IMG/VR virus record: IMGVR_UViG_2778261152_000005
Span: 1-57,958 of that record
Strand: one strand, 5' to 3'
DNA from: a virus
Taxonomy: Duplodnaviria > Heunggongvirae > Uroviricota > Caudoviricetes
Length of the DNA: 57,958 nucleotides
Shown here: piece by piece, positions 1-57,958 of the stretch
How the letters are laid out: the number at the start of each line of letters is the position of its first letter
Position numbering within the stretch: position 1 is the stretch's first letter
The notes under the pieces: generated by a model
What the model saw: the letters and a program-made list of their open reading frames with translations, nothing else
The model's database searches: none
Told to the model about the DNA's origin: nothing
Position numbers and translations under genes: made by a program

Positions 1-1
1 C

Positions 2-1366
2 ACCACGCACCGCCCCGCCACCCTTCAGCACCTGCGTATCGGTGCCGACCAGAGCGGGAAAATCACAGCTATCTCACATGAAAGCTGGTCCGGAAACCTG
101 CCCGGCGGCACGCCGGAAACGGCGGTACAGCAAAGCGAATTACTCTACGCCGGGGCAAACCGTCATACCGGCCTGCGGCTCGCCACGCTTGATTTGCCGG
201 AAGGGAACGCCATGCGTGCGCCCGGCGAAGCCCCCGGTCTGATGGCGCTCGAAATCGCGATCGACGAACTGGCGGAAAAAGCGGGCATCGATCCCGTCGA
301 GTTTCGCATCCTGAATGACACTCAGGTTGACCCCGCCGACCCGACGCGCTGCTTCTCTCGCCGTCAGCTTATCGAGTGCTTGCGCACCGGAGCGGATAAA
401 TTTGGCTGGAAGCAGCGCAACGCCACACCCGGACAGGTGCGCGACGGGGAGTGGCTAGTCGGCCACGGTGTTGCGGCGGGCTTTCGCAATAATCTGCTGG
501 AAAAATCGGGTGCTCGGGTTCACCTCGAACAAAACGGCACCGTTACCGTAGAAACGGACATGACCGACATTGGCACCGGCAGCTACACCATTCTGGCCCA
601 GACGGCAGCGGAAATGCTTGGCGTACCGCTGGAGCAGGTTGCGGTTCACCTCGGCGATTCCAGTTTCCCGGTTTCTGCGGGTTCTGGTGGACAATGGGGC
701 GCGAATACCTCCACCTCCGGCGTTTACGCCGCCTGTATGAAGCTTCGCGAAATGATTGCCTCGGCAGTCGGGTTTGATCCTGAGCAGTCGCAGTTTGCCG
801 ACGGCAAGATTACCAACGGTACCCGAAGCGCCACGCTACATGAAGCCACCGCAGGCGGCAGACTGACAGCGGAAGAGAGCATTGAATTCGGAACACTGAG
901 CAAAGAGTACCAGCAGTCGACCTTTGCCGGGCATTTTGTGGAGGTCGGCGTGCATAGCGCGACGGGAGAAGTTCGGGTCCGGCGTATGCTCGCTGTGTGT
1001 GCTGCAGGACGCATCCTGAATCCGAAAACTGCGCGCAGCCAGGTCATTGGCGCAATGACTATGGGCATGGGCGCGGCACTGATGGAGGAGCTGGCGGTGG
1101 ATGACCGTTTGGGCTACTTCGTTAATCACGATATGGCGGGGTATGAGGTGCCGGTTCATGCGGATATCCCAAAACAGGAGGTGATTTTCCTGGATGATAC
1201 CGACCCCATATCCTCCCCGATGAAGGCCAAAGGTGTCGGTGAGCTGGGCCTGTGCGGCGTGAGCGCGGCTATCGCCAACGCGGTGTATAACGCCACCGGT
1301 ATTCGGGTACGGGATTATCCCATCACTCTGGATAAGCTGCTCGATAAGCTGCCGGATGTGGTTTAA
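2..1366 (+). CDS. paoC: Aldehyde oxidoreductase molybdenum-binding subunit (xanthine dehydrogenase family), 5' end outside window
   Basis: Frame is open from the window edge; C-terminal ...GVGELGLCGVSAAIANAVYNATGIRVRDYPITLDKLL is typical of Mo-binding subunits of this family; gene order paoC-paoD-yagP matches E. coli as recalled from memory. Confidence 0.8.
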   Translation, partial: TTHRPATLQHLRIGADQSGKITAISHESWSGNLPGGTPETAVQQSELLYAGANRHTGLRLATLDLPEGNAMRAPGEAPGLMALEIAIDELAEKAGIDPVEFRILNDTQVDPADPTRCFSRRQLIECLRTGADKFGWKQRNATPGQVRDGEWLVGHGVAAGFRNNLLEKSGARVHLEQNGTVTVETDMTDIGTGSYTILAQTAAEMLGVPLEQVAVHLGDSSFPVSAGSGGQWGANTSTSGVYAACMKLREMIASAVGFDPEQSQFADGKITNGTRSATLHEATAGGRLTAEESIEFGTLSKEYQQSTFAGHFVEVGVHSATGEVRVRRMLAVCAAGRILNPKTARSQVIGAMTMGMGAALMEELAVDDRLGYFVNHDMAGYEVPVHADIPKQEVIFLDDTDPISSPMKAKGVGELGLCGVSAAIANAVYNATGIRVRDYPITLDKLLDKLPDVV

Positions 1367-1375
1367 GGAGGAACA

Positions 1376-2332
1376 ATGTCATACCCGCTTTTTGACAAAG
1401 ACGAACACTGGCATAAGCCAGAGCAGGCGTTTCTCACCGATGACCACCGGACCATTCTGCGCTTCGCCGTAGAGGCGCTAATGTCCGGTAAAGGAGCGGT
1501 GCTGGTGACGCTGGTGGAGATACGCGGCGGCGCGGCGCGCCCGCTCGGGGCGCAGATGGTGGTGCGCGAAGATGGTCGTTACTGCGGTTTTGTCTCTGGC
1601 GGCTGCGTGGAGGCCGCTGCCGCTTTTGAAGCGCTGGAGATGATGGGCTCAGGCCGCGATCGCGAAATTCGCTATGGCGAAGGTTCGCCGTGGTTTGACA
1701 TCGTTCTGCCCTGCGGCGGTGGGATCACGCTGACGCTCCATAAACTACGCTCGGCACAGCCTCTGCTCGCCGTGCTGAACCGCCTGGAACAGAGAAAACC
1801 GGTGGGGCTGCGCTACGATCCGCAAGCACAATCGCTGGTGTGCCTGCCCACGCAAACCCGGACGGGCTGGAATCTCAATGGCTTTGAGGTGGGGTTCAGG
1901 CCATGCGTCAGGCTGATGATTTACGGACGTTCTCTTGAGGCGCAGGCAACCGCGAGTCTTGCAGCAGCCACAGGCTATGACAGCCATATCTTCGATCTTT
2001 TTCCGGCCTCAGCCAGCGCTCAGATCGATACCGATACGGCGGTCATTTTGCTGTGCCATGATCTCAACCGGGAGCTGCCAGTGTTGCAGGCCGCGCGAGA
2101 AGCAAAACCCTTTTATCTCGGCGCATTGGGCAGCTATCGAACCCACACGTTACGTCTGCAAAAGCTCCACGAGCTGGGATGGTCCAGGGAGGAAACAACG
2201 CAAATCCGGGCACCCGTCGGGATATTCCCCAAAGCCCGGGATGCGCATACTCTGGCACTCTCCGTGCTGGCAGAAGTCGCCTCTGTACGTCTCCATCAGG
2301 AGGAGGATTCATGCCTGCCCCCGTCGTCCTGA
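1376..2332 (+). CDS. paoD: XdhC/CoxI-family molybdenum cofactor insertion chaperone
   Basis: 318-aa ORF starting 10 bp after paoC stop; XdhC-like sequence (…VTLVEIRGGAARPLGAQMVV…). Confidence 0.8.
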   Translation: MSYPLFDKDEHWHKPEQAFLTDDHRTILRFAVEALMSGKGAVLVTLVEIRGGAARPLGAQMVVREDGRYCGFVSGGCVEAAAAFEALEMMGSGRDREIRYGEGSPWFDIVLPCGGGITLTLHKLRSAQPLLAVLNRLEQRKPVGLRYDPQAQSLVCLPTQTRTGWNLNGFEVGFRPCVRLMIYGRSLEAQATASLAAATGYDSHIFDLFPASASAQIDTDTAVILLCHDLNRELPVLQAAREAKPFYLGALGSYRTHTLRLQKLHELGWSREETTQIRAPVGIFPKARDAHTLALSVLAEVASVRLHQEEDSCLPPSS

Positions 2333-2721
2333 TCCTTGCGGCCGGGCGTGGAGAGCGCTTTCTCGCCTCCGGGGGAAATACCCATAAGTGTATCGGCTGG
2401 CGTCAGTCCCCGGAGGTTGCGCCTTATCGCTGGCCATTTGAAGAAAACGGGAGAACTTTCGACCTTGCGATTGAACCGCAGATTACGACTAATGATCTGC
2501 GTCTGATGTTGAGGCTGGCTCTTGCCGGCGGAGGAATAACAATTGCCACTCAGGAAACTTTCAGGCCATATATTGAAAGCGGTAAGCTTGTATCGCTGCT
2601 TGATGACTTTCTTCCACAATTTCCGGGCTTCTATCTGTATTTCCCACAGCGTCGCAATATTGCACCAAAGCTCCGCGCCCTGATTGACTACGTCAAAGAA
2701 TGGCGGCAGCAATTGGCTTAA
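2311..2721 (+). pseudogene. yagP: LysR-family regulator fragment (C-terminal effector domain only, no HTH)
   Basis: ATG at 2311 preceded by AGGAGGAGG; 136-aa product is only the C-terminal part of a LysR-type protein (…LRLMLRLALAGGGITIATQETFRPYIESGKLVSLLDDF…); overlaps paoD stop; same size and position as K-12 yagP from memory. Confidence 0.55.
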
Positions 2722-2837
2722 ATGTCTGCACCTGCACTGCCTGATGTCAGAACAGTATTTTGATGAATTGCCAAGGTTACAATGGCACAAATACGGCACA
2801 GGAGGAAACGTGGTGTATTTAAATATGGGGTAACTCT

Positions 2838-2872
2838 TTGATTTTAATGGTGCCGATAATAGGAGTAAAACA
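2838..2872. repeat. Attachment-site direct repeat, copy 1, containing the last 19 nt of tRNA-Thr (ptwF-like)
   Basis: TGGTGCCGATAATAGGAGT at 2848-2866 is the reverse complement of the tRNA-Thr(CGU) 3' end; with flanks it repeats at 15535-15563. Confidence 0.7.
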
Positions 2873-2921
2873 CTCGATTAATCTCGTGTTAATGCCATCA
2901 CCTACGACCATTACTAATTGA

Positions 2922-4286
2922 TTGAATCTTATAGAAAAATCATCATTTTCTATGCGTCACAATCAATTTTCACATTACAAACGCTCCGACACTTTAGCCG
3001 GAGATTTTATGAGATACAAGCCTAACCAATACTTAATCTGTGATTCTTACGGTAACTACTATTTAAGGATAACGCTGCCTGTGTATATGCAGCCCTTTTT
3101 TGAAGGAAAAAGGACGTTTGTCAGAAGTCTACACACAAGTAATCTTCGTGTTGCACGTAGAAAGCGTGATCAGATTGCAGATGAATACCATTGCTTACGG
3201 GAGAGTGTCGCCCCTGTAAACAGCACAATAGAAAACACGCTGGAACTGTTACGCAGTAAGGCTAAATACGCCAAAACAGCTACCAGAATGCAAGATACAG
3301 CGTCTTCGTGTCCGTCATTGCTTAAAATTCTTGAAATCTACCTGACAATTAACAGCACGAAGAAGAAGCCAGCCACTTTAGCTAAGGCAAGAAAAGCGGT
3401 AGAGATGTTTCTCTCCTACCGTAAAAAGCCTGATATTGCATTGCAAGATGTAAGCCGCACCACTGTTACAGGCTGGATTGAACACATGCAAAAAACCCTT
3501 TCACAACAATCAATTGCAAATTATATCAGCCCAATGGCCCAGCTATGGGAATTAGCTTCATCACGTTACCACGATGCGCCAGAAAGGGCGCTCTCCCCCT
3601 GGCGAGGGCATAGGCTTGATGTGGCACAAAGTAGAGAGAGCTACGAGGCATTTTCTAACAAAGAGCTATTGCAGGTGTTGCAAGTATTTTCCGGTGATTC
3701 AGCAGAAAACAAAGAAATGATGGCTTTGTGTCTTATCGGTGCCTATACAGGTATGCGGATCAATGAGATAGCAAGTCTCACAATAGACGATGTGAAAGAG
3801 ATCGAAGGTGTGCTGTGTTTTGAAATCACACAGGGAAAGACGAAAGCAGCGGCACGTGTTGTGCCTGTACATAGCCTTATCACTCCGTTGGTGTTGTCGC
3901 TGCGTGAAAAGCCTCACAATGGCTTTTTGTTCTATCACGCCAGCATTACAGAGCGTGCTGATGGTAAACGTTCCACGTGGCATACGCAGAGATTTACAAG
4001 AGCTAAACGAAAGGCTTTAGGGGAAAAGGGAACAGAAAGGAAAGTGTTTCATTCTCTGAGACACGGAGTAGCACAGCTTCTTGATCGAAATCAAATTCCA
4101 GAAGACAGGATCGCCCTTCTCCTGGGCCATACACGCGGCAATACAGAAACATTCCGCACATATAGCAAGAATGCAGCTTCTCCAGTAGAGCTTAAAAAAT
4201 ATATTGAGCTTTTACGCTACCCTGAAATAGAGAAAGGCTTATCAATCAATAAAAAATCAAATTTAAGGCGTAAAACAACACTGTAG
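2922..4286 (+). CDS. Tyrosine-type phage integrase
   Basis: ORF begins 55 bp after the att repeat; catalytic-region motifs …HSLRHGVAQLL… and …LLGHTRGNTETFRTYSK…; listed start is TTG at 2922, alternative ATGs at 2952 and 3009 (the latter with a GGAGA Shine-Dalgarno). Confidence 0.85.
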   Translation: MNLIEKSSFSMRHNQFSHYKRSDTLAGDFMRYKPNQYLICDSYGNYYLRITLPVYMQPFFEGKRTFVRSLHTSNLRVARRKRDQIADEYHCLRESVAPVNSTIENTLELLRSKAKYAKTATRMQDTASSCPSLLKILEIYLTINSTKKKPATLAKARKAVEMFLSYRKKPDIALQDVSRTTVTGWIEHMQKTLSQQSIANYISPMAQLWELASSRYHDAPERALSPWRGHRLDVAQSRESYEAFSNKELLQVLQVFSGDSAENKEMMALCLIGAYTGMRINEIASLTIDDVKEIEGVLCFEITQGKTKAAARVVPVHSLITPLVLSLREKPHNGFLFYHASITERADGKRSTWHTQRFTRAKRKALGEKGTERKVFHSLRHGVAQLLDRNQIPEDRIALLLGHTRGNTETFRTYSKNAASPVELKKYIELLRYPEIEKGLSINKKSNLRRKTTL

Positions 4287-4293
4287 ACGTAAT

Positions 4294-4330
4294 AAAGAGG
4301 CTTCAATATAGACTGATGCCTCTTTTATGA
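4294..4330. terminator. Hairpin terminator between convergent genes
   Basis: AAAGAGGC-(16 nt)-GCCTCTTT stem followed by TTTATGA, placed between int (+) and the 225-aa gene (-). Confidence 0.4.
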
Positions 4331-4366
4331 TTATCTCGTTACAGAGCGTTTCATAGGCGTTTAAGG

Positions 4367-5044
4367 CTATTGTTTAAATACTGGCGTTACAACGTCTTGC
4401 CCTGGGCTTTTTTGATTTTTCTGTTCTGTTGTATTTACCTGCATTTTAACCTGTCCCCCTACAGATTTATTTGGTGCTGTTTTTACCGCAATTGCGCTTG
4501 TAGTTGCTTTAGAGACAAGACGGATTTGCTCAAAATCAAGAGTAAACAATAGGCTTTCGCTTGCTTCTTCTGCGTAAGACATGCCAACTAACACAACGTT
4601 GTCATAATTTTTTAACTCAGTGACAAGTAGGAAAGGTTGGCGACTGTCCATCAACTGATTTAGGTATTCAAGCATAAGCATACGTCGATTGCCGTTAATT
4701 CCCGCATTCTTAATCATATCGGGATTGAGCTTCAATACGGTTTCAGAGATACGCCCTTGTAATGTGAACTTGTTATTCCGTATTTGAACATGATCACTAA
4801 CTTCTGATCCTGATTCGACGGCATAGCTTGTAACGTCTGCATTTCGGCTAACTTTCGTCGATTCCACGCTATCAAATGATAATGCCTGGTAGTCATTGTA
4901 AGCAGCATTTGCACCACTGCCGAGGTTAGAGGTAATGATCGCAAAGCCGTTACCCCCTTTAGTTGTTCTACCGTTGCTATCGTTGCTTGTGCTGTTGATT
5001 TTCGCCTCAGTCGGGCGACCAATGGTTAACGGACCCATTGCCAT
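4367..5044 (-). CDS. Hypothetical protein (225 aa)
   Basis: ORF in a co-directional block with 5092-6933; no recognisable motif. Confidence 0.45.
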   Translation of the reverse strand: MAMGPLTIGRPTEAKINSTSNDSNGRTTKGGNGFAIITSNLGSGANAAYNDYQALSFDSVESTKVSRNADVTSYAVESGSEVSDHVQIRNNKFTLQGRISETVLKLNPDMIKNAGINGNRRMLMLEYLNQLMDSRQPFLLVTELKNYDNVVLVGMSYAEEASESLLFTLDFEQIRLVSKATTSAIAVKTAPNKSVGGQVKMQVNTTEQKNQKSPGQDVVTPVFKQ

Positions 5045-5091
5045 AATTTGTAATCCTTATTTAAGGGGGCTAAACCGCCCCACAGTGATGA

Positions 5092-6933
5092 TTAATAGGT
5101 TGACCCGCCTGACATAACACCCAGCGTTAATAGCTTGCTAAACTCAGCGGAAGATGCCTTTGATTTGAAGTCGATAAATTCGCTCAATCGTCCGGTGTCT
5201 GATTCGATAGTTAGCGGCACTTCTGCATTTACTTGTAATTCTGGATTGAAGTTAATAACAGGTGCAAAGGTGTGGGAAGGAGTCTTGATAGCTTGTTGTG
5301 CTGCACTCTGTTTCAGATTTGCAATGTTTTGTCCTTCGAGAGTGTATTGATTTACAGCCTGCGCCCCGCCTACCGTCTCTTCTGGCGTAAACCAGCCTTT
5401 AATAGTGTTAACCAGGGAATTGCTGTTATCTGGCTTAGTTGTTCCGGTGCCAGCGCCTTTATATTGGTTAGGAGTGAGATTAGAAAGATTCTGCTTCATT
5501 CCTTCGTTAGACAGTGGCGGTGCATCACCTAAATTCTTTTGAATAGCAGCCGTCTTCTCGTCGTTTTTCATCAGCCAGTTGATTGCTTTCATTACAGCGT
5601 TAACCAATCCGCCGATAGCCTCGCCTAATTTGGTAAACATTGGCAGCATTGCAACCATGCTCTTTTTAAACTCTTCAATCACTTTCGGATCAAGAGATTT
5701 CATAAAGCCATCAACAAAGGCGATCCCTTGTGAGTCAGAAAGCCCACTAAGTGCATTATTCAGTTCACGGAATTTAATAACGCTTTCCTGTTGTGCCTGC
5801 GTTACCCAGCGCCCTGATTCTCGTTGTTCTCGTGCTGATTGTTCCACTTCTTTAGCGGAGCGTGTCCAGTATTTAGAGGTGAGCATCAAATCATCAGCCA
5901 GATCTTCCAGACGACTACCGATTTGTGCATCTGAATAGCCTTTAGCTACCATTCCCTGAACTGCTTTACTAACCAGACCAGCCGGATTATCAGCAAAGTC
6001 TTTTAGATCCTTTTTAGTTAGGAATCCTTCATTCATTAAAGTATTGATGCCGCTATCGCCGCCCTTCCATTCTCCTTTACCAGTTTTCTTATCAACTACA
6101 TATTCAGCCTCATCATAAGATTTAGTAGCCTTCTCCCGTACATCTTTCATCTGATCGAGATACTTACGTTTACCTTGTTCGCCCATCATTGAATCAACGC
6201 CGTTTTTATAAGCCCATTGTTCAATATTGTTCATCTGGTTAACGTCTACACCGCCCAGCTTCGCACGGCTATACAATTCACCCAGCGTTTCAGCATTCGC
6301 AAAGCTGTTAGTAACAAATTCAGAGGCTTTGCTCATAGCCATATACGTAGCGCCAGCGCCTAAGCCACCCAGCATAACAGCCGCAGCACCGCCGCCAATA
6401 CTCCCGCTACCCTTAACAGGTGCATAGGCTTTAGCGTGAGCGTTACGATTGCCATTAATCTTACGTTGTTGCTGTTGTAGGCGTTTCATTTGGCTATTCA
6501 TACGTGCCAGACTAATAGCTCCTCTTTCATATTGGAGGGCAATTTCTCTAGCCTGTGCAATAGCTTTATATTGTTCCGCTACAGAAAGACGGTGCATTGC
6601 ACTAATGCTTGATCCAACGTCTAAAAGCTTTAATTCTGCCTTCTCTTTGCGTGCTGCCAGGGCTTTTTGTTCTCTTGCAACTACACGTTGAGCGGCTAAT
6701 TGTGCTTTAGCATTAGCTTTATCAGCCTGTGCTTGCTTTTTAGCAATATCGTCTACGTCTTTTTTTGCTTTAGCGGTTGATTGTTTATGTGTCTTAACAC
6801 GCAATTCTATATCTTTCACCGCCGCCATTTGTTTACGAAGTTTTTCTACTTCTGCTTTTGCTTTCTCTAATGATGGTCGGTTAACTTCGAAGGTGACAAC
6901 GTTCGAGAGGCGTGCCACGTTTAGCTCTAACAT
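5092..6933 (-). CDS. Coiled-coil protein with central Gly/Ala-rich hydrophobic segment, tape-measure-like (613 aa)
   Basis: N-terminal Lys/Ala/Gln-rich coiled-coil region, then …GSGSIGGGAAAVMLGGLGAGATYMAM…; function not established. Confidence 0.5.
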   Translation of the reverse strand: MLELNVARLSNVVTFEVNRPSLEKAKAEVEKLRKQMAAVKDIELRVKTHKQSTAKAKKDVDDIAKKQAQADKANAKAQLAAQRVVAREQKALAARKEKAELKLLDVGSSISAMHRLSVAEQYKAIAQAREIALQYERGAISLARMNSQMKRLQQQQRKINGNRNAHAKAYAPVKGSGSIGGGAAAVMLGGLGAGATYMAMSKASEFVTNSFANAETLGELYSRAKLGGVDVNQMNNIEQWAYKNGVDSMMGEQGKRKYLDQMKDVREKATKSYDEAEYVVDKKTGKGEWKGGDSGINTLMNEGFLTKKDLKDFADNPAGLVSKAVQGMVAKGYSDAQIGSRLEDLADDLMLTSKYWTRSAKEVEQSAREQRESGRWVTQAQQESVIKFRELNNALSGLSDSQGIAFVDGFMKSLDPKVIEEFKKSMVAMLPMFTKLGEAIGGLVNAVMKAINWLMKNDEKTAAIQKNLGDAPPLSNEGMKQNLSNLTPNQYKGAGTGTTKPDNSNSLVNTIKGWFTPEETVGGAQAVNQYTLEGQNIANLKQSAAQQAIKTPSHTFAPVINFNPELQVNAEVPLTIESDTGRLSEFIDFKSKASSAEFSKLLTLGVMSGGSTY

Positions 6934-6967
6934 GCTAATTGTTTCCCTGTATTATGATTGTTGTTTG

Positions 6968-7165
6968 TTATTGTTTTTTAGAGCAATAATATTGGATTGC
7001 TTCGAAAGTGCTACATCCAGTCTGAAAGACACGCTGACGCACATTATTTGCATCAATTGAAAGCATTCTGCATAAGGCACTGACATTGATTATTGAGTCA
7101 TCGCTAATAGCTGCCAGTTCTTTTACAGATTTAAGAATTAATGCCTGTGAATTTTCTGTATTCAT
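6968..7165 (-). CDS. Hypothetical small protein (65 aa)
   Basis: ORF between two larger co-directional genes. Confidence 0.3.
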   Translation of the reverse strand: MNTENSQALILKSVKELAAISDDSIINVSALCRMLSIDANNVRQRVFQTGCSTFEAIQYYCSKKQ

Positions 7166-7318
7166 TGGTTTTCTCTCACATATATATTTTTATTTGGGTT
7201 TGTAGACAGTAGAAAAACAAAAAGGGCAAAGAGATTCGTTACTGTATTTGCGCCTACAGGTTAGTTAATCCCTTTACCATTATTTTCCAGACGATGGGAA
7301 TCGTCTATTAATGCTTTA

Positions 7319-8350
7319 TTACGCAGCAGATCCGAAGATGATAGCTTGCGGAATGTTGTTTACTGGCAGATAAGATGTCTCAGTAACCACAGATGGGAAT
7401 TGGAATTCATCCTTGATTAGATATTGGTGATGCAACACGGCATCTTGACCTAACTCAGCATGACGCACACCAACGCCGCTATGAAGCTGGTAACACTGTG
7501 CCGCTTTATCCATTACCGGGACAATTGCGAAACCGTTCTCTCCGATGTGAGCAACAATCTCAGGAAACATTGACACATCAATAACAGTGATCCCACCAAT
7601 CTGGAAAGAGTCATAGGCTGGGTTAGAATCAACCATACGGGTAAACAGGGCCGTAGCACTCGCATCGCCTGCATATTTCACCATGTCACTGATCAGCGGG
7701 TTAGATGACAAACCATCAGCAGCAGCGCCAGCAGCAAAGATAATTACACCAGTTCGCTTTGCAGCAAGACCAGACCCCAGCTTTTCACTCTGTAAGCGCA
7801 CCGCTTTACGAATAGCAAGGAACGGGTTAACAGTAGTCGATGCAAAGTCGATAGCGGGTACCGTGGTTTTAGCCTGACCGTCGAGGAAGTCGAGATCACC
7901 TTGTCCGGCATATTCAGATTCAACTTTCAGTCCCAGCAGCGCGGTAATCAGATCCACTTCAACACGGTTTGCGTGTGAACGGTAATGAGCCTCAGAGAAA
8001 TCATTAACCGCTACCAGCATAGCATCAGAACGGTTTGGATATTGGCGGCTGTATTGTTCCAGGTCACGAGAAGTAACAGCGTTAATACTGCCGACGTGTT
8101 TCATCTGGAAAAGTTTGTTTGACCATTCCTGACGTTTAGAAGCGTTCCAGTTGCTTTGAGTGTAAGGCGAGGTTTCCCCGGCTACCTGCACAAACTGCTC
8201 AATCAGGTCGGTAAGAAGAATGCTGTTTTCTGTATGATATTGCACATCGAACAGATCGAGATTAGTAATCAGGGTATTAAGTGCATTCTCATAAGCAAAT
8301 GGAGTTACTACCGCAGTATTAACGCCAAAATATGTTGATAAATCATTCAT
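7319..8350 (-). CDS. Hypothetical protein (343 aa), possibly structural
   Basis: Long ORF with no NTPase motif; co-oriented with 8365-8748; capsid-like role is a guess. Confidence 0.5.
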   Translation of the reverse strand: MNDLSTYFGVNTAVVTPFAYENALNTLITNLDLFDVQYHTENSILLTDLIEQFVQVAGETSPYTQSNWNASKRQEWSNKLFQMKHVGSINAVTSRDLEQYSRQYPNRSDAMLVAVNDFSEAHYRSHANRVEVDLITALLGLKVESEYAGQGDLDFLDGQAKTTVPAIDFASTTVNPFLAIRKAVRLQSEKLGSGLAAKRTGVIIFAAGAAADGLSSNPLISDMVKYAGDASATALFTRMVDSNPAYDSFQIGGITVIDVSMFPEIVAHIGENGFAIVPVMDKAAQCYQLHSGVGVRHAELGQDAVLHHQYLIKDEFQFPSVVTETSYLPVNNIPQAIIFGSAA

Positions 8351-8364
8351 TATTATTTTCCTTG

Positions 8365-8748
8365 TTAAGTCGTAGGGATCGCAAGTTCTTCATAACCAGC
8401 AATTACAAAGCCGAGAGATTGCAGTTTTGCAATAACACTTGCCTTTTCCATGCTGTTAAATTCAATCCCATCTTCAGCCAGAATAACGAAAGTAGGATGT
8501 GCAACCACTACGCTTTCCTGTCCTTCATAAGCCGGTTCAACTACTACGTGAGCAATATCAGAAGCGGTTGTTGCTTTGGTGCCATCGGCTTTCAGCAAAG
8601 CCCCGACAATAAGATCGTCAGTGAGAGGTGAAGCCAGTTTGACGAGGCGATCTTGCAGCACTGGATCAGCAGCGTAAGCTACTACCTTACAGCGTGAACG
8701 GGAGTTATCCGCATTCACTGCTTTTAATTTTCCATATGGGTTAGCCAT
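8365..8748 (-). CDS. Hypothetical protein (127 aa)
   Basis: ORF ending 15 bp before the 343-aa gene start, same strand; AT-rich probable promoter region upstream. Confidence 0.45.
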   Translation of the reverse strand: MANPYGKLKAVNADNSRSRCKVVAYAADPVLQDRLVKLASPLTDDLIVGALLKADGTKATTASDIAHVVVEPAYEGQESVVVAHPTFVILAEDGIEFNSMEKASVIAKLQSLGFVIAGYEELAIPTT

Positions 8749-9945
8749 AAGATTATTTTCCTTTCAGTTGTTTAATTTTAGATTTAAGGGCATCAGCAAG
8801 ACTAACCGCATCAGCCGATTTAAATAATTGAGCAGTGGTAGAACGAAGACTTTCGGGAGTAACTCACAACAGTGCGGCAACCTTAATGAGGTTTTCATCA
8901 CTAACAATCATCGTTTCCCCGTCTTTGCTGATAATCATTTCTTGTTTCATAAATAACGTTCCTGTTAGTGCCAGACAAATAAAAAGCCCCAATGCCGTAA
9001 GAGGTTAATTCTGACCAGCAAAGGGGCTTTAACGTGCGGGCAATTACATAATTGATAAGTTAAACTATAAGAGGATTAAACATATCAGCAAATACACTTT
9101 TTAAATATACTTGATGATATGCTTAAAGAGTGAATATCAGACCTTAGAAAGGAAGGCTCTTAGGAGTTTGCCACTGGAATCACTAAGATCTGATATTCTG
9201 GGTGCGGGGGGCTAACCGCTGCCTGTTTTTGCTGTGGATGCAACAAAGTAAGGCTGTAAGGAATCACTATTCCAATTCTCATCTACTCACAGATCAAATT
9301 TTAATAGGATTAACTACACCAACAGTAATCTACCGTTTCAGAAAATCGTTTTTACAACCAAAGCTTATAGATCCGCATTCTATAAAACCCGTTTTGCTAT
9401 CAATATTTCCAAAGGTTATTGCACAATTCTTAGCTAAACTCTCTCTGCTTGCGGCTAACGCTATGCAGATGATTGTTTTTGACAACAACTTAATAGATTA
9501 TTCTGTTACTAACTTCTGTCATTAAATAAGAGTTTAATGATGTTAGTAAATAGTTATAAAATATAACTATCAGTGTAAGGCTCTTTAATGTTTTCGGACA
9601 AAATAAGGAGCTTTAGGATAAGCATAGATGAAAAATAAGAGCGGGAAGGGCAAGGAGATAACACCTACCCACCTTTATCAAAATTAAGCACAATGCCTAA
9701 CAACATTCATCAACACAACGTAGAAACAATCAACAATCAAAGAGGGAGTTATGATTATTCTAAAACTTCTTGAGAGATGGAAGGTAATATTTGTTAGAGG
9801 TTAATGCCACTCAACCCTTGAGGCTATCACCTTCCATATGCAGGGATTTATGACAATAGAAGGATTAACGCCAACTAAAATCTTTTTATCTATCCCTAAA
9901 ATTATTATATAACAAAATCATTATAAATGCAAATGATTTTCATTA

Positions 9946-10257
9946 TCATTTAGAGAAAATAGCACTTTTTGCTAAATCATCTACTAATTGCTGAATCTCT
10001 TCACTTGTAGCCTTTAACGTGCGGGCGGTGTCTGTGATAGTTCGAGTGCACAGCTTGGCATCGTCCTCAGATAGCTGCTCTAAATCGCTCACCAGAGAGA
10101 TAAAATCGTCAAGGCTTACATTCACCTTCATTAAGCTAATTACGCATTGAGAGAGCGTGTAATCGCATAAATCTGAATAGGCTTGATTGATACGTGTCTG
10201 TAGGGTGATCATCCGATCCGAAAGAGTGTCCATAACTTCCAGAATGTTGTCTGTCAT
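9946..10257 (-). CDS. Hypothetical acidic protein (103 aa)
   Basis: Start overlaps the stop of the upstream ORF (10254-10257); AT-rich. Confidence 0.4.
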   Translation of the reverse strand: MTDNILEVMDTLSDRMITLQTRINQAYSDLCDYTLSQCVISLMKVNVSLDDFISLVSDLEQLSEDDAKLCTRTITDTARTLKATSEEIQQLVDDLAKSAIFSK

Positions 10258-10484
10258 TGTGCAATCTCTCCTTGATCTGCTGATTCCATCTCTTGCTGAA
10301 TCTGTTTATCCTTGTTTAGTGCAATCTGTAGTGGTATACGATAGGTTGCAATGTCATCCAGCACATCATCAAGCAAGGCAAAATCATTTTCTTCTTTTGC
10401 TCGTTCAGCCAGTGAAATAAACACTTCTGCAAGTTGTTTTGCTTCTTTAAAAAATGTTGTTTCTAATAGTTGATAGTTAATCAT
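10254..10484 (-). CDS. Hypothetical protein (76 aa)
   Basis: Overlaps the next gene in operon arrangement. Confidence 0.4.
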   Translation of the reverse strand: MINYQLLETTFFKEAKQLAEVFISLAERAKEENDFALLDDVLDDIATYRIPLQIALNKDKQIQQEMESADQGEIAQ

Positions 10485-10542
10485 TATTTTTCCTTTTTCG
10501 AATATTTTTCATTGGGCGCTTATACATACGCCCGTCATTTTA

Positions 10543-10926
10543 TTAGTTAGAACGTTTGTTAGAAGCTAATGTATCTTCTAAATGAGCCATCAGATCGACT
10601 TCCGAAACACCACCTACACAATTATTGAAAGCGTTAAATCCCAAAAAATGATGATAGGAGCTAAACCCTAAAAGCTGCCAACGTTTCAGAGTGCCATCAG
10701 AAATGATAGTTTGTTTTCTTGTTTTTGGGCGAAAGTAAACGCCTGGCATTGATTTGATTATTTCTTGTTCTTCATAGCTTAATTCAGGGGATTCTGTTTC
10801 AAGAATAAATATTATCTCTTCCCCTGGAATTTCGTTATTGGTGTGTGTCGGTGGACGTTGTCTTGTTGAATTGAAGTTACTGTTTTTTTCAATACGTTTT
10901 AAGTTGTTCTTTTTCTTTCTTCCCAT
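10543..10926 (-). CDS. Hypothetical protein with basic N-terminus (127 aa)
   Basis: ORF beginning MGRKKKNNLKRIEK…; no recognised domain. Confidence 0.4.
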   Translation of the reverse strand: MGRKKKNNLKRIEKNSNFNSTRQRPPTHTNNEIPGEEIIFILETESPELSYEEQEIIKSMPGVYFRPKTRKQTIISDGTLKRWQLLGFSSYHHFLGFNAFNNCVGGVSEVDLMAHLEDTLASNKRSN

Positions 10927-11061
10927 TTTCCCTCTTTTTATGTGGATTATAAAAACTTGATGCCATTGTTACAATGAATATCGCCATAAATGCATTTGCC
11001 ATATGTATTGCCCGATCTGTTGTTATTGATTGTTTGTGATGTTATAAATCATTTATTCTCC

Positions 11062-11655
11062 TTAGAATGGTATTGAATCGTATATTTCACTTTTTTCTCT
11101 TAGAGATATTATCAGATCGTGAAAAGCCTGTTTCTCAAGATAGATATTCTTTGAATCTAATGCTCGTTTTACAAAATCTTCTGTTTCTTCGTGCGGTGGT
11201 TTCTTCTTATCAAGGGAAAGAAGCCAAGTAAAAATTTCGGGCCGTTCAGGGAACTCAGGCTCTTGTGTTTCTTCTTCAACGATGATTTCGGAAACATTCA
11301 ATATTTCATTAGATTCGTCTTCTTTCTCAGAAGGATCAGGTAGTGATGATTCTCCTTTTGGAATATCAAGCACTCGATAAAGGTTAGAGCTTCCTGGTCG
11401 TGCATCTTTTATAATTAATCCCATTTCGAGCAATTTCTTAACCCTTTCTTCTGCTGCTCTTGGTGTTATGCCAAAAACATCGCCTATCTTAGCGTAAGAG
11501 GGAAATGCACGATCAAACCCTCTCAAATAGCAGTAAAGGTTTTTAGCACTATCTGTAAATTTATGCCCGTTTACTTGGCTTATTTTTAGAATCCACATAG
11601 GAACTTTTACAAATTGTTCTTCATTAATCATTAAAAATCTCCTTGATGTAATCAC
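11062..11655 (-). CDS. Winged-helix DNA-binding protein, replication-initiator/regulator-like (197 aa)
   Basis: N-terminal …FVKVPMWILK…AKNLYCYLRGF…FPSYAKIGDVFGITPRAAEERVKKLLEMGLI… HTH-like region and acidic C-terminus; lies about 1.3 kb from the iteron array. Confidence 0.5.
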   Translation of the reverse strand: MITSRRFLMINEEQFVKVPMWILKISQVNGHKFTDSAKNLYCYLRGFDRAFPSYAKIGDVFGITPRAAEERVKKLLEMGLIIKDARPGSSNLYRVLDIPKGESSLPDPSEKEDESNEILNVSEIIVEEETQEPEFPERPEIFTWLLSLDKKKPPHEETEDFVKRALDSKNIYLEKQAFHDLIISLREKSEIYDSIPF

Positions 11656-11684
11656 GCTCTACGGCGCTACTATGGTGATAAAAA

Positions 11685-11855
11685 TCACTTGCTTTTGTTT
11701 GAGAGTGTTTCAGCCTCTCTTTTCAACATATCAAGAATGTAATCTGTAACAGTGATACGTTTACTTCTGGCTTCTTTAAACAACACCTGAAATACTTCAT
11801 CAGGAATATGAAAGCAAGTGCGTGGTTGTCTTTTCTTTTCTGTAGTTTCGCTCAT
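11685..11855 (-). CDS. Small ribbon-helix-helix-like DNA-binding protein (56 aa, not in ORF track)
   Basis: ATG at 11855 with AGGAG 9 nt upstream; MSETTEKKRQPRTCFHIPDEVFQVLFKEARSKRITVTDYILDMLKR…. Confidence 0.4.
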   Translation of the reverse strand: MSETTEKKRQPRTCFHIPDEVFQVLFKEARSKRITVTDYILDMLKREAETLSNKSK

Positions 11856-11876
11856 AGTTTTCTCCTTCTCCTGTTA

Positions 11877-12053
11877 TTATTCTTTCTCTGCCTTACGCAG
11901 TTCATCAATAATTTTTAGTGCATCGTCAAAGCATTTTTCACGCTCTGGATAACCACAGCGTCGCGCTGTGTTCCTGTTCATCCTTACTTTAAAACGATTA
12001 ATCTCACCACGTTTCCAGGCTTCAACTACATCTTGAGAAGTGAAATACTTCAC
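11877..12053 (-). CDS. Small hypothetical protein (58 aa, GTG start, not in ORF track)
   Basis: GTG at 12053 with AGGAGG 7 nt upstream; …KYFTSQDVVEAWKRGEINRFKVRMNRNTARRCGYPEREKCFDDALKIIDELRKAEKE. Confidence 0.4.
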   Translation of the reverse strand: MKYFTSQDVVEAWKRGEINRFKVRMNRNTARRCGYPEREKCFDDALKIIDELRKAEKE

Positions 12054-12488
12054 TAATTAACCTCCTATTCTATTTGGTTAAAAGAAAAAACACCTTGCAA
12101 GCCTGACGGCTTCAAAGTGCATTGATTTTAATTATTTAGAGGATGGGAATGTTTTCCTGTCCTAATATTACTTTACCACGACTAAAGGCTTTTGTCAACC
12201 CGTAGTCGTAAAAATATTGATCTTTTTCAGTAAGTTATGATATTGCTTAACAATTCGTGCTCTTTTTCTTCCTTATTGTCTAAAACGCTCTAAAACGCCC
12301 TCTGACGAGGTTTTGATAAATACAATAATTCCCTTATGTAGAGGCTGTTTAGCTCGCCAGAGGCTTGATTTAAGCGGTAGAATCTCATCTACTACCTAAC
12401 ATCTTTAAACCATATTTTTCTTTTTTGTCTGTTTGATGGTTGATCTATAGTTATGCGTTAGCATCCCCAAAGGGGTAACGCTACTCTA

Positions 12489-12869
12489 ATTGCATTCGCC
12501 AGAACATTGCACAAGAAATTTATTTTAGATGATTGATGATCGTTAGATTGGCGTAAGCCTCATCAATGGAACTATTGAAGCGCACAGCGCATAGACACTA
12601 ACAACCATTCGCTTACGCTCAGGTTATTGCACAAGTAAATTTCAATCGTTAGATGGTAGTTAGTTAATTATCGTTCTGCGCACAGCGCAAGACTATTTAG
12701 CCTTACGCAAGCCGTAGGCTATTTGCACATAGTAGATTACATATTCGTTGTGAGCGGCATTAGCGAACATAGATCTACTAACTAACATCAACAAACAAAA
12801 ACTATGTGTTATGACAAGCAGTCTAACGACTAACACTCTAACTTGTGCAAGGTTCTGGCGAATGCCAAT
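12489..12869. repeat. Repeat-rich 381-bp segment bounded by 27-bp inverted repeats
   Basis: ATTGCATTCGCCAGAACATTGCACAAG at 12489-12515 and its near-perfect inverted copy at 12842-12869; interior has two roughly 110-bp tandem units with TCGTTAGAT, GCGCACAGCGCA and TTGCACA motifs. Confidence 0.5.
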
Positions 12870-12981
12870 AGATTAAGGGATAGTCAAGGACTCCCCTAAC
12901 GGGTATCCCTATAATTATTCTTTAAAGATAAAAGAATTTATAAAAGATAATTTAATTGTAGTTTTATAGTTGATCTAATAG

Positions 12982-13118
12982 GTAACAAAATTCTGTAGGG
13001 GTGGCTAACAGTTTTCTGTGGGGGTGTCTAACATAATTCTGTTAGGGTTGGGGTAACAGTTTTCTGTTAGGGTGCATATTTCTTTAAAAGTTAAGGATAA
13101 CAGAATTCTGTGGGGGTA
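12982..13118. promoter_or_regulatory. Iteron array (5 copies of AACAnnwTTCTGTnGGGGT), putative origin or Rep-binding region
   Basis: Four tandem copies at about 23-bp spacing plus one spaced copy, followed by AT-rich DNA. Confidence 0.55.
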
Positions 13119-13671
13119 GTTCACAGTGACCTACCGTTATTACCGATGTGTAATATCGTTACATCCATTTATCACATAACATCTGTGCAATGATCTTCTT
13201 ATAAGTTGTAAAAGTGTTTCTTGCTATCAAAAATTAAACATCTAAAACAGGCTTAAATTCAAGATTAATTGATGATTAATCCCTGTGTAATTCCATACTA
13301 AAAAATTTAATGAAAAGTAGCTTAAAAGAGCAATGTTAGCTTTCTTCACTTTTACATCACTTTCGCAAAGCCTTGTGTAATGCGGCTTACAGAGCACTAT
13401 CAGAAATTGTTGATTAAAAATCAATCTATTATCTGTCGAACAAGTTTTCTTTAATGCAACAAAAAATTAATTTTTTCAAAATAAACACGCTATTTAATAG
13501 CTTGCTAATTTTACCAAAACATAACTACACGATTCTCATGCAAGACGTGTAGTGATAAAGCAGGCTAAATCACCACACTAAAAACCTTCGAATTTCGTAG
13601 TGAAAAAAGTCCTTTACACACCTAATCAACACGATCAATAATCACTACACACAAATCAACACAGAAGGAAA

Positions 13672-14229
13672 ATGAAAATGGCTAATATTGGATACATTAG
13701 GGTATCGACTGTCCAACAAAACACAGACCGTCAATTAGCTGGAGTAACTCTTGATAAAGTCTTTGAAGATAAAGCGTCAGGCAAGAATACCCAGCGCCCA
13801 CAGTTTGAGGCAATGATGAACTATGTGCGTGAAGGTGATGTTTTGCATGTTCACAGCATTGATCGACTTTGCCGTAATACAGCCGACCTACTGGCAACGG
13901 TTGAGCAATTAACAGAGCGCGGCGTGTCTGTGCATTTCCATAAAGAAGACTTTAAGACAGGGAAGAACTCTCCCGCAGGGAATATGATGCTCACAGTGCT
14001 TGCAGCAGTGGCACAAATGGAACGTGAAATGATGCTTGAGCGGCAACGTGAAGGGATCGCCGCAGCTAAGGCCGCTGGACGTATAGCAAAACGTGGTAAT
14101 GGAAAAGCAATTGATCGAGCGGGAATTGTTGCCGCTCTCGCGAATGGTGGATCAATTCGGAGCGTAGCAAAAGATTTCAGTGTCAGCACACAGACGGTGC
14201 AACGTATCAAGAAAGAGCAGGAAGCGTAA
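13672..14229 (+). CDS. Serine recombinase (resolvase/invertase family)
   Basis: N-terminal …GYIRVSTVQQNTDRQ… catalytic-serine motif and C-terminal HTH (…SIRSVAKDFSVSTQTVQRIKK…). Confidence 0.85.
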   Translation: MKMANIGYIRVSTVQQNTDRQLAGVTLDKVFEDKASGKNTQRPQFEAMMNYVREGDVLHVHSIDRLCRNTADLLATVEQLTERGVSVHFHKEDFKTGKNSPAGNMMLTVLAAVAQMEREMMLERQREGIAAAKAAGRIAKRGNGKAIDRAGIVAALANGGSIRSVAKDFSVSTQTVQRIKKEQEA

Positions 14230-14554
14230 TGCCTCCTGATATTTGAGAATTGTCGCTGCGTGGACCTGACGCCGCTGATCTTCGCGTTAAACATTGATCA
14301 CGTCTGCGCCGATTTCAGATAAAAAGGTAGCTATTAAGCAATACGTAACTTTTACAATTAGTGAAATTATCTAAAACACAAGTTATATAGATGAGAAAAT
14401 GAAACATTATCTTGAACAAATCAAACAAAACAACACATCATCTTGTTGACACCATGCAAAGTGAATAGTAAACTATTATATGTGAAAATTTGCATGTTGC
14501 GTGCAATAAAAAATAAATGATACTTTGCTATTGTTAAATCAATAGGGGGTATCT

Positions 14555-14713
14555 ATGCGCTTTATCTCATCCATTTTAAAAACCTGCAGAACCACAATTA
14601 CTTTAGCTGTAATTGTTACCATCATATACCTCATCTATTTTACCCCTCGAGATAAAATCGATTCACTAGCGATCATCGTTCATGCAATGGCTACATTAAC
14701 TAAAAAACTTTAA
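14555..14713 (+). CDS. Small hydrophobic peptide (52 aa, not in ORF track)
   Basis: ATG at 14555 with GGGGG Shine-Dalgarno; MRFISSILKTCRTTITLAVIVTIIYLIYF… predicted single membrane helix. Confidence 0.25.
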   Translation: MRFISSILKTCRTTITLAVIVTIIYLIYFTPRDKIDSLAIIVHAMATLTKKL

Positions 14714-15523
14714 TAATTTCACTATCAGGCGCATAAACACATCTTTGATCGCTGGATGTGTTATGCGCCTACTGGTGATTCAATCCTTAAGCCATTTCAA
14801 CTCACTAAGGAGTTTTCTTTCTTCGTTCTCTCGCTGTTTACGCTCTAGCCAGGCTTTTCCCTCTGGAGTAGACAGGAACTTACGAGCGTGAATCTTGCGG
14901 TTATTACGTTTGATAGCTGCAATGTTTTTCATCGTGTTGCCTCTGTATTCATATGAAAATGAACAAGTTACATACTACACAGGGAGACTACGCATAAAAC
15001 ACAATACAAGTAAAGATACATTTTCAAGACAATAGGAGCCATAAAGCGCCTTTGATGGTTATACCAAAAAATAAGCGCCGTAGGCGTATCCACTAAAAGG
15101 GCTTTTTCACAAAAGCTATGAAGTCTTAGCAGTTCTTCTCTTATCAGGCACCCGTTGTACTCCGGTGGACGAAACCGTGCTAGAGCTTGATTCTTTCCCG
15201 ATCAAGTTAGGTTTTGAAGAGGTGGGCTTTAATCCACTATTGCACTTAAAACTCTTCCCATCATTTAGCCTGTTTATCCTCTGCAACGTCATCTCGACGT
15301 GTAGCATCATTGGACACCGCGCCAGGTGTGGAACATCTTGCTAAGAGTTTTGGTAGAAGGTTTAGAGACGGTGGCACGTCTTCCAGCTTCAAAGGAACTT
15401 GTTACGAGGTTGAGCCTGGGAACTACTCGCCCATACGTGTTACACTACCAAAGCCCATAACAACGTATAGGCGTTTGTAATTGATAACAGAAGATACAAT
15501 TTCTTAGAGAAGTTAAGCTAAGT

Positions 15524-15563
15524 TATTGATTTTCTTAATGGTGCCGATAATAGGAGTAAAACA
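15524..15563. repeat. Attachment-site direct repeat, copy 2 (boundary between elements A and B)
   Basis: TAATGGTGCCGATAATAGGAGTAAAACA shared with 2838-2872; 15539-15557 matches the tRNA-Thr 3' end. Confidence 0.7.
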
Positions 15564-15669
15564 CAGCAAATAACCACATGTATTTACTGTATTTTGTTTT
15601 TTACAAATTAGATAGATACCCGAATTGATACCCGTTTTGATTTCGCTCCCGATTGAGGAACAAAACGGG

Positions 15670-15909
15670 CTATTCAGTAGCCCTGTACCAAGCTTGCCAA
15701 CGGTACTTATCCAGCCGTAACTGGCGTAGGCATTCCGCTGTTTCGATGTCCGCCTGCAGGTCTTCGTCGCTATCCCGCCCGGCATCACTTGCCTTGCACG
15801 GTGGGTTCATCAAATCCTGGGATATTGTTGGCCGCATCGATTGCTCGCTGCCGCAACTGCACAGCGTGATCGTCAAAATCGCACTTAGTATGATTCGGGT
15901 CGTTAACAT
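15670..15909 (-). CDS. Putative o-spanin (Rz1-like), overlapping Rz in another frame
   Basis: ORF out of frame within and beyond the Rz gene; N-terminal signal-like segment with Cys (…ILTITLCSCGS…); lipobox atypical. Confidence 0.35.
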   Translation of the reverse strand: MLTTRIILSAILTITLCSCGSEQSMRPTISQDLMNPPCKASDAGRDSDEDLQADIETAECLRQLRLDKYRWQAWYRATE

Positions 15910-16144
15910 ATTTCACCACGTCGCGATAAATGGTCCGGTAAATCACTTTTCCTTCTGCGCTGGCCGCTGCCGCTTTCTGCTCACTAGTGGCGACGGCTTT
16001 CTCAGCCTTTTTGTTTTTCGCTGCATGCTCACTGTTTACCTTGTCGCTGTGCGCATACCAGCCTTTCAGATAACCCGCGTAAAAGGTAACAGCGACAAGC
16101 GCCAGGAGAGCGGCCAGCGCTAACAGCTTTGCTTTAATGGTCAC
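15785..16144 (-). CDS. i-spanin (Rz-like)
   Basis: GTG start at 16144 overlapping the endolysin TGA; N-terminal transmembrane helix (KAKLLALAALLALVAVTFYAGYL) then coiled-coil; track ORF extends to 16237. Confidence 0.6.
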   Translation of the reverse strand: MTIKAKLLALAALLALVAVTFYAGYLKGWYAHSDKVNSEHAAKNKKAEKAVATSEQKAAAASAEGKVIYRTIYRDVVKYVNDPNHTKCDFDDHAVQLRQRAIDAANNIPGFDEPTVQGK

Positions 16145-16680
16145 TGGTCTATCCCCCAGCACGTCAGTGCGCTTTCCTGATCCCGGCGCTCGACCTGACC
16201 ATAGCAACCATTCTTCTGGCCTTTGGTCAGTCTGCAATCGCGGCCGCCGTCTTTAATCCACCAGCGGATCGCTTCGCATGCACCTTTGCGGTCACCGGAA
16301 TTGATGCGCTTGTAGAACGTCGAGGGAAAACATTTACCGGGGCCGATGTTGTACGGGCAGAACGAAGCAATACCAGCTTTCTGCGGCTCAGTCAGCGGCA
16401 CCTTGATATTGCGGTCAACCCACGCCAGCGCCTTATCGCGTTCGATGGCGTTTACCTGGTCACATTTCGCTTGCGTCAGCTTCATGCCCTGCACTACCGG
16501 CTTACCATCGACCATCGTGGCGCCACGGCAAATTGTCCAGATACCGCCGCCGTCTTTATATGCCGTGAGATTGTTACCCTCTTTCTCATTCAGGAACTGG
16601 TCGAGAATAACCGATGCTGGCGCACCGGCAAGTACCAGTCCCAGAACGGCAGCGCTGAGCTTAGTCCTGTTGCTGGCCAT
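16141..16680 (-). CDS. SAR endolysin (T4-lysozyme-like)
   Basis: N-terminal signal-anchor-release segment and catalytic …[20 protein letters not shown]… motif; resembles phage 21 R. Confidence 0.8.
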
Positions 16681-16897
16681 AGAGCTGAGCCTCTTTACGA
16701 CGATCTTCTTTAATTTTGAAATACAAATTGGTCAGATAAGTAATCAGGCCAAGGACAATACTGGCCAGAACCCCGATAGCTGCCCACTGGCTAGGGCTGA
16801 CCTTATCGAGTAGCTGTAGTAACCAATAGCCGCCGCTACCAAGAGAAGTTACGTAGGAAGCGCCCGCCGCTATGTCTGAATGGTTGTTCATCCTCAT
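16661..16897 (-). CDS. Holin (phage 21 S pinholin-like)
   Basis: 78 aa, …[48 protein letters not shown]… closely resembles the S21 pinholin from memory; overlaps endolysin start. Confidence 0.75.
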
Positions 16898-16955
16898 GCC
16901 TCACCCCCGAGGGGAAATGTGTAAGTATTGGGGGTTGAGGTTAAGACAACGATGC

Positions 16956-16970
16956 GGTCGGAATCCTGAC
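16956..16970. promoter_or_regulatory. Copy a (imperfect) of the GGTCGGAATCCCGACC palindromic motif, upstream of the holin gene
   Basis: GGTCGGAATCCTGAC about 60 bp upstream of holin start. Confidence 0.4.
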
Positions 16971-17051
16971 TATCCAATATGTTCACCCGGATCGAAAAAT
17001 GCTACTCTTTGTTTTTATATAACTTATGTTCAATCCATGGCGAGCTAAACT

Positions 17052-18041
17052 ATGAACCGTATTGGCTGGATCTCATTAACTAGAGTAATAGCAGTAACAT
17101 TTATCGTAATGCTGCATTCTGCCTCATTCTATTTCAATAATTTTGATATTGGTGTTTTTGGCTGGGAAGTTGGGAATCTTGGTAATGCGGTTAGTAGATG
17201 GGGGGTTCCAGTTTTCATTATGCTATCAGGGGCTTTATTACTAAATAATAACAATTCGAATGACTACGCCTCTTTTTACAAACGCAGGCTCTCTAAGATA
17301 CTTATACCACTTATTTTCTGGTCTATCTTTTATTCTGCGATATGGCTTTTCCAGAATAAAGGTGACGCCACTATTTACGAAGCTTTAATAAATATTATAA
17401 GTGGACATCCGTTCTATCATATGTGGTTTATGTATATGATTCTTGGACTATACGCATTTACACCTTTGTTCAGGAAAATTGCATCTGTAATAGAAGATAA
17501 AGAAGCAACTTACTTAATCACCACTGTATTTATGCTTTCTGCCGTATGGATAAGTAATAAATACATAGCTGATGCTCATGATCCATTGTGGTTTTTCTGG
17601 TTCATTCAATACATTCCGTATTATTTTGCGGGGTATTATATTTCAAAATCATCTAGAAACATAAAGCCGACTCTTCTATTAATTGTAACGATTATAACCG
17701 TAGCAGCCACTTTTATAGCCACACATTACGCCTCGGTACAGTTTGGTAAGACTCAATACTTCTACGAACCGTTATCCCCTTTCATTATTATAATGTCATT
17801 GTGTGTATTTTGTTTATTCAAAAGGTGGAATTCAGGATTCTCCGACTCTCTCGCAAATTTAAGTTTAGGTGTTTATTTAATTCACCCTTTCTTTTTGCTG
17901 GCCTTCTTTAAGGTGTTTAAGGGGTTTGCAATGTCGTGGCCTCTTATGGGTTTTATTTGTGCGTGGATTATTTGCACAGTACTGTCTTTTGCTTCGACCT
18001 TCATTATCAAAAAAGTTAAATATTTAAATGTGATAGTGTAG
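17052..18041 (+). CDS. Acyltransferase family 3 membrane protein (O-antigen acetylase-like)
   Basis: 329 aa, multiple hydrophobic segments, N-terminal …RVIAVTFIVMLHS… typical of Oac/OafA-type acyltransferases; opposite strand to flanking phage genes. Confidence 0.75.
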   Translation: MNRIGWISLTRVIAVTFIVMLHSASFYFNNFDIGVFGWEVGNLGNAVSRWGVPVFIMLSGALLLNNNNSNDYASFYKRRLSKILIPLIFWSIFYSAIWLFQNKGDATIYEALINIISGHPFYHMWFMYMILGLYAFTPLFRKIASVIEDKEATYLITTVFMLSAVWISNKYIADAHDPLWFFWFIQYIPYYFAGYYISKSSRNIKPTLLLIVTIITVAATFIATHYASVQFGKTQYFYEPLSPFIIIMSLCVFCLFKRWNSGFSDSLANLSLGVYLIHPFFLLAFFKVFKGFAMSWPLMGFICAWIICTVLSFASTFIIKKVKYLNVIV

Positions 18042-18053
18042 TTTATTAATGAA

Positions 18054-18077
18054 GGGGGAGCAGATAACTCCCCCTTT
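18054..18077. terminator. Bidirectional hairpin terminator
   Basis: GGGGGAG-CAGATAA-CTCCCCC followed by TTT, between convergent acyltransferase and tail-fibre genes. Confidence 0.4.
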
Positions 18078-18093
18078 GGGTATTAGAAAGAGT

Positions 18094-20034
18094 TCAGACA
18101 AAATCAACTGCGGTATATCTAGATAAAAATCCACCCATACCCGAATATGAGATATTGGCGACCAAACTTACATCCGTAACGACAGTCGTAGAATTTATTG
18201 TCGTTGTGGATTTTTTTAATGTACCAGTCGCGGTTGTTACCTGCACAGCTACAGAACTAGCCCCCTGCTGGAAAACCTGCATATTGCCAATAAACCCACT
18301 ACCTTGCGCCATTCCAAATTTGCTGTATGCAGAACCACTCACTCCCATGTAGGGATAATGATATTTAGATAAATCGGCCTGCAATGAAACAGGATATGAG
18401 ATATTCACTGAATTTGCAGATGATAACATTGATAAATTACACCGCCAATGGATGTATTTACCTACTTGCCGGGCCTGAAGTGTATTTGTTACACTAGTGT
18501 TTAAATAGGTATTGTTTTTTGGAAAGTCTACCCATCCTGAATCGAACTGTTTAATTGGTGTCTTAATTGCAATCATCCCCCCGGCTAGAGCCCGAGGGCT
18601 ACCATCTGCACTTGGCTGAAGATATACGTCATCCCAAAGTAACTGAGCACTTCCCCCACCATCTAATGCGATGGCATGATGAAATCCTTCGTTTACACAT
18701 AACTCCTGTAGTTCAGAATATAAAATACCAAATGAAGATGATTGCCCTTGCACTTGAAGTATGCCGTAGTCTCCATTTGGGAAAACACCAAATACGGTTC
18801 TTGCGCTTATATCAGTTTGTGATGATACATCCTCATACGCCACACCGTTTTTAACAAGCAAATAATGCCAACCAAAACAACACCATGCACCTTCATTGAC
18901 ATAATCTTGTGCCGTCTTATTATCTGTATATGCCGCAATGGAAACTGAACCATCTTTCAATATCAATAAAGAGTAACGTCCATGTGTTTCTGTTTCGCCG
19001 CCGTCAAAATCCTGGTATGCAACCCCCCCTGATATCTGCAGCCCCCATGGTTTATACCCAACGCCATCTGTAATATTTGAATGCCAACCATCGCCATTAC
19101 AAATAGCAGGAGCTTTACTTTTTGAAGCATTCTCTGTTATTGTCATCGGCTGAACGTACATCACGCCAGATGAAAAATAAGGAGTATTACCATACTCCTT
19201 ATTAATATTTTGGGAGCCTTTCGGCACTGTAATAACGTGATAATAAACGCCACTGGAATGGATTTTCCTAATGCACTGTGATGACCCACTGCCATTCGTG
19301 ATATATCCACTTAAATTTTCAATCCCAAGGCTCAATTCATCAAGTTCATCCTGAACCGTTGTTCCATCAACAGTTCCAATTTTTGATGCCCCCGTTGGCT
19401 TTGCCAGTTCAATCATTACATCCGTTGCGGAACCTGACTGCGGTAAAACAGTTATCGGTTTACCCGCAGCGTTAAATGCCAGTAATTTGTTCGCACGTTG
19501 ATCAACTGGCGGGAGCACGTCAACATAGCTTTCTGGTACCCGAAGTGTGCGGTTTAAATTATTCTGCCCGGTTTGCTGAACATAGCGCTTTGTTGCCGCA
19601 TCCTGGTCGTTAACCGGATCGGCAAGCTCGGAAATCCGGTACCCTTCGGCATCAAACGGCCCACCAAACAAAGGTCGACGCAGTGCCAGTCCCAGATGGA
19701 TCCCATAACGTTGAATAGCCATCCATAGACGGTCGAAATCTTTATTTACCGTATCTGCAAGCAAGTCCCCGTTATCCTGATAATCAGTTAATCTGTAACT
19801 GGGGACAACACGTTCAATCATTACAACCGTGCCGGTAGCCGGAGCCGTGAGGAACGTAACATCACCGCCACCCACATTGCCTACGCCGGAGACAGAATAA
19901 CCGGACGTTAACTCCACACCGTTAAGTGTGACCTGAATGTCACTGGCACTGATAACATAAAACTCGAAAGGAAAAACGGTCGTCAGACCGTTGGCGTTGT
20001 AAATAATATAGGGCGTCTGGTTAGGTACCGACAT
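18094..20034 (-). CDS. Tail fibre / tailspike with T7 gp17-like N-terminal adaptor domain
   Basis: N-terminus (…GLTTVFPFEFYVISASDIQVTLNGVELTSGYSV…VVMIERVVPSYRLTDYQDNGDLL…) parallels the T7 gp17 N-terminal domain; remainder distinct. Confidence 0.7.
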   Translation of the reverse strand: MSVPNQTPYIIYNANGLTTVFPFEFYVISASDIQVTLNGVELTSGYSVSGVGNVGGGDVTFLTAPATGTVVMIERVVPSYRLTDYQDNGDLLADTVNKDFDRLWMAIQRYGIHLGLALRRPLFGGPFDAEGYRISELADPVNDQDAATKRYVQQTGQNNLNRTLRVPESYVDVLPPVDQRANKLLAFNAAGKPITVLPQSGSATDVMIELAKPTGASKIGTVDGTTVQDELDELSLGIENLSGYITNGSGSSQCIRKIHSSGVYYHVITVPKGSQNINKEYGNTPYFSSGVMYVQPMTITENASKSKAPAICNGDGWHSNITDGVGYKPWGLQISGGVAYQDFDGGETETHGRYSLLILKDGSVSIAAYTDNKTAQDYVNEGAWCCFGWHYLLVKNGVAYEDVSSQTDISARTVFGVFPNGDYGILQVQGQSSSFGILYSELQELCVNEGFHHAIALDGGGSAQLLWDDVYLQPSADGSPRALAGGMIAIKTPIKQFDSGWVDFPKNNTYLNTSVTNTLQARQVGKYIHWRCNLSMLSSANSVNISYPVSLQADLSKYHYPYMGVSGSAYSKFGMAQGSGFIGNMQVFQQGASSVAVQVTTATGTLKKSTTTINSTTVVTDVSLVANISYSGMGGFLSRYTAVDFV

Positions 20035-20054
20035 GGCTAGAACCTCTGGCAGGA

Positions 20055-21665
20055 TTAATAATCGACTTCGACCTCATGGTCTCCGTCACTTAACTGCCAA
20101 TGTTCCCGCGACTGTCCGGTCGGAATCCCGACCACTTTACCGATACGCACAGGCGTTGCACTAACCGCCCCCGCACCTGAATCAATGAAATCGTCTGGCT
20201 GTGTTGTCAGCGCCGGGTTGAAGTCACGCATTTGATCATACATTGGGCCATCCAGAACATCTGAGTGTGCCCACAAGAAACTAGACGAAAGCGGCGCTTC
20301 AAATGCGTCGAGGATGCGCTTCTGCTTATTCGTAACGCTGAATTCCTCCCTGACACCGCAGCCAGTTCCCTTAAGCGCCTGACGCAACAGCTTACCGGCG
20401 AATGACCCGGGGCCGTTTACTTCCACGCAGACAACGGGGATCTGATATTTAAGGACAAGCTCTTTAATCTGTATTACCTGACCGCCAGTTATTTTGTCAT
20501 TGGAGTCGAACTCCGCAAGGTCGCCCGTTAACGCCTGACAGATATGCCAGTAGAGGTGGCCTCGCGCATCCGTGAGTACCAGAGAAAACGCTGAAGCGTC
20601 GGCCTTCACCTTACCTGTTGCAACATCCCACCAGGCAACGGCACCGACAATCTGCACGTTACCAAGCCACATCGACGCGGTGCGGTTTGCATAGCGAATT
20701 TCCGGATGGATGTTGTACTCCCGGATGCGCTCAGGATCGAGACGAACGTCGCCAACGGGCTTGCTGTGCAGCTGATACTGGCTATCCCACTCGTTGACCG
20801 TACGACATTCTTTTCGACGCAGCTCTAACTCGTCATGATCAAATCGCTCAGGCCAGGCGCATCCGGCATAGAAATCAATAACCGTATCCGGTGCCGCAGC
20901 AAACTCCACGCCGTCGGCAGTCAGCTTATAGTCAACGTCTTCGACCAGCAGGCTGGCCGCTTTATGGATCCCTGCAAAAACGTACTCTGGCCGGAACGGA
21001 ATAACATAGCGCAGCTGCGTGGCGTCTTTCGCCTCGATGCGCTTTTCTTTCTCAAACAGCTTTATGGTCAGACAGTCAGCGCCTGCCGATTCCATTTCAT
21101 CGTAGAGGCTGTCATGTGTGTGCGGCGTACCAATAAAAAGTTTTCGCCCGCCGGGGATCAGGATGTGAGTCTGCTCGCTCAGGCGATAACGCAACTTTTC
21201 TCGCGCCTCCGGCGTCTGAATATTGCCCGGGACTTCCACGTCGTCATTCTGGCACTCGTTAGCGCGGGCGCCGGTGACGTTCGACAGGATACCTTTTGCG
21301 AACATGCTGGCGTTACGCATATCCAGCGAACCATTAACCCACCATTGTTCGACCGTGCCGATCCCGTCGGGCAACATGCCTTTTGTCAGGGGGTGGTTGC
21401 GTAAAACGTTCTGTGTATCGCGGCTGGTTTTGCGCGCTGTGGAGTCCGATTCTGACTGGTGCAGAATACGGTACTGGCGATCGCAGTAGTATCGCCAGGC
21501 ATTATAGACGCCCAAAATAGTGGATTTACCGAAACCACGGAAACAGCGAAGCACCGCGAGGTTTCCGCGATGCTCCAGCCAGTGGCAGGCTTGATAATGG
21601 CAGTCCGGAACGTCCCAGTTCATCCGCTCCGCCCACATTAAAAAGAAGGCGAGGAACGAAATCAT
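20055..21665 (-). CDS. Terminase large subunit
   Basis: 536 aa; Walker-A-like …RGFGKSTIL… near N-terminus; follows a small terS-like gene. Confidence 0.7.
   Translation of the reverse strand: MISFLAFFLMWAERMNWDVPDCHYQACHWLEHRGNLAVLRCFRGFGKSTILGVYNAWRYYCDRQYRILHQSESDSTARKTSRDTQNVLRNHPLTKGMLPDGIGTVEQWWVNGSLDMRNASMFAKGILSNVTGARANECQNDDVEVPGNIQTPEAREKLRYRLSEQTHILIPGGRKLFIGTPHTHDSLYDEMESAGADCLTIKLFEKEKRIEAKDATQLRYVIPFRPEYVFAGIHKAASLLVEDVDYKLTADGVEFAAAPDTVIDFYAGCAWPERFDHDELELRRKECRTVNEWDSQYQLHSKPVGDVRLDPERIREYNIHPEIRYANRTASMWLGNVQIVGAVAWWDVATGKVKADASAFSLVLTDARGHLYWHICQALTGDLAEFDSNDKITGGQVIQIKELVLKYQIPVVCVEVNGPGSFAGKLLRQALKGTGCGVREEFSVTNKQKRILDAFEAPLSSSFLWAHSDVLDGPMYDQMRDFNPALTTQPDDFIDSGAGAVSATPVRIGKVVGIPTGQSREHWQLSDGDHEVEVDY
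20118..20133. promoter_or_regulatory. Copy b of the GGTCGGAATCCCGACC motif, inside the 3' end of terL about 85 bp upstream of the tail-fibre gene
   Basis: Perfect 16-nt palindrome. Confidence 0.45.
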
Positions 21666-22000
21666 TTTTCGCCTTTCTGAAGGCGTTTGATAATGGCGGC
21701 CGCTTCACGTTCAGCCTCATTGACCCGCTGACCCAGTTCGAATTCTTCATCAACTTCACCGGGTTTCGGGGGAACTCCGCCGCGTGTATGCATACCAATA
21801 AGAGAATGCACCTTAATCAGCAGCGTCAGCGAAGCCGCAGCGTTCTTCTTGTCCCAGTAGCGGTCGCCGCGCTCCTGCTTTGTCAATGCATTGACGCGTT
21901 TATTACCGCCAGCCCAGTTGTCCGGGTCGGCTTCTTCGAGCACCACGTCAGTGAGTTTATCGCTCAGAGCAGTAAGGCGTGTTTTGTAATCCTGATGCAT
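21662..22000 (-). CDS. Putative terminase small subunit (T7 gp18-like position)
   Basis: 112-aa ORF overlapping terL start by 4 nt. Confidence 0.4.
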   Translation of the reverse strand: MHQDYKTRLTALSDKLTDVVLEEADPDNWAGGNKRVNALTKQERGDRYWDKKNAAASLTLLIKVHSLIGMHTRGGVPPKPGEVDEEFELGQRVNEAEREAAAIIKRLQKGEK

Positions 22001-22045
22001 AAAAAAGCCCCGTAGTGAATACAGGGCTATGATGGCGCGGGTTTG

Positions 22046-22061
22046 AGGTCGGAATCCCGAC
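22046..22061. promoter_or_regulatory. Copy c of the GGTCGGAATCCCGACC motif, upstream of the terS-like gene
   Basis: Perfect palindrome in the 64-bp intergenic gap. Confidence 0.45.
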
Positions 22062-22064
22062 CGA

Positions 22065-24971
22065 TTACCGCATACCAGGATCTACCTGATTTATCAGCGG
22101 CGCAATCCAGAAAAGATTGTTCCCTGGCAGCAGGGTACGCACGTTGTGCAGAACACGATCACCAGCATCGCCATTCAGCACTCCAGCGGTCACGTCGGTG
22201 ATGGTATCTAACAAGCCAAACGTCGGGCCGAGTGCGGAACCGATAAAACCACGGCTGGCGTAACGCGACTGTGTGCCGGTGCCGAGCAGCGCTCCCAGCC
22301 CGACCATACCACCGGAAGCTTTTTCAGCCATGTTGTTGTATTCCATTAGTGGGCCGAGAATGCCGGAGCGGTCAACACCCTCTATCACCAGTTTTTCAGG
22401 CGACCAGTCAACCTCACGCCCGTTAGCGGTTTCTTTCAGTGCATACGTCAGCGAGCCCAGCCCTATCTGGAATGCGGTACCGTAGTAAAACTGCGCCGAC
22501 CCTTCCTGTAACCCGCCCAGCGTTGCACGGTTGTATGACGCCGTAGCAAACGATTTAAACTGGAAAACCGTTTTGCCAAGCGGTGTGCTGGCCCACAGAG
22601 GCGTATCGCCAATGCCGGGGGTGATAACAGTATTGTTAACGTCTTTCAGCACAGCAGACTGAAACACGCCGGCGACATGCTGATCGTCCCATTTTTCAAA
22701 ATTACCAATATGCCAGCCGTCAATCACCTCGCCGTGCTTCTGAAATTCAGTGCGGATACGCGCGGCCATATTGTCGTTAATGCCGAGCTTCGCCAGGCGA
22801 CGGCCTGCGAACGAACCGGAAAGAATACCGTCAGACGTGATCATGCCGTTAACCGATTTGTTCATATCGTCGAAATGCCCCATCAGCGTGAGCTTGCCGA
22901 ACATATCGGTAACGCGCTCCATACCGGCTTCCACCGCTGTGGTACGTGCGGAACTGTCCACCAGATCGCCCATCGTACGCGCGCGGGTATGCAGTATTGT
23001 TTCCAGCCCCACGGCCATCTTTTTCTGTTCGGCTTTACTCGCAACCCATGCAGGGGATTTGGTTATCATAGCGCCATAGCCGCGCGTAACATTGCGGAAT
23101 CCGTTCACCATCACGCCACGCGCCAGATCAGGTATTGCCGACACAGTCATACCCCCCAGTTTGGTGGCAAAGTTAGCACTGCGCAGAAACGCACCGGCGC
23201 GAACAAAGAACGACGACGGATCGTCGGGCATACCGTACGTACCGACAAGGCGGTCGCGCAACGCAGTAATATCGCGCAGGTCGTTATCGCGGGCTTTTGC
23301 CAGTTTTGCCTGATCTTTGGGGCGGGAACGCATCAACGCGTCGTACTCGTCCTGGATATCCTTAAGCTGTTTTTCCAGCGTCTTGTTACCAAAAGTGCGG
23401 GTCAGCTCAACCTCTGCGGACGCTTCGCGAATATGGCGCTGCAGGACATAGTTGGCGTCACTCTCCAGGTAGTCTTTCATCAGGCGATCGGGAACACTGA
23501 GCGTACGGCCTTTGGTGCTGCCAGCAGATTTGACCATAAACACATTAGCGAAATCCTGCGGGATTTTGGCACCCACAATTTTGTTAATAGTGGCGTCCGC
23601 CGTAATTTCGGCCTCTTCTCTGGACATGGTTTTTTCGCCGCGCGACCACCAGTCAACCAACATGTCGCGGAATTTATCGCGCTCGTTGACGATTTTCCCG
23701 ACCTTGTACACGCGCGGGAAATAGCTGGTCTGCCCGATGGCCTTCAGTTCTTCATCCGGTGGTAACAGTCCTAGTTTCTGCTGTGCCACCTTCACACGGT
23801 TAACGACGGTGCGCATTGCCTGCGCCGTTTCCTGCACTACCGGGTTGGCATGTACATCACCGCTGCGCATGGCGCTACCCACTTCTTCACGGAACGACGC
23901 AAAACTCAGGTCACCGCCGTCAGCCTTATATTTTGCATACGCCTGTTTGTTGGTCACGACTACCGCTGCTTCTTCACGGCGCCAGCCGCGAACGCGGGTT
24001 TCCGCTGCAATGGGTGTTTCAATACCACGCGCATTCCCCTGGAGCGTGAAGTTATTCTCTGCCAGCTCCAGCGCTGTACGGCGTGCTGTTTTTGAAGGGG
24101 ATTCTATCAGGCGGGTGATCGGCGTCAGGTAACTGCCTGCCTTGCGCGCGGCCTTGCCGAATGGCCCCCCCGCAACCGGGGTTAAATCTTCGAGTGTCGC
24201 TTCGCGGATCCGCGCTGCGCCCACACTCCCCCCATCAGGAAGCGAAGCCGCAGCGGTATCCACCGGCGATGTTACGCTCATATTATCGAGCGCCTCCGCC
24301 ACTTCCCGCGTGGCCGCAGTGCGAACAGAAGGTGAGAGCGCCGCGCCAGCAGCAGCAAATACGCCACTCATCAACGCACCAGCTGCGACGTGGGAAGCAC
24401 TTTCGCCCCACGTACGAGTGATCTGCTGGTTATTCAGCGCAACTTCGCTCGCTGCGGTTGCAGCCGCACCGATTGCAACCTGTGACGCAATGCGCGCTGC
24501 CGCACCGCCCTGTGCGCCGGGGATAAACATAGATGCGACGGTAACCGGGTCGACAACGCCCGCAGCAATACTGGCTAACACACCCTCACCGCCAGCCTCA
24601 GAAAGCACGCGGCGGTCTTCGTTTTCATCGTCAATCTGCTGTTTCAGCCAGGCTGTTTCTTCCGGAGAGCGGGAATCCGCAAACGCCGCCCCCCATTGTT
24701 CGTACCCGTGCAGCTCGTTTTTATCCGTATATGGGTTATACCCTTCAACCGGCTCAAACTGCTTAGCCGGTCGGAACATCTGACCCAGCAGGTTATTCTG
24801 GCGGAATGCAGCGCCCCACACCGACGGCTCGTCCTGCTGAGGTGCCGGGTTGGTTCCTTCTGGCAATGGGACATCAAATCCGGATGATGCCGCCAGCACA
24901 TTACCTGCCGGGATGAATCCGTTATTCAATTCTTCAGGAGTGGCGTATACCGGCATTATTCTGTGCTCCAT
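22065..24971 (-). CDS. Internal virion / ejection protein (968 aa)
   Basis: Large ORF in the T7 gp15/gp16 position; start may be at a downstream Met. Confidence 0.5.
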   Translation of the reverse strand: MEHRIMPVYATPEELNNGFIPAGNVLAASSGFDVPLPEGTNPAPQQDEPSVWGAAFRQNNLLGQMFRPAKQFEPVEGYNPYTDKNELHGYEQWGAAFADSRSPEETAWLKQQIDDENEDRRVLSEAGGEGVLASIAAGVVDPVTVASMFIPGAQGGAAARIASQVAIGAAATAASEVALNNQQITRTWGESASHVAAGALMSGVFAAAGAALSPSVRTAATREVAEALDNMSVTSPVDTAAASLPDGGSVGAARIREATLEDLTPVAGGPFGKAARKAGSYLTPITRLIESPSKTARRTALELAENNFTLQGNARGIETPIAAETRVRGWRREEAAVVVTNKQAYAKYKADGGDLSFASFREEVGSAMRSGDVHANPVVQETAQAMRTVVNRVKVAQQKLGLLPPDEELKAIGQTSYFPRVYKVGKIVNERDKFRDMLVDWWSRGEKTMSREEAEITADATINKIVGAKIPQDFANVFMVKSAGSTKGRTLSVPDRLMKDYLESDANYVLQRHIREASAEVELTRTFGNKTLEKQLKDIQDEYDALMRSRPKDQAKLAKARDNDLRDITALRDRLVGTYGMPDDPSSFFVRAGAFLRSANFATKLGGMTVSAIPDLARGVMVNGFRNVTRGYGAMITKSPAWVASKAEQKKMAVGLETILHTRARTMGDLVDSSARTTAVEAGMERVTDMFGKLTLMGHFDDMNKSVNGMITSDGILSGSFAGRRLAKLGINDNMAARIRTEFQKHGEVIDGWHIGNFEKWDDQHVAGVFQSAVLKDVNNTVITPGIGDTPLWASTPLGKTVFQFKSFATASYNRATLGGLQEGSAQFYYGTAFQIGLGSLTYALKETANGREVDWSPEKLVIEGVDRSGILGPLMEYNNMAEKASGGMVGLGALLGTGTQSRYASRGFIGSALGPTFGLLDTITDVTAGVLNGDAGDRVLHNVRTLLPGNNLFWIAPLINQVDPGMR

Positions 24972-27676
24972 GAAAAGTAATTTTTAACCCTGTCCATGCG
25001 CTCGTTATGCAGACGTTTGTACTGCTCATCCAGCGCGCGGTGTTTATCTTTGAAACCGCGAATATCCTGTCCTCGCGTAAGCTCATCCTGTGCACGCTCC
25101 TCCCGCTCCTGCTGCATTTTCTTGTAAGGTTCCCAGTCCTCAAGCGACGGCTTCCAGCGCACCGGGCGCCCGTACTTATCGTAGAACGGCTGCACGGATT
25201 CGATGCCATCCTTATCCTTCATTCGCACCATGATGGCATAATCCCCCTGGCGCGCAGTAAGAACGTCGGGTGTAATTTCCAGATCACCACCGATACGGCT
25301 TTCAGGGGTTTTTGTATCGACAAGCGGCGCTTTTCCCGATGTGATCCCGAGCTGTGTCGGGCTGGTAGTTATCGTTTCTTTGCGGTCACCGTACATCAAT
25401 TGCTCTTTTTCGGCTTTCCACTGCGCCGCCTGCCACCCTGACGGACCATAGTCATAAAGCGCCTCCGGAGCGTACTTCATGAATTTAGCGTCACCGTTTA
25501 CCTCGCTGATACTCCATGTGCGGGCTACCTGCTGGTTGGTCATCTTCTTCGCCGCGTCAGCGTTACCGCCAGTTGTACGGTAGTTAATGTCATACAACGC
25601 CTGATAGTCATTACGGAAGCGTGCCGCCTCCGGCGTCTGGTCATCAGCTGAAGGATCAAACCGGAACCACTGCGACATGCTGCTCACCGCGGAATCCATC
25701 GCCTTGCTGCGGTCTTTTTTATACTCCTTAGTGCTCTGGGTTGACGCCAGCTGCGCTTTGAGTGCATCGGTCTGGTTGTAGGTCAGGTTCTGCGCCTGCT
25801 CGATAGCCGCATCAGACGCCATACCGGAATCGGTCAGCTGTTTGACCGTCAGGTAAAAACCCTGCATATCCTTCGGCATATCGCCGACAGACGCGGGGTC
25901 TGTATCGTACAGGCGATTAAACAACTCTGCGCCCTGCCGTACCGCTTCCGGGCTGCGGGCGCGGGAAATTGCCGAAAGCTGCGTTGTCACCTGCGACGGA
26001 ATAATGCCCGTCTGCGCTACCTGCTGCACAATTCCGTCATGTGTTCCTGCGTCATTAATACAGAAATTTTGAGCGGTATCGGTAGCATCGGCGGCTTTCT
26101 GCATGGATTTATTTGACGGGTCAAGTTTCTCCCCCGTTGAAAGCGCCTCGTTAAAACGACGGGCATCACGCTGCGCCTGAATTGCCGCATTACTTTTTTG
26201 TACAAGCGCTCCCAGCTTACCGTAAGCATCGAGTTTCAGGGCGTAATCTGGATCGTTGACTTCCGGCTTCACTTTGACGAGTTCTGCCTGCTGCTCTGCG
26301 GGAGATACGTACTGGATGGCCTGGAAGGTACGCGCATTATCAATGGCTATGTCCAGTTGCTTTACGGCTTTTTCCCCCTGCTCCCCATAAGCAAACATAA
26401 TCGACGCCTTATCTGGCATTGCATCAGGCACTTCACCGTTATTCAACTGTGCCATAGTATTATTGAGGATAGGATCGATTTGCTGGCGCAGGGCTGTACG
26501 CTGTTCACGGATCTGACTTTCGGCGATATTGTCGATTTTATTGACAGATACCGGATCTAGCCCCGTTTTATTTTTACGGTACCGTGACAGCCATCCGCGC
26601 GTTTCCGCCGGCAGCTTGCTGATAAATGCCGCTTCTGTGATTTCGCCCTTACGCGGGTCGCCCACTTTAGCAATCAACGTATCAACATTACCCATTCCCC
26701 AGTTATAAGCAGCGCCAGCCAGCGTTTCGGAACCATATTTGCCGTACAGTTGGTTAGCGTAATCGCTCGCGAGTAGCGCATTCTGATCTTCATCCGCCGG
26801 GTTGTATTCTACGCCGCGTTTAGCCGCCAGCTCTTTGCCTGTGCTCGGCATTAACTGAAACTTACCCTGAGCTCTCTCACCAGATTTTGTTACAGGCCCC
26901 TCAACCAGACTGCCGTCGGCTTTAAAATGCTTACCGCCCGACTCCACAATACCGATAGCGCGCATATCAAGTCCGCCGCTATCTTTAATCGGGAAGTCAC
27001 CATTAAGCCAGCCCTGCGGATTGGTTACCGCATAGTTCTGCGCACGCTGTTCCATAGCTCGCTGATCAGCCTCCGATATCGCCTGTAGAATTTGCTCGGA
27101 AGACCAGCCCTGCGCCTGGCCATAAAGCTCAATGGAGTGCTTACGCGCCCCCCGAATCAACGCCGCCGCCTGCGAATCGTCAAATGCACCGGCTTCCTGC
27201 TCGACTGATGATTTCACCGTTGCGTCAAGCTGCTGACGCTGTGCCTGTTCGGTTTGACTACGCTCAAAGCTGTTATAAGTGCTGGTTCGTCGAATCTGCC
27301 CGGCTTTCCATTGCGCATCAAAATACTGCAACTGGCTGGCAGGAACGCGTTTGCGGGCTTCTTCATAGTCGGAAGAATCCAGCTTATCCATATCAAGACC
27401 GACGCCGGAAGACTTGAACCCCTGACGGGTCGTAAGTGCGCCGGTCTCCGGGTTTTCCCAGCGGTCGCTGGACTTTGAGTCCAGGTCAAGAAGAATGGCC
27501 TGTGTTGCCGCCACATCCGCTTTATCCTGCACGCGCTGCACATCTTCAGCAGTCTGTCCAATGGCAGCGCCAAGCCCTGCGATCGCATTGCCGATTGCGC
27601 CAGCGTTCCCCACGCTGACACGGGTCGGATTCACCTGCGGCGTAACGTTGCCAAAATTACCTGTTGGTATTCTCAC
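24956..27676 (-). CDS. Internal virion protein with lytic transglycosylase domain (906 aa)
   Basis: …GIVESGGKHF…GKFQLMPSTGKELAAKRGV…AYNWGMGNV… resembles the SLT domain, as in T7 gp16-type proteins. Confidence 0.65.
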   Translation of the reverse strand: MRIPTGNFGNVTPQVNPTRVSVGNAGAIGNAIAGLGAAIGQTAEDVQRVQDKADVAATQAILLDLDSKSSDRWENPETGALTTRQGFKSSGVGLDMDKLDSSDYEEARKRVPASQLQYFDAQWKAGQIRRTSTYNSFERSQTEQAQRQQLDATVKSSVEQEAGAFDDSQAAALIRGARKHSIELYGQAQGWSSEQILQAISEADQRAMEQRAQNYAVTNPQGWLNGDFPIKDSGGLDMRAIGIVESGGKHFKADGSLVEGPVTKSGERAQGKFQLMPSTGKELAAKRGVEYNPADEDQNALLASDYANQLYGKYGSETLAGAAYNWGMGNVDTLIAKVGDPRKGEITEAAFISKLPAETRGWLSRYRKNKTGLDPVSVNKIDNIAESQIREQRTALRQQIDPILNNTMAQLNNGEVPDAMPDKASIMFAYGEQGEKAVKQLDIAIDNARTFQAIQYVSPAEQQAELVKVKPEVNDPDYALKLDAYGKLGALVQKSNAAIQAQRDARRFNEALSTGEKLDPSNKSMQKAADATDTAQNFCINDAGTHDGIVQQVAQTGIIPSQVTTQLSAISRARSPEAVRQGAELFNRLYDTDPASVGDMPKDMQGFYLTVKQLTDSGMASDAAIEQAQNLTYNQTDALKAQLASTQSTKEYKKDRSKAMDSAVSSMSQWFRFDPSADDQTPEAARFRNDYQALYDINYRTTGGNADAAKKMTNQQVARTWSISEVNGDAKFMKYAPEALYDYGPSGWQAAQWKAEKEQLMYGDRKETITTSPTQLGITSGKAPLVDTKTPESRIGGDLEITPDVLTARQGDYAIMVRMKDKDGIESVQPFYDKYGRPVRWKPSLEDWEPYKKMQQEREERAQDELTRGQDIRGFKDKHRALDEQYKRLHNERMDRVKNYFSWSTE

Positions 27677-27678
27677 GG

Positions 27679-28146
27679 TTATTTACTCCCTGCTTTTTTC
27701 CAGCCGTTATATGCCGTTCCGCCTGCGGATAGCAGGGAACTACCAGCGTTAATGTATCCAGAGGTAGACGCATTATTCCCACTGATACGATCGGCCTGAG
27801 CCTGTGCATTTAGTCGGGCGCTCTGATTCGTACCATTCAAAATGGTCTGATACGCATCCTGCTCAGCATCACCAACGATGTCAGACTGAATACGCAGCGC
27901 AGTCCCTTCGCCGGTATCAACTCCGGACGCCGCTAATGATGCATTCGCCGCCGCGGCCTGTGCACGCCCGGCCTTGCGAATACGTTCAGCTTCAACTTTC
28001 GCCGCAGCTTTAGACGCCTCTGCATCGGCTTCAGCCTGAGCAGCCTGGTAATTAGACATTTTCTTCTGCTGTTGCCCGCTGTAAACCGCTCCGCCAGCAG
28101 CAAGGACAGAAGACGCAACAAGAGCAACCTCAACACCAGTACACAT
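27679..28146 (-). CDS. Putative internal virion protein (155 aa)
   Basis: N-terminal hydrophobic segment then Ala/Gln-rich region; T7 gp14-like position. Confidence 0.4.
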   Translation of the reverse strand: MCTGVEVALVASSVLAAGGAVYSGQQQKKMSNYQAAQAEADAEASKAAAKVEAERIRKAGRAQAAAANASLAASGVDTGEGTALRIQSDIVGDAEQDAYQTILNGTNQSARLNAQAQADRISGNNASTSGYINAGSSLLSAGGTAYNGWKKAGSK

Positions 28147-28148
28147 CG

Positions 28149-28598
28149 TTACACCTCTTTGGAATAAAGCAGACCGGTACGCGACAGACCGAGACGTGAA
28201 TACAAATCACCGGTGCGCTCTTCATGTACGCCTGTGGTGATACCCATATTGATAAGCACGGCGCCGTGTCTTTCCGCCCATGCAATGAATGATTTCGCAA
28301 GCCGCGGGGCAGCTGTGCCGCCGCGGTACTCAGGCGCAATAAAAAGCCCGTATTCAAACGCCATTAGCTGACGGCTAAACCATTGCTCAGCGATCCCGCC
28401 GGCCAGCCAGCCAATTACAGCACCTTTTTTTTCGGCCACCAGCAGACAGCCAGCAGGTGATGAAATAAGGGTGCGGGCGAGTTCAGCGCATTTTTCTTCA
28501 TCGAATGGCGAATTCTGTGAATAGCGGGACTCGATATACATCCGGGTTCCCAGTTCGATCAGCGCCGGGATATCCCCGGCCGTTGCGTTACGTACCAT
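28149..28598 (-). CDS. GNAT-family N-acetyltransferase within the virion module
   Basis: Start taken at internal Met (28598); …GAVIGWLAGGIAEQWFSRQLMAFEYGLFIAPEYRGGTAAPRLAKSFIAWAERHG… GNAT-like; track ORF extends to 28805. Confidence 0.6.
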   Translation of the reverse strand: MVRNATAGDIPALIELGTRMYIESRYSQNSPFDEEKCAELARTLISSPAGCLLVAEKKGAVIGWLAGGIAEQWFSRQLMAFEYGLFIAPEYRGGTAAPRLAKSFIAWAERHGAVLINMGITTGVHEERTGDLYSRLGLSRTGLLYSKEV

Positions 28599-28599
28599 G

Positions 28600-30588
28600 T
28601 CAGCCCCCGTTACTGGTGAACGTGAAAATAATTGCGAGAAGGTGGAATGGCAGCGGCTGGCGCTGCTGGATAAGCAGGGTGTCTTCCCCACGCTCCCAGC
28701 CGAGTTTCCCCCAGAAATGATCGCCGGTGAAAAGTGGCGCTGGCTGGTTGAGAATTTTCGGACCGAACCGGCGGAACGGAATGACCTGGCCGTTGCACTC
28801 TGCACCAGTAGTTTCGAGAAAACGCATCGTCACTTCGCTCGTACGTTTCTTCGCGTTCTGGGTGGTACCTTCGGTAGTGGAAACCTCAGGTGATAGCGTC
28901 TCAATCGTACTTTCAAAGTGCAGGCCGATCTCAACGCTTTTTGCCTGGCGCGACAGGGTTATTTGACCTGATGAAACTGTGTATTGGGGCATAACAGCGC
29001 CGTCTGCCACCACATCCACAACCTGCCCCTCGAGGTGAGCAAGGCCTGACCACGTGGCGGAACCGGCGCTACTGCTGCCGGTCACTGCGGCATCGGTATA
29101 AAGATTGCTGTCGAAAACCTCAACATACCGAACGGTCTGGCCGTTTATCTCACGACGAACAATGGCATAAACCACGTCGTCGGTATCGGATGGAATTGTC
29201 GCCACCGATTCGAACGCCCCCTCAGTGACCTGACGTGACCAGGCAATAACATCCTGAGCGCGATCGATAGCCATCGTAACCGCAACACCATCAGCCCGAA
29301 CCATCCAGATAAATGCATCGGGTTGTTGCTGATATGCCATGTCCAGCACGCCACCAGATGTGATGTGCTCGGCCAGCACTGTCATGTCGTTAGCGGAATA
29401 GGAAACAAAGCTGTCGGGGTCGTACGCTACCGCATAGAGCTTACGACCCGCACGCTGCACAAACATGATTTCGGTACCAACGCGCACCGGACGGATCCCA
29501 TTACATCCGTACGGGCTTGGGTTTTTTACCGAAATATTTGTCGGTGTGATGGCCGCATCGTTACCCGAGGTGATCGTAAACTCACCGCCATAGGTCAGCG
29601 CAATAAGGGTATTCATCTGCGCCAGATGCACAATCGGGTTGAGCTGGTCAGAAGACAGCGTAAAGCTGATTGCGTCATCATCTTCGGTACCAATCTCAAA
29701 CGACAGATAAACGCCCGTCTCACTCCACCAGATTGTTTGCGGGTATTTGGGTGAACCCGCCAGCACAAGCCGCTGCTGGTAAAGCGTCACCGCGCCCGGG
29801 TAACCAAATTCATCTGTCCAGACCGTGTCTTCACGTGTCCACGCGCCCGGAGAGGCCGCCTGAGTTGCCGATAAATCGCTACGGATGGTACCGACGGCGA
29901 CCTGCGCGCTGGTGATGCTTTTTATCAGTACCAGTCCTTCGTTAATTCGCACGTACGAACCAACGTCCTGAGATACCCAGCCGGTTCCGGTAAAAGGGGG
30001 GCTGGAGTTATCACCCGGGTCTTCATCGCTCAAAGTGAGCGTGATTTCAGAGCCCACAAATTCTTTGACGGATGGCTTACACCATTTTTGCGGTGTATCG
30101 CGTACCTCGTCGAAAGGTTCAACGATGAACGGCGCAGGCTCAAGCACCCAGTCAGTTTGACCGCGTCGCTGCAGGCGGTAAGGTTTCACAGACTGATGCA
30201 CCAAAAACATGGTGTCAGCACCCTGGACATAATTCACAGCAGGCAACATATCAGCGGTATAGGGACTGGCTATTTCATACGGTGTGTTGTCACCGTTAAC
30301 CAGTTGCTTACCGTTCTGGTAAATGCGCATATAGCCGTCGCCAAACTCCAGCATATAAGCCTGAGAGCGATTGAATACGTAGGGGATAAGCCGGGATTTT
30401 TTATTGCCATACTTGGTAGCCGCCGCGAATCGGGTGCCGGGCCTGCGGATTACGCCCCCCTGCACCACCACCACGGCGTTTTCGATAATCTTTGCGCCGT
30501 TGGCATAGCGGGCAATATCAACACGCCCCATAAGACGCGGAGATACTTCCCCGGCGGTGAAATTGGTTTTAATGAGGTTCGCGCGCAT
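28600..30588 (-). CDS. Tail tubular protein B-like (T7 gp12 position)
   Basis: About 660 aa; start chosen at Met 30588 one base from the tubular-A stop; track ORF extends to 30651. Confidence 0.55.
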   Translation of the reverse strand: MRANLIKTNFTAGEVSPRLMGRVDIARYANGAKIIENAVVVVQGGVIRRPGTRFAAATKYGNKKSRLIPYVFNRSQAYMLEFGDGYMRIYQNGKQLVNGDNTPYEIASPYTADMLPAVNYVQGADTMFLVHQSVKPYRLQRRGQTDWVLEPAPFIVEPFDEVRDTPQKWCKPSVKEFVGSEITLTLSDEDPGDNSSPPFTGTGWVSQDVGSYVRINEGLVLIKSITSAQVAVGTIRSDLSATQAASPGAWTREDTVWTDEFGYPGAVTLYQQRLVLAGSPKYPQTIWWSETGVYLSFEIGTEDDDAISFTLSSDQLNPIVHLAQMNTLIALTYGGEFTITSGNDAAITPTNISVKNPSPYGCNGIRPVRVGTEIMFVQRAGRKLYAVAYDPDSFVSYSANDMTVLAEHITSGGVLDMAYQQQPDAFIWMVRADGVAVTMAIDRAQDVIAWSRQVTEGAFESVATIPSDTDDVVYAIVRREINGQTVRYVEVFDSNLYTDAAVTGSSSAGSATWSGLAHLEGQVVDVVADGAVMPQYTVSSGQITLSRQAKSVEIGLHFESTIETLSPEVSTTEGTTQNAKKRTSEVTMRFLETTGAECNGQVIPFRRFGPKILNQPAPLFTGDHFWGKLGWERGEDTLLIQQRQPLPFHLLAIIFTFTSNGG

Positions 30589-30589
30589 G

Positions 30590-31153
30590 TCAGAACCTCG
30601 ACTCATACGTTGGGTAACCGCCAAGCTCTTCCGGTGGGTCTTCCTGACCATCGATGGCTTTTGCCTGTTTGAGCAGGAATGCGGCCTCTTGCGCCAGGCT
30701 ATCGCGCAGGCTGGTTGAGCCTGTCACCGCGTATGCCAGCTTAGACTGCATCATCATTTCAGCTACATCTACCAGCGCAGGACCCCAGGTAGACTCATCT
30801 TCATTGCGGAAGATATAGCGCAAACGAATCACATCAACATTTGCCAGCAGCCGGCTCCCTTCAATTCGATAATCGATATTATCCTGCTGTTCACCAATGG
30901 ACAGGACGCGAATATGGTCACCTGGTAAAGAAAACTGATAACCATATCCAAAGACAGGCGCTGCGCTTACAGGGGACAGTACAACGCGTTTTATTGCGCA
31001 GTTCCACGGGTGAGCACGGAGTAATTTATTACGGACAGTGGGGTAAAGGTTGGCGCAAAGACGGGCATGATCCGTGTCTTCGTCGAAATCATTTATCGGG
31101 TGAGCACCCAGCGCCAGAAGTGCGTTTGAACAGATAGAGACACTCGAAGTCAT
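30590..31153 (-). CDS. Tail tubular protein A-like (T7 gp11 position)
   Basis: 187-aa ORF directly downstream of capsid gene and terminator. Confidence 0.5.
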   Translation of the reverse strand: MTSSVSICSNALLALGAHPINDFDEDTDHARLCANLYPTVRNKLLRAHPWNCAIKRVVLSPVSAAPVFGYGYQFSLPGDHIRVLSIGEQQDNIDYRIEGSRLLANVDVIRLRYIFRNEDESTWGPALVDVAEMMMQSKLAYAVTGSTSLRDSLAQEAAFLLKQAKAIDGQEDPPEELGGYPTYESRF

Positions 31154-31170
31154 GGCATAACCTCAGATGA

Positions 31171-31196
31171 AAAAAGGCCGGGGGTACCCCCCGGCA
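31171..31196 (-). terminator. Rho-independent terminator after the capsid gene
   Basis: Minus-strand GCCGGGGGG-TA-CCCCCGGC stem followed by CTTTTTT, 15 bp after capsid stop (analogous to T7 T-phi). Confidence 0.55.
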
Positions 31197-31210
31197 AACA
31201 CACCAGCGGC

Positions 31211-32122
31211 TTAAACAATAAAATCGATGGCGACGACTTTTTTCTCGTTGGCACGACCAGCACCATAAGACGCATCAACAGAGATCTGAATGGTGTTGTT
31301 TTTATCGCGACGCGGACCGATATCGACGTTGTACTCAGCGCCGGTACCGAAATGCACGGCAGACTTACACCACGCAGCTGCGGTTTTAGTGGTTACGGCT
31401 GGGTCGCCATCGGTCACAGAGTCCAGTTTTTCGTATGCCAGCCAGTTAAAGCCCAGCCACTTGGAGGACACCGCACCTTCCTGCAGCATTTTTACAGCCA
31501 TGAAGTCAGCAGAGGTCAGCGTTGTGTCGCTGAGGATCTGCGTCAACATGTCGGCGTTGTACGTCATGTACAGTTCTTCGCCGTTCTGTTCATCGCACTC
31601 ATTACGGCGGAACATTGCTTTAGCGGCAATCAGCTTGGCTTTGGTCATGCCAGTGCCGCCAGCAACGATTTTTTGCTCGGCAGGGAGCGCAACAGGGGCA
31701 AACGCACCGCCGCTGGACGTTTTACGCAGCACGGTATCGAGCAGTGCGCGATACACAACATCATCTTTTTTGCGGTTGGCGGCCGCCAGGGTGAGCTGCA
31801 GATATGGCCCCTGCGGGTCAGCCAGCAGCTTACGCAGGTCACGCTTTTCAACGGGAACGAATACGCCGTAGTCAGCCATCAACGCATTACGGGTGCCAGC
31901 CTCTGGCAGGTCCCATACGGTGTCACCGAAACGCGTGGTAATCTGCGTCATTTCGATGGTACCCATATCGTTGATGGTGAACGCTTCACCGGTGATCATC
32001 CCACGGTCGTGTACCGCAGCCTGCAGGCGGGAATCCTTCTGCTGCGCGGCGATTTCGAAAGAATCATGAAACTGCGTGATAAACGCAGCGGTGATCATGT
32101 TCTTATTGGCATCAAATGACAT
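31211..32122 (-). CDS. Major capsid protein (T7 gp10-like position)
   Basis: Start at Met 32122 with GGAG Shine-Dalgarno; 303 aa; flanked by scaffold upstream and a strong terminator downstream. Confidence 0.6.
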   Translation of the reverse strand: MSFDANKNMITAAFITQFHDSFEIAAQQKDSRLQAAVHDRGMITGEAFTINDMGTIEMTQITTRFGDTVWDLPEAGTRNALMADYGVFVPVEKRDLRKLLADPQGPYLQLTLAAANRKKDDVVYRALLDTVLRKTSSGGAFAPVALPAEQKIVAGGTGMTKAKLIAAKAMFRRNECDEQNGEELYMTYNADMLTQILSDTTLTSADFMAVKMLQEGAVSSKWLGFNWLAYEKLDSVTDGDPAVTTKTAAAWCKSAVHFGTGAEYNVDIGPRRDKNNTIQISVDASYGAGRANEKKVVAIDFIV

Positions 32123-32271
32123 AACAATCACTCCAGAAAATATCGCCTGCTGGGTTGTCGGTTGCCCGGCCCGATTAACACAATGCGCGTGGCGCTTACG
32201 CACTGCGGGAAAATTCAGTTATCCGGCGTCCCCGCCGGGCTGGTTGTGGGGAGATTGTTAGCGAGGTGTGC

Positions 32272-32287
32272 GGTCGGAATCCCGACC
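32272..32287. promoter_or_regulatory. Copy d of the GGTCGGAATCCCGACC motif, about 150 bp upstream of the capsid gene
   Basis: Perfect palindrome immediately downstream of the scaffold-gene terminator. Confidence 0.45.
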
Positions 32288-32292
32288 AAATG

Positions 32293-32320
32293 AAAAAGCC
32301 AGCTTGACCCGCTGGCTTTT
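32293..32320 (-). terminator. Hairpin terminator after the scaffold gene
   Basis: Minus-strand AAAGCCAGC-GGGTCAA-GCTGGCTTT stem followed by TTCATTT. Confidence 0.45.
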
Positions 32321-32340
32321 GGTGTTGTCGTCGTGACATG

Positions 32341-33183
32341 TCACGCTACGGTTTGGCCGCCGTAACGCTTCTGGTAGTACGCTTTGACCTGCGCGGATAC
32401 CCGTTCGTGATCAGCGTGTTTCGAGTCCATGTAGGCCGGGGATTTCATCAGGTCGCGGATGGTCTGCTGCTCTTCGAGATTCACATCACCGCCAGCAGGC
32501 GCATCTTCCTGCATTTCAGCGCCGACTTTAGCCAGCATACGGATAACCATCGGATTATTGCCGATCTCGTCAATGCGGCCTTTATCGGCGTCATCAGCCA
32601 GGGAATTAAACGCACGGAAAGCCAGACCGATGTTTTGCTTAAACTCTGCATCGGTCTTCCACACCTCACGCAGCTGTGTGGTGGCAGACTGTGAATCCAG
32701 CTCAGCGGCACCGCCTACCAGCTCAGGAGCACGCTGTGCGTATTCACCCAGGATGAAGCTCATCTGGTCGTTGGTGATGCCTTTAGCGTGCGCAGTTTTC
32801 ATAAAGCTCTGCATGCGCGGGTCCGCTTTGAACTCTTCCCAGTTGAATCCCTCGACCTCTACCTTAGGCGCATACTCATCTGACGTTTTCGGCGGCGCGT
32901 CGCCGCTACCCATGCGTTTTTCAAGGTGAGTGTAATTTTCCGCCAGTTTGCGGGCAGAGCTTTCAATACTGAGCTTTCCGTCTTCGCCCATAACGCGGAA
33001 TTTCTCAGGTATCCAGTCATTAGCCCCCGGCTCGCCTGCGCCTGCGCCGGTGCTGAGCAGAGAATTGCCAGAAGGTTCACCAGTACCCGGATTATTGCCG
33101 CCATCGTCACCACCTCCGTTACCGCCGCCCGGCTGTTCTGCGCCCGCTTCTGCGTTCATGAATAAGTGTTTAAGCTTCCACAT
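32341..33183 (-). CDS. Scaffolding protein (T7 gp9-like position)
   Basis: 280 aa, Gly/Asp-rich acidic N-terminus, between portal and capsid genes. Confidence 0.5.
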   Translation of the reverse strand: MWKLKHLFMNAEAGAEQPGGGNGGGDDGGNNPGTGEPSGNSLLSTGAGAGEPGANDWIPEKFRVMGEDGKLSIESSARKLAENYTHLEKRMGSGDAPPKTSDEYAPKVEVEGFNWEEFKADPRMQSFMKTAHAKGITNDQMSFILGEYAQRAPELVGGAAELDSQSATTQLREVWKTDAEFKQNIGLAFRAFNSLADDADKGRIDEIGNNPMVIRMLAKVGAEMQEDAPAGGDVNLEEQQTIRDLMKSPAYMDSKHADHERVSAQVKAYYQKRYGGQTVA

Positions 33184-33403
33184 CGTCTTCTACTCCATCG
33201 GCCTTGTTGATTTCGCGCAGGATGTAATCCAGTACGGATCGCTGCCCTGCCCTGTAACACGTTTCGCGGTCGCCCTCGGTACCGCCCGGGACATATGCCG
33301 CACGCCCAAAGCGGCGGGTTAATTCTTCCAGCACCTGAGAACCACCAGGCATTTCTTCGAAAATGCGCTTAAAGTCCTGAGGCGTAGCCTGTTTTATTCT
33401 CAT
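33170..33403 (-). CDS. Hypothetical small protein (77 aa)
   Basis: Overlaps portal stop and scaffold start. Confidence 0.35.
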   Translation of the reverse strand: MRIKQATPQDFKRIFEEMPGGSQVLEELTRRFGRAAYVPGGTEGDRETCYRAGQRSVLDYILREINKADGVEDDVEA

Positions 33404-35025
33404 TGGTTACCTGCCAGTCGTTGTCCTATTGCCGCGCCTGCGGTCTGTCCTGCTGCTCCTGCTGCCTCAGTGCCCGCCTGCATCATGAGTTGCTGCTGTG
33501 CGGCCTGCTGTTGTGCTTTCTGACGTTGGTCGCGGAGATCCGCCACCGCATCGGATGAGCGAATAACCTTCGCCGGAACGCCGAGCGCATCAGCCACAAC
33601 GCGCGTGGCCTCGTCGGTATCGATGAGATCAACAACGTCCTGGCTGATACCAGCGAGATTTGCCACATTTGCGCCGAGGCGCTCAATAGCAGTTACGTCT
33701 TCCAGCTTCTGGGCACGCGCCAGCGGGGAGATGTAACGCACGTTGAAATTGGCGTTTTGCAGGCTCTCAGGCGGCGGGGAGAAAACGCCAGCGCGGAAAG
33801 CGATGCCAAAGCAGCGCACCACAAGCAACTGGAGATATTCAGCCTGGAAGCGGCCATACACCGGGCCAAGCAACTGACGAATCAGTGCTACGCGCACGTG
33901 AACTTCGGTGGCGGTCATGGCTGGCCCATCCTGCGGTTGCAACTGGTCCGCCATCATGATTTTGCGGATTGATGCCTGCAGACGTTCTTCAGCGGTGAAA
34001 GCAACGTTGAAATCTGCGCCAGTCAGCAACGGTTTCATGCTGTCGGTGCTGTTCGCCACGATGATACGACGCGGGCCGACCTTGACCGTACGCGGGTTTA
34101 GTACGCCGTCGTCTTCGGCAATCCACATGCCGGAGATAGCCAGATCCTGCGCAGCTTTCTCCATGCGTTTGGTTTCGTTCAGCTCTTTGCAATCTGGCAG
34201 CGCGTCGTATACCGGTCCGATGCCGTAGGAGCCACCAGGGATTTTCATCCAGCGCGGAACGCAGCACGGGAATTCGTGATAGCCGGATTCGCGCACCACC
34301 TGCTTGTTAGTCACGTCGACGTTGAATGACGCAAAGCGCATGTTCTTCGCCAGACGGGCATCGACCATGTAGGTTTCGCGCGGGAAAATGCAGTGCAGGA
34401 AATCAAATTTATCGTCGGGCTTTTTCTTCGCCGCGTCGCGGATCTTCTCGCTGACCTTGTCCGCGCCGAATTCTTTGATGGCCTGTTCTGCGGTCAGCTG
34501 GTAGCGGCGGTATATCGTGTCCACAATGCCATCCTTGCGGGTGGACGTGACATAGCACTGCGCCAGCGGCCACTGCTGGAAGGTGTAGCCGCCCTCGTCA
34601 CGGTCCTCGTCGATGTACAGGACGAACCAGCCAGCGCATACCACGTCGAGGTTTGCCTCGTAGCCCTCTGCGTCAAAGTTGGCCGCATGGATGTTTTCCC
34701 AGACCAGCGTTGCGCACTCTGACAACCAGGCTTTGGCGTCGTCCGGCAGCGATTCGCTGTCGAGGTTCAGCCATTGCGCGTTCGCCGGGGTCATGCCGGA
34801 CATGAGCGCAGAGGCCAGCATGCGGGCGCTGTCGGTGGCGGTACCGTCCAGTAGCTTCGCCACCTTGTGTTTTGCGCTCTGAGCGTCGAGCACTTCATCA
34901 GAGAATCCCGCGCCGCGCAGCGGATAGGTGTAGTCATAGCACTCGCGCCAGACGCTTTCATGCTGCTGGCGGTTGGCCTTCAGCGTGTCGGAACGCCTAA
35001 TCAGCTTAACGGCGAGTTCATCCAT
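33400..35025 (-). CDS. Portal (head-to-tail connector) protein
   Basis: 541 aa, size and position match T7 gp8; Gln/Ala-rich C-terminus. Confidence 0.6.
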   Translation of the reverse strand: MDELAVKLIRRSDTLKANRQQHESVWRECYDYTYPLRGAGFSDEVLDAQSAKHKVAKLLDGTATDSARMLASALMSGMTPANAQWLNLDSESLPDDAKAWLSECATLVWENIHAANFDAEGYEANLDVVCAGWFVLYIDEDRDEGGYTFQQWPLAQCYVTSTRKDGIVDTIYRRYQLTAEQAIKEFGADKVSEKIRDAAKKKPDDKFDFLHCIFPRETYMVDARLAKNMRFASFNVDVTNKQVVRESGYHEFPCCVPRWMKIPGGSYGIGPVYDALPDCKELNETKRMEKAAQDLAISGMWIAEDDGVLNPRTVKVGPRRIIVANSTDSMKPLLTGADFNVAFTAEERLQASIRKIMMADQLQPQDGPAMTATEVHVRVALIRQLLGPVYGRFQAEYLQLLVVRCFGIAFRAGVFSPPPESLQNANFNVRYISPLARAQKLEDVTAIERLGANVANLAGISQDVVDLIDTDEATRVVADALGVPAKVIRSSDAVADLRDQRQKAQQQAAQQQLMMQAGTEAAGAAGQTAGAAIGQRLAGNQ

Positions 35026-35028
35026 CAG

Positions 35029-35259
35029 TTACGCCCCCAGAGTGTTTTTCTGCTGCGCTGCCTGCGCGCCAGAGGACAGCAGAGAGCTGCCAGAATCAGC
35101 TGCACCCTCTGCACCACTGGCGAGAAGGGACGAGCCTTTCTTGCGCTTCTTGCGCGCTGCTGCATCTGCGTTTGCCGCTTTTGCCGCTGCGTCGGCAGCT
35201 GCATCCGCTTCGGCCTGCGGGTCGGTCTGTACGACCTTAGGTGCTCCACCTCCACACAT
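35029..35259 (-). CDS. Hypothetical small Ala-rich protein (alternative frame 35025-35255 also open)
   Basis: Two overlapping small ORFs; frame choice uncertain. Confidence 0.25.
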   Translation of the reverse strand: MCGGGAPKVVQTDPQAEADAAADAAAKAANADAAARKKRKKGSSLLASGAEGAADSGSSLLSSGAQAAQQKNTLGA

Positions 35260-35271
35260 AGCGATCCCCTC

Positions 35272-35691
35272 TTAGCCCGGAACGTGCCAGCCGTGCTCAG
35301 TCAGAACGGGCTTACCCGTAACCGGCTGGCGTTTGCCCTCGTCGTTCGTCACGTAGCCCAGCGGCGCGGCAGGCTCCGCCGTGGTGGCTTTTTTGACGAG
35401 CTGGAGGAATTCGATATTGTCAGTGAGCTGCTGGTCAGCCAGGTCGGTGTACCCCAGCGTTTCAAAGCGGGCGATGATGGCCGCGCCCTGCTCGTTGATG
35501 GTACCCAGCAGAGTATTGCGCTCAGTGAGCGCGGCATCGTCCAGCAGGGTAGAAACGCGCTGCTGGATAACTTCCTGCTCAGCACGGGGCTTCTCCTGCG
35601 TTACGCCTTCACCGGTGGTGTCTGAAATCAGGTCTGCGCCCGTTGCGGACTCCTGCCCGGGGACTTCAACAGTTTTCTTCTGTCGTGCCAT
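35272..35691 (-). CDS. Hypothetical protein, first gene of the structural operon (139 aa)
   Basis: Start at Met 35691 with AGGAG 10 nt upstream; the longer track ORF would run through motif copy e. Confidence 0.4.
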   Translation of the reverse strand: MARQKKTVEVPGQESATGADLISDTTGEGVTQEKPRAEQEVIQQRVSTLLDDAALTERNTLLGTINEQGAAIIARFETLGYTDLADQQLTDNIEFLQLVKKATTAEPAAPLGYVTNDEGKRQPVTGKPVLTEHGWHVPG

Positions 35692-35739
35692 TGTGGTGGC
35701 TCCTGTGATGATTGAGCCGTAAGTGTGAAACGAGGTCGC

Positions 35740-35755
35740 GGTCGGAATCCCGACC
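35740..35755. promoter_or_regulatory. Copy e of the GGTCGGAATCCCGACC motif, about 50 bp upstream of the first structural gene
   Basis: Perfect palindrome. Confidence 0.45.
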
Positions 35756-35968
35756 AAATGGAAGATTTGTTAAAAAACGGCCTGATTTAACATAATGTAC
35801 GTTATCGGCACCGCGCGATCGGCACTCGTTACCGATTTAGCGTGAAGAGGTTATTTGTTGCGGTTTGCTGGCGGGAAGGGACGAAAAATGACTGCATAAA
35901 TCGTGCATAAAACAGGGCGGTTTTTGCATAGTGTTTTTAACCGATGAACGCCCTGTTTTTGCAAGTTT

Positions 35969-36244
35969 TCATGGTGCCAGACGCTTCGATCGCCAGGCGT
36001 AAACGAAACGCCGTGATGTTACCTGCGCGGGCAGTTCGGAGCGTGGGCGCTGCGTGACGTAACACCAGAAGTCTATCAGCGCTTCGCCTGTGTGGTGGTT
36101 CGGTGCTGCGCCCTGCTTCCAGCCGATGATAGCAGACTTCGACACGTCGAGCTCTCTGGCAATCTCCTGCAGGGGAATACCGCTGCGCGTGATGTCGTTA
36201 ATCACCCGGAACCAGTCTGTTTTGAACGTTGCGACAACAGGCAT
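35969..36244 (-). CDS. Putative HTH DNA-binding protein (91 aa)
   Basis: …GIPLQEIARELDVSKSAIIGWKQG… HTH-like; sits between the origin-like repeats and the structural operon. Confidence 0.4.
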   Translation of the reverse strand: MPVVATFKTDWFRVINDITRSGIPLQEIARELDVSKSAIIGWKQGAAPNHHTGEALIDFWCYVTQRPRSELPAQVTSRRFVYAWRSKRLAP

Positions 36245-36377
36245 AGGTCACCCCCCAAAACGCGCGCACGCGCGAGCATAGAGAGCGATTTTATTGAGCT
36301 TCTGGCGCTCGTTAATCACCGTGGTGGAATCTAATCGTGTTTGCATATCGCTACCCGCAATAAATTACTTGTTCGAC

Positions 36378-36558
36378 GTGTAACCACCTGTAACCACTGT
36401 AACCACCATCTTCTTAACCTTTCCCTGAACGACTTATATATATATATGGGGTTTTTAGAAAATAGGTGGTTACAGTGGTTACAGTGGTTACAACCCTTTA
36501 AATTCAATTAGTTAAAGCGTAACCACCTAAGCGTTGTAGGTGGTTACAGGTGGTTACA
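36378..36558. promoter_or_regulatory. Origin-like region: about 10 copies of GTAACCAC/GTGGTTAC in direct and inverted arrays flanking a (TA)n tract
   Basis: Three direct TGTAACCAC copies, an AT-rich TATATATATATAT stretch, three GTGGTTACA copies, a GTAACCACCTA…TAGGTGGTTAC palindrome and further copies; abuts the primase gene end. Confidence 0.55.
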
Positions 36559-38721
36559 CAGATACCCAAACGCGTTGCACTTTGCCGTTAACACGCCTCA
36601 AAACTCGCGAATAGCCGCAATTTTGCAAAACATTGCTAATTCGCATTTCTTCACGTTTTCCGATGTGGCTGGGATTTAAGCCAATCGCATCGCGCAGGAC
36701 GTCACTAGCGCGTAAAAATTCGCAATTTCGCGGAATGTCGTTAGTCATCAGGTCTGGAGTGTCGAGCCATTTCTCTACCGTTTCGAGCCACGCATCCTTA
36801 ATGGTGTACTGCTCGTGGACACTCGCACCGAGCCGCTCAGCGTCGCGGAACTGGATACCGCCGAGGCGCTTAAACGTCTCGCGAGCCTCAGCCCACAGCA
36901 GCAGCAAATCGCGCTTAATGGCCTGCACATCGACTTTCGACACCTCAACGGGCAACCATCGGCGGTTACCGGTCTTGTCCGCGAGGAACTCATCCTCGTT
37001 GGTGGTACCGACGAACACCAGGCGACGCGGGAACTGCGTGGCGAACTCCCGGTATTTGGGGATCCAGTTCTCATGCGTACGCGTCACGAATGCCTTGATG
37101 GATTCCAGCTCTTTGGTATTGAGGCCGCGCAGCTCGCCAATCTCAGCCACCAGGCGCCCGCGCATCTTGCGTGCGAGATCGTCGTCTTTCTCAGCGAAAG
37201 AAATCTCAGTGAAGAACGCCGGATCGGGGCTCAGCGCTTCCACGCCGGAGGATTTACCGCAGCCCTGCGGACCGACGAGGATCGGCACCATATCGGCTTT
37301 AACTCCGGGCTCCAGCACCCTGCCCGCCAGCGCAGTCCACATGTACATGGATACTGCGCGGGTGTATGGCGTGTCGGCGGTACCGAAGTGCGTATGGTAG
37401 AAAGTTTCGATACGCGGTACGCCGTCCCACTCCAGCCCGTTCAGCCAGGTTGTCGCCGAGTCAAACGGCTGTTCGTCAGCAGCCAGCAGCACCACGTCGC
37501 GAATGAGCTCGCGCCCCACAGGTTTAAAGCCGCGCTTTTCCATCGTGATGCGCAGGCGCGCATAGTCCGCATCGGTGAACGCCTGCCACTGGCCGGAGCC
37601 TGCCGGGGCGAACATGATTTCGTCGCGGAACTGGTCAAAGCGGATATCTATGTCCACAAAGTCAGGACGCACAACGGCTTTGGCCGCGTTGCTGATAGTA
37701 GCCTCGATGCGGCCCCACTTATCGCGTTCGAACGCCGGCAGCGGTAACGGCTCGGCCACTTCGGTGCTGGTCAGGTCTTCGAAATCGTCGTTACGAATAC
37801 CGATGGCGTTAAGGAAATCGCCGTCATCGCGGTGCGCACAGCTGGCGTGCAGGCACTTGAAATGGCCCTGCTCAAAGCCCGCGGTACCGCCCGGGAAGTA
37901 AACTGTGCTCGTCGGGTCGCCGCCGGTGCTGTGGCCGTCTTCGAACGGGCAGCGGATGTATCGCTCGCCGTTCGCACCATCAAGCAGCGTCCAGCCATTG
38001 GCATCGAGGTATTCCGCCGTATCGTCCGTGGCACCGGGCGTGAAGGTTGAACGGTCGCGCATCTTCGTGCTGCCCGCTTCGGTGGTGACTGACACAGGCA
38101 GCTGTTCCGCCAGGCGCTGCCACAGCGTTTCGAGCTGGTCAGCAGTTATGGCTGGAGGCTCGCCCGGCAGACCGCCGTCCCATTCAATACGCGCGCCGCT
38201 GCTATGCGTACCACAGGCAACGAACTGCTGCCCGTTCGCCAGCAGCTCGATAATCCCCATATCACCCGCCAGACGGTGGATGCGCTTACGGAAATCGCCG
38301 TCAACGGCCAGCAGGTACAGGCATTTGTTGCTGTTGGCGCGCCAGCGACGCGGCGGCAGCTCGCCCAGCGCTGCACCAGCGTTTTGCGAATATCGGCCTG
38401 GACGTCTTCGTCTTCGCTGTCGCAGTCCAGCGCAAGCCAGCCATGACCTGTACGCACGCAGATGCCGTAATCCGGTTCGTTTGACCAGCGGGCAAAGTCA
38501 TGCTCAGTGACTACATGCTCGGTCCAGTCTTTAATCCCGGTAGCCAGGCGGTCGCGGTTATACAGGCTCGGCGTTTTGCCGAGCATTTTGAGTTTGCTAT
38601 TCGGGGATATGGTAGCGCCCGGGTTGCACATGACCGGCAGCAGCTGGTCAGTACGCCCCAGCACCAGATCGAAGTGGAACCATTCGTCAGGCGTCGCCCC
38701 CCAGATCTTTTTCTCTGGCAT
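36554..38721 (-). pseudogene. Primase-helicase (Prim-Pol N-terminal domain plus P4/VirE-type P-loop domain) split by a frameshift near 38364-38366
   Basis: Upstream ORF (38146-38721) carries Prim-Pol-like …GICVRTGHGWLALDCDSEDED…; downstream ORF (36554-38260) carries …GPQGCGKSS… Walker A; frames join at a C3/G3 run where one extra G would restore …LVQRWGELPPRRW…. Confidence 0.55.
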
Positions 38722-38724
38722 GGG

Positions 38725-38955
38725 TTACGCCTTTTTATCGTTTTGTGAGCCGTGCAGCAGCCAGTTGGGGTCGCAATCAAGCGCAACGGAAATTTCAAGA
38801 AGATAACGCGGGCGGGAGATAACACCACTTTCGATCCTGTTGATGGCCTGCTGACTAACCCCTGTTAGCTCAGCCAGCGTGACCTGCGTCATTTTGAGTT
38901 CCTTACGTCGCTCTTTTAATCGGGTAGCCAGAGTCATAGTTATTACCTCATACAA
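38725..38955 (-). CDS. Cro-like XRE-family HTH regulator
   Basis: 76 aa, …LKMTQVTLAELTGVSQQAINRIESG…; divergent from the cI-like repressor. Confidence 0.6.
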   Translation of the reverse strand: MYEVITMTLATRLKERRKELKMTQVTLAELTGVSQQAINRIESGVISRPRYLLEISVALDCDPNWLLHGSQNDKKA

Positions 38956-38991
38956 TTTTAGTGGTATTTAGCAACAACTAATGGTGTTTGT

Positions 38992-39014
38992 CAAATACAA
39001 CAAAAATTGTATTT
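38992..39014. promoter_or_regulatory. Operator-like palindrome in the cI/cro intergenic region
   Basis: AAATACAA-CAAAAA-TTGTATTT inverted repeat. Confidence 0.35.
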
Positions 39015-39057
39015 AATAGAGGAAGGCTATAATTTCAACTCATACAAGGTATTAAAA

Positions 39058-39681
39058 ATGTCTCTCTCAGCACGCTTTAAAGCCCGCCGTCTCGAACTAG
39101 GAATGACACAAGTAGAGGTCGCAAACGCTGCGGGGGTTAGCCAACAATCTATCGAGTCAATCGAAAGCGGAAGAACTCGAAAGCCACGTAACCTTTTAGA
39201 CCTGGCTAAAGCGTTAAAATGTAGCCCGGACTGGCTTCTGAATGGTAAAAACATCATGCCACTCACTGAGATCAGCACCCGAAGAATCCCTGTATTGAGT
39301 TATGTACAGGCTGGCTGCTTAACTGAAGCAAGGGAAGTTACCGATCTGACTGGGGATTTCGAGTATGTACTGGCAGACTCCGACGTACCAGAGACATGCT
39401 TCGCGCTGCGCATTGATGGTGACAGTATGCAGCCAGAATTTAAGGAAGGGGATATTGTAATTATTGACCCTGACTTATGCCCCACACCTGGAGAATTTGT
39501 CGTTGCCAAGAATGGCGGCCACGAAGCGACTTTCAAAAAGTATCGTCCTTTAGGGATTGGCATAGACGACTTCGAACTGGTGCCACTTAATCCTGACTAT
39601 CCGGTTTTACGTAGCGCCGACATGAAGTTGCAAATCATCGGGGTGATGATTGAGCACCGCATTTACCGCCGTAAACGCTAA
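39058..39681 (+). CDS. CI-like repressor (HTH plus LexA/S24-type peptidase domain)
   Basis: N-terminal HTH (…LGMTQVEVANAAGVSQQSIESIESG…) and C-terminal S24-like region (…ALRIDGDSMQPEFKEGDIVIIDP…FVVAKNGGHEATFKKY…); start taken at ATG 39058. Confidence 0.75.
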   Translation: MSLSARFKARRLELGMTQVEVANAAGVSQQSIESIESGRTRKPRNLLDLAKALKCSPDWLLNGKNIMPLTEISTRRIPVLSYVQAGCLTEAREVTDLTGDFEYVLADSDVPETCFALRIDGDSMQPEFKEGDIVIIDPDLCPTPGEFVVAKNGGHEATFKKYRPLGIGIDDFELVPLNPDYPVLRSADMKLQIIGVMIEHRIYRRKR

Positions 39682-39697
39682 CAACCCTACCTTCTCA

Positions 39698-39716
39698 GGA
39701 GAGCCAATGGCTCTCC
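39698..39716 (+). terminator. Hairpin after the cI-like gene
   Basis: GGAGAGCC-AATG-GCTCTCC perfect stem; weak T-tract. Confidence 0.3.
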
Positions 39717-39798
39717 CCTATCTTACTTGTAAAATCTTACCAACTAAATTCATTTAAATATCAATAAGGTGGTATTCCTTTACTGAAAAATACCACAT

Positions 39799-40110
39799 TT
39801 GTGGTTTACACAATACAACTCAAATTGTAGATTTAACCACAAGTCGAACGGCGCGACTCTAAACCATGCGTCGGAACCGTGGCGGGACAGGATGTCGGCA
39901 ATACGGGTTAGTGAATTAATCAAAGGCTTCGGGCCTTTTACTAATCCACTGAATGAGGCCACTCCTATGAGCAAACAAGAGTTAATCGGCTTTCTGATGA
40001 ACCGCTACAACGTTTCCTGGCGTGTGGCAGAAGATGCTTTAAGAGATAACGACTGGGGTCTGATGATGGCCGCCGGCGATATTCGCGACGAGCTGGCCGC
40101 CGAAGTTTAA
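39799..40110 (+). CDS. Hypothetical protein (start uncertain; internal Mets at 39892 and 39967)
   Basis: ORF-track frame; no recognisable motif. Confidence 0.3.
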   Translation: MWFTQYNSNCRFNHKSNGATLNHASEPWRDRMSAIRVSELIKGFGPFTNPLNEATPMSKQELIGFLMNRYNVSWRVAEDALRDNDWGLMMAAGDIRDELAAEV

Positions 40111-40230
40111 CCATCCCCTGAATCATCCATTGCTGTGTGTAGTCTTTGCCCGCCTCCCATGACGGGCTTTTTTATACCTGAAAGCGCATTCAGTGCAGTG
40201 CGTTCCCCGACATGAAAAGGAGCACCACCG

Positions 40231-40377
40231 ATGAAACCTGAACACCTCCACCGGCTGACGGGGCGCGACGTGCTCCTTTATCGCCGAAAACAATTCGACA
40301 TCTTCACCGGTCTGGCCCTCGCTACTGCGTTCGGCCTGGCTATTACCTTCATTCTCCTTGTAGCGAGGACTGCTTAA
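40231..40377 (+). CDS. Small membrane peptide (48 aa, not in ORF track)
   Basis: ATG with AAAGGAG upstream; hydrophobic C-terminal half; stop overlaps next gene start (TAATG). Confidence 0.3.
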   Translation: MKPEHLHRLTGRDVLLYRRKQFDIFTGLALATAFGLAITFILLVARTA

Positions 40378-41072
40378 TGCAAATCACCAAAGAACAAGTA
40401 AAAGCCTGGCATGCCTGTACTGATGGCTTCCGCTGGTTTCTGGATAAATTCCCGCAGGGCGGTGCGTATGCCGATGTGCATGGTGCACTGATCGCCGATA
40501 AGCGTTTCGATGACGCGCGCTGGCTGGTCGATAAGATGTACCGCACGCATCTGGATAAAGCTGAATTCATTCAGGCTGAAACTGCTACGACCGACAAAAT
40601 GGTCGGTGAACTCACCAGCATGGAACTTCCATCTGATCAGGAAGAGGGTGAGAACAGCTCCGGCAACTACGCCCGAATCGGCAGCTCCGGCTACGACGCC
40701 CGAATCGGCAGCTCCGGCTACGACGCCCGAATCGGCAGCTCCGGCAACTACGCCCGAATCGGCAGCTCCGGCTACGACGCCCGAATCGGCAGCTCCGGCG
40801 ACGACGCCCAAATCGGCAGCTCCGGCAACTACGCCCGAATCGGCAGCTCCGGCTACAACGCCCAAATCACCGCATCAGGTAAAGGCTCCGTTGTGGCTTG
40901 TGCCGGTAGCGTGCAGCGCATTGTTCTGGGCGAAAACGGCTGTGCATCAGTGCCGTGGCACGACGGGAAACGAACCCGCATTGCAGTGGCTTACGTCGGC
41001 GAGAACGGCATTGAAGCAAACGCCCCATATTACGTGAACGACGAAGGCCAGTTCGTCAAGGTTGAGGATTAA
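40377..41072 (+). CDS. Protein with eight in-frame tandem nonapeptide repeats (SSGYDARIG-type)
   Basis: 231-aa ORF; 27-bp tandem repeat at 40656-40871 encodes SSGNYARIG/SSGYDARIG/SSGDDAQIG units. Confidence 0.55.
   Translation: MQITKEQVKAWHACTDGFRWFLDKFPQGGAYADVHGALIADKRFDDARWLVDKMYRTHLDKAEFIQAETATTDKMVGELTSMELPSDQEEGENSSGNYARIGSSGYDARIGSSGYDARIGSSGNYARIGSSGYDARIGSSGDDAQIGSSGNYARIGSSGYNAQITASGKGSVVACAGSVQRIVLGENGCASVPWHDGKRTRIAVAYVGENGIEANAPYYVNDEGQFVKVED
40656..40871. repeat. 8 x 27-bp near-perfect tandem repeat inside a coding sequence
   Basis: Unit AGCTCCGGC(TAC/AAC)(GAC/TAC)GCCCGAATCGGC repeated head-to-tail in frame. Confidence 0.85.
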
Positions 41073-41075
41073 TCC

Positions 41076-42011
41076 ATGAGCTTAGAAGCAAATCTCGAAC
41101 TTAACAACAAACTGCTGACGCAGCAGAACGAGCTGCAGGTGCGTAATATCGCTCTGCTGGAACAACTGGTGCAGTCCCTGACCTCTGGTGCATCACTGAG
41201 CGCCAGCACACCATTGCAGGTGCAGGAGTACCACGAATCAGCATCGGATACGGCCAAAGAGCAGACAAAAGCGCTGACGCTGGACGATCTGCAGTTTAGT
41301 GATGTTATCGCGATGGCCGGCTTCTACCCGGTGGCTAAACCTATTACCGCAGAAATGCTGCAACGCGCTATCGATTACCGCGATGCTGAAGGCGATAAGC
41401 GAGTCGTACAAATTGACGCTCTGGATTGCGCTTTGCAAGGGGTGAAGCGTGCAAAAGAACTCCATCAGCCCGCGCTGCTGGATCTCTCCCGTCATATTCT
41501 TAGTTGTTGGGACGATTTACCCACTATCGAATCCCGTCGTGACTTTGCCGAACGACTGCTGAATACGCCAAACGGCGAAAGGCATACGGTTCAGCCGAAA
41601 AAGGTCAACGGAAAAGGCCAACAAGCAGAAGAACGCTCCGGGCCGTTCTACTGCAAGAACGCCGATGGTTCCGCCGCCAGCGAACTCCATACCTTACGCA
41701 AGCTGAACGAGCTGCTTAAAAAGGGCCATATCGAGATCAACCGCGTTGAGTATCTCCAACTGCAGGAAGAATTCGCGCGTAAAGATGCAGCAAACAGCGG
41801 TAAGGATAAAGACGCCGGAACGGATGATACTCCTGATTTTTCTGCACTGCGTAAACAGGCTGAAGGGTTGATCCTCCAGTTGGCGAAGGGTGGTTACCGT
41901 GCCGAGGCTGTGGCGATTCTGGAGAAACAGGGAGCCAAAAAACTCGGCGAAGTTGCTGACGAGAATCTCGCAGACGTTATCGCTCAGGCTGAAAAAGCAC
42001 TGGAGGGTTAA
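41076..42011 (+). CDS. Hypothetical protein with N-terminal coiled-coil (311 aa)
   Basis: ORF closely packed with neighbouring genes. Confidence 0.45.
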
Positions 42012-42013
42012 TT

Positions 42014-43315
42014 ATGCCAGACGTTCACGCACGACTTTCACCGTCTTCAGCGCATCGGTGGATGCGTTGCCCCGGTAGCCTGGCGCTGGAAGCCACTCAG
42101 CCAGACAAAGAAACGTCCTTCGCTTTAGAAGGTACCGCAGCGCATTCGCTTGCCGAAAAGGTGCTGCGCAACCGCCAGAATCACCCGGAACACTATGCGG
42201 GTTGCAATGTAGCGATGTTTCTCGGTTCTTATCCTCTTGCCGAGCTCCCGGATGATACTTCCAGCCCGCAGGTAGATGAGGAAATGGTCGAAGCCGTTGG
42301 CCGTTACGTCGACACCGTCTGGACGCTGTCGCAGGGTCATGAGCTCCTGGTCGAGCAGCGTGTCGACTTCTCCCACATCGTGGGGGTCGAAGAATCATTC
42401 GGCACCGCTGACGGCGTAATCATCGCAGGTAACGAGCTGCAGATCCACGACCTGAAATATGGTAAGGGTGTGCGGGTCGATGCCGAGCAGAACGAGCAGC
42501 TGCAGCTCTATGCTCTGGGCGCGCTTGAGCAGTTCAGCATGCTGTACGACTTTGAAACGGTGCGTCTGTTCATCCACCAGCCACGACTTAACCACGTTTC
42601 AGAGTGGGCGCTGACGGTGGAAGAACTCCAGGCGTTCGGCGAACGGGCGCAGGAAGCGGCGGCTAATGTGATCGTGATGTTCAACATTGCCGATTGCGAA
42701 GGCGTCGAAACCCTGCCGCTGGAAAACTTCACTCCTGGTGAAAAACAGTGCCGGTTCTGCAAAGCCAAAGCCGTCTGCACTGCACAGAAAATGCAGCACA
42801 TGCAAACAGCTGCCGGCGAATTCGAAGATCTGACAAAACCGGTTAGCGAAATCGTCACTGATGCCAGCTCACGCGTACCACTACTCACCATAGAGGAACT
42901 GGCGGAGATCTACAGCCAGGCCGACGCTATCGAATCATGGCTAAAGGCTGTGCGCGACCGGGTGAACAGTGAGCTGAACGCCGGGCATCCGGTACCGGGC
43001 TTTAAGCTGGTTACTGGCAAACAGGGCAATCGTGCCTGGAGCGATGAAGAAGCCGCCCGCGCGCTGCTGAAAGACCAGTTCCGTTATAAAACTGAGGAGG
43101 TTTTCGACCTTAAGCTGATTAGCCCAACCAAAGCCGAGAAGCTCATCAAAAAGGCCAGCCCTCGCCGCTGGACAAAGGTCGAAGCGCTGATCACTCGCGC
43201 TGACGGAAAGCCCTCCGTTGCACCTGAATCCGACCCGCGCCCTGCGCTAAATATCAACCCTGTTAACGATTTCGACGACTTGTCCGACGACGCGCTCGCC
43301 GCAGACCTCATCTGA
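42014..43315 (+). CDS. DUF2800-like PD-(D/E)xK (Cas4/RecB-like) nuclease
   Basis: N-terminal …[15 protein letters not shown]… signature and C-terminal Cys cluster (…[10 protein letters not shown]…). Confidence 0.6.
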
Positions 43316-43330
43316 TTAAGGAACGACTCC

Positions 43331-43879
43331 ATGAAAATTAAACTGAACAATGTCCGCCTGGCCTTCCCTGCTCTGTTTGAAGCAAAAACCGTGAACGGCG
43401 AAGGCGACCCGCGCTTCTCTGCTGTTTTCCTGATGGATCCGAAACATCCGCAACTGGATGAAGTCCGCAAAGCGCTTAAGCAGGTGGCGAAGGAAAAATG
43501 GGGTGAGAAGTGGGAAACCATTTACAACCAGCTGGAGAAAAAGCTCAACCTCTGCCTGCATGACGGTGACGAGAAAGCCGAATACGAAGGCTTCCCGGGT
43601 AACTTCTTCCTGAACGCTGCCAACAAAGCGCGCCCGGCGGTTATCGATCGCGACCGTTCTCCGCTAATCCAGGCTGATGGCCGTCCTTACGCCGGTTGCT
43701 ACGTCAACGCGGTGATCGACATCTGGGCGCAGGACAACAACTTCGGCAAACGTGTTAACGCATCGCTGGGTGGAGTCCAGTTCCTGCGCGACGGTGACGC
43801 CTTCGCTGGCGGCGGTGTTGCTGCCCCTGACGACTTCGACGACATCAGTGAAGGCGCTGACGCCGACGCACTTATTTAA
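43331..43879 (+). CDS. DUF2815-like phage ssDNA-binding protein
   Basis: MKIKLNNVRLAFPALFEAKTVNGEGDPRFSAVFL… pattern; paired with DUF2800 and PolA genes. Confidence 0.55.
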   Translation: MKIKLNNVRLAFPALFEAKTVNGEGDPRFSAVFLMDPKHPQLDEVRKALKQVAKEKWGEKWETIYNQLEKKLNLCLHDGDEKAEYEGFPGNFFLNAANKARPAVIDRDRSPLIQADGRPYAGCYVNAVIDIWAQDNNFGKRVNASLGGVQFLRDGDAFAGGGVAAPDDFDDISEGADADALI

Positions 43880-43912
43880 CCCAATCCATCTCTGACTCAC
43901 CTAGGACTGAAT

Positions 43913-44056
43913 ATGGACAATTACACGCTAACTGAAGACCAGGCAATCGCGCTACGAAACTTTATCGGGGAGTACTGGACCGATTTCCTTCAGAGCACCA
44001 GCTTAACAGAAGCGGAAGCCGAAACCCTTTACGAAGCCCTCGGCGGCGAAAACTAA
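43913..44056 (+). CDS. Hypothetical small protein (47 aa, not in ORF track)
   Basis: ATG with AGGA upstream, in the gap between the DUF2815 and polymerase genes. Confidence 0.25.
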
Positions 44057-44132
44057 TCCACACCCACCCGGCCATGCGCCGGGTGTTTTGCAAAGAGCCT
44101 CCCTTTTCGCAAAGCACCCGCGAGGAATATCT

Positions 44133-46199
44133 ATGCCTGAAACCATTCTCTGGGGCGACCTGGAAACCTATTGCGAGATACCCATCACGAACGGCACGCA
44201 CGCTTATGCGGAAGGTGTCGAAGTGATGTTGTTTGCCTGGGCCATCGGCGACGAGCCGGTTAGCGTCTGGGATCTGATTGCTGGCGAACCTATCCCCAGC
44301 AGGCTGCGGAAGGCCATTGCCGATCCCGACACTCTGCTTTATTTCCACAATTCACATTTTGACCGTACGGTGCTGCGCCATGCAATGCCGGAGCTGGCGC
44401 CGGACGTTACCCGCTGGCACGACACGATGGTGCAGGCGCTGGCGCACAGCCTCCCCGGCGCGCTGGGGGCACTCTGTGAGGTGCTGGGCGTACCGCAGGA
44501 CAAGGCGAAGGACAAAGAAGGTAAAGCACTGATTCAGCTGTTCTGTAAGCCACGTCCGAAGAACAGCAAGCTGCGCCGCGCAACCAGCAAAACGCACCCG
44601 GTAGAGTGGCAGAGGTTCGTTGCCTACGCCGGGCTGGATATCGAGGCGATGCGCGAAGTTTATAAGCGGCTACCGAAGTGGAACTATCAGGGCGCCGAGC
44701 TGGCGTTATGGCATCGTGACCAGCGGATCAACGACCGCGGCGTATGCATGGATGTGCAGCTCGCACAGGCCGCCATCGAAGCGGTAGACCTTGAACAGAA
44801 AAGGCTGGCAAAGCGCACGCAGGTGATGACCGACGGCGAAGTACAGGCGGCCACACAGCGCGATGCGATGATTAAGCACATTGTCGAATCGTACGGCGTC
44901 GAGCTGCCGGATATGCAGCGCAGCACGCTGGAACGTCGCATCGCCGACCCTGACCTGCCGTCACCGGTGAAAGAGCTGCTGGCTATCCGCCTGCAGGCCA
45001 GCACCACGAGCACCAGTAAGTACAAATCGCTGATGAAGGGTATCAGCAGCGACGGGCGTCTGCGCGGTACGCTGCAATTCTGCGGCGCATCGCGTACCGG
45101 GCGCTGGGCCGGGCGGTTATTCCAGCCCCAGAACCTGCCCCGCCCGACGCTTGAGCAGGAACGCATCGATGAAGGCATCGAGGCGCTTAAATCCGGCTGC
45201 GCCGATCTGCTTTTCGATAATGTCATGGAGCTGACCAGTTCGGCGCTGCGCGGTTGCATTATGGCGCCGGCGGGTAAAAAGCTGGTTGTATCTGACCTGT
45301 CGAACATCGAAGGCCGAAAGCTGGCCTGGCTTGCCGGTGAGCAGTGGAAACTTGACGCATTCCGGCAGTACGACGAGGGCACTGGCCCCGACCTTTATAA
45401 GCTGGCCTACGCCAAAGCATTCAACATCACCCCGGAAGAAGTGACCAAATATCAGCGCCAGATAGGCAAGGTGATGGAACTGGGCCTCGGGTTTGGTGGA
45501 GGTGTCGCGGCGTTCCTGACCTTCGCACTGGTTTACGGCCTCGATCTTGAGGAACTGGCAACCGCAGCGCTGCCGAATATCCCGCGCGATGTGCGGCGCG
45601 AGGCTCAGAGCTGGTATGACGAATCGGTTAAACGCAAAGCGACGTATGGGCTATCGGAGCGCGTATTCATCGCTTGCGATTCGCTTAAGCGCCTGTGGCG
45701 CCGGGCACACCCGAAAACCTGCGATTTCTGGTACCAACTCGAGCGCACTGTCCGTGCCGCTATTGTCACCCCTAAGAAAACACTCTATTGCGGCTATCTG
45801 AAAGTGCGCCGCGATGGCGCATGGCTGCGTATCCAGTTGCCGTCCGGGCGCGCACTCTGCTACCCGTCGCCGTCGATTGAGAAAGGAAATATCACCTACA
45901 TGGGGATTAACTCCTACTCGCGGAAATGGCAACGGCTCAAAACCTACGGCGGAAAGCTGGTCGAAAACGTAACACAGGCCGCCGCCCGCGACGTTCTGGC
46001 CGGGAACATGCCGCTGATCGAGGATGCCGGTTACAGCATTGTGCTGACGGTACACGATGAAGTGATCACCGAAGCGCCGGACACTGACGATTTCAACGAT
46101 AAAGCACTCTCCGCGCTGCTCTCCACTAACCCCGAATGGGCGCCCGATATCCCGCTGAACGCTGGCGGCTTCGAGGCGTATCACTACCGTAAGGATTAA
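44133..46199 (+). CDS. Family A DNA polymerase (3'-5' exonuclease plus polymerase)
   Basis: Start at ATG 44133 with GAGGA upstream; N-terminal exonuclease-like …[11 protein letters not shown]… and later …HDEVITEAP…; track ORF begins at 44088. Confidence 0.7.
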
Positions 46200-46204
46200 T
46201 CGCT

Positions 46205-46417
46205 ATGGCACAAGGTAACGTAGAAAATTTCGCAATCATTGTGTTAGTCAACGGCCGCACATCACAGGTCGAACTAACAACATCGCAAAAACGTTTGTTC
46301 GCAAAGTTAACACTCGGCGCGCTCAACGATAGTGGCCCTCTGAAACTTATGCCAATCGACGACATGGTCCAGTTACAACCCGACACCGAAGCATTTTCAG
46401 ACGGTGATCCGCTATGA
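46205..46417 (+). CDS. Hypothetical small protein
   Basis: Tightly packed; stop overlaps next start. Confidence 0.4.
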   Translation: MAQGNVENFAIIVLVNGRTSQVELTTSQKRLFAKLTLGALNDSGPLKLMPIDDMVQLQPDTEAFSDGDPL

Positions 46418-46626
46418 AATTCATTTTTATGGTGATGGATAGTCGTGCGCAGTTCGATATCGACAGCGCCGCCATTCTGGAATGCTGCGGCGATAAACAA
46501 CCCACCTGGCGCACTCTGCGCAGAGACTGGGGTGATCAGGGCGCAGTTCTGGTCCGCTTTCGTCTGGTACCAAACACTAACAGCGAAGTCGCTACCGACC
46601 CCGAAGTTGTCGGCACCATCAACTGA
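46414..46626 (+). CDS. Hypothetical small protein
   Basis: Overlapping start/stop with the upstream gene. Confidence 0.4.
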   Translation: MKFIFMVMDSRAQFDIDSAAILECCGDKQPTWRTLRRDWGDQGAVLVRFRLVPNTNSEVATDPEVVGTIN

Positions 46627-46637
46627 GGTAACCCCCT

Positions 46638-46856
46638 ATGGCATTTAAGTATCGGGACAGTCCGCTTTATTACCGGACTGCGCGGGAGGCTTTGCGCCTT
46701 GAGCAGTCCGGCGAGTATGACCGGGCGGCAAAAGTCTGGGCCAAAGCAAACCGCGAATCACGTAACGAACTGAATCAGGACTGGAGCGAACGCCGGTCTG
46801 ATTTTTGCCTGATGCAGAACATGCGCGAAAAGCGTAAGGCGGTGGACGATGCCTAA
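46638..46856 (+). CDS. Hypothetical small protein
   Basis: ORF overlapping the next gene start. Confidence 0.4.
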   Translation: MAFKYRDSPLYYRTAREALRLEQSGEYDRAAKVWAKANRESRNELNQDWSERRSDFCLMQNMREKRKAVDDA

Positions 46857-47043
46857 CATCGACAACAAGGGGTGGGGTTTTCCCGCTCTGTCGAAAAAAG
46901 CGCATTTCTTTAATTCGGGGGAAGCCATATCACTATGCGGTAAATGGATGTTCACCGGCATCAGGATTGATGAATGGCATGAACACCCTGAGAACTGCGC
47001 TACCTGCATGAAGAAACGCAAAAAACAGGAAGGCGAAAAATAA
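46849..47043 (+). CDS. Hypothetical small Cys-containing protein (possible zinc ribbon)
   Basis: …SLCGKW…ENCATCMKK…. Confidence 0.4.
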   Translation: MPNIDNKGWGFPALSKKAHFFNSGEAISLCGKWMFTGIRIDEWHEHPENCATCMKKRKKQEGEK

Positions 47044-47312
47044 TGGCTTACGAACGTGAAAGCCTCATCGAAAAGCACCTCGTCGCCGAAGTGAAAAAGT
47101 CTGGCGGGGTCGCCTTTAAGTTCGTTTCACCCGGTCGCCGCTCGGTACCGGATCGCATTGTCCTGCTACCCGGCGGCCGCCTCGTTTTCGTTGAATGCAA
47201 AGCACCCGGCAAAGCACCACGCGCCGACCAGCTGCGCGAGCACGAACGATTGCGCGCGCTGGGCTTTACCGTGGTGGTGTTGGATAGCAAAAATCTGGAG
47301 GGGATATTGTGA
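47043..47312 (+). CDS. VRR-NUC domain nuclease
   Basis: …SVPDRIVLLPGGRLVFVECKAPGKAPRADQLREHERLRALGFTVVVL… carries the PD-(D/E)xK D…E-C-K arrangement typical of VRR-NUC. Confidence 0.65.
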   Translation: MAYERESLIEKHLVAEVKKSGGVAFKFVSPGRRSVPDRIVLLPGGRLVFVECKAPGKAPRADQLREHERLRALGFTVVVLDSKNLEGIL

Positions 47313-47815
47313 ATCTTCCGGCCATTCTCGACATGTGCTGCGGTTCTCGTATGTTTTGGTTTAACAAAAGCGACCCGCGCGCCGTGTATTTGGATGCCCG
47401 TAGCGAGTCACACGTGCTTTGCGATAACAGGAAGTTGGAGATTCGCCCGGACGTACTCGGTGATTTCAGACAGTTGCCATTTGCCGACGGTCAATTTTTA
47501 CAGGTGATATACGATCCCCCTCATCTGCGCCGCGCCGGGCCTAACGGCTGGATGCGAAAAAAGTATGGCCAGTTGGATAAAGAGAACTGGCGTGAAGATC
47601 TTCGCGCAGGATTCGCAGAAGCATTTCGCGTGCTGGCACCCGGCGGCACGTTAATTTTCAAATGGAATGCTACGCAGATCCCTGTCCGCCAAATTATAGA
47701 ATTAACCGACCAGCAACCTACTATCTGGCAACGCACTGGCAAAGCAGATAAAACCCACTGGATAGTATTTTTAAAAGCCGTAGAGGGGTACCAGAACGGA
47801 TATGACCTCATCTAA
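47309..47815 (+). CDS. Putative small DNA methyltransferase (DPPH motif)
   Basis: …LDMCCGSRMFW… then …VIYDPPHLRR…; unusually short (168 aa), so assignment is tentative. Confidence 0.45.
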   Translation: MNLPAILDMCCGSRMFWFNKSDPRAVYLDARSESHVLCDNRKLEIRPDVLGDFRQLPFADGQFLQVIYDPPHLRRAGPNGWMRKKYGQLDKENWREDLRAGFAEAFRVLAPGGTLIFKWNATQIPVRQIIELTDQQPTIWQRTGKADKTHWIVFLKAVEGYQNGYDLI

Positions 47816-49202
47816 AATTTTCACCCCCCGCCCTTATCAAGACCTCATCATCAACCACGAAATCGACATCCTGCGCTGCAACATCTGGGCGGGCATGGGC
47901 ATGGGTAAAACCGTGGCGACGCTCACCACGCTGGAAGATCTCTTTATGGCGGGCGCAGAGACTCAGCCCGCGCTGGTTCTCGCGCCGCTGCGCGTGGCGG
48001 CCAGCACCTGGCCGGATGAAGCGGTTAAATGGGGGCATCTGCGCAATATCGAGGTACAGCCGATTGTTGGTAATGCCAAAGCGCGCGCGGCAGCGCTGGC
48101 GAACAGCAACGCCAGCGTGTTTACCATCAACTACGACAATCTGGTCTGGCTGGTGGAAGAACTGGGCGGCCGCTGGCCGTTCGGTACCGTTATCCCCGAC
48201 GAAAGCACCCGGCTGAAATCCTTCCGGCTGCGCGGTGGCGGTAAGCGCGCGGCGGCGCTGGGCAAAGTGGCACATAAACATATCCGACGCTGGATGAATC
48301 TCACTGGTACGCCAGCGCCAAACGGCCTGGTGGATTTGTGGGGGCAGGCGTGGTTTGTGGATCAGGGGCAGCGCCTCGGGCGAACTTACGGCGCGTTTAC
48401 CTCCCGCTGGTTCAACTCAATACAGTTTCCGGGGCAGAGCTGGACGAAGCTGGAACCGTTCACCCATTCGCAGGACGAAATACAGCGGGCACTGGCCGAC
48501 GTCACTATCTCCCTGGACGCCGCCGACTGGTTCGATATCAAAGAGCCTATCCATAACGTGATCCGCGTAGACATGCCGCCGAAGGCTCGCCAGCAGTATC
48601 GTGAAATGGAAAAGGAAATGTTCCTCGAGCTGAACGGCGAAGGCATCGAAGCGCCTAACGCCGCGGCAAAAACGGTGAAGTGTCTGCAAATCGCCAGCGG
48701 CGCGGTGTACACCGACGACGCCGGGAGCTGGTCAGAACTGCACGACGCGAAGCTGCAGGCGCTGGACAGTATTCTCACCGAAGCAGCTGGCGCGCCGGTA
48801 CTGGTGGCCTACCACTGGAAACACGACCTCGAGCGTTTGCTTAAAGCATTCCCTCGCGGTCGCCACCTCGACCAGGATCCACAGACGCTGCGCGACTGGA
48901 ACGCCGGAAAGATACCGGTTCTGTTCGCACACCCGGCCAGCGCAGGCCACGGCCTGAATATGCAGGACGGTGGCAACATATTGGTGTTTTTCTCGCACTG
49001 GTGGGACCTGGAACAGTACCAGCAAATTATCGAACGCATCGGTCCAACCCGGCAGATTCAGGCCGGACACAACCGCCCGGTGTTCATTCACCACATTATC
49101 GTCGCCGACACTATGGACGAAATGGTGATGGAACGCCGCAACTCAAAACGAACAGTGCAGGACATCCTGCTCGATGCCATGAAAAAGAGAGGTATAGCAT
49201 GA
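47802..49202 (+). CDS. SNF2-family superfamily-2 helicase
   Basis: …GMGMGKTVATL… Walker A and …VIPDESTRLK… DExx box. Confidence 0.7.
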   Translation: MTSSKIFTPRPYQDLIINHEIDILRCNIWAGMGMGKTVATLTTLEDLFMAGAETQPALVLAPLRVAASTWPDEAVKWGHLRNIEVQPIVGNAKARAAALANSNASVFTINYDNLVWLVEELGGRWPFGTVIPDESTRLKSFRLRGGGKRAAALGKVAHKHIRRWMNLTGTPAPNGLVDLWGQAWFVDQGQRLGRTYGAFTSRWFNSIQFPGQSWTKLEPFTHSQDEIQRALADVTISLDAADWFDIKEPIHNVIRVDMPPKARQQYREMEKEMFLELNGEGIEAPNAAAKTVKCLQIASGAVYTDDAGSWSELHDAKLQALDSILTEAAGAPVLVAYHWKHDLERLLKAFPRGRHLDQDPQTLRDWNAGKIPVLFAHPASAGHGLNMQDGGNILVFFSHWWDLEQYQQIIERIGPTRQIQAGHNRPVFIHHIIVADTMDEMVMERRNSKRTVQDILLDAMKKRGIA

Positions 49203-49387
49203 CACCGGTTATCTCTGACACTGACCTGATTAACATCAAAGAGGTTGAGCGCTCTGTTGGCCTGAAAAAATCCAGCATTTATGAGCGCATCAGTAATAAC
49301 GAGTTTCCGAAGCCTAAGAAGCTCGGGAGCCGAACCTCCCGCTGGGTACGCGGCGAGGTCGAAGAGTGGAAAAAACAGTTTCTTTAA
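49199..49387 (+). CDS. AlpA-family transcriptional regulator / excisionase
   Basis: 62 aa, …LINIKEVERSVGLKKSSIYERISNNEFPKPKKLGSRTSRWVRGEVEEW…; convergent with the integrase. Confidence 0.7.
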   Translation: MTPVISDTDLINIKEVERSVGLKKSSIYERISNNEFPKPKKLGSRTSRWVRGEVEEWKKQFL

Positions 49388-50646
49388 ATCAAACGAAGCT
49401 GGTCAATATAATCCGCATACCACTGCATCATTTCCCGACGCCCTTCCATATACAGGGCATGGTTATAAACCCCGCGTATATTGTTCTTGTCCACGTGGGC
49501 GATCTGGAGTTCAACCCAGTCAGAGTTGAATCCTTTATCGTTCAGGATAGTGCTGAACGTATGCCGGAAGCCATGCCCTACTACCCTCCCCTTATACCCC
49601 AGCGTGTGGATCATCCTGTTTATTGTGTTCTCGCTCATGACCTTTGACGGGTCATTCCTGCCGGGGAACATATTCACGTATCGACCTGTCAGCCCGTGCA
49701 GTTCTTTTAGCAAGACGACAAGCTGATCGGAAAGAGGTACCAGGTGCGGGCGGTCCATCTTCATAAATTCGGCGGGTATCTCCCACAGCCGATTATCGAA
49801 ATCTACCCATTCCCATTTTGAATGCCGCAGTTCGTAAGTACGCAGCCCCGCCAGCATCATGATCTGCAACCCCAGCCGGGGCAGCGGGCTCCCCTTGTAA
49901 CTCTCAAGCGCCGCGAGAAAATCAGGCAGTTCCTCCGCCGTCAGGAACGGGAAGGACTCTCCTTTATGCCCGGTCATTGCGCTATTCAGTTCGCTGACGG
50001 GGTTATACTTCGCGCGCCCAGTCGCAACTGCATAGCTGAATACTTCACCGCACCACCGGCGCGTTTTGGCTGCTTTCTCGGTTGCGCCGCGATTCTCAAT
50101 TTTGCGCAGTGCCCTCAGCATCTGGACAGGCTCGATTTCAGCAACTGGCAGCTTACCCACCGCTGGGAAAATATCTTTGTTGAATGCTTCGAGAATGTCA
50201 GAGGCATAGCCAGGCGACCAGCGCGGCTTCTTGAATTCATGCCATTCTATCGCGATCTCTTTTAACGTGATCGTCTTTACTGCCGCAGCTGCGGCATGGC
50301 TTTTGACTTTTACCGGGTCAACACCTGCCGCAACGTTACGCCGGGCCTCGTCGCGTTTTTCGCGAGCGGCCGCCAGCGAAACAGCCGGGTATACCCCGAG
50401 CGCCAGCATCTTTTCTTTACCGGCGAAAGTATAGCGATAGCGCCAGTATTTTGCCCCGCTGGTTTTCACCAGCAGGATAAGCCCGTTGCCGTCTGGCAGC
50501 TTATAGTCTTTCTCGGCAGGCTTTGCCGTCTCGACCTGTCGCGCGTTTAGTTTCATAGGTACCCGCCTCAAACTCAGATACCCGATTATGTACCCGTTTT
50601 TAATTTGGATTGCAACGGCAAAAGGTGGATTATGGCGGACAAACAA
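49384..50646 (-). CDS. P4-type tyrosine integrase
   Basis: 420 aa; N-terminal arm-binding pattern (…LPDGNGLILLVKTSGAKYWRYRYTFAGKEKMLALGVYP…) and C-terminal …GHGFRHTFST…; next to the tRNA-Thr 3' fragment. Confidence 0.85.
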   Translation of the reverse strand: MFVRHNPPFAVAIQIKNGYIIGYLSLRRVPMKLNARQVETAKPAEKDYKLPDGNGLILLVKTSGAKYWRYRYTFAGKEKMLALGVYPAVSLAAAREKRDEARRNVAAGVDPVKVKSHAAAAAVKTITLKEIAIEWHEFKKPRWSPGYASDILEAFNKDIFPAVGKLPVAEIEPVQMLRALRKIENRGATEKAAKTRRWCGEVFSYAVATGRAKYNPVSELNSAMTGHKGESFPFLTAEELPDFLAALESYKGSPLPRLGLQIMMLAGLRTYELRHSKWEWVDFDNRLWEIPAEFMKMDRPHLVPLSDQLVVLLKELHGLTGRYVNMFPGRNDPSKVMSENTINRMIHTLGYKGRVVGHGFRHTFSTILNDKGFNSDWVELQIAHVDKNNIRGVYNHALYMEGRREMMQWYADYIDQLRLI

Positions 50647-50709
50647 AACGCCTAATATGGCGAATTTAAAGGAAAAATGGAGGACTAAGGATGTTAGCGG
50701 ATTAAAAAA

Positions 50710-50755
50710 TGGTGCCGATAATAGGAGTCGAACCTACGACCTTCGCATTACGAAT
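50710..50755 (-). other. tRNA-Thr(CGU) 3' fragment (46 nt, anticodon loop to CCA), attachment core, not an intact tRNA
   Basis: Reverse complement ATTCGTAATGCGAAGGTCGTAGGTTCGACTCCTATTATCGGCACCA matches the 3' part of thrW from memory; the expected 5' D-arm half is absent. Confidence 0.75.
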
Positions 50756-50975
50756 TATAAGAATCCGCTTCTAATTCAAAGCATTACCCCATCAACACTG
50801 CGCTCACACGTCCCACCACATCAAAACATGTAAAGCCTTGCAAGCCATTGTGAGGCCTTATGTGTCTCAGTTTTGTCCCACTACGACCTGCACAGAAAAT
50901 AAGAAAATAGCGGTGATATCAAACAGTACAGAAGTCTTTTTTCTTTCAAATGGAGAAACTGATTAACCCGTTTAA

Positions 50976-51149
50976 TTGTACTCCTCATGGGCAATCAGCA
51001 GTCCTCAGAGTAATGGAATGGCAGAAAGGTTCGTGAAAACGATGAAGGAAGACTACATCGCGTTCATGCCGAAACCGAATGTAAGAACGGCATTGCATAA
51101 TCTTGCAGTGGCGATCGAACATTACAATGAAAACCATCCGCACAGTGCG
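50976..51149 (+). pseudogene. IS3-family (IS2-like) transposase C-terminal remnant, cut by IS1
   Basis: …[51 protein letters not shown] parallels the IS2 OrfB C-terminus from memory; the frame runs straight into the IS1 left end. Confidence 0.6.
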
Positions 51150-51204
51150 GGTAATGCTGCCAACTTACTGATTTAGTGTATGATGGTGATTTTAAGGTGC
51201 TTGC

Positions 51205-51480
51205 GTGGCTTCCATTTCCATCAGATGTCCTTCCTGCTCCGCTACTGAAGGCGTGGTGCGTAACGGCAAAAGCACTGCCGGACATCAGCGCTATCTCTGC
51301 TCTCATTGCCGTAAAACATGGCAACTACAGTTCACTTACACCGCCTCTCAGCCCGGTAAGCACCAGAAAATCATTGATATGGCCATGAATGGCGTCGGAT
51401 GTCGCGCCAGTGCACGCATTATGGGCGTTGGCCTCAACACGGTTTTACGTCACTTAAAAAACTCAGGCCGCAGTCGGTAA
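51205..51480 (+). CDS. insA: IS1 InsA
   Basis: 91 aa, [43 protein letters not shown]…; A6C slippery site near its 3' end. Confidence 0.9.
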
Positions 51481-51902
51481 CCTCGCGCATACAACCGGGC
51501 AGTGATGTGATTGTCTGCGCTGAAATGGACGAACAGTGGGGCTACGTCGGTGCTAAATCACGTCAGCGCTGGCTGTTTTACGCGTATGACAGGATACGGA
51601 GGACGGTTGTGGCGCACGTCTTCGGTGAACGCACTCTGGCCACACTGGAGCGTCTTCTGAGCCTGCTGTCGGCCTTTGAGGTCGTGGTATGGATGACGGA
51701 TGGCTGGCCGCTGTATGAATCACGCCTGAAGGGAAAGCTGCACGTTATCAGCAAGCGTTATACTCAGCGCATTGAGCGACATAATCTGAATCTGAGACAA
51801 CATCTGGCAAGGCTGGGACGGAAGTCACTGTCGTTCTCAAAATCGGTGGAGTTGCATGACAAGGTCATCGGGCATTATCTGAACATAAAACACTATCAGT
51901 AA
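51399..51902 (+). CDS. insB: IS1 InsB frame (expressed as InsAB' by -1 frameshift)
   Basis: …[33 protein letters not shown]…[46 protein letters not shown]…. Confidence 0.85.
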
Positions 51903-52236
51903 GTTGGAGTCATTACCGTACTCTCCTTGGAGTATGAAGACGTTACTCACTTTAAGATTAGCATCCTCAAACCACTGTGAATTTGCTCCCATACGGAAAG
52001 AGGTGACTCAGACCTACAAAAATTTGTCAGGCCCGAAGGGTATCTTGCGCCAGCATAAAATACTGGATATAACCTAACTATTCATTTTAGCAATAGCCAT
52101 TGCTTACGAGAGCTAGCTAATCTACGTAAATGCTAGGCATAACAGTGTCTTTAAAAGATATAGGTGGAATAAGTTCTGAAGTATGAGTGCTCTTCTTTTT
52201 CATCTATTCGTAATCAAAATGTGGATGTGATTGTTA

Positions 52237-55200
52237 ATGACAAATAAAAAAAATTTGAGTAATCCTTTTTCTACAGGCGGAGGCGGTGTTCATTTTGAAG
52301 CACATGTCCAAGCGTCTTTTGTTGCTCTAATGCTAACAGGCGGTAATGCACCTTGTCTTCCTTGTTGGCCCATAGTGGAGATAAATCTCCAGGGCAAGAT
52401 TGATGGTTTTGATACCGACGACTTGATCGTCGTTGTTAAAGATTTCAACAGCAATGAAAAACGGAAGCTATTAGGACAAATAAAGCATTCTATTTCATTT
52501 ACGCAAGGTAATGCGATACTTGGGGAAGTTATACAGGCTGCTTGGAACGATTTCAACAATCCTGACTTGTTTACCAAGAACAAGGATGTTATTGCACTGA
52601 TCACCGGTCCGCTCAGTTCGACCGATACACACAATGTGCTCTGGTTATTGAATCAGGCTAGACACACAAAAACAGTCGATGAATTTTTGAGGAACGTTCA
52701 AAAAGCCAAGTTCAGCCCGCCTAAAAGTACTGAGAAACTGGAGGCCATCCAGTTTCATCTGAAGATGGCAAACAGTGGGAACGATTTAACAAACGATGAG
52801 CTTTATGACTTTTTGAACCATTTCCATTTACTAGGGTACGATCTGGGTAATGAATCAGGCGTCGTCCTTTCTTTGCTGCACTCCCACATAGCGCAATTCC
52901 ATCAACAGTATCCTCAGTGGGTTTGGTCGCGGATAGTTGATATCGTACAAACTTGGAATAAAGATGCTGGCACTATCATTTCAAGTAAGCTACCTGAAGA
53001 TCTTTTAGATGTTTTCAAACAAAGGGTTATTGCTGAAATACCTGAGAAGTTGAGGTTAGTACAACCGGTAGTCAAAACCGACTGGACTCACCACCCAGAT
53101 GCCTCTTATTTAGCCTTAGCAGTGTTGATTGGGCAATGGAATGATAAAAATGAGTGTGACCGAAATGTACTAACCCAATTGCTTGGTATCAGCTATGACG
53201 AATGGCTAAGGAAGGCTCGAGAGATTTTACATAGCCCAGACAGTCCTTTGTCCCTAAAAAACGGCATTTGGAAAGTAACAAATCGAATGGAGCTATGGAG
53301 TCTTCTTGGATCCCGCATTTTTGATCAGAATCTTGAATTGTTTAAGTCTTCCGCGATTTCCGTACTCAAAGAGCCAGACCCTGCTTTCGAATTACCTGCT
53401 GAAGAGCGTTACGCTGCTAGTATTCATGGTAAGGTGCTGAAGTTTTCATCCACGCTGCGACAAGGTATAGCAGAGGGTTTAGCCATAATCGGGAGTCGGC
53501 CAGAGGTTTGCGTTAACTGCTCTCAGGGGAATGCTGAAACTTCCGTTAACGTCGCAATACATACAATTTTGACTGATGCAAACTGGGTTTTATGGGGTAG
53601 CCTAAACGGTTTGCTACCAACTTTGGCTGAAGCAGCTCCTGCAAAATTTCTTGATGCAGTTGAGAAGGCAATGCGTCAGACTCCTTGTGTATTTGATGAG
53701 CTTTTTTCTCAAGAAGTAAATGGTATCACTGGTGGTAATTATCTGACAGGACTGCTATGGGCTCTAGAAGAATTAGCCTGGGATGAGCAATACCTAGTAC
53801 GCGTCTGTGTTGTACTGGCCGAACTTGCCAGCCACGATCCTGGGGGCAAGTGGGCTAATCGACCATCTAACTCGCTTACTACTATATTATTACCGTGGTT
53901 TCCGCAAACGCTGGCATCTATAGAAAAACGAAAAGTTGCAGTCAACGTCATCTTGCAGGAATGGCCTGACATTGCCTGGAATTTACTCGTCCAGCTTCTA
54001 CCCGGTCACCATCAAACCTCTTCTGGGTCACACAAGCCCTCTTGGCGCCGAATAATCCCAGATGATTGGGAAAGCAAAGTGACTAATCAGGATTACTGGT
54101 TGCAGACATCTTTTTATGCTGAGCTTGCCGTCAAAAACGCCGGAGAAGATATCGAACGCCTTACCTTGTTGATTGATAATTTTGATAGCCTTCCATCTCC
54201 TGCTTTCGAACATCTTCTTAAGCACCTCTCTTCGGAAACAATTAATTGTCTTAATGAAGAGCAGCGAGTTGTAATTTGGGATCATCTTCATCGATTCGCA
54301 AATAAACATCGGCGATTCTCTAATGCTAATTGGGCTTTACCTGATGATCTGCTGACCAAAATCGAAAATGTTGCCGAGCAACTGGCACCTACCAATCCAT
54401 TCAACTTATATCAGCACCTTTTTTCAAATCGAGATTTTGATCTTTACTTAGAAAATGGCGATTGGGAAGAACGGAGAAATAAACTCGAATCAAGGCGCGA
54501 ATCCGCAATATCAGAAATTCTTAGGCAAGATGGCGCAGAAGGCGTTATTCGATTTGCAGATCACGTTTCTGCGCCCCATCAAATAGGAAGTGTACTCGGC
54601 ACTATCAACGATGATGTGTTCGAAAAACTTCTTTTGCCCCGTTTCCTCAATACAAAAGAAAATAAGTATAAGGCATTGGTAAGCGCTTTTATTTGGAAGC
54701 GTTTCTATCTCAAAGGCTGGGAGTGGTTCGACAATCTGGATAAAGCTGACTGGACTCCTGAACAGTTAGGCCAATTCTTTGCTTATCTGCCTTTTAACAA
54801 GGAGACCTGGACCCGAATCTCTCATTATCCTCAAGCTTCCGAGAACGAATATTGGGCTCGCACCGATGCAAATCCTGACCTGGGTGAAGGTGATCTTACT
54901 AGTGCCATCGATAAGCTGATTGATCATGGCAGACCACTTGCGGCAATCAATTGCCTGTGCAGGATGCATCAGACAAAGCAGCCAATCGATACTGAACAGT
55001 GTATCCGCGCTTTGCTTGCTGCCACTTCAACTAACGAATCTAGCTCCAACATGGATGGTTACAACATAACTACCCTTATCCAATTTCTTCAGACTGATCC
55101 CAAAGTGAATCCGGATAATCTTTTTCAGATCGAGTGGGCTTACCTTCCATTGCTCGATGGTCACCAAGATGCTGTGCCTAAGTTCCTTGAGAATAAAATG

Positions 55201-55779
55201 GCTAATGATCCAGAATTTTTCTGCGAAGTAATCCAACTCATTTATCGTTCTGACAAAGAAGACAATATGACAAGTGAACCAACAGATGAATTGAAAGCAA
55301 TCGCAAAAAATGCCTGGACTCTTTTGTACAACTGGAAGACACCGCCAGGAAGCCAATCAAATGGGACGTTCAACGGAGAACGCTTTACTGAATGGCTTCA
55401 GAAAGTTAAGGAGGGTTCTACGGCATCAGGTCACCTGGACGTTGCACTCAGCAAAGTTGGTGAAGTCTTGATTTATACTCCCTCCGATCCGAATGGCTTG
55501 TGGATAAACCGAGAGGTCGCAGCTGCTCTCAACGATCGAGATGCTGAGAGTATGCGCAGGGGCTACATGACAGGAGCCTACAACTCACGAGGTGTTTATT
55601 GTGTTGATCCAACAGGAAAACCTGAGAGAGAGCTAGCTGACCAGTTCCGGGCAAAAGCAGAAGAAGTGGAAAACGCTGGTTTTCAGCGATTCGCCGTTAC
55701 CTTAAGAGATTTAGCGGTTGGCTATGACCACGAAGCTGCACAGGTTATCAGCAATCTAAATATTGGAGAGGATGATTAA
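52237..55779 (+). CDS. Large uncharacterised protein (about 1180 aa), candidate accessory or defence-island gene
   Basis: Single long ORF (track start is TTG at 52231; first ATG 52237); visibly AT-richer than surrounding DNA; no P-loop seen by eye; N-terminus …NPFSTGGGGVHFEAHVQASFVALMLTGG…GFDTDDLIVVVKD… unrecognised. Confidence 0.7.
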   Translation: MTNKKNLSNPFSTGGGGVHFEAHVQASFVALMLTGGNAPCLPCWPIVEINLQGKIDGFDTDDLIVVVKDFNSNEKRKLLGQIKHSISFTQGNAILGEVIQAAWNDFNNPDLFTKNKDVIALITGPLSSTDTHNVLWLLNQARHTKTVDEFLRNVQKAKFSPPKSTEKLEAIQFHLKMANSGNDLTNDELYDFLNHFHLLGYDLGNESGVVLSLLHSHIAQFHQQYPQWVWSRIVDIVQTWNKDAGTIISSKLPEDLLDVFKQRVIAEIPEKLRLVQPVVKTDWTHHPDASYLALAVLIGQWNDKNECDRNVLTQLLGISYDEWLRKAREILHSPDSPLSLKNGIWKVTNRMELWSLLGSRIFDQNLELFKSSAISVLKEPDPAFELPAEERYAASIHGKVLKFSSTLRQGIAEGLAIIGSRPEVCVNCSQGNAETSVNVAIHTILTDANWVLWGSLNGLLPTLAEAAPAKFLDAVEKAMRQTPCVFDELFSQEVNGITGGNYLTGLLWALEELAWDEQYLVRVCVVLAELASHDPGGKWANRPSNSLTTILLPWFPQTLASIEKRKVAVNVILQEWPDIAWNLLVQLLPGHHQTSSGSHKPSWRRIIPDDWESKVTNQDYWLQTSFYAELAVKNAGEDIERLTLLIDNFDSLPSPAFEHLLKHLSSETINCLNEEQRVVIWDHLHRFANKHRRFSNANWALPDDLLTKIENVAEQLAPTNPFNLYQHLFSNRDFDLYLENGDWEERRNKLESRRESAISEILRQDGAEGVIRFADHVSAPHQIGSVLGTINDDVFEKLLLPRFLNTKENKYKALVSAFIWKRFYLKGWEWFDNLDKADWTPEQLGQFFAYLPFNKETWTRISHYPQASENEYWARTDANPDLGEGDLTSAIDKLIDHGRPLAAINCLCRMHQTKQPIDTEQCIRALLAATSTNESSSNMDGYNITTLIQFLQTDPKVNPDNLFQIEWAYLPLLDGHQDAVPKFLENKMANDPEFFCEVIQLIYRSDKEDNMTSEPTDELKAIAKNAWTLLYNWKTPPGSQSNGTFNGERFTEWLQKVKEGSTASGHLDVALSKVGEVLIYTPSDPNGLWINREVAAALNDRDAESMRRGYMTGAYNSRGVYCVDPTGKPERELADQFRAKAEEVENAGFQRFAVTLRDLAVGYDHEAAQVISNLNIGEDD

Positions 55780-56338
55780 TCTAAACACCTAAATGTGGAG
55801 AAACTGGCTGTCAATCGATGTTCCTGTCACAGACAGCCAAGTTTTAGTTATTCGCTGATCTGCACTTAGTTGATGAATATAAACTCATCTTAGCAACGTA
55901 CCTCTCCCTCTTGATTAAAGGTAGCGTACATCGCCCCGTTGAACTCACAGTACTAACAGTCCTCGTGACAGTGGTTATCTGTGATGTAGAGTCTGTGGAG
56001 GCGGTTCAAATCCTCTCAGGCAAAAATATGTAAAATCGGTAGCAGCTGGAAATCATTCAATACTCGCACTATCGAAAGTTAGACAGCCAGCCGTGGCTCG
56101 TGCTTGCATACGACGTGCTGCGGTTTCATTTATCTCCGACCGGAAACTTCTTATACAGAGTCGATACGCCAACATCATAGATGATCGCCACCTTCTGGCG
56201 AGAAACTCCTGATGCAATTTGTCGTCCGGCCTGTGCCTATTGCTCCGGCGTGAGAGTAATACAGTAAACTGTAGAAAAAGCCCATTAAACCTAATATAAT
56301 AATAAGTTACAGAATTATCTTTACTGAATAATAGATAT

Positions 56339-56884
56339 ATGAATATTAGTGAACTTAAAAAGTGTATACACTATGAAGTAATAGGTTGTAAACGCCCTTT
56401 CTCCTGGCGAAAAGCAATTGTTCGCGCAATAAAACACAGAAGATCACGTTATTTATTTTGGTGGCGCGTAGCAAAATATCTTTTTGATAAAGGCGGATAC
56501 CGGCGAAAGATTGCAGGAAAAATAGAACGCTTCATTCTTGATAAATACAATGTAACCGTTCCCTTAACTGTAAATATTGGTAAAGGGTTCGACATATCTT
56601 ATCTCAATGGCGTTGTTATCGGTCACAAAGTTACAATAGGTGAAAATTGTTCAATTAAGCCTGGGGTAACTATTGGACTTCGCGGTGAATTTAATGATAT
56701 GGATATTGTCATAGGAAATAATGTAACCATTGGCTGTAACGCCACCATCCTTGGTGGCAAAGTGCATATAGGGAATAATGTAAAAATAGGAGCTCATGCA
56801 TTGGTACTGCATGACATTCCTGATGACTCCACATTCATTACCAAATTTCACTCTGAAATTATTTATAATTCATCTCACACATAA
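56339..56884 (+). CDS. Hexapeptide-repeat (left-handed beta-helix) acetyltransferase
   Basis: …VIGHKVTIGENCSIKPGVTIGLRG…IVIGNNVTIGCNATILGGKVHIGNNVKIGAHALVL… is a run of hexapeptide repeats; very AT-rich. Confidence 0.7.
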   Translation: MNISELKKCIHYEVIGCKRPFSWRKAIVRAIKHRRSRYLFWWRVAKYLFDKGGYRRKIAGKIERFILDKYNVTVPLTVNIGKGFDISYLNGVVIGHKVTIGENCSIKPGVTIGLRGEFNDMDIVIGNNVTIGCNATILGGKVHIGNNVKIGAHALVLHDIPDDSTFITKFHSEIIYNSSHT

Positions 56885-56894
56885 TTCCGTTTAA

Positions 56895-57467
56895 TCACAG
56901 CTCAGGCCATACGATATCCGGGGCTGTATTTATATCAATCCGACTCACTAATACCCGGTATTTTTTCCAGGAAGATAGCATCGAGACCTCCTCATCAGTT
57001 GCCATTTCAAAATTAACAGCATCCTGCAGAATTGTTATGTTATCAGTCGCTTCCTGGATTAATCTTGTCTTTTTCTCTTCCGCCTCCCGGATCCGGAAGA
57101 GTTTTTCTGCTTCCGTATCCTTCACCCAGGCTGTGCCGTTCCACTTCTGAAACTCCCCTCCCGGCGACAACCAGGTGACATTTTCCGGTAATGGGCCAAG
57201 TTCAGAAATAAATAACGCGTCGCCGGAAGCCACGTCATAGACGGTTTTACCCCGATGGTCTTCAACGAGATGCCACGATGCCTCATCACTGTTGAAAACA
57301 GCCACAAAGCCAGCAGGAATATCTGGCGGTGCAATATCGGTACTGTTTGCTGGCAGACCTGTATGAGGTGGAATATATGCGTCACCGTCACCAATAAATT
57401 CATTAGTTCCGGCCAGCAGATTATAAATTTTGATGGTTCGTGATTGTTCACTCATTCTGAATGCCAT
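56895..57467 (-). CDS. Tail fibre assembly protein (Tfa-like)
   Basis: 190 aa resembling lambda-type Tfa chaperones; directly downstream of the side tail fibre gene. Confidence 0.75.
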
Positions 57468-57958
57468 TATGCAAGCCTCACAATATAGTTAAATGCGATG
57501 TTTTTGACGGTGTTTTCCGCGTTACCAGCAGCGTTAACGGTGATGGTGTGTCCATGTGAGCCAATCGCAACGGAGTGCGTATGAGCACCAATACCCACAG
57601 TATGTGTATGCGCCCCAGCACTTGCTGCAGTACCTGATACTGAGTGGGTATGCGCGCCAGCAGAATTCGTTGCACCTAAGTGAGTTTGAGCAGAGTTCGA
57701 CGAAGCTACTCTACCGGAGCTAACGTTAGCATTATCCCCCTGAGATATCGGATGCGTATGTGCACCTGCTGAAGCTGCTGTTCCGCTAACGCTATGGGTA
57801 TGCGCACCAGTGTTATTCGTAGATTTAGTTCCATAATCAAACGATGATGTGTTTTTTGTCCCTAAATCTGTATTTGAAGCACTGGCGCTGTGGGTGTGCG
57901 ATTTAATGCCGTCCTGTTCCTGAGACAATACGGCACGACCACTGGCGGGCTTGCCCTT
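57467..57958 (-). CDS. Side tail fibre protein, C-terminal portion (5' end outside window)
   Basis: GAHTHS(V/T) repeats (…[22 protein letters not shown]…) typical of lambdoid side tail fibre C-termini; frame open to window edge. Confidence 0.7.

Follow-up and report, generated by a model that had tools for sequence, protein, structure and literature searches.

A thrW-integrated element probably belongs to a putative Escherichia coli satellite family linked to virulent Stephanstirmvirinae phages

The window, i.e. the whole stretch of 57,958 nucleotides that was analysed, contains an integrated element of about 12.7 kb that we call element A. With a probability of roughly three in four, it belongs to the putative E. 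coli satellite family predicted from sequence by Barth, Dunham & Seed in 2023 (224 elements; PMC10448857) and likely leads a life similar to that of the Vibrio PLE, exploiting virulent Stephanstirmvirinae (phAPEC8-like Phapecoctavirus, ~150 kb). An earlier note on this DNA had proposed a phage satellite, an integrative plasmid-like element or a new kind of island. Of these readings, the first is supported, but the type is not new, since the att/arm sequence GGTGCCGATAATAGGAG occurs 136 times in Table S6 of that publication (PMC10448857), whose listed att strings match positions 2835-2880 of the window. Elements like A have been published as putative satellites and are not a new discovery. The published support for the family is bioinformatic prediction, and in the literature we found no experiment showing excision, replication, packaging or interference for it.

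Element A shares with the published elements a size of ~13 kb, flanking att sites, a tRNA-adjacent position and a tyrosine integrase near one att site. Also shared are a RepA_N-type initiator whose DNA is common to a phage RepA_N-T5orf172 nuclease, minus the nuclease domain, and genes for a major capsid protein (MCP), a tape-measure protein (TMP) and a baseplate hub, the remaining tail genes being absent. Terminase, protease, alpA, adaptors and Pri-Rep are missing from both. The published elements have a decoration protein; the 127-aa candidate of element A is placed by synteny and weak profile matches. Within the family, element A represents the replicon type matched in phage Mt1B1_P17. Relative to the available text of the Barth, Dunham & Seed study, the new points are a terminal-repeat-boundary block beside the serine recombinase gene, relatives in Klebsiella and other genera, purifying selection, a nonsense mutation in this copy and a three-element tandem array.

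Features of element A (positions in the window)
Feature	Position	Strand	Remarks
Element A	2844-15564		~12.7 kb, low GC, att-flanked
attL	2844-2873	n/a	exact 30-nt direct repeat; identical sequence in Table S6, PMC10448857
Tyrosine integrase	3009-4286	+	425 aa from ATG per EC195 annotation; 136 bp from attL
Dit-like tail-tube initiator / baseplate hub protein, 225 aa	4367-5044	-	Pfam Dit_like 1.4e-27
Tape-measure protein homologue, 613 aa	5092-6933	-	phrog_16051 8e-31
Conserved 65-aa gene between MCP and TMP	6968-7165	-	in every family member inspected
Major capsid protein, HK97 / lambda-gpE type, 343 aa	7319-8350	-	phrog_29 3.4e-5
Probable head decoration protein, 127 aa	8365-8748	-	just upstream of MCP, as in helper
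Conserved 65-aa gene with nonsense codon (Gly29 to stop)	8753-8950	-	intact in EC195 (WP_000807036.1)
Three small genes, 103, 76 and 127 aa	9946-10926	-	variable among family members
Replication initiator, N-terminal winged-helix domain	11062-11631	-	189 aa from ATG 11631; HTH_36; phrog_270 1e-8
Two small genes, 56 and 58 aa	11685-12053	-	head of leftward operon
394-bp segment between 34-nt inverted repeats	12482-12875	n/a	non-coding ori region
Iteron array, presumed origin	12980-13139	n/a	five ~23-nt units TAACAGnnTTCTGTnGGGGT
Small serine recombinase, resolvase/invertase type	13672-14229	+	185 aa; Pfam Resolvase 1.1e-38
~80-nt block, candidate packaging site	14233-14315	n/a	core GAATTGTCGCTGCGTGGACCTGACG at 14247-14271
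Two small ORFs	14555-14932	+ and -	52 aa, hydrophobic (+); 50 aa (-), annotated in EC195 and L011
attR	15535-15564	n/a	second exact 30-nt copy; adjoins prophage B, not tRNA body

Integration site and recombinases

The GC content of element A (34-45%) contrasts with about 60% in the left flank. Direct repeats of 29 bp including the 3' end of a tRNA-Thr gene had been noted at its ends. They are indeed exact and carry the end of thrW, but their length is 30 nt (TTAATGGTGCCGATAATAGGAGTAAAACAC), the two copies lying 12,691 bp apart. Chance matching, named as a possible refutation, is contradicted by the 19-nt core, which gave 0 matches in 100 shuffles. In attL this core (2848-2866) is identical to the 3' end of thrW, the tRNA-Thr gene annotated in E. 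coli EC195. ARAGORN and Rfam detected no tRNA gene in the window, and both repeat copies are outside any intact tRNA. A third copy of the core at 50710 continues for 46 nt of tRNA-Thr before diverging, which indicates a stack of three elements at thrW, with element A furthest out and the intact tRNA past the end of the window. EC195 carries the same element by itself, flanked by yagP' on one side and an intact tRNA-Thr on the other.

Both recombinases proposed earlier were recovered. The integrase matches Pfam Phage_integrase (3e-17) and phrog_1, has DUF6538 and SAM-like domains in addition, and is 99% identical to WP_001269633.1 of EC195. As mechanically called, its ORF starts at TTG 2922. 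The serine recombinase has an intact catalytic-serine motif (YIRVST), is 100% identical to its EC195 counterpart and shows a dN/dS of about 0-0.08.

Structural genes

A block of five genes (225, 613, 65, 343 and 127 aa) had been described as unrecognised and possibly structural. Its sizes and positions were correct and it does appear structural, but it is not unrecognised, since homology is detectable for four of the five genes. The phage relatives of the block are solely virulent myoviruses of 145-150 kb, the Stephanstirmvirinae. The Dit-like protein is 53% identical to a Phapecoctavirus tail protein, e.g. QNJ49307.1 of Mt1B1_P17. As for the TMP, its phage relatives are limited to Stephanstirmvirinae TMPs; its alignment with the 662-aa TMP of Mt1B1_P17 begins at residue 1, and that with the TMP of a sister satellite runs end to end (E 3e-42). 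The MCP shares 24% identity with that of the presumed helper (E 1e-4), and Pfam Phage_cap_E is matched by 10 of 14 MCP family members. Structure prediction, suggested earlier as a check on this 343-aa protein, gave a low-confidence model (pLDDT 51) whose Foldseek matches are HK97-fold capsids only.

The probable decoration protein belongs to one protein family across all satellites, and the 127-aa gene of the family is named 'Dec' in PMC10055350. It has only weak matches, to phrog_2680, phrog_4146 and the PDB decoration protein 9ncf_J; the hhalign probability is 1%, and the structure model is of unusable quality. The gene order in element A parallels the helper pairs Dec-MCP and TMP-Dit. The 65-aa gene between the MCP and TMP genes matched no family in Pfam and PHROG scans and has a dN/dS of 0.19. 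By sequence comparison, element A is shown to encode diverged homologues of four virion proteins of the presumed helper, namely the capsid, probable decoration, tape-measure and Dit-like hub proteins.

In agreement with the earlier note, terminase, portal and ATPase gave no match in any ORF scanned (Pfam, PHROG, NCBIfam). The same collections yielded no prohead protease, alpA, head-tail adaptor or Pri-Rep among the main ORFs of at least 50 aa, and no sheath or tube gene was matched in element A.

A second 65-aa gene, upstream of the decoration gene, escaped the earlier note because of the in-frame stop codon that it carries in this copy. Its counterparts in Klebsiella and other members are 69-73 aa long. 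This copy of element A may be impaired by the stop codon. The 103-, 76- and 127-aa genes further upstream showed no significant family or defence matches.

Replicon and phage counter-nuclease

The iteron array and the winged-helix, Rep-like protein reported earlier are both present. Five iteron units occupy 12980-13118, and a single unit of another iteron type lies at 13117-13139; in other family members, the iterons co-vary with the type of initiator. The 394-bp segment between inverted repeats was considered as an invertible switch and rejected, the flipped configuration occurring in 0 of 353 genomes. The products of the 56-aa and 58-aa genes are 100% and 97% identical to those of EC195, and the former looks like a ribbon-helix-helix regulator.

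The winged-helix domain of the initiator goes by the name RepA_N in the literature. Positions 11318-11672 of the window (355 bp) are 99.2% identical in DNA to phage Mt1B1_P17, and the N-terminus of the initiator matches that of the phage protein QNJ49226.1 at 104 of 105 residues. In QNJ49226.1, the Rep domain of the element is joined to a further winged helix and to a nuclease domain of the MUG113/GIY-YIG type, the last being absent from the initiator of element A. The occurrence of this chimeric Rep-nuclease is confined to Mt1B1_P17, BI-EHEC, muut and inny. Odn of phage ICP1, which cuts the iterons of PLE, has the same architecture (PMC8263062). Judged by this likeness, the chimeric GIY-YIG nuclease of Mt1B1_P17 is an analogue of the anti-satellite Odn of ICP1.

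Candidate packaging signal

The ~80-nt block next to the serine recombinase gene shares 81% identity with the inner boundary of the direct terminal repeat (DTR) of Phapecoctavirus and is matched in more than 60 Phapecoctavirus genomes. Its phage counterpart spans the inner edge of terminal duplications of 309-329 bp in three independent records, and a 342-bp DTR has been described for the relative BME3 (PMC12210895). Terminal duplications in deposited phage records may be assembly overlaps. The flanks of the block are unrelated between the element and the phages. Among the 5,426 E. coli genomes, the block is found in 256 and adjoins the recombinase gene every time.

It is tempting to speculate that these terminase-less satellites are packaged by means of an ~80-bp mimic of the inner boundary of the helper terminal repeat, with which the recombinase may act; we put this forward tentatively, at somewhat less than even odds. 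For example, the recombinase may confer specificity on the helper terminase or resolve replicated multimers at the site. Among Justusliebigvirus phages, which are more distant, conservation of the terminal-repeat block does not exceed that of its flanks. Instead of serving as a packaging signal, the block might thus be the scar of a recombination event or the site on which the recombinase itself acts.

Distribution and selection

A search for the block in other genomes, as proposed earlier, showed that 113 of the 5,426 complete E. coli genomes carry the element as an intact unit (at least 80% of its length, ~96% identity). Relatives are found at other tRNAs and in Klebsiella, Citrobacter, Cronobacter, Enterobacter and Pluralibacter, and the wider family in Klebsiella and other genera is tied to the same phage group, the Stephanstirmvirinae. 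Across genera, the structural genes form the conserved family core and the replicon is swapped. The dN/dS values of the integrase, Dit, TMP, 65-aa, MCP and recombinase genes (0.08-0.31) indicate that the genes of the element evolve under purifying selection.

Alternative explanations

Element A might instead serve in anti-phage defence, as a mobile island that spreads by routes other than packaging and whose diverged capsid, tape-measure and hub proteins act as poison subunits against phAPEC8-like assembly. The absence of terminase, portal and small-terminase genes is compatible with this idea, no free ~13-kb contig of the element was found in the viral collection, and defences by assembly interference are documented in the available parts of two publications (PMC11364771, PMC10884400). 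In addition, an Odn-like nuclease in phages shows only that the element harms them, not that it is transduced. However, a full pair of capsid and probable decoration genes under purifying selection exceeds the needs of a decoy, the element has a copy of the helper terminal-repeat boundary, and it matches no known defence family. That several genera and different tRNA sites harbour the same module also implies efficient horizontal transfer, and we consider a defence island rather improbable. That element A is an integrative plasmid-like element limited to replication and integration, with phage-like genes as passenger cargo without a role in transfer, appears less likely still. Its iteron/initiator replicon and resolvase-type recombinase are of the kinds found on plasmids, but of the 914 places that match in E. 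coli genomes, only one belongs to a plasmid, conjugation and mobilisation genes are absent, and it is the structural genes that persist across genera while the replicon changes.

Homology to the tail genes of a decayed prophage had been named as an observation that would speak against an island. The block does have homologues among the ordinary head and tail genes of phages, and this copy has one nonsense mutation, as might be expected if a formerly complete temperate phage had left these genes behind next to its integrase. Nevertheless, decay is very unlikely: the ~12.7-kb gene set is kept in those 113 genomes, with diverged versions elsewhere, its dN/dS values are low, the homologous phages are virulent 150-kb myoviruses and not temperate ones, and the element has a plasmid-like replicon with iterons and a winged-helix initiator. 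Even harder to credit is prophage B (15565-50709), the adjoining prophage suggested earlier, as the helper of element A. The two are adjacent in a tandem array at one att site, and the attP arms of both begin with AAAACAC. Yet prophage B is a T7-like podovirus with a DNA polymerase, a primase-helicase, internal virion proteins and a tailspike, devoid of tape-measure, tube, sheath and other contractile-tail genes, whereas all structural homologies of element A lead to the Stephanstirmvirinae. Moreover, the element is present without prophage B in EC195 and many other strains.

Known satellites and proposed mechanism

The preferred reading, a satellite of virulent Stephanstirmvirinae, brings element A close to the Vibrio PLE in architecture and inferred lifestyle. 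Both would be chromosomal islands exploiting a virulent myovirus, with an iteron origin, a RepA_N-type initiator and swappable replicons. PLE integrates by a large serine recombinase, and element A by its tyrosine integrase, its serine recombinase being of the small resolvase/invertase type. PLE reshapes the capsid protein of ICP1 itself via an external scaffold (cf. the title of PDB 8g1r). In element A, by contrast, genes for the capsid, probable decoration, tape-measure and hub proteins are part of the element itself. P4-like satellites are ~11-13 kb long, insert next to tRNA genes by a tyrosine integrase and package their small genome in a small capsid. P4 uses the helper capsid protein with the external scaffold Sid and a primase-helicase replicon, its defining genes being Sid/Psu/Delta and the alpha primase-helicase. 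Element A resembles them in size and mode of insertion and would likewise form a small capsid, but their helpers are temperate and its own would be virulent; no ORF of element A had a PHROG or Pfam match to Sid/Psu/Delta or the alpha primase-helicase. With cfPICIs it has in common a satellite-encoded HK97-fold capsid protein. These satellites have genes for a terminase, a prohead protease and head-tail adaptors as well as alpA and Pri-Rep, and only the tails come from their temperate helpers (PMC10055350). All these genes are absent from element A, whereas its TMP and Dit-like genes are absent from cfPICIs. The parallel with PLE-ICP1 extends to the phage response, a counter-nuclease in which the DNA-binding domain of the satellite initiator is fused to a GIY-YIG/T5orf172-type nuclease (Odn; PMC8263062).

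Putting these elements together, we propose that element A would remain silent at thrW until infection by a virulent helper, whereupon the integrase would excise it. The initiator would then fire the iteron origin with host or helper replication proteins. The satellite capsid and decoration proteins might assemble with the helper portal, protease and scaffold into a small head, of about T=3-4 for 12.7 kb by rough volume scaling from the ~150-kb head, and the tape-measure and hub proteins might nucleate a tail from helper tube, sheath and baseplate parts. Recognition of the ~80-nt block by the helper terminase would lead to packaging of the satellite DNA, and the diversion of helper parts would protect the bacterial population. 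Phages such as Mt1B1_P17 would respond with an Odn-like nuclease directed against the iterons. If this is correct, mimicry of a packaging signal would be a new mechanism for this satellite family, and element A and its relatives would represent a tractable E. coli counterpart of the Vibrio PLE-ICP1 system.

Insertion site and neighbouring elements

Element A, the 12.7-kb island, forms a tandem array at one att site with prophage B, its integrated neighbour, and a third element. The earlier note had described the island as bounded by 29-bp direct repeats that include the 3' end of a tRNA-Thr gene. The repeats and their tRNA origin stand, with a length of 30 nt. They are exact, and their 19-nt core agrees at every position with the 3' end of tRNA-Thr (thrW) as annotated in Escherichia coli EC195, a strain with the same type of element. 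The core is present three times in the window, at 2848, 15539 and 50710, and in none of 100 shuffles. The tRNA part of the repeat is this 19-nt fragment only, and no tRNA or other RNA family was found in the window with ARAGORN and Rfam. The core copy at 50710 keeps 46 nt of the tRNA and diverges beyond; three elements are therefore stacked at thrW, with element A outermost and the intact tRNA beyond the right end of the window. On its left, element A is flanked by paoC-paoD-yagP', as in E. coli, and the GC content goes from about 60% there to 34-45% within element A. The motif AAAACAC, directly after the core, begins the arms of both element A and prophage B.

Prophage B appears to be a T7-like podovirus with a temperate lifestyle and has genes for a DNA polymerase, a primase-helicase, internal virion proteins, a head-tail adaptor, a large terminase, a tailspike and a phage lysozyme in addition to its integrase. 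Its acyltransferase gene may serve O-antigen modification. The third element has a low GC content (39-50%).

Positions of features in element A and the adjoining elements
Feature	Positions	Remarks
Exact 30-nt direct repeat	2844-2873 and 15535-15564	TTAATGGTGCCGATAATAGGAGTAAAACAC
65-aa gene	8753-8950 (-)	upstream of the decoration-like gene
Non-coding spacer	8951-9945	about 1 kb, AT-rich
Rep/initiator gene	11062-11631 (-)	189-aa winged-helix protein
Segment between inverted repeats	12482-12875	394 bp
Single iteron unit of another type	13117-13139	TAGTTCACAGTGACCTACC...
Terminal-repeat block	14233-14315	about 80 nt
Prophage B	15565-50709
Prophage B acyltransferase (Acyl_transf_3) gene	17052-18041	adjoins att site
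Prophage B integrase	49384-50646
Third element	50729-57958 (to the end of the window)
Third element, 1182-aa protein	52231-55779	matches only phrog_18693 (function-unknown PHROG), 5e-119

Structural genes

The integrase, serine recombinase, iterons, winged-helix protein and five-gene block were all found where the earlier note had placed them. It had called the proteins of the block unrecognised, a description that has to be dropped since homologies are detectable. The 225-aa product belongs to the Dit-like tail proteins (Pfam 1.4e-27) and has 53% identity to a tail protein of phAPEC8-like Phapecoctavirus phages. The 613-aa protein falls in a tape-measure PHROG (8e-31). Among 50,697 phage records, it is related only to tape measures from Stephanstirmvirinae myoviruses with genomes of 145-151 kb, and it aligns from residue 1 with the 662-aa tape measure of one of them, Mt1B1_P17. 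The tape measure of a sister satellite aligns over the full length; its two termini are conserved, and its coiled-coil region is shorter. We refer hereafter to the virulent, ~150-kb phages of this group as the putative helper.

Homology identifies the 343-aa protein as the major capsid protein. It has a weak PHROG match and a pairwise match to the helper capsid protein (E 1e-4), its homologues are annotated 'major capsid protein E', and 10 of 14 match Pfam Phage_cap_E. The structure prediction that the earlier note had proposed for this protein gave a low-confidence model (pLDDT 51, pTM 0.53), which we take as support only; its Foldseek matches are exclusively HK97-fold capsids, including lambda gpE and the capsid of the vibriophage ICP1 that is hijacked by the Vibrio satellite PLE. 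The 127-aa gene lies directly upstream of the capsid gene, as does the decoration gene of the helper. Profile comparisons of its product with PDB, PHROGs and the helper decoration protein yielded only weak decoration-like matches, and its AlphaFold model, with a pLDDT of 46, is too poor for use. Neither the 343-aa nor the 127-aa protein matched phage genomes in direct tblastn searches, their kinship to phage proteins being visible only by profiles or pairwise comparison. ORF family scans found no terminase, portal, protease, sheath or tube genes in element A, which bears out and extends the previous report of no visible terminase or portal. As far as homology tells, element A thus carries diverged copies of four helper virion genes, the decoration gene probably being one of them, and no packaging enzymes.

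In this copy of element A, the 65-aa gene at 8753-8950, which lies outside the five-gene block, has an in-frame Gly29-to-stop change at about 8866; the gene is intact in EC195 and has counterparts in all family members inspected. An 89-aa gene found in EC195 is also missing from this copy. The non-coding spacer that separates the replication and regulation genes from the structural operon varies widely in length among family members. A hairpin followed by a T-run, read by eye, lies directly upstream of the 65-aa gene; the terminator scan does not include it. The promoter and terminator scan returned fewer consensus sites than shuffled sequences.

Replicon region and a phage nuclease

Iterons change along with the initiator type across family members, with a 22-23-nt period kept throughout. 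Directly after the five iterons of element A at 12980-13118, there is one unit of the type found in the replicon of a relative (L011), probably a trace of replicon-module exchange. The segment between the leftward operon and the iterons, near the origin and upstream of the serine recombinase gene, is flanked by two 34-nt inverted repeats, 88% complementary to each other, and holds repeated GCGCACAGCGCA and TTGCACAAG motifs. The segment may be part of the origin architecture or bind a regulator. That it might be an invertible switch was ruled out, as the flipped arrangement was found in none of 353 genomes; the recombinase is therefore more likely a resolvase than an invertase.

Over window positions 11318-11672, the Rep gene shares 99.2% DNA identity with the virulent Phapecoctavirus Mt1B1_P17. 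The product of the phage gene, QNJ49226.1, is a 328-aa early protein whose residues 1-105 match the element A initiator at 104 of 105 positions. The rest comprises a second winged-helix domain and, at the C-terminus, a nuclease domain of the MUG113/GIY-YIG type that is related to the putative homing endonucleases of T5-like phages. The predicted phage nuclease thus contains a domain of element A's own putative initiator. The chimeric gene is carried only by Mt1B1_P17, BI-EHEC, muut and inny; the Phapecoctavirus isolates phAPEC8 and ESCO13 are without it. Its product has the same architecture as Odn, the anti-PLE nuclease of ICP1, whose DNA-binding domain is a copy of that of the PLE initiator and which cleaves the origin of PLE at the iterons (PMC8263062).

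Several phage records that name Campylobacter, Acinetobacter or Pseudomonas as the host match coliphage Phapecoctavirus at loci shared with element A, among them MG065650 'Campylobacter phage B15' (~97% DNA identity) and OP562383 'Acinetobacter phage ABPW7'. The host labels of these records may be wrong.

A copy of a phage terminal-repeat boundary

The terminal-repeat block, directly downstream of the serine recombinase gene, matches more than 60 Phapecoctavirus genomes at ~81% identity, whereas its flanks are unrelated to theirs. An exact duplication of 309-329 bp is present at the ends of three phage records that come from different laboratories, and in these the block core stops 9-18 nt before the inner edge of the duplication. 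Terminal duplications in phage records can be assembly artefacts. Many independent records start at the same position, including phi92, VEcB, PHB05, W22, Schickermooser and 118_SA_NWU, and for the relative BME3, PhageTerm gave a direct terminal repeat of 342 bp (PMC12210895). By these alignments, the inner boundary of the helper terminal repeat is copied in element A. The block is the only part of the helper terminal region that is mirrored there, the outer boundary having no counterpart. Of 5,426 E. coli genomes, 256 contain the block, and in all of these it adjoins the recombinase gene. The block is a candidate packaging signal. Its single-strand fold is not significant (z 0.48), and among diverged Justusliebigvirus phages it is no better conserved than its flanks.

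Distribution and published family

Roughly 2-5% of complete E. coli genomes carry a member of the element family, and outbreak strains, for example O104:H4, are among them. In EC195, the element stands alone, adjoining an intact tRNA-Thr. Diverged members are found at tRNA-Gly and in Klebsiella pneumoniae and K. oxytoca, and capsid homologues also in Citrobacter, Cronobacter, Enterobacter and Pluralibacter. The conserved core consists of genes for proteins of ~70 and ~125 aa, the capsid protein, a ~65-aa protein, the tape measure and the integrase. The family is mosaic, as one member has a 99%-identical integrase yet a capsid protein only 19% identical. In the K. pneumoniae islands (contigs L004-L006, at about 2700-14400), the capsid and tape-measure core is accompanied by an integrase of 402 aa, and an ORF of 186 aa with a Phage_integrase domain stands at the opposite end. 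Neither the Dit-like gene nor the terminal-repeat block is present, and the insertion site is not thrW but lies between genes for a LysM/M23 peptidase and an MFS transporter. The Klebsiella-island tape measure matches the same 134 phage records as that of element A, and the whole family therefore points to this phage group. A capsid profile search of IMG/VR retrieved nine loci, all within 20-53-kb contigs; there were no free satellite genomes among them, which counts neither for nor against a satellite lifestyle.

Starting from the same three phage nucleases, Barth, Dunham & Seed (2023; bioRxiv PMC10055350; NAR Genom Bioinform PMC10448857) predicted 224 putative E. coli satellites. According to their paper, these are att-flanked elements of about 13 kb with a tyrosine integrase next to a tRNA. 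Their virion genes code for a capsid and a decoration protein, a putative tape measure and a component of the baseplate, and a subset has a serine recombinase. Genes for terminase, protease, alpA, adaptors and Pri-Rep are missing. Packaging signals in these elements are not a topic of the paper. Table S6 (PMC10448857) holds 136 entries with the att/arm sequence of the window, E. coli O104:H4 2011C-3493 among them. Element A has all of the family features that could be tested except the decoration label, for which the signals are weak, and almost certainly belongs to this family. The family and its satellite interpretation are thus already published, as a prediction, and element A is a rediscovery of an under-studied family; no experimental follow-up of these satellites was found in the literature.

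Lifestyle of element A

Genome comparisons establish element A as a discrete, conserved, att-flanked unit with a predicted replicon of its own. We favour a satellite lifestyle, with a probability of about 0.7. Excision would be triggered by the helper, and replication driven by the iterons. Satellite capsid and decoration proteins would build a small capsid on the helper portal and scaffold, and the tail would be made of helper parts, nucleated by the satellite tape measure and hub. The helper terminase would then package satellite DNA at the terminal-repeat block. The helper would suffer interference, to which the Odn-like nuclease would be the phage countermeasure.

Element A might instead be a defence island that is not packaged, which we consider unlikely; a PADLOC scan of ten small ORFs for defence genes gave nothing significant. 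A plasmid-like element, to which the iterons and Rep protein would be suited, is improbable. The chances are slimmer still for a decayed prophage, as element A has been maintained as a mobile unit and is not debris: 113 of 5,426 complete E. coli genomes contain at least 80% of it, at ~96% identity, and dN/dS values of 0.08-0.31 were obtained for the genes of the integrase, the Dit-like protein, the tape measure, the capsid and the recombinase and for the 65-aa gene between those of the tape measure and the capsid. The notion that prophage B, its neighbour in the array, serves as the helper, which a check proposed in the earlier note implied, is the least plausible. A T7-like temperate podovirus is not credible in that role, and the structural homologies point to Stephanstirmvirinae.

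As a putative satellite, element A is unusual in that it brings its own capsid, tape-measure and baseplate-hub genes, as opposed to merely reshaping those of the helper. The terminal-repeat block is the one part that seems to be both new and directly testable. For virulent (non-temperate) phages, the only well-studied satellites are those of Vibrio cholerae, in the PLE-ICP1 system. If the satellite reading is true, the same kind of three-way conflict takes place in E. coli, which would offer a tractable host for it. The apparent target phages are among those isolated as therapy candidates, and this element family may therefore affect how well such phages work.

What the first reader, a model, noticed from the sequence alone, without database searches (positions are those of the whole stretch)
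2848..50755. Three copies of the tRNA-Thr 3' end mark tandem integrations; the intact tRNA is not in the window
Copies at 2848 (19 nt), 15539 (19 nt) and 50710 (46 nt) share orientation. The 46-nt copy beside integrase B lacks the tRNA 5' half, implying a further element integrated to its right. The left junction (yagP, 19-nt fragment, integrase) matches my memory of the CP4-6 edge in E. coli K-12, but the cargo here is different.
Basis: partly seen in the sequence, partly recalled or inferred. Interest (0 to 1): 0.55.

Follow-up and report, generated by a model that had tools for sequence, protein, structure and literature searches.

The report
Three mobile elements stacked at thrW
The three repeats are leftover 3' pieces of the E. 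coli threonine tRNA gene thrW, each marking the edge of a separate island or prophage inserted one after another at this well-known hotspot, so the finding is real but ordinary.

Summary
TGGTGCCGATAATAGGAGT, the reverse complement of the thrW 3' end, occurs exactly at 2848, 15539 and 50710. The third copy runs to 46 nt, and the window holds no tRNA.

The window is the E. coli paoCD-yagP side of the thrW-proA locus. It carries a head-to-tail array:
- **Element A** (2867-15538): a 12.7-kb phage-like island with its own tyrosine integrase.
- **Element B** (15558-50709): a 35-kb temperate podophage with a P4-type integrase and an AlpA excisionase.
- **Element C** (from 50756): the far end of a lambdoid prophage.

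The 46 nt are letter for letter the published attP core of phages SfI, SfII, SfV, SfX and P22.

Other genomes hold every predicted intermediate form:
- empty site, in 948 of 5,426 complete genomes
- A alone, B alone, and C alone
- A|C, in 25 complete genomes
- a near-identical A|B followed by intact thrW-proA

The window ends at the end of its source contig, so thrW and C's integrase cannot be reached there.

The K-12 CP4-6 comparison holds only for the chromosomal flank. K-12 has a 49-nt fragment, an unrelated integrase and different cargo.

Tandem arrays at tRNA genes, including thrW, are already described. Interest is low.

The parts
1..2847 (+). Chromosomal flank on the distal side of thrW: the paoC 3' part, paoD (1376-2332) and the yagP LysR-type remnant (about 2383-2721). 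It ends ...ctctttgattttaa, directly before copy 1.
   Evidence: 99.9% identical to K-12 across 102-2866. Annotated as paoC, paoD and a LysR fragment in matching genomes. The same flank abuts intact thrW in empty sites.
2848..2866 (-). Copy 1: the 19-nt thrW 3' fragment (tRNA positions 58-76, from the T loop to CCA). It is the distal boundary of element A. It lies inside a 30-nt repeat (2844-2873) shared with copy 2.
   Evidence: The junction is identical in c1-17 (L003:6149) and in Escherichia sp. E1V33 (L013).
2867..15538 (.). Element A: a 12.7-kb, low-GC (34-45%) integrative element of phage ancestry. Contents:
- IntA, 3009-4286 (+)
- Dit-like tail protein, 4367-5044 (-)
- tape-measure-like protein, 5092-6933 (-)
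- weak major-head-like protein, 7319-8350 (-)
- O-like HTH protein, 11062-11655 (-)
- serine invertase, 13672-14229 (+)
   Evidence: It is present as a single unit between yagP and intact thrW in c1-17. At least 80% of it is covered in 111 complete genomes, and those matches stop exactly at 15557.
3009..4286 (+). IntA, a 425-aa tyrosine recombinase with DUF6538, a SAM-like domain and the Phage_integrase domain. It sits 140 nt from copy 1, at the tRNA-distal end of A, and is transcribed inwards.
   Evidence: Pfam, PHROG integrase. Unrelated to IntB. 24% identical to K-12 IntF, in the catalytic domain only.
15539..15557 (-). Copy 2: the 19-nt thrW 3' fragment at the A|B junction. It is the distal boundary of element B.
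   Evidence: In c1-17 the same A right end is followed by intact thrW (L003:18683). The identical A|B junction occurs in L015, L017 and L020.
15558..50709 (.). Element B: a 35.2-kb prophage that looks complete, a temperate podophage with T7-like virion genes. Contents:
- lysis genes, 15785-16680
- O-acyltransferase, 17052-18041
- tail fibre, 18094-20034
- TerL, 20055-21665
- internal virion proteins, 22065-27676
- tail tube proteins, 28600-31153
- capsid, 31211-32203
- portal, 33400-35025
- VapE primase-helicase, 36554-38260
- DUF2800 protein, 42014-43315
- PolA, 44088-46199
- SNF2 helicase, 47802-49202
- AlpA and IntB (listed separately)
   Evidence: PHROGs and Pfam and gene calls. 85%-identical relatives sit in dusA with a different integrase. 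A B-like remnant sits alone at thrW in EC2.
49199..49387 (+). AlpA-family excisionase/regulator of element B (62 aa).
   Evidence: Pfam PF05930, E = 7e-14. Called as a gene in five assemblies.
49384..50556 (-). IntB, a 390-aa P4/IntS-type tyrosine integrase (Arm-DNA-bind_3, Phage_int_M, Phage_integrase). It is co-directional with thrW and starts 153 nt from copy 3.
   Evidence: The identical protein lies next to intact thrW-proA in GCA_015675075.1. The nearest match in the phage collection is 48% identical.
15617..15634 (+). Two TACCCG motifs in B's left arm (at 15617 and 15629). With three more at 50560, 50579 and 50591 in B's right arm, they are candidate arm-type IntB binding sites.
   Evidence: five same-strand copies lie within about 200 nt of B's ends, against a background of 0.6 per kb, and none lie at A's ends. 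Their function is inferred, not tested.
50710..50755 (-). Copy 3: the 46-nt thrW 3' fragment (tRNA positions 31-76, from the anticodon loop to CCA) at the B|C junction. It is the distal boundary of element C. Its first 19 nt also act as B's proximal repeat.
   Evidence: It is the exact reverse complement of the 46-base attP core printed for SfI/SfII/SfV/SfX/P22 in PMC3636060.
50756..57958 (.). The distal 7.2 kb of element C, a lambdoid prophage cut off by the contig end. Contents:
- phage attP arm, 50756 to about 50948
- transposase (rve_3) fragment, about 51018-51176
- IS1, 51150-51917
- 1182-aa ORF of unknown function, 52231-55779
- hexapeptide acetyltransferase, 56339-56884
- tail-fibre assembly gene, 56895-57467 (-)
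- tail-fibre gene 3' part, 57467-57958 (-)
   Evidence: In VTB97432v the same left end belongs to a ~49-kb prophage that ends xis-int-thrW-proA. The EC96 integrase is 99.5% identical to the SfII/SfIV/phi458 Int.

Best explanation
The window is the yagP-proximal part of an occupied thrW integration hotspot in E. coli. The source is draft assembly GCA_002462895.1, contig NKEV01000021.1. Three independent elements, each with its own tyrosine integrase, lie head to tail: yagP | 19 | A | 19 | B | 46 | C ... (thrW-proA lies beyond the contig end).

Each element carries a copy of the tRNA 3' segment in its attP. Integration recombines this copy with the gene. That rebuilds a complete thrW at the proA-side end and leaves the displaced old 3' segment at the far end. 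The fragment length therefore reports where the integrase crosses over.
- A and B cross over at the T-loop / T-stem subsite, which leaves 19 nt.
- C crosses over in the anticodon loop, which leaves 46 nt. C is an SfII/SfV/P22-type lambdoid phage.

A 19-nt fragment has no anticodon loop. C must therefore have entered a full thrW, or possibly a 46-nt fragment.

The simplest history is A, then B, then C, each entering the regenerated tRNA.

Shown: the repeats, all the junctions, the intermediate forms and the integrase families. Inferred: which integrase made each junction, the order of events, and that thrW is intact beyond the contig end in this strain.
For: **The repeats are real and the tRNA is absent.** The repeats are exact and not due to chance. 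The window has no tRNA.

**Each junction half recurs in the predicted partner form** (junction table):
- empty site yagP-flank+thrW+proA, 100% identical to a synthetic junction, in 948 of 5,426 complete genomes
- A alone in c1-17
- a B-like remnant alone in EC2, and near-identical B directly beside yagP in GCA_004380855.1 and SRR33442627
- C alone in EC96 and VTB97432v, ending xis-int-thrW-proA
- the A|C junction in 25 complete genomes
- A|B at 99.99% identity over 20.5 kb, plus B followed by an intact tRNA-Thr(CGU) and proA, in GCA_015675075.1

**Each element has its own recombination module.**
- IntA is next to copy 1, and IntB plus AlpA are next to copy 3.
- The integrase of C-type prophages is 98-99.7% identical to the Int of SfI, SfII, SfIV and SfV.

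**The C junction matches a characterised phage site.**
- The 46 nt equal the experimentally defined attP core of those phages and P22 (PMC3636060).
- The adjoining arm is 100% identical to phi458 over 50708-50800 and 92% identical over 242 nt.

**The phenomenon is documented.**
- Tandem integration at thrW was produced in the laboratory with SfX and then SfI (PMC3306764).
- The fragment-plus-integrase rule for tandem arrays is the basis of the Islander database (PMC4383910).
Against: - The intact thrW, C's integrase and C's completeness are not observable for this strain, because the contig ends inside C's tail-fibre gene.
- No reconstructed attP circle junction for A or B was found in viral or metagenome contigs. 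Present-day excision of A and B is therefore not shown directly.
- The junctions do not fix the order of integration.
- IntA and IntB are unrelated, yet their attP cores share 26 nt (19 + AAAACAC). The simple model does not explain this.
Confidence: 0.9

Rival explanations
1. The array is the same but the history differs. At least one element entered a displaced tRNA fragment (a pseudo-attB) rather than the intact gene. Two examples: B inserted into the 46-nt fragment of an existing A|C array, or A inserted into the yagP|19+AAAACAC|B junction of a B lysogen.
For: - A|C arrays without B occur in 25 complete genomes.
- Genomes with a 100%-identical flank and 99.99%-identical B, but no A, exist (L016, L019).
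- The 46-nt fragment keeps the whole T arm, so it could still serve a T-loop integrase.
- A's two flanking repeats are identical over 30 nt including AAAACAC. B's left junction would therefore offer IntA a site that matches its own attP core.
- All orders give the same final junctions (reasoned).
Against: - The near-isogenic genome GCA_015675075.1 has A|B followed directly by intact thrW. This is the intermediate expected if C came last, into the intact gene.
- Independent lysogenisation of empty and A-carrying strains by B explains the genomes that have B without A.
- In the one experimental case, SfI entered at the attL site of resident SfX, that is an existing att junction that the paper does not orient relative to thrW (PMC3306764).
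- A 19-nt fragment lacks the 5' T-stem arm that a normal attB would supply.
Confidence: 0.25
2. The 46-nt copy is a thrW gene truncated by the neighbouring transposase fragment or IS1 (by deletion or rearrangement). On this reading it is not the edge of another integrated element, and the strain may have lost thrW.
For: An rve_3 transposase remnant and an IS1 lie 260-440 nt to the right of the fragment. No tRNA is present in the window.
Against: - The break falls exactly at the end of the published 46-nt phage core.
- The sequence that follows it is phage attP arm, not IS DNA.
- The same 46 nt plus arm sit next to yagP in EC96 and VTB97432v, where an intact thrW lies at the other end of the prophage.
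- The IS1 begins only at 51150.
Confidence: 0.03
3. The array is an assembly artefact: contigs were wrongly joined through the repeated tRNA fragment.
For: The source is a short-read draft, and the contig breaks in a repeated tail-fibre gene.
Against: - The repeats (19-46 nt) are shorter than typical reads.
- The A|B junction recurs with identical sequence in at least three other assemblies (L015, L017, L020).
- The B|C contig is recorded for two samples.
- Every junction half is confirmed in closed genomes.
Confidence: 0.02

Closest known systems
Serotype-converting and P22-like phages integrating at thrW (SfI, SfII, SfIV, SfV, SfX, P22/L; also phi458), including the laboratory-made SfX-SfI tandem lysogen
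   Same: - The 46-nt core is identical (PMC3636060).
- The attP arm is homologous.
- The integrase of the same prophage type in EC96 is 98-99.7% identical to the Sf Ints and 90% identical to phage L Int.
- The integrase and the accessory genes lie at opposite prophage ends.
- Tandem occupancy of thrW is documented (PMC3306764).
   Different: - The accessory region next to the att site carries an IS1, a 1182-aa ORF of unknown function and an acetyltransferase, not gtrABC.
- The body of the prophage is lambda-like, with J, Lom and tail fibres.
- The array partners here use a different crossover subsite (19 nt), not a second 46-nt phage.
Cryptic prophage CP4-6 of E. coli K-12 (thrW ... intF, thrW fragment, yagP)
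   Same: - Same hotspot.
- Same chromosomal flank, to the base (99.9% over 102-2866).
- A tyrosine integrase sits just inside the yagP-side fragment and reads inwards.
   Different: - The K-12 fragment is 49 nt (anticodon-stem crossover), not 19.
- IntF and IntA share only 24% identity over 136 residues.
- Nothing else is shared except IS1.
Tandem arrays of genomic islands at tRNA genes, as catalogued by Islander (Hudson, Lau and Williams 2015, PMC4383910)
   Same: Each unit has its own displaced tDNA fragment, in the tRNA's orientation, and its own integrase. Fragment lengths fall into the two recognised subsites, anticodon loop (A) and T-stem region (J).
   Different: Arrays of three or more were uncommon in that survey: 4, against 125 arrays of two or more, among 3,919 islands. 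This array mixes both subsites. Neither the A|B nor the B|C junction appears in any of 5,426 complete E. coli genomes.
P4/IntS-type integrases with AlpA-type excisionases (P4, CP4-57, HK633/CUS-3 IntS)
   Same: IntB has the same domain architecture. It sits immediately downstream of the tRNA gene, is co-directional with it, and has an adjacent AlpA gene. It leaves a short core of about 20 nt at the tRNA 3' end.
   Different: IntB is at most 48% identical to any integrase in the phage collection. It targets thrW. It is carried by a T7-like-virion temperate podophage whose closest relatives use a DusA-specific integrase at the opposite genome end.

Membership tests
tRNA-gene integrative element (island or prophage) in a tandem array | Direct repeats that are 3' segments of the target tRNA gene, in the tRNA's orientation | tested here: met
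   Three exact copies on one strand, of 19, 19 and 46 nt, identical to the thrW 3' end.
tRNA-gene integrative element (island or prophage) in a tandem array | Each unit has its own integrase gene next to one of its ends | tested here: met
   IntA is at 3009-4286 and IntB at 49384-50556. The integrase of C lies outside the window but is present in the same prophage type in EC96 and VTB97432v.
tRNA-gene integrative element (island or prophage) in a tandem array | An intact target tRNA is regenerated at the proximal end of the array | not testable with these tools
   The window ends at the contig end. Intact thrW does follow A in c1-17, B in GCA_015675075.1 and EC2, and C in EC96 and VTB97432v.
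tRNA-gene integrative element (island or prophage) in a tandem array | Presence/absence polymorphism with a precise empty site | tested here: met
   A synthetic empty junction matches 948 of 5,426 complete genomes at up to 100% identity. Single and double occupancy forms were also found.
tRNA-gene integrative element (island or prophage) in a tandem array | Excision to a circle carrying the reconstituted attP | tested here: inconclusive
   The predicted attP junctions of A and B are absent from the viral and metagenome contig collections. Absence there does not exclude excision.
SfII/SfV/P22-type thrW integration module (element C) | 46-nt common core ATTCGTAATGCGAAGGTCGTAGGTTCGACTCCTATTATCGGCACCA | tested here: met
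   Window 50710-50755 is its exact reverse complement.
SfII/SfV/P22-type thrW integration module (element C) | Phage arm sequence adjoining the core | tested here: met
   Window 50708-50800 is 97-100% identical to SfII, SfIV, SfV and phi458. 242 nt are 92% identical to phi458.
SfII/SfV/P22-type thrW integration module (element C) | Int and Xis of that family at the thrW-proximal end | not testable with these tools
   This end lies outside the window. In EC96, the prophage with the identical left end has an Int 99.5% identical to the SfII Int.
CP4-6 prophage of K-12 | IntF integrase | tested here: not met
   IntA against IntF: 24% identity over 136 aa, E = 5e-5.
CP4-6 prophage of K-12 | 49-nt thrW fragment at the yagP side | tested here: not met
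   K-12 has 49 nt. The window has 19 nt followed by AAAACAC.
CP4-6 prophage of K-12 | Location between thrW and yagP | tested here: met
   The flank is 99.9% identical up to and including the first 19 nt of the fragment.
CP4-6 prophage of K-12 | CP4-6 gene content | tested here: not met
   blastn of the window against K-12 258000-300000 finds only the flank, the tRNA piece and IS1.
P4/IntS-type integrase (IntB) | Arm-DNA-bind_3 + central domain + catalytic domain, with an adjacent AlpA-type excisionase | tested here: met
   Pfam E-values from 4e-27 to 4e-30 for the N-terminal and central domains. AlpA E = 7e-14. NCBIfam PRK09692 scores below its cutoff.

The most novel reading that the evidence does not exclude
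A and B have unrelated integrases, but their attP cores share 26 nt (19 nt of tRNA plus AAAACAC). A is therefore flanked by perfect 30-nt repeats in this array. The shared extension might be functional att-site mimicry. It would let IntA use the junction left behind by a B-type phage as a high-affinity secondary attB, or the reverse. Islands would then stack and unstack next to each other without needing the tRNA gene itself. That could explain the near-isogenic genomes that differ only by A.
Probability: 0.12. Interest if true: 0.45.

Novelty: already known. Interest (0 to 1): 0.2.

Why it matters
The window is a clean worked example of how a tRNA hotspot accumulates mobile DNA, and every intermediate form can be found in public genomes. 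It also shows that fragment length (19 versus 46 nt) reveals which class of integrase made each junction. It adds no new principle.

Three practical points follow:
- It maps the exact ends of a temperate podophage that looks intact, has a thrW-specific P4-type integrase, and has no integrase match above 48% identity in the phage collection.
- The prophage and island boundaries here can be annotated to the base.
- Comparison with K-12 CP4-6 should not be made from position alone.

Tried and rejected
- **Reaching thrW on the source contig.** This is impossible. L008 shows the window's right end is position 1 of NKEV01000021.1.
- **Looking for circularised attP junctions.** I searched IMG/VR and the metagenome contigs for the A and B junctions and found none.
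- **Testing whether 19+AAAACA is widespread.** A scan of the species-representative genomes gave only two hits, Shigella flexneri (a B-type left end) and Escherichia sp. E1V33 (an A-type left end). This says little about where the shared 7-mer came from.
- **Testing whether A is a decayed IntB-type island.** tblastn found no IntB-like pseudogene at A's thrW-proximal end. A's ends also lack the TACCCG motifs that flank B. Rejected.
- **Testing whether IntA is K-12 IntF.** Rejected.
- **Scanning for defence functions.** PADLOC on A's cargo and on the 1182-aa ORF gave nothing significant.
- **Searching for the same array in closed genomes.** None of 5,426 complete E. coli genomes holds the A|B or B|C junction.


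Full report
**1. Observation**

The 19-mer TGGTGCCGATAATAGGAGT occurs exactly three times in the window, at 2848, 15539 and 50710. All three are on the + strand. No other copy appears within three mismatches, and shuffled sequence gave none.

Intact thrW genes read from other E. coli genomes show that this 19-mer is the reverse complement of the last 19 nt of tRNA-Thr(CGU). The tRNA sense is therefore the minus strand.

The third copy continues as tRNA sequence for 46 nt (50710-50755), back to tRNA position 31 at the edge of the anticodon loop, and then diverges. Copies 1 and 2 are identical over 30 nt: TTAA, the 19-mer and AAAACAC (2844-2873 = 15535-15564).

The window holds no tRNA gene.
- ARAGORN finds none.
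- Rfam has no hit at gathering score, and the tRNA model reaches 14.2 of the required 29 bits at the 46-nt copy.
- The thrW 5' half is absent.

**2. Where the window comes from**

- Bases 1-2866 are 99.9% identical to the K-12 paoC-paoD-yagP flank. Thousands of E. coli genomes share this flank.
- The window is the reverse complement of the first 57,958 nt of contig NKEV01000021.1, from draft assembly GCA_002462895.1.
- Its right end is the end of that contig, inside a tail-fibre gene.

**3. Anatomy**

*Element A (2867-15538, 12.7 kb, 34-45% GC).*
- It starts 140 nt after copy 1 with IntA, a tyrosine recombinase carrying DUF6538, a SAM-like domain and the catalytic domain.
- It also carries phage-like genes: a Dit-like tail protein, a tape-measure-like protein, a weak major-head match, an O-like HTH protein and a serine invertase.

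*Element B (15558-50709, 35.2 kb).*
- It looks like a complete temperate podophage with T7-like virion genes: tail fibre, TerL, internal virion proteins, tail tube proteins, capsid and portal.
- Its replication module includes VapE, DUF2800, an ssDNA-binding protein, PolA and SNF2.
- It also has a LexA-like repressor, an AlpA excisionase (49199-49387) and a P4/IntS-type integrase, IntB (49384-50556, minus strand).
- IntB lies immediately downstream of the tRNA copy and is co-directional with it. This is the classic arrangement.
- Five same-strand TACCCG motifs cluster in B's two ends and nowhere near A's ends. They are candidate arm sites (inferred).

*Element C (from 50756).*
- It begins with about 190 nt of phage attP arm. 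This arm is 100% identical to phi458 and 97-99% identical to SfII, SfIV and SfV across 50708-50800. It is 92% identical to phi458 over 242 nt.
- Next come a transposase remnant, an IS1, a 1182-aa ORF of unknown function, an acetyltransferase, a tail-fibre assembly gene and the cut tail-fibre gene.

**4. Junction test**

If the array arose by serial site-specific integration, each junction half should recur elsewhere joined to its other natural partner. All of them do.

| Form | Where found |
|---|---|
| Empty site: yagP flank + intact thrW + proA | 948 of 5,426 complete genomes, at up to 100% identity to a synthetic junction (e.g. ATCC 8739) |
| A alone, followed by intact thrW | c1-17 |
| B-like remnant alone, with its integrase beside intact thrW | EC2 |
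| Near-identical B directly beside yagP, without A | GCA_004380855.1, GCA_025949865.1, SRR33442627 |
| C alone | EC96 (remnant); VTB97432v (full ~49-kb lambdoid prophage ending xis-int-thrW-proA) |
| A\|C junction | 25 complete genomes |
| A\|B, then B followed by intact tRNA-Thr and proA | GCA_015675075.1 |

In GCA_015675075.1 the A|B region has only 2 mismatches in 20,540 nt against the window. On another contig of the same assembly, B's right end is 99.9% identical to the window.

No complete genome contains the A|B or the B|C junction. The triple array is therefore uncommon, although each of its components is not.

**5. Mechanism**

Each element carries the tRNA 3' segment in its attP. Recombination with thrW rebuilds the gene at the proA side and displaces the old 3' segment to the far side. 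Fragment length reports the crossover subsite.
- The 46 nt are the exact reverse complement of the core determined experimentally for SfI, which is identical in SfII, SfV, SfX and P22 (PMC3636060).
- The integrase of the same prophage type in EC96 is 99.5% identical to the SfII Int and 90% identical to phage L Int.
- The 19-nt fragments start in the T loop (position 58). This is the T-stem-region subsite in the Islander classification (PMC4383910).

A 19-nt fragment lacks the anticodon loop, so C must have entered a full thrW or a 46-nt fragment. The near-isogenic A|B|thrW genome fits an A, then B, then C history. The junctions themselves, however, fit any order in which displaced fragments can serve as targets. 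I keep that possibility as a rival (confidence about 0.25).

**6. Comparison with what is known**

- thrW is one of the most used tDNA hotspots in E. coli (PMC7545054).
- Tandem lysogeny at thrW has been produced experimentally with SfX and SfI (PMC3306764).
- Islander formalises tandem arrays as units that each have a fragment and an integrase. It counted 125 arrays of two or more and 4 of three or more.
K-12's yagP-side fragment is 49 nt. IntF is only 24% identical to IntA, and only in the catalytic domain. No cargo is shared. Only the location and the flank agree.
- B's relatives at 85% identity use a DusA-specific integrase at the opposite genome end. B is therefore the same phage type with a swapped integration module. 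IntB has no match above 48% identity in the phage collection.

**7. Unexplained detail**

IntA and IntB are unrelated. Even so, both elements begin AAAACAC immediately after the 19 nt. B-type relatives in EC2 and Shigella flexneri have AAAACAA at the same place.

A has no IntB-like pseudogene and none of B's TACCCG motifs, so it is not a decayed B-type island. The shared extension could reflect att-site mimicry, common descent of the cores, or chance. This remains open, and it is the basis of the low-probability novel case.

**8. Verdict**

It is a textbook tandem array at a tRNA hotspot: already known in kind, with modest local interest. That interest lies in the triple array, the mixed crossover subsites, and a podophage with mapped ends that is absent from the phage collection. 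Interest is 0.2.

Noticed in passing
window 2844-2873 and 15535-15564: The repeats flanking element A are identical over 30 nt (TTAA + 19 + AAAACAC). The 7-nt extension is not tRNA sequence. A's and B's left ends share it although their integrases are unrelated. B-type relatives (EC2 L005:15172; S. flexneri L012:387) have AAAACAA at the same place.
   Followed up: partly
window 15617, 15629, 50560, 50579, 50591: Five same-strand TACCCG motifs cluster within about 150 nt of both ends of prophage B. One group overlaps the intB start region. They look like arm-type integrase binding sites. None lie at the ends of A.
   Followed up: partly
window 52231-55779 (+): A 1182-aa ORF in the accessory region of the lambdoid prophage, next to IS1. 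It has no Pfam, NCBIfam or PADLOC match. Its only hit is a PHROG of unknown function (phrog_18693). It is conserved at 99-100% DNA identity in EC96, VTB97432v and other genomes.
   Followed up: partly
window 4367-8350: Element A is only 12.7 kb but carries Dit-like, tape-measure-like and weak major-head-like genes, an O-like HTH protein and an invertase. It could be a decayed siphophage or a satellite-like element. Its function and mobility are untested.
   Followed up: partly
window 15558-50709; L004 (STEC383): Prophage B's closest relatives in complete genomes (85% identity) sit in dusA, with a DusA-type integrase next to the lysis genes. B instead has a P4-type integrase at the other genome end and sits in thrW. 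This is a clear swap of integration module within one phage type.
   Followed up: partly
window 17052-18041 (+): An Acyl_transf_3 O-acyltransferase is encoded on the opposite strand between B's lysis genes and tail fibre. It is probably a surface-modifying accessory (lysogenic conversion) gene.
   Followed up: no
window 15513-15788 (-): The last lysis-region ORF of B (about 90 aa) reads across the 19-nt repeat into A's right end. Its C-terminus therefore depends on what lies beside the prophage: 90 aa in A|B genomes and 91 aa in yagP|B genomes.
   Followed up: no
L014 (phage phi458, OP434518.1) 461-535: The deposited 'complete genome' of phi458 contains about 75 nt of the E. coli yagP flank directly beside its 46-nt att core. 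The record appears to have been cut from a prophage with a host flank included.
   Followed up: no
L006 (K-12) 39163-39255, minus strand: The yagP-side thrW fragment in K-12 is 49 nt, which matches the annotated CP4-6 start 49 nt inside thrW. At least three different crossover positions (19, 46 and 49 nt) are therefore in use at this one tRNA gene in E. coli.
   Followed up: yes
window 15440-15538; L001 21743-21841: The thrW-proximal ends of A and of C-type prophages imitate the native sequence downstream of thrW (…TTATTGATTT…AA, against the chromosomal …CTTTGATTTTAA). The attP homology therefore extends a little beyond the tRNA 3' end. B's end does not show this.
   Followed up: no

Follow-up and report, generated by a model that had tools for sequence, protein, structure and literature searches.

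What do three small, adjacent genes with no recognisable relatives contribute to the integrated Escherichia coli element in which they lie, and are they part of its working machinery or passengers in it? The genes occupy positions 9946-10926 of a 57,958-nucleotide viral stretch (IMGVR_UViG_2778261152_000005:1-57958), which is called the window here. A first-pass annotation had described them as a translationally coupled three-gene operon in a very AT-rich block, and had considered them candidate cargo with anti-defence, toxin-antitoxin-like, or regulatory functions.

The cassette genes and their products

The three open reading frames of 127, 76, and 103 codons were borne out exactly as first placed, all on the minus strand. 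Read 5' to 3', they are A (10543-10926; pI 9.1, 36% GC), B (10254-10484; pI 4.2, 36% GC), and C (9946-10257; pI 4.2, 42% GC), and their start codons are preceded by the plausible SD sequences GAGGG, AAGGA, and AGGAG, respectively. By our own estimate, the chance of at least 103 open codons is ≈7e-4 in DNA of 36-42% GC, where the stop frequency is ≈0.07 per codon. Codon-aligned comparison of 6-17 distinct alleles gave median dN/dS values of 0.17 for A, 0.26 for B, and 0.49 for C, and values of 0.09-0.17 for the structural genes of the same element. Of 5,426 complete E. coli genomes, 283 carry cassette DNA, and conservation across related elements, which had been proposed as a check, was found: the gene order is kept in relatives at only 20-55% protein identity. 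The SD sequences, the dN/dS values below 1, and the presence across genomes together imply that A, B, and C are genuine genes under purifying selection, with C the least constrained of the three.

The operon originally drawn around these genes needs revision. Translational coupling holds for B and C, which share a 4-nt ATGA overlap at 10254-10257 (ATGA or TAATG in every relative), but not for A and B, where stop and start codons neither overlap nor abut. Because these two genes are 58 nt apart and B has a separate SD sequence, only one junction is coupled. Moreover, the unit is not closed, since a further reading frame (S) overlaps the start of A, a further gene (D) follows C in relatives, and a string of genes encoding p58, p56, and a Rep-like protein continues upstream. 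Nor is the block unusually AT-rich: A and B at 36% GC and C at 42% GC compare with 34-38% GC in the neighbouring 9-14 kb, and the capsid/tail half of the element is GC-richer (42-46%).

S (10889-11002, minus strand) is a candidate 37-aa small membrane peptide (MANAFMAIFIVTMASSFYNPHKKRE...) that overlaps the start of A by 38 nt and combines a hydrophobic helix with a basic tail; neither the first list of genes nor the RefSeq annotation includes it. S-like reading frames with different sequences occupy the same position in the window and L042, in L038, in L046 (where a gene caller predicts the equivalent), in L048, and, by eye only, in L045, all of which are related elements. At this position L047 has only a 15-codon reading frame, which is unconvincing, and the in-frame pN/pS of S (0.33) is weakly discriminating. 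D, a fifth and coupled gene of 73-77 aa, lies 3' of C in L038 and L042-44; the window lacks it. The order S-A-B-C(-D) is retained in L038, L042-44, L045, and L046; in the most distant relatives, L047 and L048, a single gene of 114-129 aa follows A in place of B and C. Between the Rep-like gene and S, other copies carry an intact 89-aa gene, of which an internal deletion in the window leaves a remnant of 9 codons (MIYNITNNQ*; 11023-11052, minus strand).

The description of the products as unrecognised small proteins without recognisable motifs withstood broader searches. Scans of A, B, C, S, and D against Pfam, PHROGs, NCBIfam, and PADLOC gave nothing significant, PDB sequence and profile searches with the cassette proteins gave no match, and 50,697 phage genomes searched by tblastn at E ≤ 10 yielded no real match to A, B, or C; remote-homology and fold searches were likewise uninformative. 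An exhaustive HMM search of 1.84 billion representative proteins recovered only about 25 genuine clusters of the A family (95-135 aa), and no cluster has a Pfam or PDB relative. The contexts of clusters P0045, P0208, P0210, P0211, P0216, and P0218 are all the same element type, and A is the hallmark gene of this element family. Its conserved features are a basic N-terminal arm (MGRKKKNNLKRIEK; pattern MGRK(K/E)(K/R)N.L.RIE), which may resemble the arginine-rich arms of lambda N-type proteins, and a core containing PGE..ILE, SPxL[ST]xEExxII, GVYFKPRxRK, and WQxLGFxxYxxYxGW. The AF2 model of A was poor (pLDDT 54) and was therefore left out of the fold search.

B and C are both rich in acidic residues (21% and 17%, respectively). 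B occurs in E. coli as two alleles of 76 and 67 aa, appears helical as judged by eye from its sequence, and is 55-60% identical to its L038 and L042 counterparts. C is predicted to form a three-helix bundle (AF2, pLDDT 77, pTM 0.62), and a fold search with this model returned only generic or designed helical bundles, none of them informative. C is present in all 36 loci examined, degraded copies included. Its L042 and L038 homologues are only 20% identical and were matched by hhalign with a probability of 95.7% and an E value of 9e-9. NCBI lists C under the product name 'transporter', a label without support, as the protein is modelled as a soluble three-helix bundle without a hydrophobic segment. 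We also considered CP4-6 of E. coli K-12, which has intF at the same site, but its neighbouring genes yagN, ykgV, and yagM are unrelated to A, B, and C.

The island and its late promoter region

The cassette lies inside element A, a 12.7-kb E. coli island at thrW (2847-15557) bounded by 20-nt direct repeats of the thrW 3' end (2847-2866 and 15538-15557). The E. coli genes paoC/paoD occupy 194-2332 of the window, and the island stands in tandem with a second prophage. An intF-like integrase gene (2922-4286, plus strand) is located beside the repeat at 2847-2866, and a resolvase gene (13672-14229, plus strand) lies within the island. The Rep-like protein (11062-11655, minus strand), which has PHROG replication-initiator matches and a Pfam HTH_36 match, consists of a winged-helix N-terminal domain that varies between copies, joined by an acidic linker to a conserved C-terminal domain; the N-terminal domain falls into four types in the main E. 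coli copies, and distant relatives add others. A candidate origin at 12980-13118 is made up of five iteron-like 23-nt repeats (GGnTAACAGnnTTCTGTnGGGGTG). Iteron sequence co-varies with the Rep N-terminal type, and the two are swapped as cognate pairs between copies. The gene string that leads to the Rep-like gene is headed by p58, a small basic protein (11877-12053, minus strand), followed by p56, a small basic, Arc/RHH-like protein and candidate repressor (11685-11855, minus strand), and a promoter-like site is found at 12198-12170.

The late genes together span 4367-8950 on the minus strand. They begin with a 65-aa gene (8753-8950), which has a premature stop in the window, and continue with a 127-aa gene at the lambda gpD position (8365-8748) and the gene of a lambda gpE-like major capsid protein of 343 aa (7319-8350), whose relatives match Pfam Phage_cap_E. 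A second 65-aa gene lies between this gene and that of a tape-measure-like protein of 613 aa (5092-6933), and the series ends with a Dit-like protein of 225 aa (4367-5044). The interval 2847-15557 lacks recognisable genes for a terminase, portal, protease, sheath, tube, or lysis. With an integrase and att repeats, a predicted replication module of Rep-like protein and cognate iterons, and an incomplete virion gene set, element A looks like a phage satellite in its anatomy. The cassette is the last block of its regulatory/replication arm, between the replication genes and the late promoter.

This promoter, P_gap (9904-9933, minus strand), is a near-consensus sigma-70-type site (TTTGCA-18-TATAAT) directly 3' of the C stop codon, with palindromes in or beside it, and faces an ORF-poor leader. 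Its position is conserved in five lineages though the flanks are unalignable, the counterparts being TTGACT-17-TATAAT in L042 and L038, TTGACA-17-TAAGAT in L046, TTGACA-17-TAAAAT in L047, and TTGCAA-17-TATACT in L048. The untranslated leader (8975-9903, minus strand) is ≈0.93 kb long, ranges from 0.5 to 0.95 kb across lineages, and is 96-99.8% conserved among E. coli copies. It contains no conserved ORF, and Rfam searches at E ≤ 1 across the whole of element A gave no match. The leader ends in a terminator-like hairpin and U-run (8975-9030, minus strand; -31 kcal/mol, z -3.1). An unrelated hairpin and U-run occupies the same place in L042 and a comparable one, read by eye, is found in L048, so that terminator-like hairpins stand just 5' of the late genes in three lineages. 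In the window, only ≈25 nt separate the terminator from the first late gene, which leaves no room for a promoter and implies that the late genes are expressed by read-through.

A promoter for the cassette itself is not claimed. A TTGTAA-17-TATAAT site upstream of A was rejected as the A promoter, as it lies inside S and there encodes F-Y-N. Moreover, a promoter scan returned 11 sites, fewer than the 18 expected from shuffles, and we therefore assign no promoter to A.

Divergence and allelic exchange in the cassette

Between the window and L042, protein identity is 82% for the major capsid protein, 84% for the tape-measure-like protein, 76% for the Dit-like protein, and 95% for p56, compared to 40% for A (55% over the core), 60% for B, and 20% for C. 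The two DNAs show no similarity from A to the leader and are ≈80% identical in the flanks. By these comparisons, the cassette is by far the fastest-diverging part of element A. Copies of the main E. coli clade differ only in the Rep N-terminal domain, the 89-aa gene, S-A, B, and helix 1 of C, and conservation reaches 96-100% in the leader and late genes. Each B allele occurs, without exception, with one allele of the C N-terminal helix (31 + 5 loci, or 36/36); no such linkage holds for the A allele, the Rep N-terminal type, or the 89-aa gene, which assort freely. Physical overlap of B and C alone could cause the B-C linkage, and simple helical bundles may also diverge fast because they are weakly constrained, C having a dN/dS of 0.49. 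One copy carries a Rep-B fusion.

Two sets of natural variants bear on what A does. Some copies with otherwise complete sets of capsid and tail genes lack both A and S (L005 and, within the stretch retrieved, L009), and this natural loss counts against an essential late switch. In addition, the leader is 99% conserved between copies whose two A alleles are 67% identical, which gives no sign of co-evolution between A and the leader.

Searches of genomes, IMG/VR, and representative proteins for A, B, and C found only Escherichia-type elements of the same architecture. In these searches, the cassette is confined to one element family, and it is fixed in position. 'Cargo' does not fit genes that are found in a single element family and always between the replication genes and the late promoter.

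Phapecoctavirus links and proposed roles of the cassette

Three regions of element A have counterparts in Phapecoctaviruses. The adjacent tape-measure-like and Dit-like proteins have homologues (30% and 53% identity, respectively) in gp244/gp243 of Phapecoctavirus ESCO5, where synteny is kept, and an 83-nt non-coding stretch (14233-14315) is ≈81% identical to intergenic sequence in more than 60 Phapecoctaviruses. In the phage records, the 83-nt match is often close to the record end. The third region, 11318-11672, which covers the Rep N-terminal domain and 40 nt upstream, has 99% DNA identity to the 5' part of a gene of the Phapecoctavirus Mt1B1_P17, whose product (QNJ49226.1) also contains a second HTH and a GIY-YIG-superfamily endonuclease domain. 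From these similarities, virulent Phapecoctavirus myophages look like the helper of element A.

This arrangement parallels that of PLE in Vibrio cholerae, where the RepA/origin pair and the Odn nuclease of phage ICP1 follow the same logic of exchange of initiator domain, iterons, and nuclease (Barth et al., 2021; PMC8263062). In both cases a helper-type phage encodes a nuclease built on the origin-binding domain of the satellite (PMC8263062). Like PLE, element A is an integrated island in the range of ≈12-18 kb that would, as predicted here, parasitise a large virulent myophage; its predicted replication initiator has a DNA-binding N-terminal domain that can be exchanged and that fits the iterons of the element, and small orphan genes lie between its replication and morphogenesis functions, PLE being rich in small effector genes that lack annotation. 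Element A differs from PLE in that it has no sequence homology to PLE genes and encodes lambda E-like capsid, gpD-position, tape-measure-like, and Dit-like proteins. In having its own HK97-fold capsid protein it also resembles the cf-PICI satellites. However, cf-PICIs have a full head and packaging module of small terminase, portal, protease, capsid protein, and connectors, whereas in element A we detected only the capsid gene, the gpD-position gene, and genes for tail-internal proteins, and neither portal, protease, nor terminase.

Other satellites encode small, element-specific proteins that are often helical and are co-expressed, such as SaPI PtiA/PtiM and CpmA/CpmB and P4 sid-delta-psu. 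These proteins bind helper-phage proteins, for example the late activator, capsid protein, or scaffold. The cassette proteins are likewise small and element-specific, but no homology to the SaPI and P4 proteins was detected, the cassette belongs to the early arm, ahead of the late promoter, and the presumed helper is virulent rather than temperate. The region as a whole is also laid out like lambdoid late control (Q, P_R', 6S leader, tR'), with one or more genes followed by a strong, constitutive-looking promoter, a leader, a terminator, and the late genes, and A has a basic N-terminal arm that may resemble the arginine-rich arm of lambda N. Unlike the lambdoid Q and N systems, however, the element has no homologous protein and no conserved boxA/boxB, A is dispensable in some copies, and the leader is 0.5-0.95 kb in this element family compared to ≈0.2 kb in lambdoid phages.

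We tentatively favour the interpretation that S-A-B-C is a helper-phage interaction and late-switch module, and not exchangeable cargo. With the same reserve, we suggest that the cassette is the arms-race core of an undescribed family of E. coli satellites that parasitise virulent Phapecoctaviruses, a counterpart of the PLE-ICP1 system. The location of the cassette in the middle of an island that resembles a Phapecoctavirus satellite makes tools for handling the phage likelier than a toxin-antitoxin pair or borrowed cargo. We infer the role of each protein only from its position, its charge, and the way it has evolved. Through their start/stop overlap, B and C would be made together, and they would assemble into an acidic, helical complex with a phage or host protein as its target, which would make the pair the specificity part in an arms race. 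A may be a nucleic-acid-binding regulator that helps transcription from P_gap to pass the terminator into the late genes, and S a small membrane peptide. The satellite would bring capsid, tape-measure, and Dit-like proteins of its own; S, A, B, and C would act against the phage as new effectors or as switches, and some phages may counter the satellite with a chimeric nuclease of the Odn type directed at its origin.

The suggestion in the first-pass annotation that the cassette is possibly regulatory stands. One alternative makes one or more of A, B, and C a purely internal late switch that acts only on the promoter, leader, and terminator of the element and has no phage target, whether as an antiterminator, an anti-repressor, or an RNA-polymerase-binding factor, in a position like that of lambda Q/N or Mu C. 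Such a switch would account for a cassette that always ends at a conserved late promoter with the late genes behind a terminator, for the basic arm of A, and for the palindromes in or beside the promoter. We nonetheless judge it rather unlikely, as A is absent from some otherwise intact copies and no DNA-binding fold was recognised. Moreover, C is only 20% identical between lineages whose p56 is 95% identical, which argues against the binding of C to a conserved partner within the element. We also discounted a leader motif that resembles boxA (CGCTCTTA), as it occurs in the window lineage only (it is absent from L042, L046, L047, and L048) and arises by chance in 11% of shuffles; no conserved boxA/boxB, and thus no nut site (boxA and boxB hairpin) for a lambda N-type antiterminator, was found. 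A role of B and C in capsid assembly, as scaffold-like or size-determining helpers of the lambda E-like capsid in the manner of SaPI CpmA/CpmB or P4 Sid, is in keeping with two small, acidic proteins, one modelled as all-helical (C) and one helical by eye (B), whose genes are probably co-expressed and lie upstream of the head genes. This role is quite improbable, because a promoter, a 0.9-kb leader, and a terminator separate B and C from the head genes and so place them in an earlier transcription unit, and because B and C diverge far faster (20-60% identity) than the capsid protein (82%).

An anti-defence function, in which B and/or C mimic DNA or bind a host immune protein and so protect the element or its helper on entry, is compatible with small proteins of pI 4.2 and 17-21% acidic residues, although these properties are not specific, and with fast evolution and allelic mosaics. 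This function is unlikely, though slightly less so than capsid assembly: no Pfam or PHROG anti-restriction family was matched, the genes were never found in other mobile elements or phages, unlike typical anti-defence genes, and their fixed position is deep in the element and not in an entry-proximal accessory locus. Least probable of all, and by our judgement very unlikely, is a toxin-antitoxin or addiction module consisting of the B-C pair or of S as a small membrane toxin. B and C are adjacent and overlap as many type II pairs do, C is kept in every copy including degraded ones, and S resembles small hydrophobic toxic peptides in general form. Nevertheless, two of the three defining features that could be tested are lacking, namely a known fold or family and independent occurrence. 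Searches of Pfam, NCBIfam, PADLOC, and PHROGs gave AbiEi as the sole match (E 0.008, 13.8 bits, non-significant), and the pair was never found outside this element family and is not independently mobile. Furthermore, both B and C are acidic, no DNA-binding antitoxin fold was seen, and S is deleted along with A in natural variants without an obvious compensating change.

We found no published description of element A in the literature on thrW, Phapecoctavirus, and Stephanstirmvirinae satellites. Element A is apparently a PLE-like satellite, as yet undescribed, of virulent phages of E. coli and bears signs of an arms race still under way, and this setting makes the cassette genes worth experimental follow-up. 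If the satellite reading is true, the island would be a hidden determinant of phage host range and a second, genetically tractable satellite of a virulent phage, and S-A-B-C would be where to seek new proteins able to take over such a phage or to block it. Should the cassette be only an internal late switch, its genes would still define a new family of small regulators, A having about 25 clusters and no known relative. Phapecoctaviruses are among the E. coli phages most commonly isolated and considered for therapy, and the island is carried by ≈5% of complete E. coli genomes, O104:H4, ETEC, and APEC strains included.

Sequence shared with Phapecoctavirus

The N-terminal part of the island Rep-like gene (window 11318-11672) is 99% identical in DNA sequence to a gene of the virulent Phapecoctavirus Mt1B1_P17 (L011 2328-3314), and the match takes in 40 nt of upstream sequence as well as the first winged-helix domain. 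The phage gene encodes a 328-aa protein (QNJ49226.1), in which the first winged-helix domain is followed by a second HTH_36 domain and a GIY-YIG-superfamily endonuclease domain (phrog_681, E 2e-18; Pfam MUG113, E 4e-4). In this domain order, QNJ49226.1 matches the design of Odn, the origin-directed nuclease that phage ICP1 deploys against PLE.

Two further regions of element A link it to Phapecoctavirus. An 83-nt non-coding segment directly 3' of the resolvase gene (window 14233-14315) is ≈81% identical to an intergenic sequence retained in more than 60 Phapecoctaviruses, and in several records the phage counterpart lies a few hundred bases or less from the record end. The segment may act in packaging or regulation, as a site common to the island and its proposed helper. 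Moreover, the island genes for 613-aa and 225-aa proteins (window 4367-6933) are homologous to the Phapecoctavirus tape-measure gene (30% identity) and the adjacent gene for a Dit-like protein (53% identity), in the same order as gp244-gp243 of phage ESCO5 (L041 4838-7654). To our knowledge, no satellite carrying its own tape-measure and Dit pair has been described, and literature searches found none.

A modular replicon

Iteron arrays are located at window 12980-13118 and, in the comparison loci, at L001 15172-15310, L003 12731-12840, L006 6081-6182, and L042 7405-7444. The arrays are wholly different from copy to copy, and the iteron sequence changes together with the Rep N-terminal domain type; four pairs of Rep domain and iteron occur among the fetched loci. 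This co-variation implies that the replicon is modular, as is that of PLE.

The late leader and protein C

Directly 3' of gene C, window 8975-9933 contains a conserved strong promoter, a long leader poor in ORFs, and a terminator-like hairpin immediately before the late genes. The same layout is found across lineages with unalignable leaders. Rfam gave no match to the leader, which may be a regulatory RNA. The first late gene (window 8753-8950) encodes 65 aa and is intact in strain 95-3322. In the window, its codon 29 (8864-8866) is a premature stop, and this copy of element A may be partly defective. Many NCBI records label protein C (window 9946-10257) a "transporter." Neither the sequence nor the model of C lends support to this name, which appears to be a propagated mis-annotation.

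Integration sites and rearranged relatives

The 3' end of thrW is present three times (window 2847-2866, 15538-15557, and 50709-50755). Element A (2847-15557) lies at thrW in tandem with a second integrated prophage of roughly 35 kb (15557-50709), which contains a lysis cassette, a T7-like tail fibre, and a terminase. The island family also occupies a tRNA-Gly site between actS/xdhA and the ETT2 region (L003, E. coli O139:H1 W13-16; L042-L044), and in L003 an IS3 element replaces the capsid/tail half.

A divergent relative (L038; Logan SRR28159019) lacks the integrase and resolvase on its 13.7-kb contig, carries a 489-aa P-loop protein (phrog_2467) in place of the Rep-like gene, and also encodes a superinfection-immunity-like membrane protein. 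The order of its genes fits a form that is circularly permuted and possibly episomal. By natural deletion, E. coli GW-AmxH19 (L010 6556-7116) has lost S and A, and the C-terminal half of its B gene (67-aa allele) is fused in frame to the Rep-like gene at an ETED microhomology. C remains intact in this derivative, and its overlap with the gene upstream is preserved.

Follow-up and report, generated by a model that had tools for sequence, protein, structure and literature searches.

What kind of phage combines virion genes in the T7/SP6 style with a lambdoid-style switch and a replication module foreign to T7, and can the copy examined here still function as one? The DNA analysed, hereafter the window, is a stretch of 57,958 nucleotides of viral origin (Caudoviricetes; IMG/VR record IMGVR_UViG_2778261152_000005). 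Positions 15537-50728 (35.2 kb) very probably represent a prophage in the thrW hot spot of an E. coli chromosome, derived from a short-tailed temperate phage of the BPP-1/YeP4 type. A sequence-only reading had described an integrated temperate-type podovirus with a lambdoid-style switch, and this is upheld by an att repeat, by gene content in Pfam and PHROGs and by synteny with YeP4 and BPP-1.

Integration into a displaced thrW fragment

The limits of the prophage are set by AATGGTGCCGATAATAGGAGT, an exact 21-bp direct repeat at 15537-15557 and 50708-50728 that matches the 3′ end of the tRNA-Thr gene thrW and is the only repeat of at least 13 bp shared by the two border zones. The limits originally placed at 15539-50755 are within a few bases of these, 50710-50755 being the tRNA fragment. 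Repeat and junction alignment, the latter with E. coli ES5, EC96 and EC2, revealed the flank of island Y, the fragment of thrW and the arm next to int. The left core (an attR-type junction) abuts island Y, and the right core lies in a thrW 3′ half of 46 nt (feature 50708-50755, minus strand) that is broken off in the anticodon loop. The proposed tRNA-Thr fragment beside the integrase is thus correct as a displaced 3′ half, although ARAGORN found no tRNA.

The P4-type tyrosine integrase (49384-50556, minus strand) carries PF13356 (Arm-DNA-bind_3), PF22022 (Phage_int_M) and PF00589 (Phage_integrase), and a relative with 94% nucleotide identity adjoins an intact thrW in E. coli EC2. Integration occurs by recombination of the 21-bp core by this enzyme. 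The site used is not thrW itself but the displaced fragment, which an older, degraded prophage had left at its far end, and the element is consequently the middle one of three islands arranged in tandem. The surrounding array is rich in IS elements. Both att cores are adjoined by clusters of the motif RTACCCG on the plus strand, two copies 12 bp apart at 15616-15637 and three at 50559-50599, and their clustering makes them likely arm-type sites for the integrase. Together with the AlpA-type excisionase/regulator (49199-49387, plus strand; PF05930, 7e-14), Int would reverse integration.

The virion, lysis and conversion genes

The virion genes occupy the minus strand. The portal (33400-35025) belongs to the T7-type head-to-tail connector family (PF12236, 9e-120; T7 portal, 1e-8) and shows reciprocal matches with T7 gp8 through phrog_332 and phrog_449. 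It is followed by a Bbp19-like small protein (33170-33403; PF25181, 3e-12), a scaffold protein situated between portal and capsid (32341-33183; phrog_3742, 5e-86) and the major capsid protein (31211-32122; PF19821, 2e-68; phrog_3437), which matches the T7 capsid family phrog_267 weakly (2.3e-6). The adaptor, or tubular protein A (30590-31153; phrog_394, 1.7e-59), and the nozzle, or tubular protein B (28600-30591; PF25675, 2e-8; phrog_376, 5.5e-222), form the predicted tail. The nearest solved structures are those of the podovirus Carin-1, for the portal (PDB 8ck0, 9e-54), nozzle (8ck1_A, 5e-103) and adaptor (8ck1_E, 2e-13). At the position of T7 gp13 lies a GNAT acetyltransferase (28149-28598; PF00583; K1E gene 27, 4e-18), and in 43 of the 49 related loci such a gene likewise separates the nozzle gene from the gp14-like one.

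Three internal proteins, one of them a transglycosylase, would make up the ejectosome. They comprise a gp14-like protein (27679-28146; phrog_418, 1e-41; PF24072 T7_gp14 at 1.2e-3, under the Pfam cutoff), a protein in the gp15 position with an SLT lytic transglycosylase domain (24956-27676; phrog_1044, PF01464), the gene of which is 73% identical in nucleotides to gp37/38 of phage TL-2011b, and a gp16-like core/ejection protein (22065-24971; phrog_342, the PHROG of T7 gp16, 1.4e-200; K1E gp36, 5.7e-12) that lacks the N-terminal transglycosylase domain. The large terminase subunit (20055-21665) is of the T7 type, falling into phrog_38 with T7 gp19 (1.4e-86; phmmer against gp19, 1.2e-20) and containing the T7 terminase RNaseH domain. 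Of the terS/terL pair named earlier, terL is secured in this way, and the putative terS (21662-22000; phrog_9277, function unknown) is assigned by position, overlapping the terL start; it is conserved in YeP4 and STEC383. The tail fibre (18094-20034) joins a T7 gp17-type N-terminal domain (residues 8-159; PF03906, 2.7e-13) to a NAGPA phosphodiester-glycosidase-like C-terminal part (PF09992, 1e-15), and its conservation in STEC383 and YeP4 is confined to the N-terminal ~210-230 residues. Pfam and PHROGs thereby recover the podovirus virion genes of the earlier description, from portal, capsid and tubular proteins to internal virion proteins, terL and gp17-like fibre. The particle is expected to have T7 architecture, with a tail built of portal, adaptor and nozzle and with six fibres of the gp17 type, and to rely on a terminase of the T7 type.

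Upstream of the portal are two small conserved proteins of 76 and 161 aa and of unknown function (35029-35757; phrog_9015, phrog_17476) and a 91-aa HTH protein (35969-36244; phrog_16553, 3e-45). In 41 of the 49 related loci the HTH gene precedes the portal gene, at a median distance of 890 bp, and this association with the virion module makes its product a candidate late-gene regulator.

At the left end, also on the minus strand, lies the phage-21-type cassette recognized before. It encodes a (pin)holin with an MRM dual start (16661-16897; PF04971, 4e-32), a phage lysozyme whose Ala/Gly-rich hydrophobic N terminus is of the SAR type (16141-16680; PF00959, 1e-24) and an Rz-like spanin (15785-16237, the true start probably near 16140; phrog_2536, 1e-45), in whose gene a lipobox regex found no embedded Rz1 lipoprotein ORF. 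Lysis would proceed by pinholin, SAR endolysin and spanin. Adjoining the fibre gene on the opposite strand is an Acyltransferase_3 moron of low GC content (17052-18041, plus strand; PF01757, 5.5e-44; GC 0.38). Acyltransferase genes are found at the matching position in STEC383 and EC2, and this one probably acetylates the O-antigen of the lysogen, a case of lysogenic conversion.

The immunity switch and the early genes

The divergent cI/cro-like pair of the sequence-only reading is well founded. The cI-type repressor (39058-39681, plus strand) unites an HTH_3 domain with peptidase S24 (PF00717, 8e-21), and the Cro-like HTH_3 repressor (38725-38937, minus strand; PF01381, 1.6e-14) is 100% identical in amino acids to that of STEC383. 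Between them lie two operator-like palindromes, ATACAA-N6-TTGTAT (38950-39012). A third (39813-39830) overlaps a predicted sigma-70 promoter, TTTACA-17-TAGATT (39805-39833, plus strand), upstream of the replication operon. STEC383 and F11 have this promoter/palindrome block in conserved form, and a terminator-like hairpin with a T-run, read in the leader of the replication genes (40149-40175, plus strand), is conserved in three prophages. The sigma-70 scan shows no enrichment over shuffled sequence (5 found, 5.2 expected) and the operator motif a marginal excess across the window (5 against 2.2 by chance), its top three matches all falling within the two regulatory regions. Operators, promoter and arm sites are candidates, assigned from motif and position.

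The LexA-like repressor, with its Ala84-Gly85 cleavage site and GDSM serine, may bind these operators at two places. From the intergenic sites it would shut the leftward operon (cro, primase, late genes and lysis), and from the promoter-overlapping site just downstream of cI the rightward replication operon. SOS-induced self-cleavage of the repressor would then induce the phage. Since no phage RNA polymerase is encoded, transcription depends on that of the host.

The rightward operon, on the plus strand, begins with two early proteins of unknown function, one of 231 aa with GSSGY(D/N)ARI repeats and one of 311 aa (40377-42011). The predicted replication set, which includes the Prim-Pol/VapE primase discussed below, continues with a DUF2800 PD-(D/E)XK nuclease (42014-43315; PF10926, 3e-110; 45% aa identity to BPP-1 Bbp38), a DUF2815/Enc34-type ssDNA-binding protein (43331-43879; PF10991, 1.5e-44; 66% to Bbp40), a family A DNA polymerase with 3′-5′ exonuclease (44133-46199; PF00476, PF01612; 66% to Bbp42), a VRR-NUC-type nuclease (47043-47312; 97% to a STEC383 protein annotated VRR-NUC, 53% to Bbp43) and a SNF2-family helicase (47802-49202; PF00176, PF00271; 66% to Bbp47). 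Interspersed are four small ORFs of 70, 70, 72 and 64 aa (46205-47043), the 72-aa one weakly PerC/ANR-like, and an orphan DNA methyltransferase (47309-47815; PADLOC MTase_II 5e-65, oMTase 3e-50). Pfam domains confirm each of the integrase, AlpA, DUF2800, DUF2815, PolA and SNF2 assignments made earlier.

Distance from T7 and the state of the prophage

The resemblance to T7 itself is remote. In pairwise comparison with T7 proteins the terL and portal alone are clearly significant, and capsid, scaffold, adaptor and nozzle have no detectable similarity. The module is in the T7/SP6 style, as had been claimed, but its genes are not arranged exactly as in T7: the fibre comes after terS and terL, and, as in K1E/SP6, the lytic transglycosylase is carried by the protein in the gp15 position. 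Temperate T7-like phages exist (PMC10134795), and the T7-type terL and portal, the gp16-family ejection protein and the gp17 N-terminal domain could suggest an integrase-bearing member of the Autographiviridae proper with its own RNA polymerase, comparable to Pasto, HTVC019P or LUZ100. This is scarcely credible. Searches with T7 gp1, gp2.5, gp4, gp5, gp6 and gp1.3 (phmmer and tblastn) returned nothing significant in the window, bearing out the absence of T7 RNA polymerase and replication proteins noted before; the family A polymerase does not match gp5 significantly, and no single-subunit RNA polymerase of any kind is present. Both strands, moreover, carry genes, arranged about a cI/cro switch, whereas phages of the Pasto, HTVC019P and LUZ100 type use a MarR-type regulator beside int and RNA polymerase. 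Membership was rejected on the missing polymerase gene.

Whether the prophage still replicates turns on the primase (36554-38721, minus strand). The Prim-Pol and VapE domains previously recognized are there (PF09250, PF05272), but the gene is split into ORFs of 191 and 568 aa, whereas STEC383 and YeP4 each encode a single protein of 721-725 aa. DNA alignment places a 1-nt deletion at about 38369-38370, and tblastn with the intact primases places the frame shift at residue 118. The DxD motif ends up in a fragment of 117 aa followed by 74 aa read out of frame, which cuts motif I off from motifs II and III, and the remainder must begin at an internal Met ~37 residues further on. The gene set is of the temperate type, but because of this frameshift the phrase "apparently temperate" needs a caveat. 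We lean, without great assurance, towards a prophage inactivated very recently, still capable of excision but defective in replication. That the phage is fully functional and inducible, the frameshift being explained by an error of assembly or overcome by cooperation between the two parts of the primase, we consider doubtful though far from negligible: it is the one lesion in 35 kb, seen in a single assembly and possibly a sequencing error, the remaining genes are full-length relative to STEC383 and YeP4, the att cores are identical and int, AlpA, cI and cro are intact. Against this, the lost base is a single T from GCAGCTGCT, outside any homopolymer. The opposite extreme, a cryptic remnant too decayed to encode a phage any longer, could appeal to the primase lesion, to the IS-rich setting and to a clear IS1-truncated remnant of a like prophage at thrW in EC2. 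It is very unlikely, given intact virion, lysis, immunity and integration genes, no IS within the element and a length of 35.2 kb against 35.0 kb for infectious YeP4.

Relatives and distribution

The prophage has close kin. A prophage of E. coli STEC383 is about 90% identical in nucleotides, located at dusA and equipped with a different integrase. Among 5426 complete E. coli genomes 3 carry the virion module, a rare one in this species. Synteny of its core extends to most of the 72 prophage loci found in Gamma- and Betaproteobacteria, and in Proteobacteria it is a widespread prophage module. The early module is known to shuffle as a cassette and was previously described as common to BPP-1, BcepC6B, Xfas53, YeP4 and APSE (PMC8579659), and E. 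coli F11 pairs it with a myovirus-type virion module.

Protein-level comparison with temperate relatives supports the same placement. Yersinia YeP4-6 correspond in order nearly gene for gene, with most genes at 42-84% amino acid identity, and are podoviruses by electron microscopy, induced by mitomycin C and forming turbid plaques (PMC6548840). Bordetella BPP-1, whose lysogens yield mitomycin-inducible podoviruses (PMC3863775), shares the genome plan, amino acid identity being about 66% in PolA, SSB and SNF2 and 28-30% in portal, adaptor and nozzle. For the capsid and scaffold BPP-1 offered no detectable counterpart; mosaicism within the group thus extends to the virion module. The combination of modules, earlier held to be unusual, is not: the element joins the already described phages of the BPP-1 and YeP4 group and is an ordinary representative of its kind.

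Gene content and organization

The element at 15537-50728 is an integrated podovirus, as the sequence-only reading had identified it, its relatives YeP4-6 and BPP-1 being podoviral. The gene calls of that reading were all reproduced by Pfam, PHROGs and PADLOC searches. The minus strand carries, in order of transcription, cro (HTH_3), a Prim-Pol/VapE primase, a 91-aa HTH protein, two small proteins, the portal (PF12236, 9e-120), a Bbp19-like protein, scaffold, capsid (PF19821), adaptor, nozzle (PF25675), a GNAT, a gp14-like protein, a 906-aa SLT-domain protein, a 968-aa gp16-family protein (phrog_342), a putative terS, terL (phrog_38; T7 terminase RNaseH domain), a fibre with the T7 gp17 N-terminal domain, and a P21-type holin, a lysozyme with a SAR-like N terminus and Rz. 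The plus strand carries cI (HTH_3 and S24), a conserved leader, two unknown proteins, DUF2800, a DUF2815/Enc34 SSB, PolA, four small ORFs, VRR-NUC, an orphan methyltransferase, SNF2 and AlpA, after which the P4-type integrase follows on the minus strand.

The lysis genes form the expected phage-21-type pinholin/SAR-endolysin cassette, with matches to PF04971 (4e-32), to PF00959 with a hydrophobic N terminus and to the Rz family phrog_2536. A simple lipobox regular expression found no Rz1 lipoprotein ORF embedded in or adjacent to the Rz-like spanin (15785-16237). The proposed P4-type integrase beside AlpA also stands: it has Arm-DNA-bind_3 (DUF4102), central and catalytic domains and a tRNA target, and the pair is recognized by PF13356 (4e-27), PF22022 (4e-30), PF00589 (4.5e-22) and PF05930 (7e-14).

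An acyltransferase_3 gene of low GC content (~0.38) lies at 17052-18041 on the opposite strand, between the fibre and the holin/lysis genes. Acyltransferase genes occupy the same slot in E. coli STEC383 and EC2, and the gene is likely an O-antigen-modifying moron. The C-terminal part of the tail fibre (18094-20034) contains a NAGPA (phosphodiester glycosidase) domain at aa 321-484 (E 1e-15), which suggests a receptor-binding domain with enzymatic activity; relatives share only the ~210 aa at the N terminus of the fibre. A 231-aa early protein (40377-41072) contains about eight tandem GSSGY(D/N)ARI-type repeats and has only weak collagen- or fibre-like profile matches. It is present in one related locus and absent from STEC383 and the Yersinia phage YeP4. 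The capsid matched nothing among PDB sequences.

Primase lesion and integrity

Compared with STEC383 and YeP4, all genes are full-length except the primase. In the DNA alignment one T is missing from GCAGCTGCT (window 38360-38380, minus strand). The deletion leaves the Prim-Pol/VapE primase as two ORFs, one of 191 aa and one of 568 aa, where STEC383 and YeP4 encode a single protein of 721-725 aa, and tblastn with either intact primase protein places the frame switch at residue 118. LALDCDSED stays in the N-terminal fragment; the second ORF has the GTH motif and the VapE ATPase. Unless the lesion is an assembly error, this copy would be replication-defective and otherwise intact. A reading of the element as a decayed remnant is rejected because the lesion is the only one, and a reading as a satellite or PICI because the virion module is full.

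Attachment site and tandem elements at thrW

The window is set in the integration hot spot of E. coli at the tRNA-Thr gene thrW. Its left end holds paoC and paoD, and 1-15536 aligns at ~97% to many E. coli genomes. In strain ES5 the matching stretch comprises paoD, a LysR fragment and a ~13 kb island, followed by intact thrW and proA. From 50708 onward, the right flank shows 100% identity to strain EC96 over 5.3 kb. In that strain a degraded IS-ridden prophage has its integrase directly against intact thrW and ends, on the far side, in a 46-nt thrW 3′ fragment.

The podovirus is bounded by AATGGTGCCGATAATAGGAGT at 15537-15557 and 50708-50728, the sole repeat of at least 13 bp common to both border zones. 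This 21-bp core is the thrW 3′ end. Both junctions were aligned with ES5, EC96 and EC2. The left junction passes from the ES5 island flank through the core into phage DNA; the right passes from phage DNA through the core into 25 further thrW bases, stopping in the anticodon loop just where the EC96 fragment does. On the int-proximal side, the arm is similar to the one beside intact thrW in EC2. ARAGORN found no tRNA in the window, and an intact tRNA-Thr beside int was dropped on that result in favour of the 46-nt fragment. The junction alignment and the negative ARAGORN result together indicate that a displaced thrW fragment was the integration target of the prophage, the middle one of three tandem elements; its attachment site, as the alignments place it, is the displaced 46-nt fragment of the third.

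In EC2 a 94%-identical integrase adjoins intact thrW, pointing to thrW as the natural target of the enzyme. The prophage that encodes it is of the same type, a remnant truncated by IS1 that has kept terS, terL, the fibre, the acyltransferase and the lysis genes. RTACCCG repeats accompany both cores in a single orientation, two at 15616-15637 and three at 50559-50599, and could plausibly be the arm-type sites that the arm-binding domain of the integrase recognizes. A tyrosine integrase and integration at a tRNA 3′ end are thus both found here, as in the BPP-1/YeP4 group. The prophage illustrates how a displaced tRNA fragment can serve as a secondary attachment site within a tandem island array.

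The three mobile elements occupy 2300-15536, 15537-50728 and 50756 to the end. The first, the ~13-kb island, encodes a tyrosine recombinase (2922-4286), a Dit-like protein, a resolvase and, according to the ES5 record annotation, a flotillin; the second is the podovirus prophage. The third, the degraded IS-ridden prophage, contains the C-terminal fragment of a transposase ORF (50976-51917) cut off by a complete IS1 (about 51150-51917), the copy that accounts for thousands of E. coli megablast hits. The EC96 annotation matching this fragment reads 'integrase core domain-containing protein, incomplete'. An 1182-aa ORF in low-GC DNA (52231-55779) is hypothetical in the identical EC96 region and had no match in Pfam or PADLOC. 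The idea that the flanks form a defence island found no PADLOC hit among the flanking island proteins and this ORF. The ORF is followed by a hexapeptide-repeat acetyltransferase (56339-56884), after which matching E. coli records annotate tail fibre and tail fibre assembly genes.

Immunity and regulation

The lambdoid switch that had been recognized in the sequence is of the LexA-like kind (PF00717 and PF01381), an S24 repressor facing a small Cro-type HTH protein. The repressor cI has Ala84-Gly85 and a GDSM motif. The three best matches to ATACAA-N6-TTGTAT in the window lie at 38950 and 38995, in the cI/cro intergenic region, and at 39813, where the site overlaps a predicted promoter (TTTACA-17-TAGATT) just downstream of cI. 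This promoter/39813 block is near-invariant in STEC383 and F11. Statistics for the operator motif are weak window-wide, and the argument is one of match placement and conservation. By their layout, analogous to lambda OR and OL, the sites suggest two predicted operator regions. We infer that cI would bind them and undergo self-cleavage at Ala84-Gly85.

A sparsely coding leader of ~700 bp (39682-40376) follows cI and is kept in STEC383 and F11. It also holds a 47-aa ORF and a 48-aa hydrophobic ORF, and a strong, conserved, terminator-like T-run hairpin (40149-40175) separates the replication genes from the 39813 promoter. No Rfam family matched at gathering thresholds, so no known ncRNA explains this conserved gap. 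A scan for sigma-70 promoters and terminators across 31-41 kb gave no enrichment over shuffles, and we infer from it only the promoter overlapping the third operator. The overall organization suggests that all transcription is by the host RNAP.

Relatives in E. coli and module exchange

The closest copies are prophages of E. coli STEC383 and B379, which lie at dusA, have ~90% nt identity over most of the element and share its virion and replication genes. Their Cro is 100% and their cI 95% identical in amino acid sequence, which probably places them in the same immunity group. They differ in having another integrase at the opposite end, in lacking AlpA, the methyltransferase and the repeat protein, and in their fibre C terminus and acyltransferase; in the STEC383 copy it is the SLT ejection protein that has a frameshift. 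Close relatives thus use different integrases, at thrW here and at dusA in STEC383.

The virion module is rare in E. coli, occurring at a minimum of 80% nt identity in three of 5426 complete genomes. The early module is found in F11 and many other E. coli at 82% nt. In the F11 comparison, window 36357-49202 matches F11 18001-31971 (82% nt), covering cro, VapE, cI, DUF2800, DUF2815, PolA, VRR-NUC and SNF2, but the partners of the cassette in F11 are a myovirus-type virion module, a Q antiterminator and a lambda-type holin. This is a clean case of modular exchange, one early cassette serving a podovirus virion module here and a myovirus-type module in F11. In phage vB_EcoM_APEC, lambda O and DnaB-type replication genes are paired with a related virion module.

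The GNAT and HTH genes of the virion module

A portal-based scan of one genome per species gave 72 loci, spanning Enterobacterales, Pseudomonas, Stenotrophomonas, Burkholderiales and Acinetobacter. Gene order was counted where the flanks were complete, at 49 loci. Of these, 41-48 keep the arrangement HTH, portal, Bbp19, scaffold, capsid, adaptor, nozzle, GNAT and gp14-like, and the VapE/DUF2800/PolA early module stands beside the virion module in only about five. The GNAT (28149-28598) takes the position of T7 gp13, with the nozzle gene on one side and the gp14-like gene on the other, in 43/49 loci; the comparison covered the window, loci L009-L080, L081 (7274-7735) and L082 (23628-24092). Among phage records 245 have a homologue; K1E gene 27, upstream of the portal, is one of them, and such genes are known in K1E/SP6-like Autographiviridae. 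A GNAT is encoded by BPP-1 as well, bbp24, at a different position. The 91-aa HTH gene (35969-36244; phrog_16553, labelled 'transcriptional repressor') is found ~0.9 kb upstream of the portal in 41/49 loci, whatever the early module (L009-L080), which makes it a candidate regulator of the late genes in a lineage lacking a phage RNAP.

In this RNAP-less, integrase-bearing lineage both genes accompany the virion module in about 70 bacterial species. It is a long shot that the GNAT is virion-associated or ejected, with a role in assembly or early infection, and that the HTH protein is a dedicated late-gene activator replacing the phage RNAP. Were this true, the lineage would be a tractable model of the temperate stock giving rise to T7-like phages.

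Relationship to T7-like phages

The virion module had been described as T7/SP6-like. Architecture and remote homology uphold the description, while the RNAP that defines the Autographiviridae is absent. T7 proteins were compared directly, by phmmer with all prophage proteins and by tblastn with the whole window. For the gp1 RNAP the best E values were 0.12 and 0.47, respectively, and gp2.5, gp4, gp5, gp6 and ligase had no match in either search, in agreement with the earlier statement that T7 RNAP and replication proteins are missing; the longest unassigned ORF in the prophage is at most 311 aa. Genes lie on both strands, diverging from cI/cro, rather than on one strand as in T7. Membership in the Autographiviridae is rejected for want of an RNAP.

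The likeness to T7 is uneven. Pairwise matches are clearly significant for terL (1.2e-20) and portal (3.5e-11) and marginal for gp15, gp16 and gp17 (4e-4 to 5e-3); capsid, scaffold, adaptor and nozzle have no significant pairwise match to T7 or K1E, and their likeness to T7 rests on profiles, synteny and the Carin-1 structures. TerL and gp16 share PHROGs with T7 (phrog_38 and phrog_342) and the portals cross-hit reciprocally (phrog_332, phrog_449), whereas adaptor, nozzle, gp14, gp15, scaffold and capsid fall in other PHROGs, the capsid matching the T7 capsid family weakly (2.3e-6). T7-type structural proteins are recognized through phrog_38, phrog_342, PF12236, PF25675 and PF03906, with gp14 below cutoff. 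Virion genes of T7 and K1E run in a broadly similar order, but in the prophage terS and terL come before the fibre. K1E gp36 matches at 6e-12 and K1E gene 27 resembles the GNAT (4e-18). In K1E, as in the prophage, the middle ejection protein carries the transglycosylase/lysozyme domain. Unlike T7, the prophage has no RNAP or host-takeover genes and has cI/cro, an integrase and host-RNAP transcription.

Comparison with BPP-1, TL-2011b and YeP4-6

The value of the prophage is mainly one of annotation, documenting a BPP-1/YeP4-type temperate podovirus in E. coli. The chief additions are the primase lesion, the tandem arrangement with a secondary att site, and the lineage-wide GNAT and small HTH genes of the virion module. 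The claim of rarity did not survive: the lineage is already known and the temperate lifestyle of its relatives has been shown experimentally. With no RNAP and a lineage already shown to be temperate, no new question arises on lysogeny in T7-like phages. The BPP-1/YeP4-type group has no formal family; the genus of BPP-1 is Rauchvirus.

BPP-1 (Rauchvirus BPP1; relatives BMP-1 and BIP-1) is a temperate, lysogenic, mitomycin-inducible podovirus (PMC3863775). Read from attP, which lies at the 3′ end of a tRNA, to int, its genome has the plan of the prophage: first lysis, fibre, ejection proteins with SLT, nozzle, adaptor, capsid, Bbp19 and portal, next a primase and cro, with cI opposed to them, and last nuclease, SSB, PolA, VRR-NUC, helicase, xis and int. 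Amino acid identity is ~66% for PolA, SSB and SNF2, 53% for VRR-NUC and 45% for DUF2800, and falls to 30% for the nozzle and 28% for portal and adaptor. That BPP-1, BcepC6B, Xfas53, YeP4 and APSE have the early module in common was described previously (PMC8579659). BPP-1 differs in its att site (tRNA-His, not thrW), its epsilon15-like capsid with a cement protein, and a terminase of another type, upstream of the portal. The prophage capsid, scaffold and terL had no match in BPP-1, being of a type unlike BPP-1 but matching YeP4. BPP-1 also has a DGR tropism-switching cassette that the prophage lacks, no reverse transcriptase or Avd appearing among its ORF Pfam/PHROG assignments; the DGR belongs to BPP-1 itself and is no trait of the group at large.

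In megablast against phages only YeP4-6 and TL-2011b matched. TL-2011b is an integrase-bearing temperate coliphage with portal, adaptor, nozzle and an internal-virion-protein tail, as in the prophage, and an O-acetyltransferase moron near its fibre. Its ejection genes gp37 and gp38 (24854-28137) have 73% nt identity to the two large ejection-protein genes of the prophage (window 23643-26929), but the remaining genome is unrelated at the DNA level: its early region has RecT/exonuclease VIII and a replication initiator, and its terminase, of a different kind, is encoded upstream of the portal. The match indicates exchange of ejectosome genes between otherwise unrelated podovirus lineages.

YeP4, YeP5 and YeP6 (MK733262-4) are Yersinia phages, unclassified Caudoviricetes. 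Mitomycin C induced them from their lysogens, their plaques are turbid and EM identifies them as podoviruses (PMC6548840). YeP4 (35,029 bp) is about the size of the prophage and nearly gene-for-gene syntenic. The common order in YeP4-6 is fibre, lysis, int, SNF2, PolA, DUF2815, DUF2800, cI, primase, portal, Bbp19, scaffold, capsid, adaptor, nozzle, GNAT, gp14-like, terS and terL. Amino acid identity to YeP4 is 80% for portal, 84% for capsid, 78% for nozzle and 75% for terL, and 59-78% for the replication genes (PolA 72%, primase 75%, SNF2 75%). The two differ in host genus, integrase (42% identity), fibre C terminus and immunity, cI being 28% identical with no match to cro. Of the SLT protein only 71 N-terminal residues matched (35%), and the gp16-like protein, Rz spanin, P21-type holin and acyltransferase moron had no match.

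The closest solved structures are those of the podovirus Carin-1 (8ck0, 8ck1), at 9e-54 for the portal, 2e-13 for the adaptor and 5e-103 for the nozzle, followed by the T7 portal structure (1e-8). Close relatives that are solved or characterized by EM thus answer the question of podovirus identity. Podovirus morphology and SOS inducibility have been shown for the relatives YeP4-6 and BPP-1. Like BPP-1 and YeP4 it has a divergent cI(S24)/cro pair with the primase on the cro side, nuclease, SSB, PolA, VRR-NUC, SNF2, excisionase and integrase on the cI side, and a virion module running from portal, PF25181 Bbp19 and scaffold through SLT internal virion proteins, whose order holds in 43-48 of 49 related prophage loci. 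It is a further member of a known, experimentally characterized kind of temperate podovirus, with ordinary modular mosaicism.
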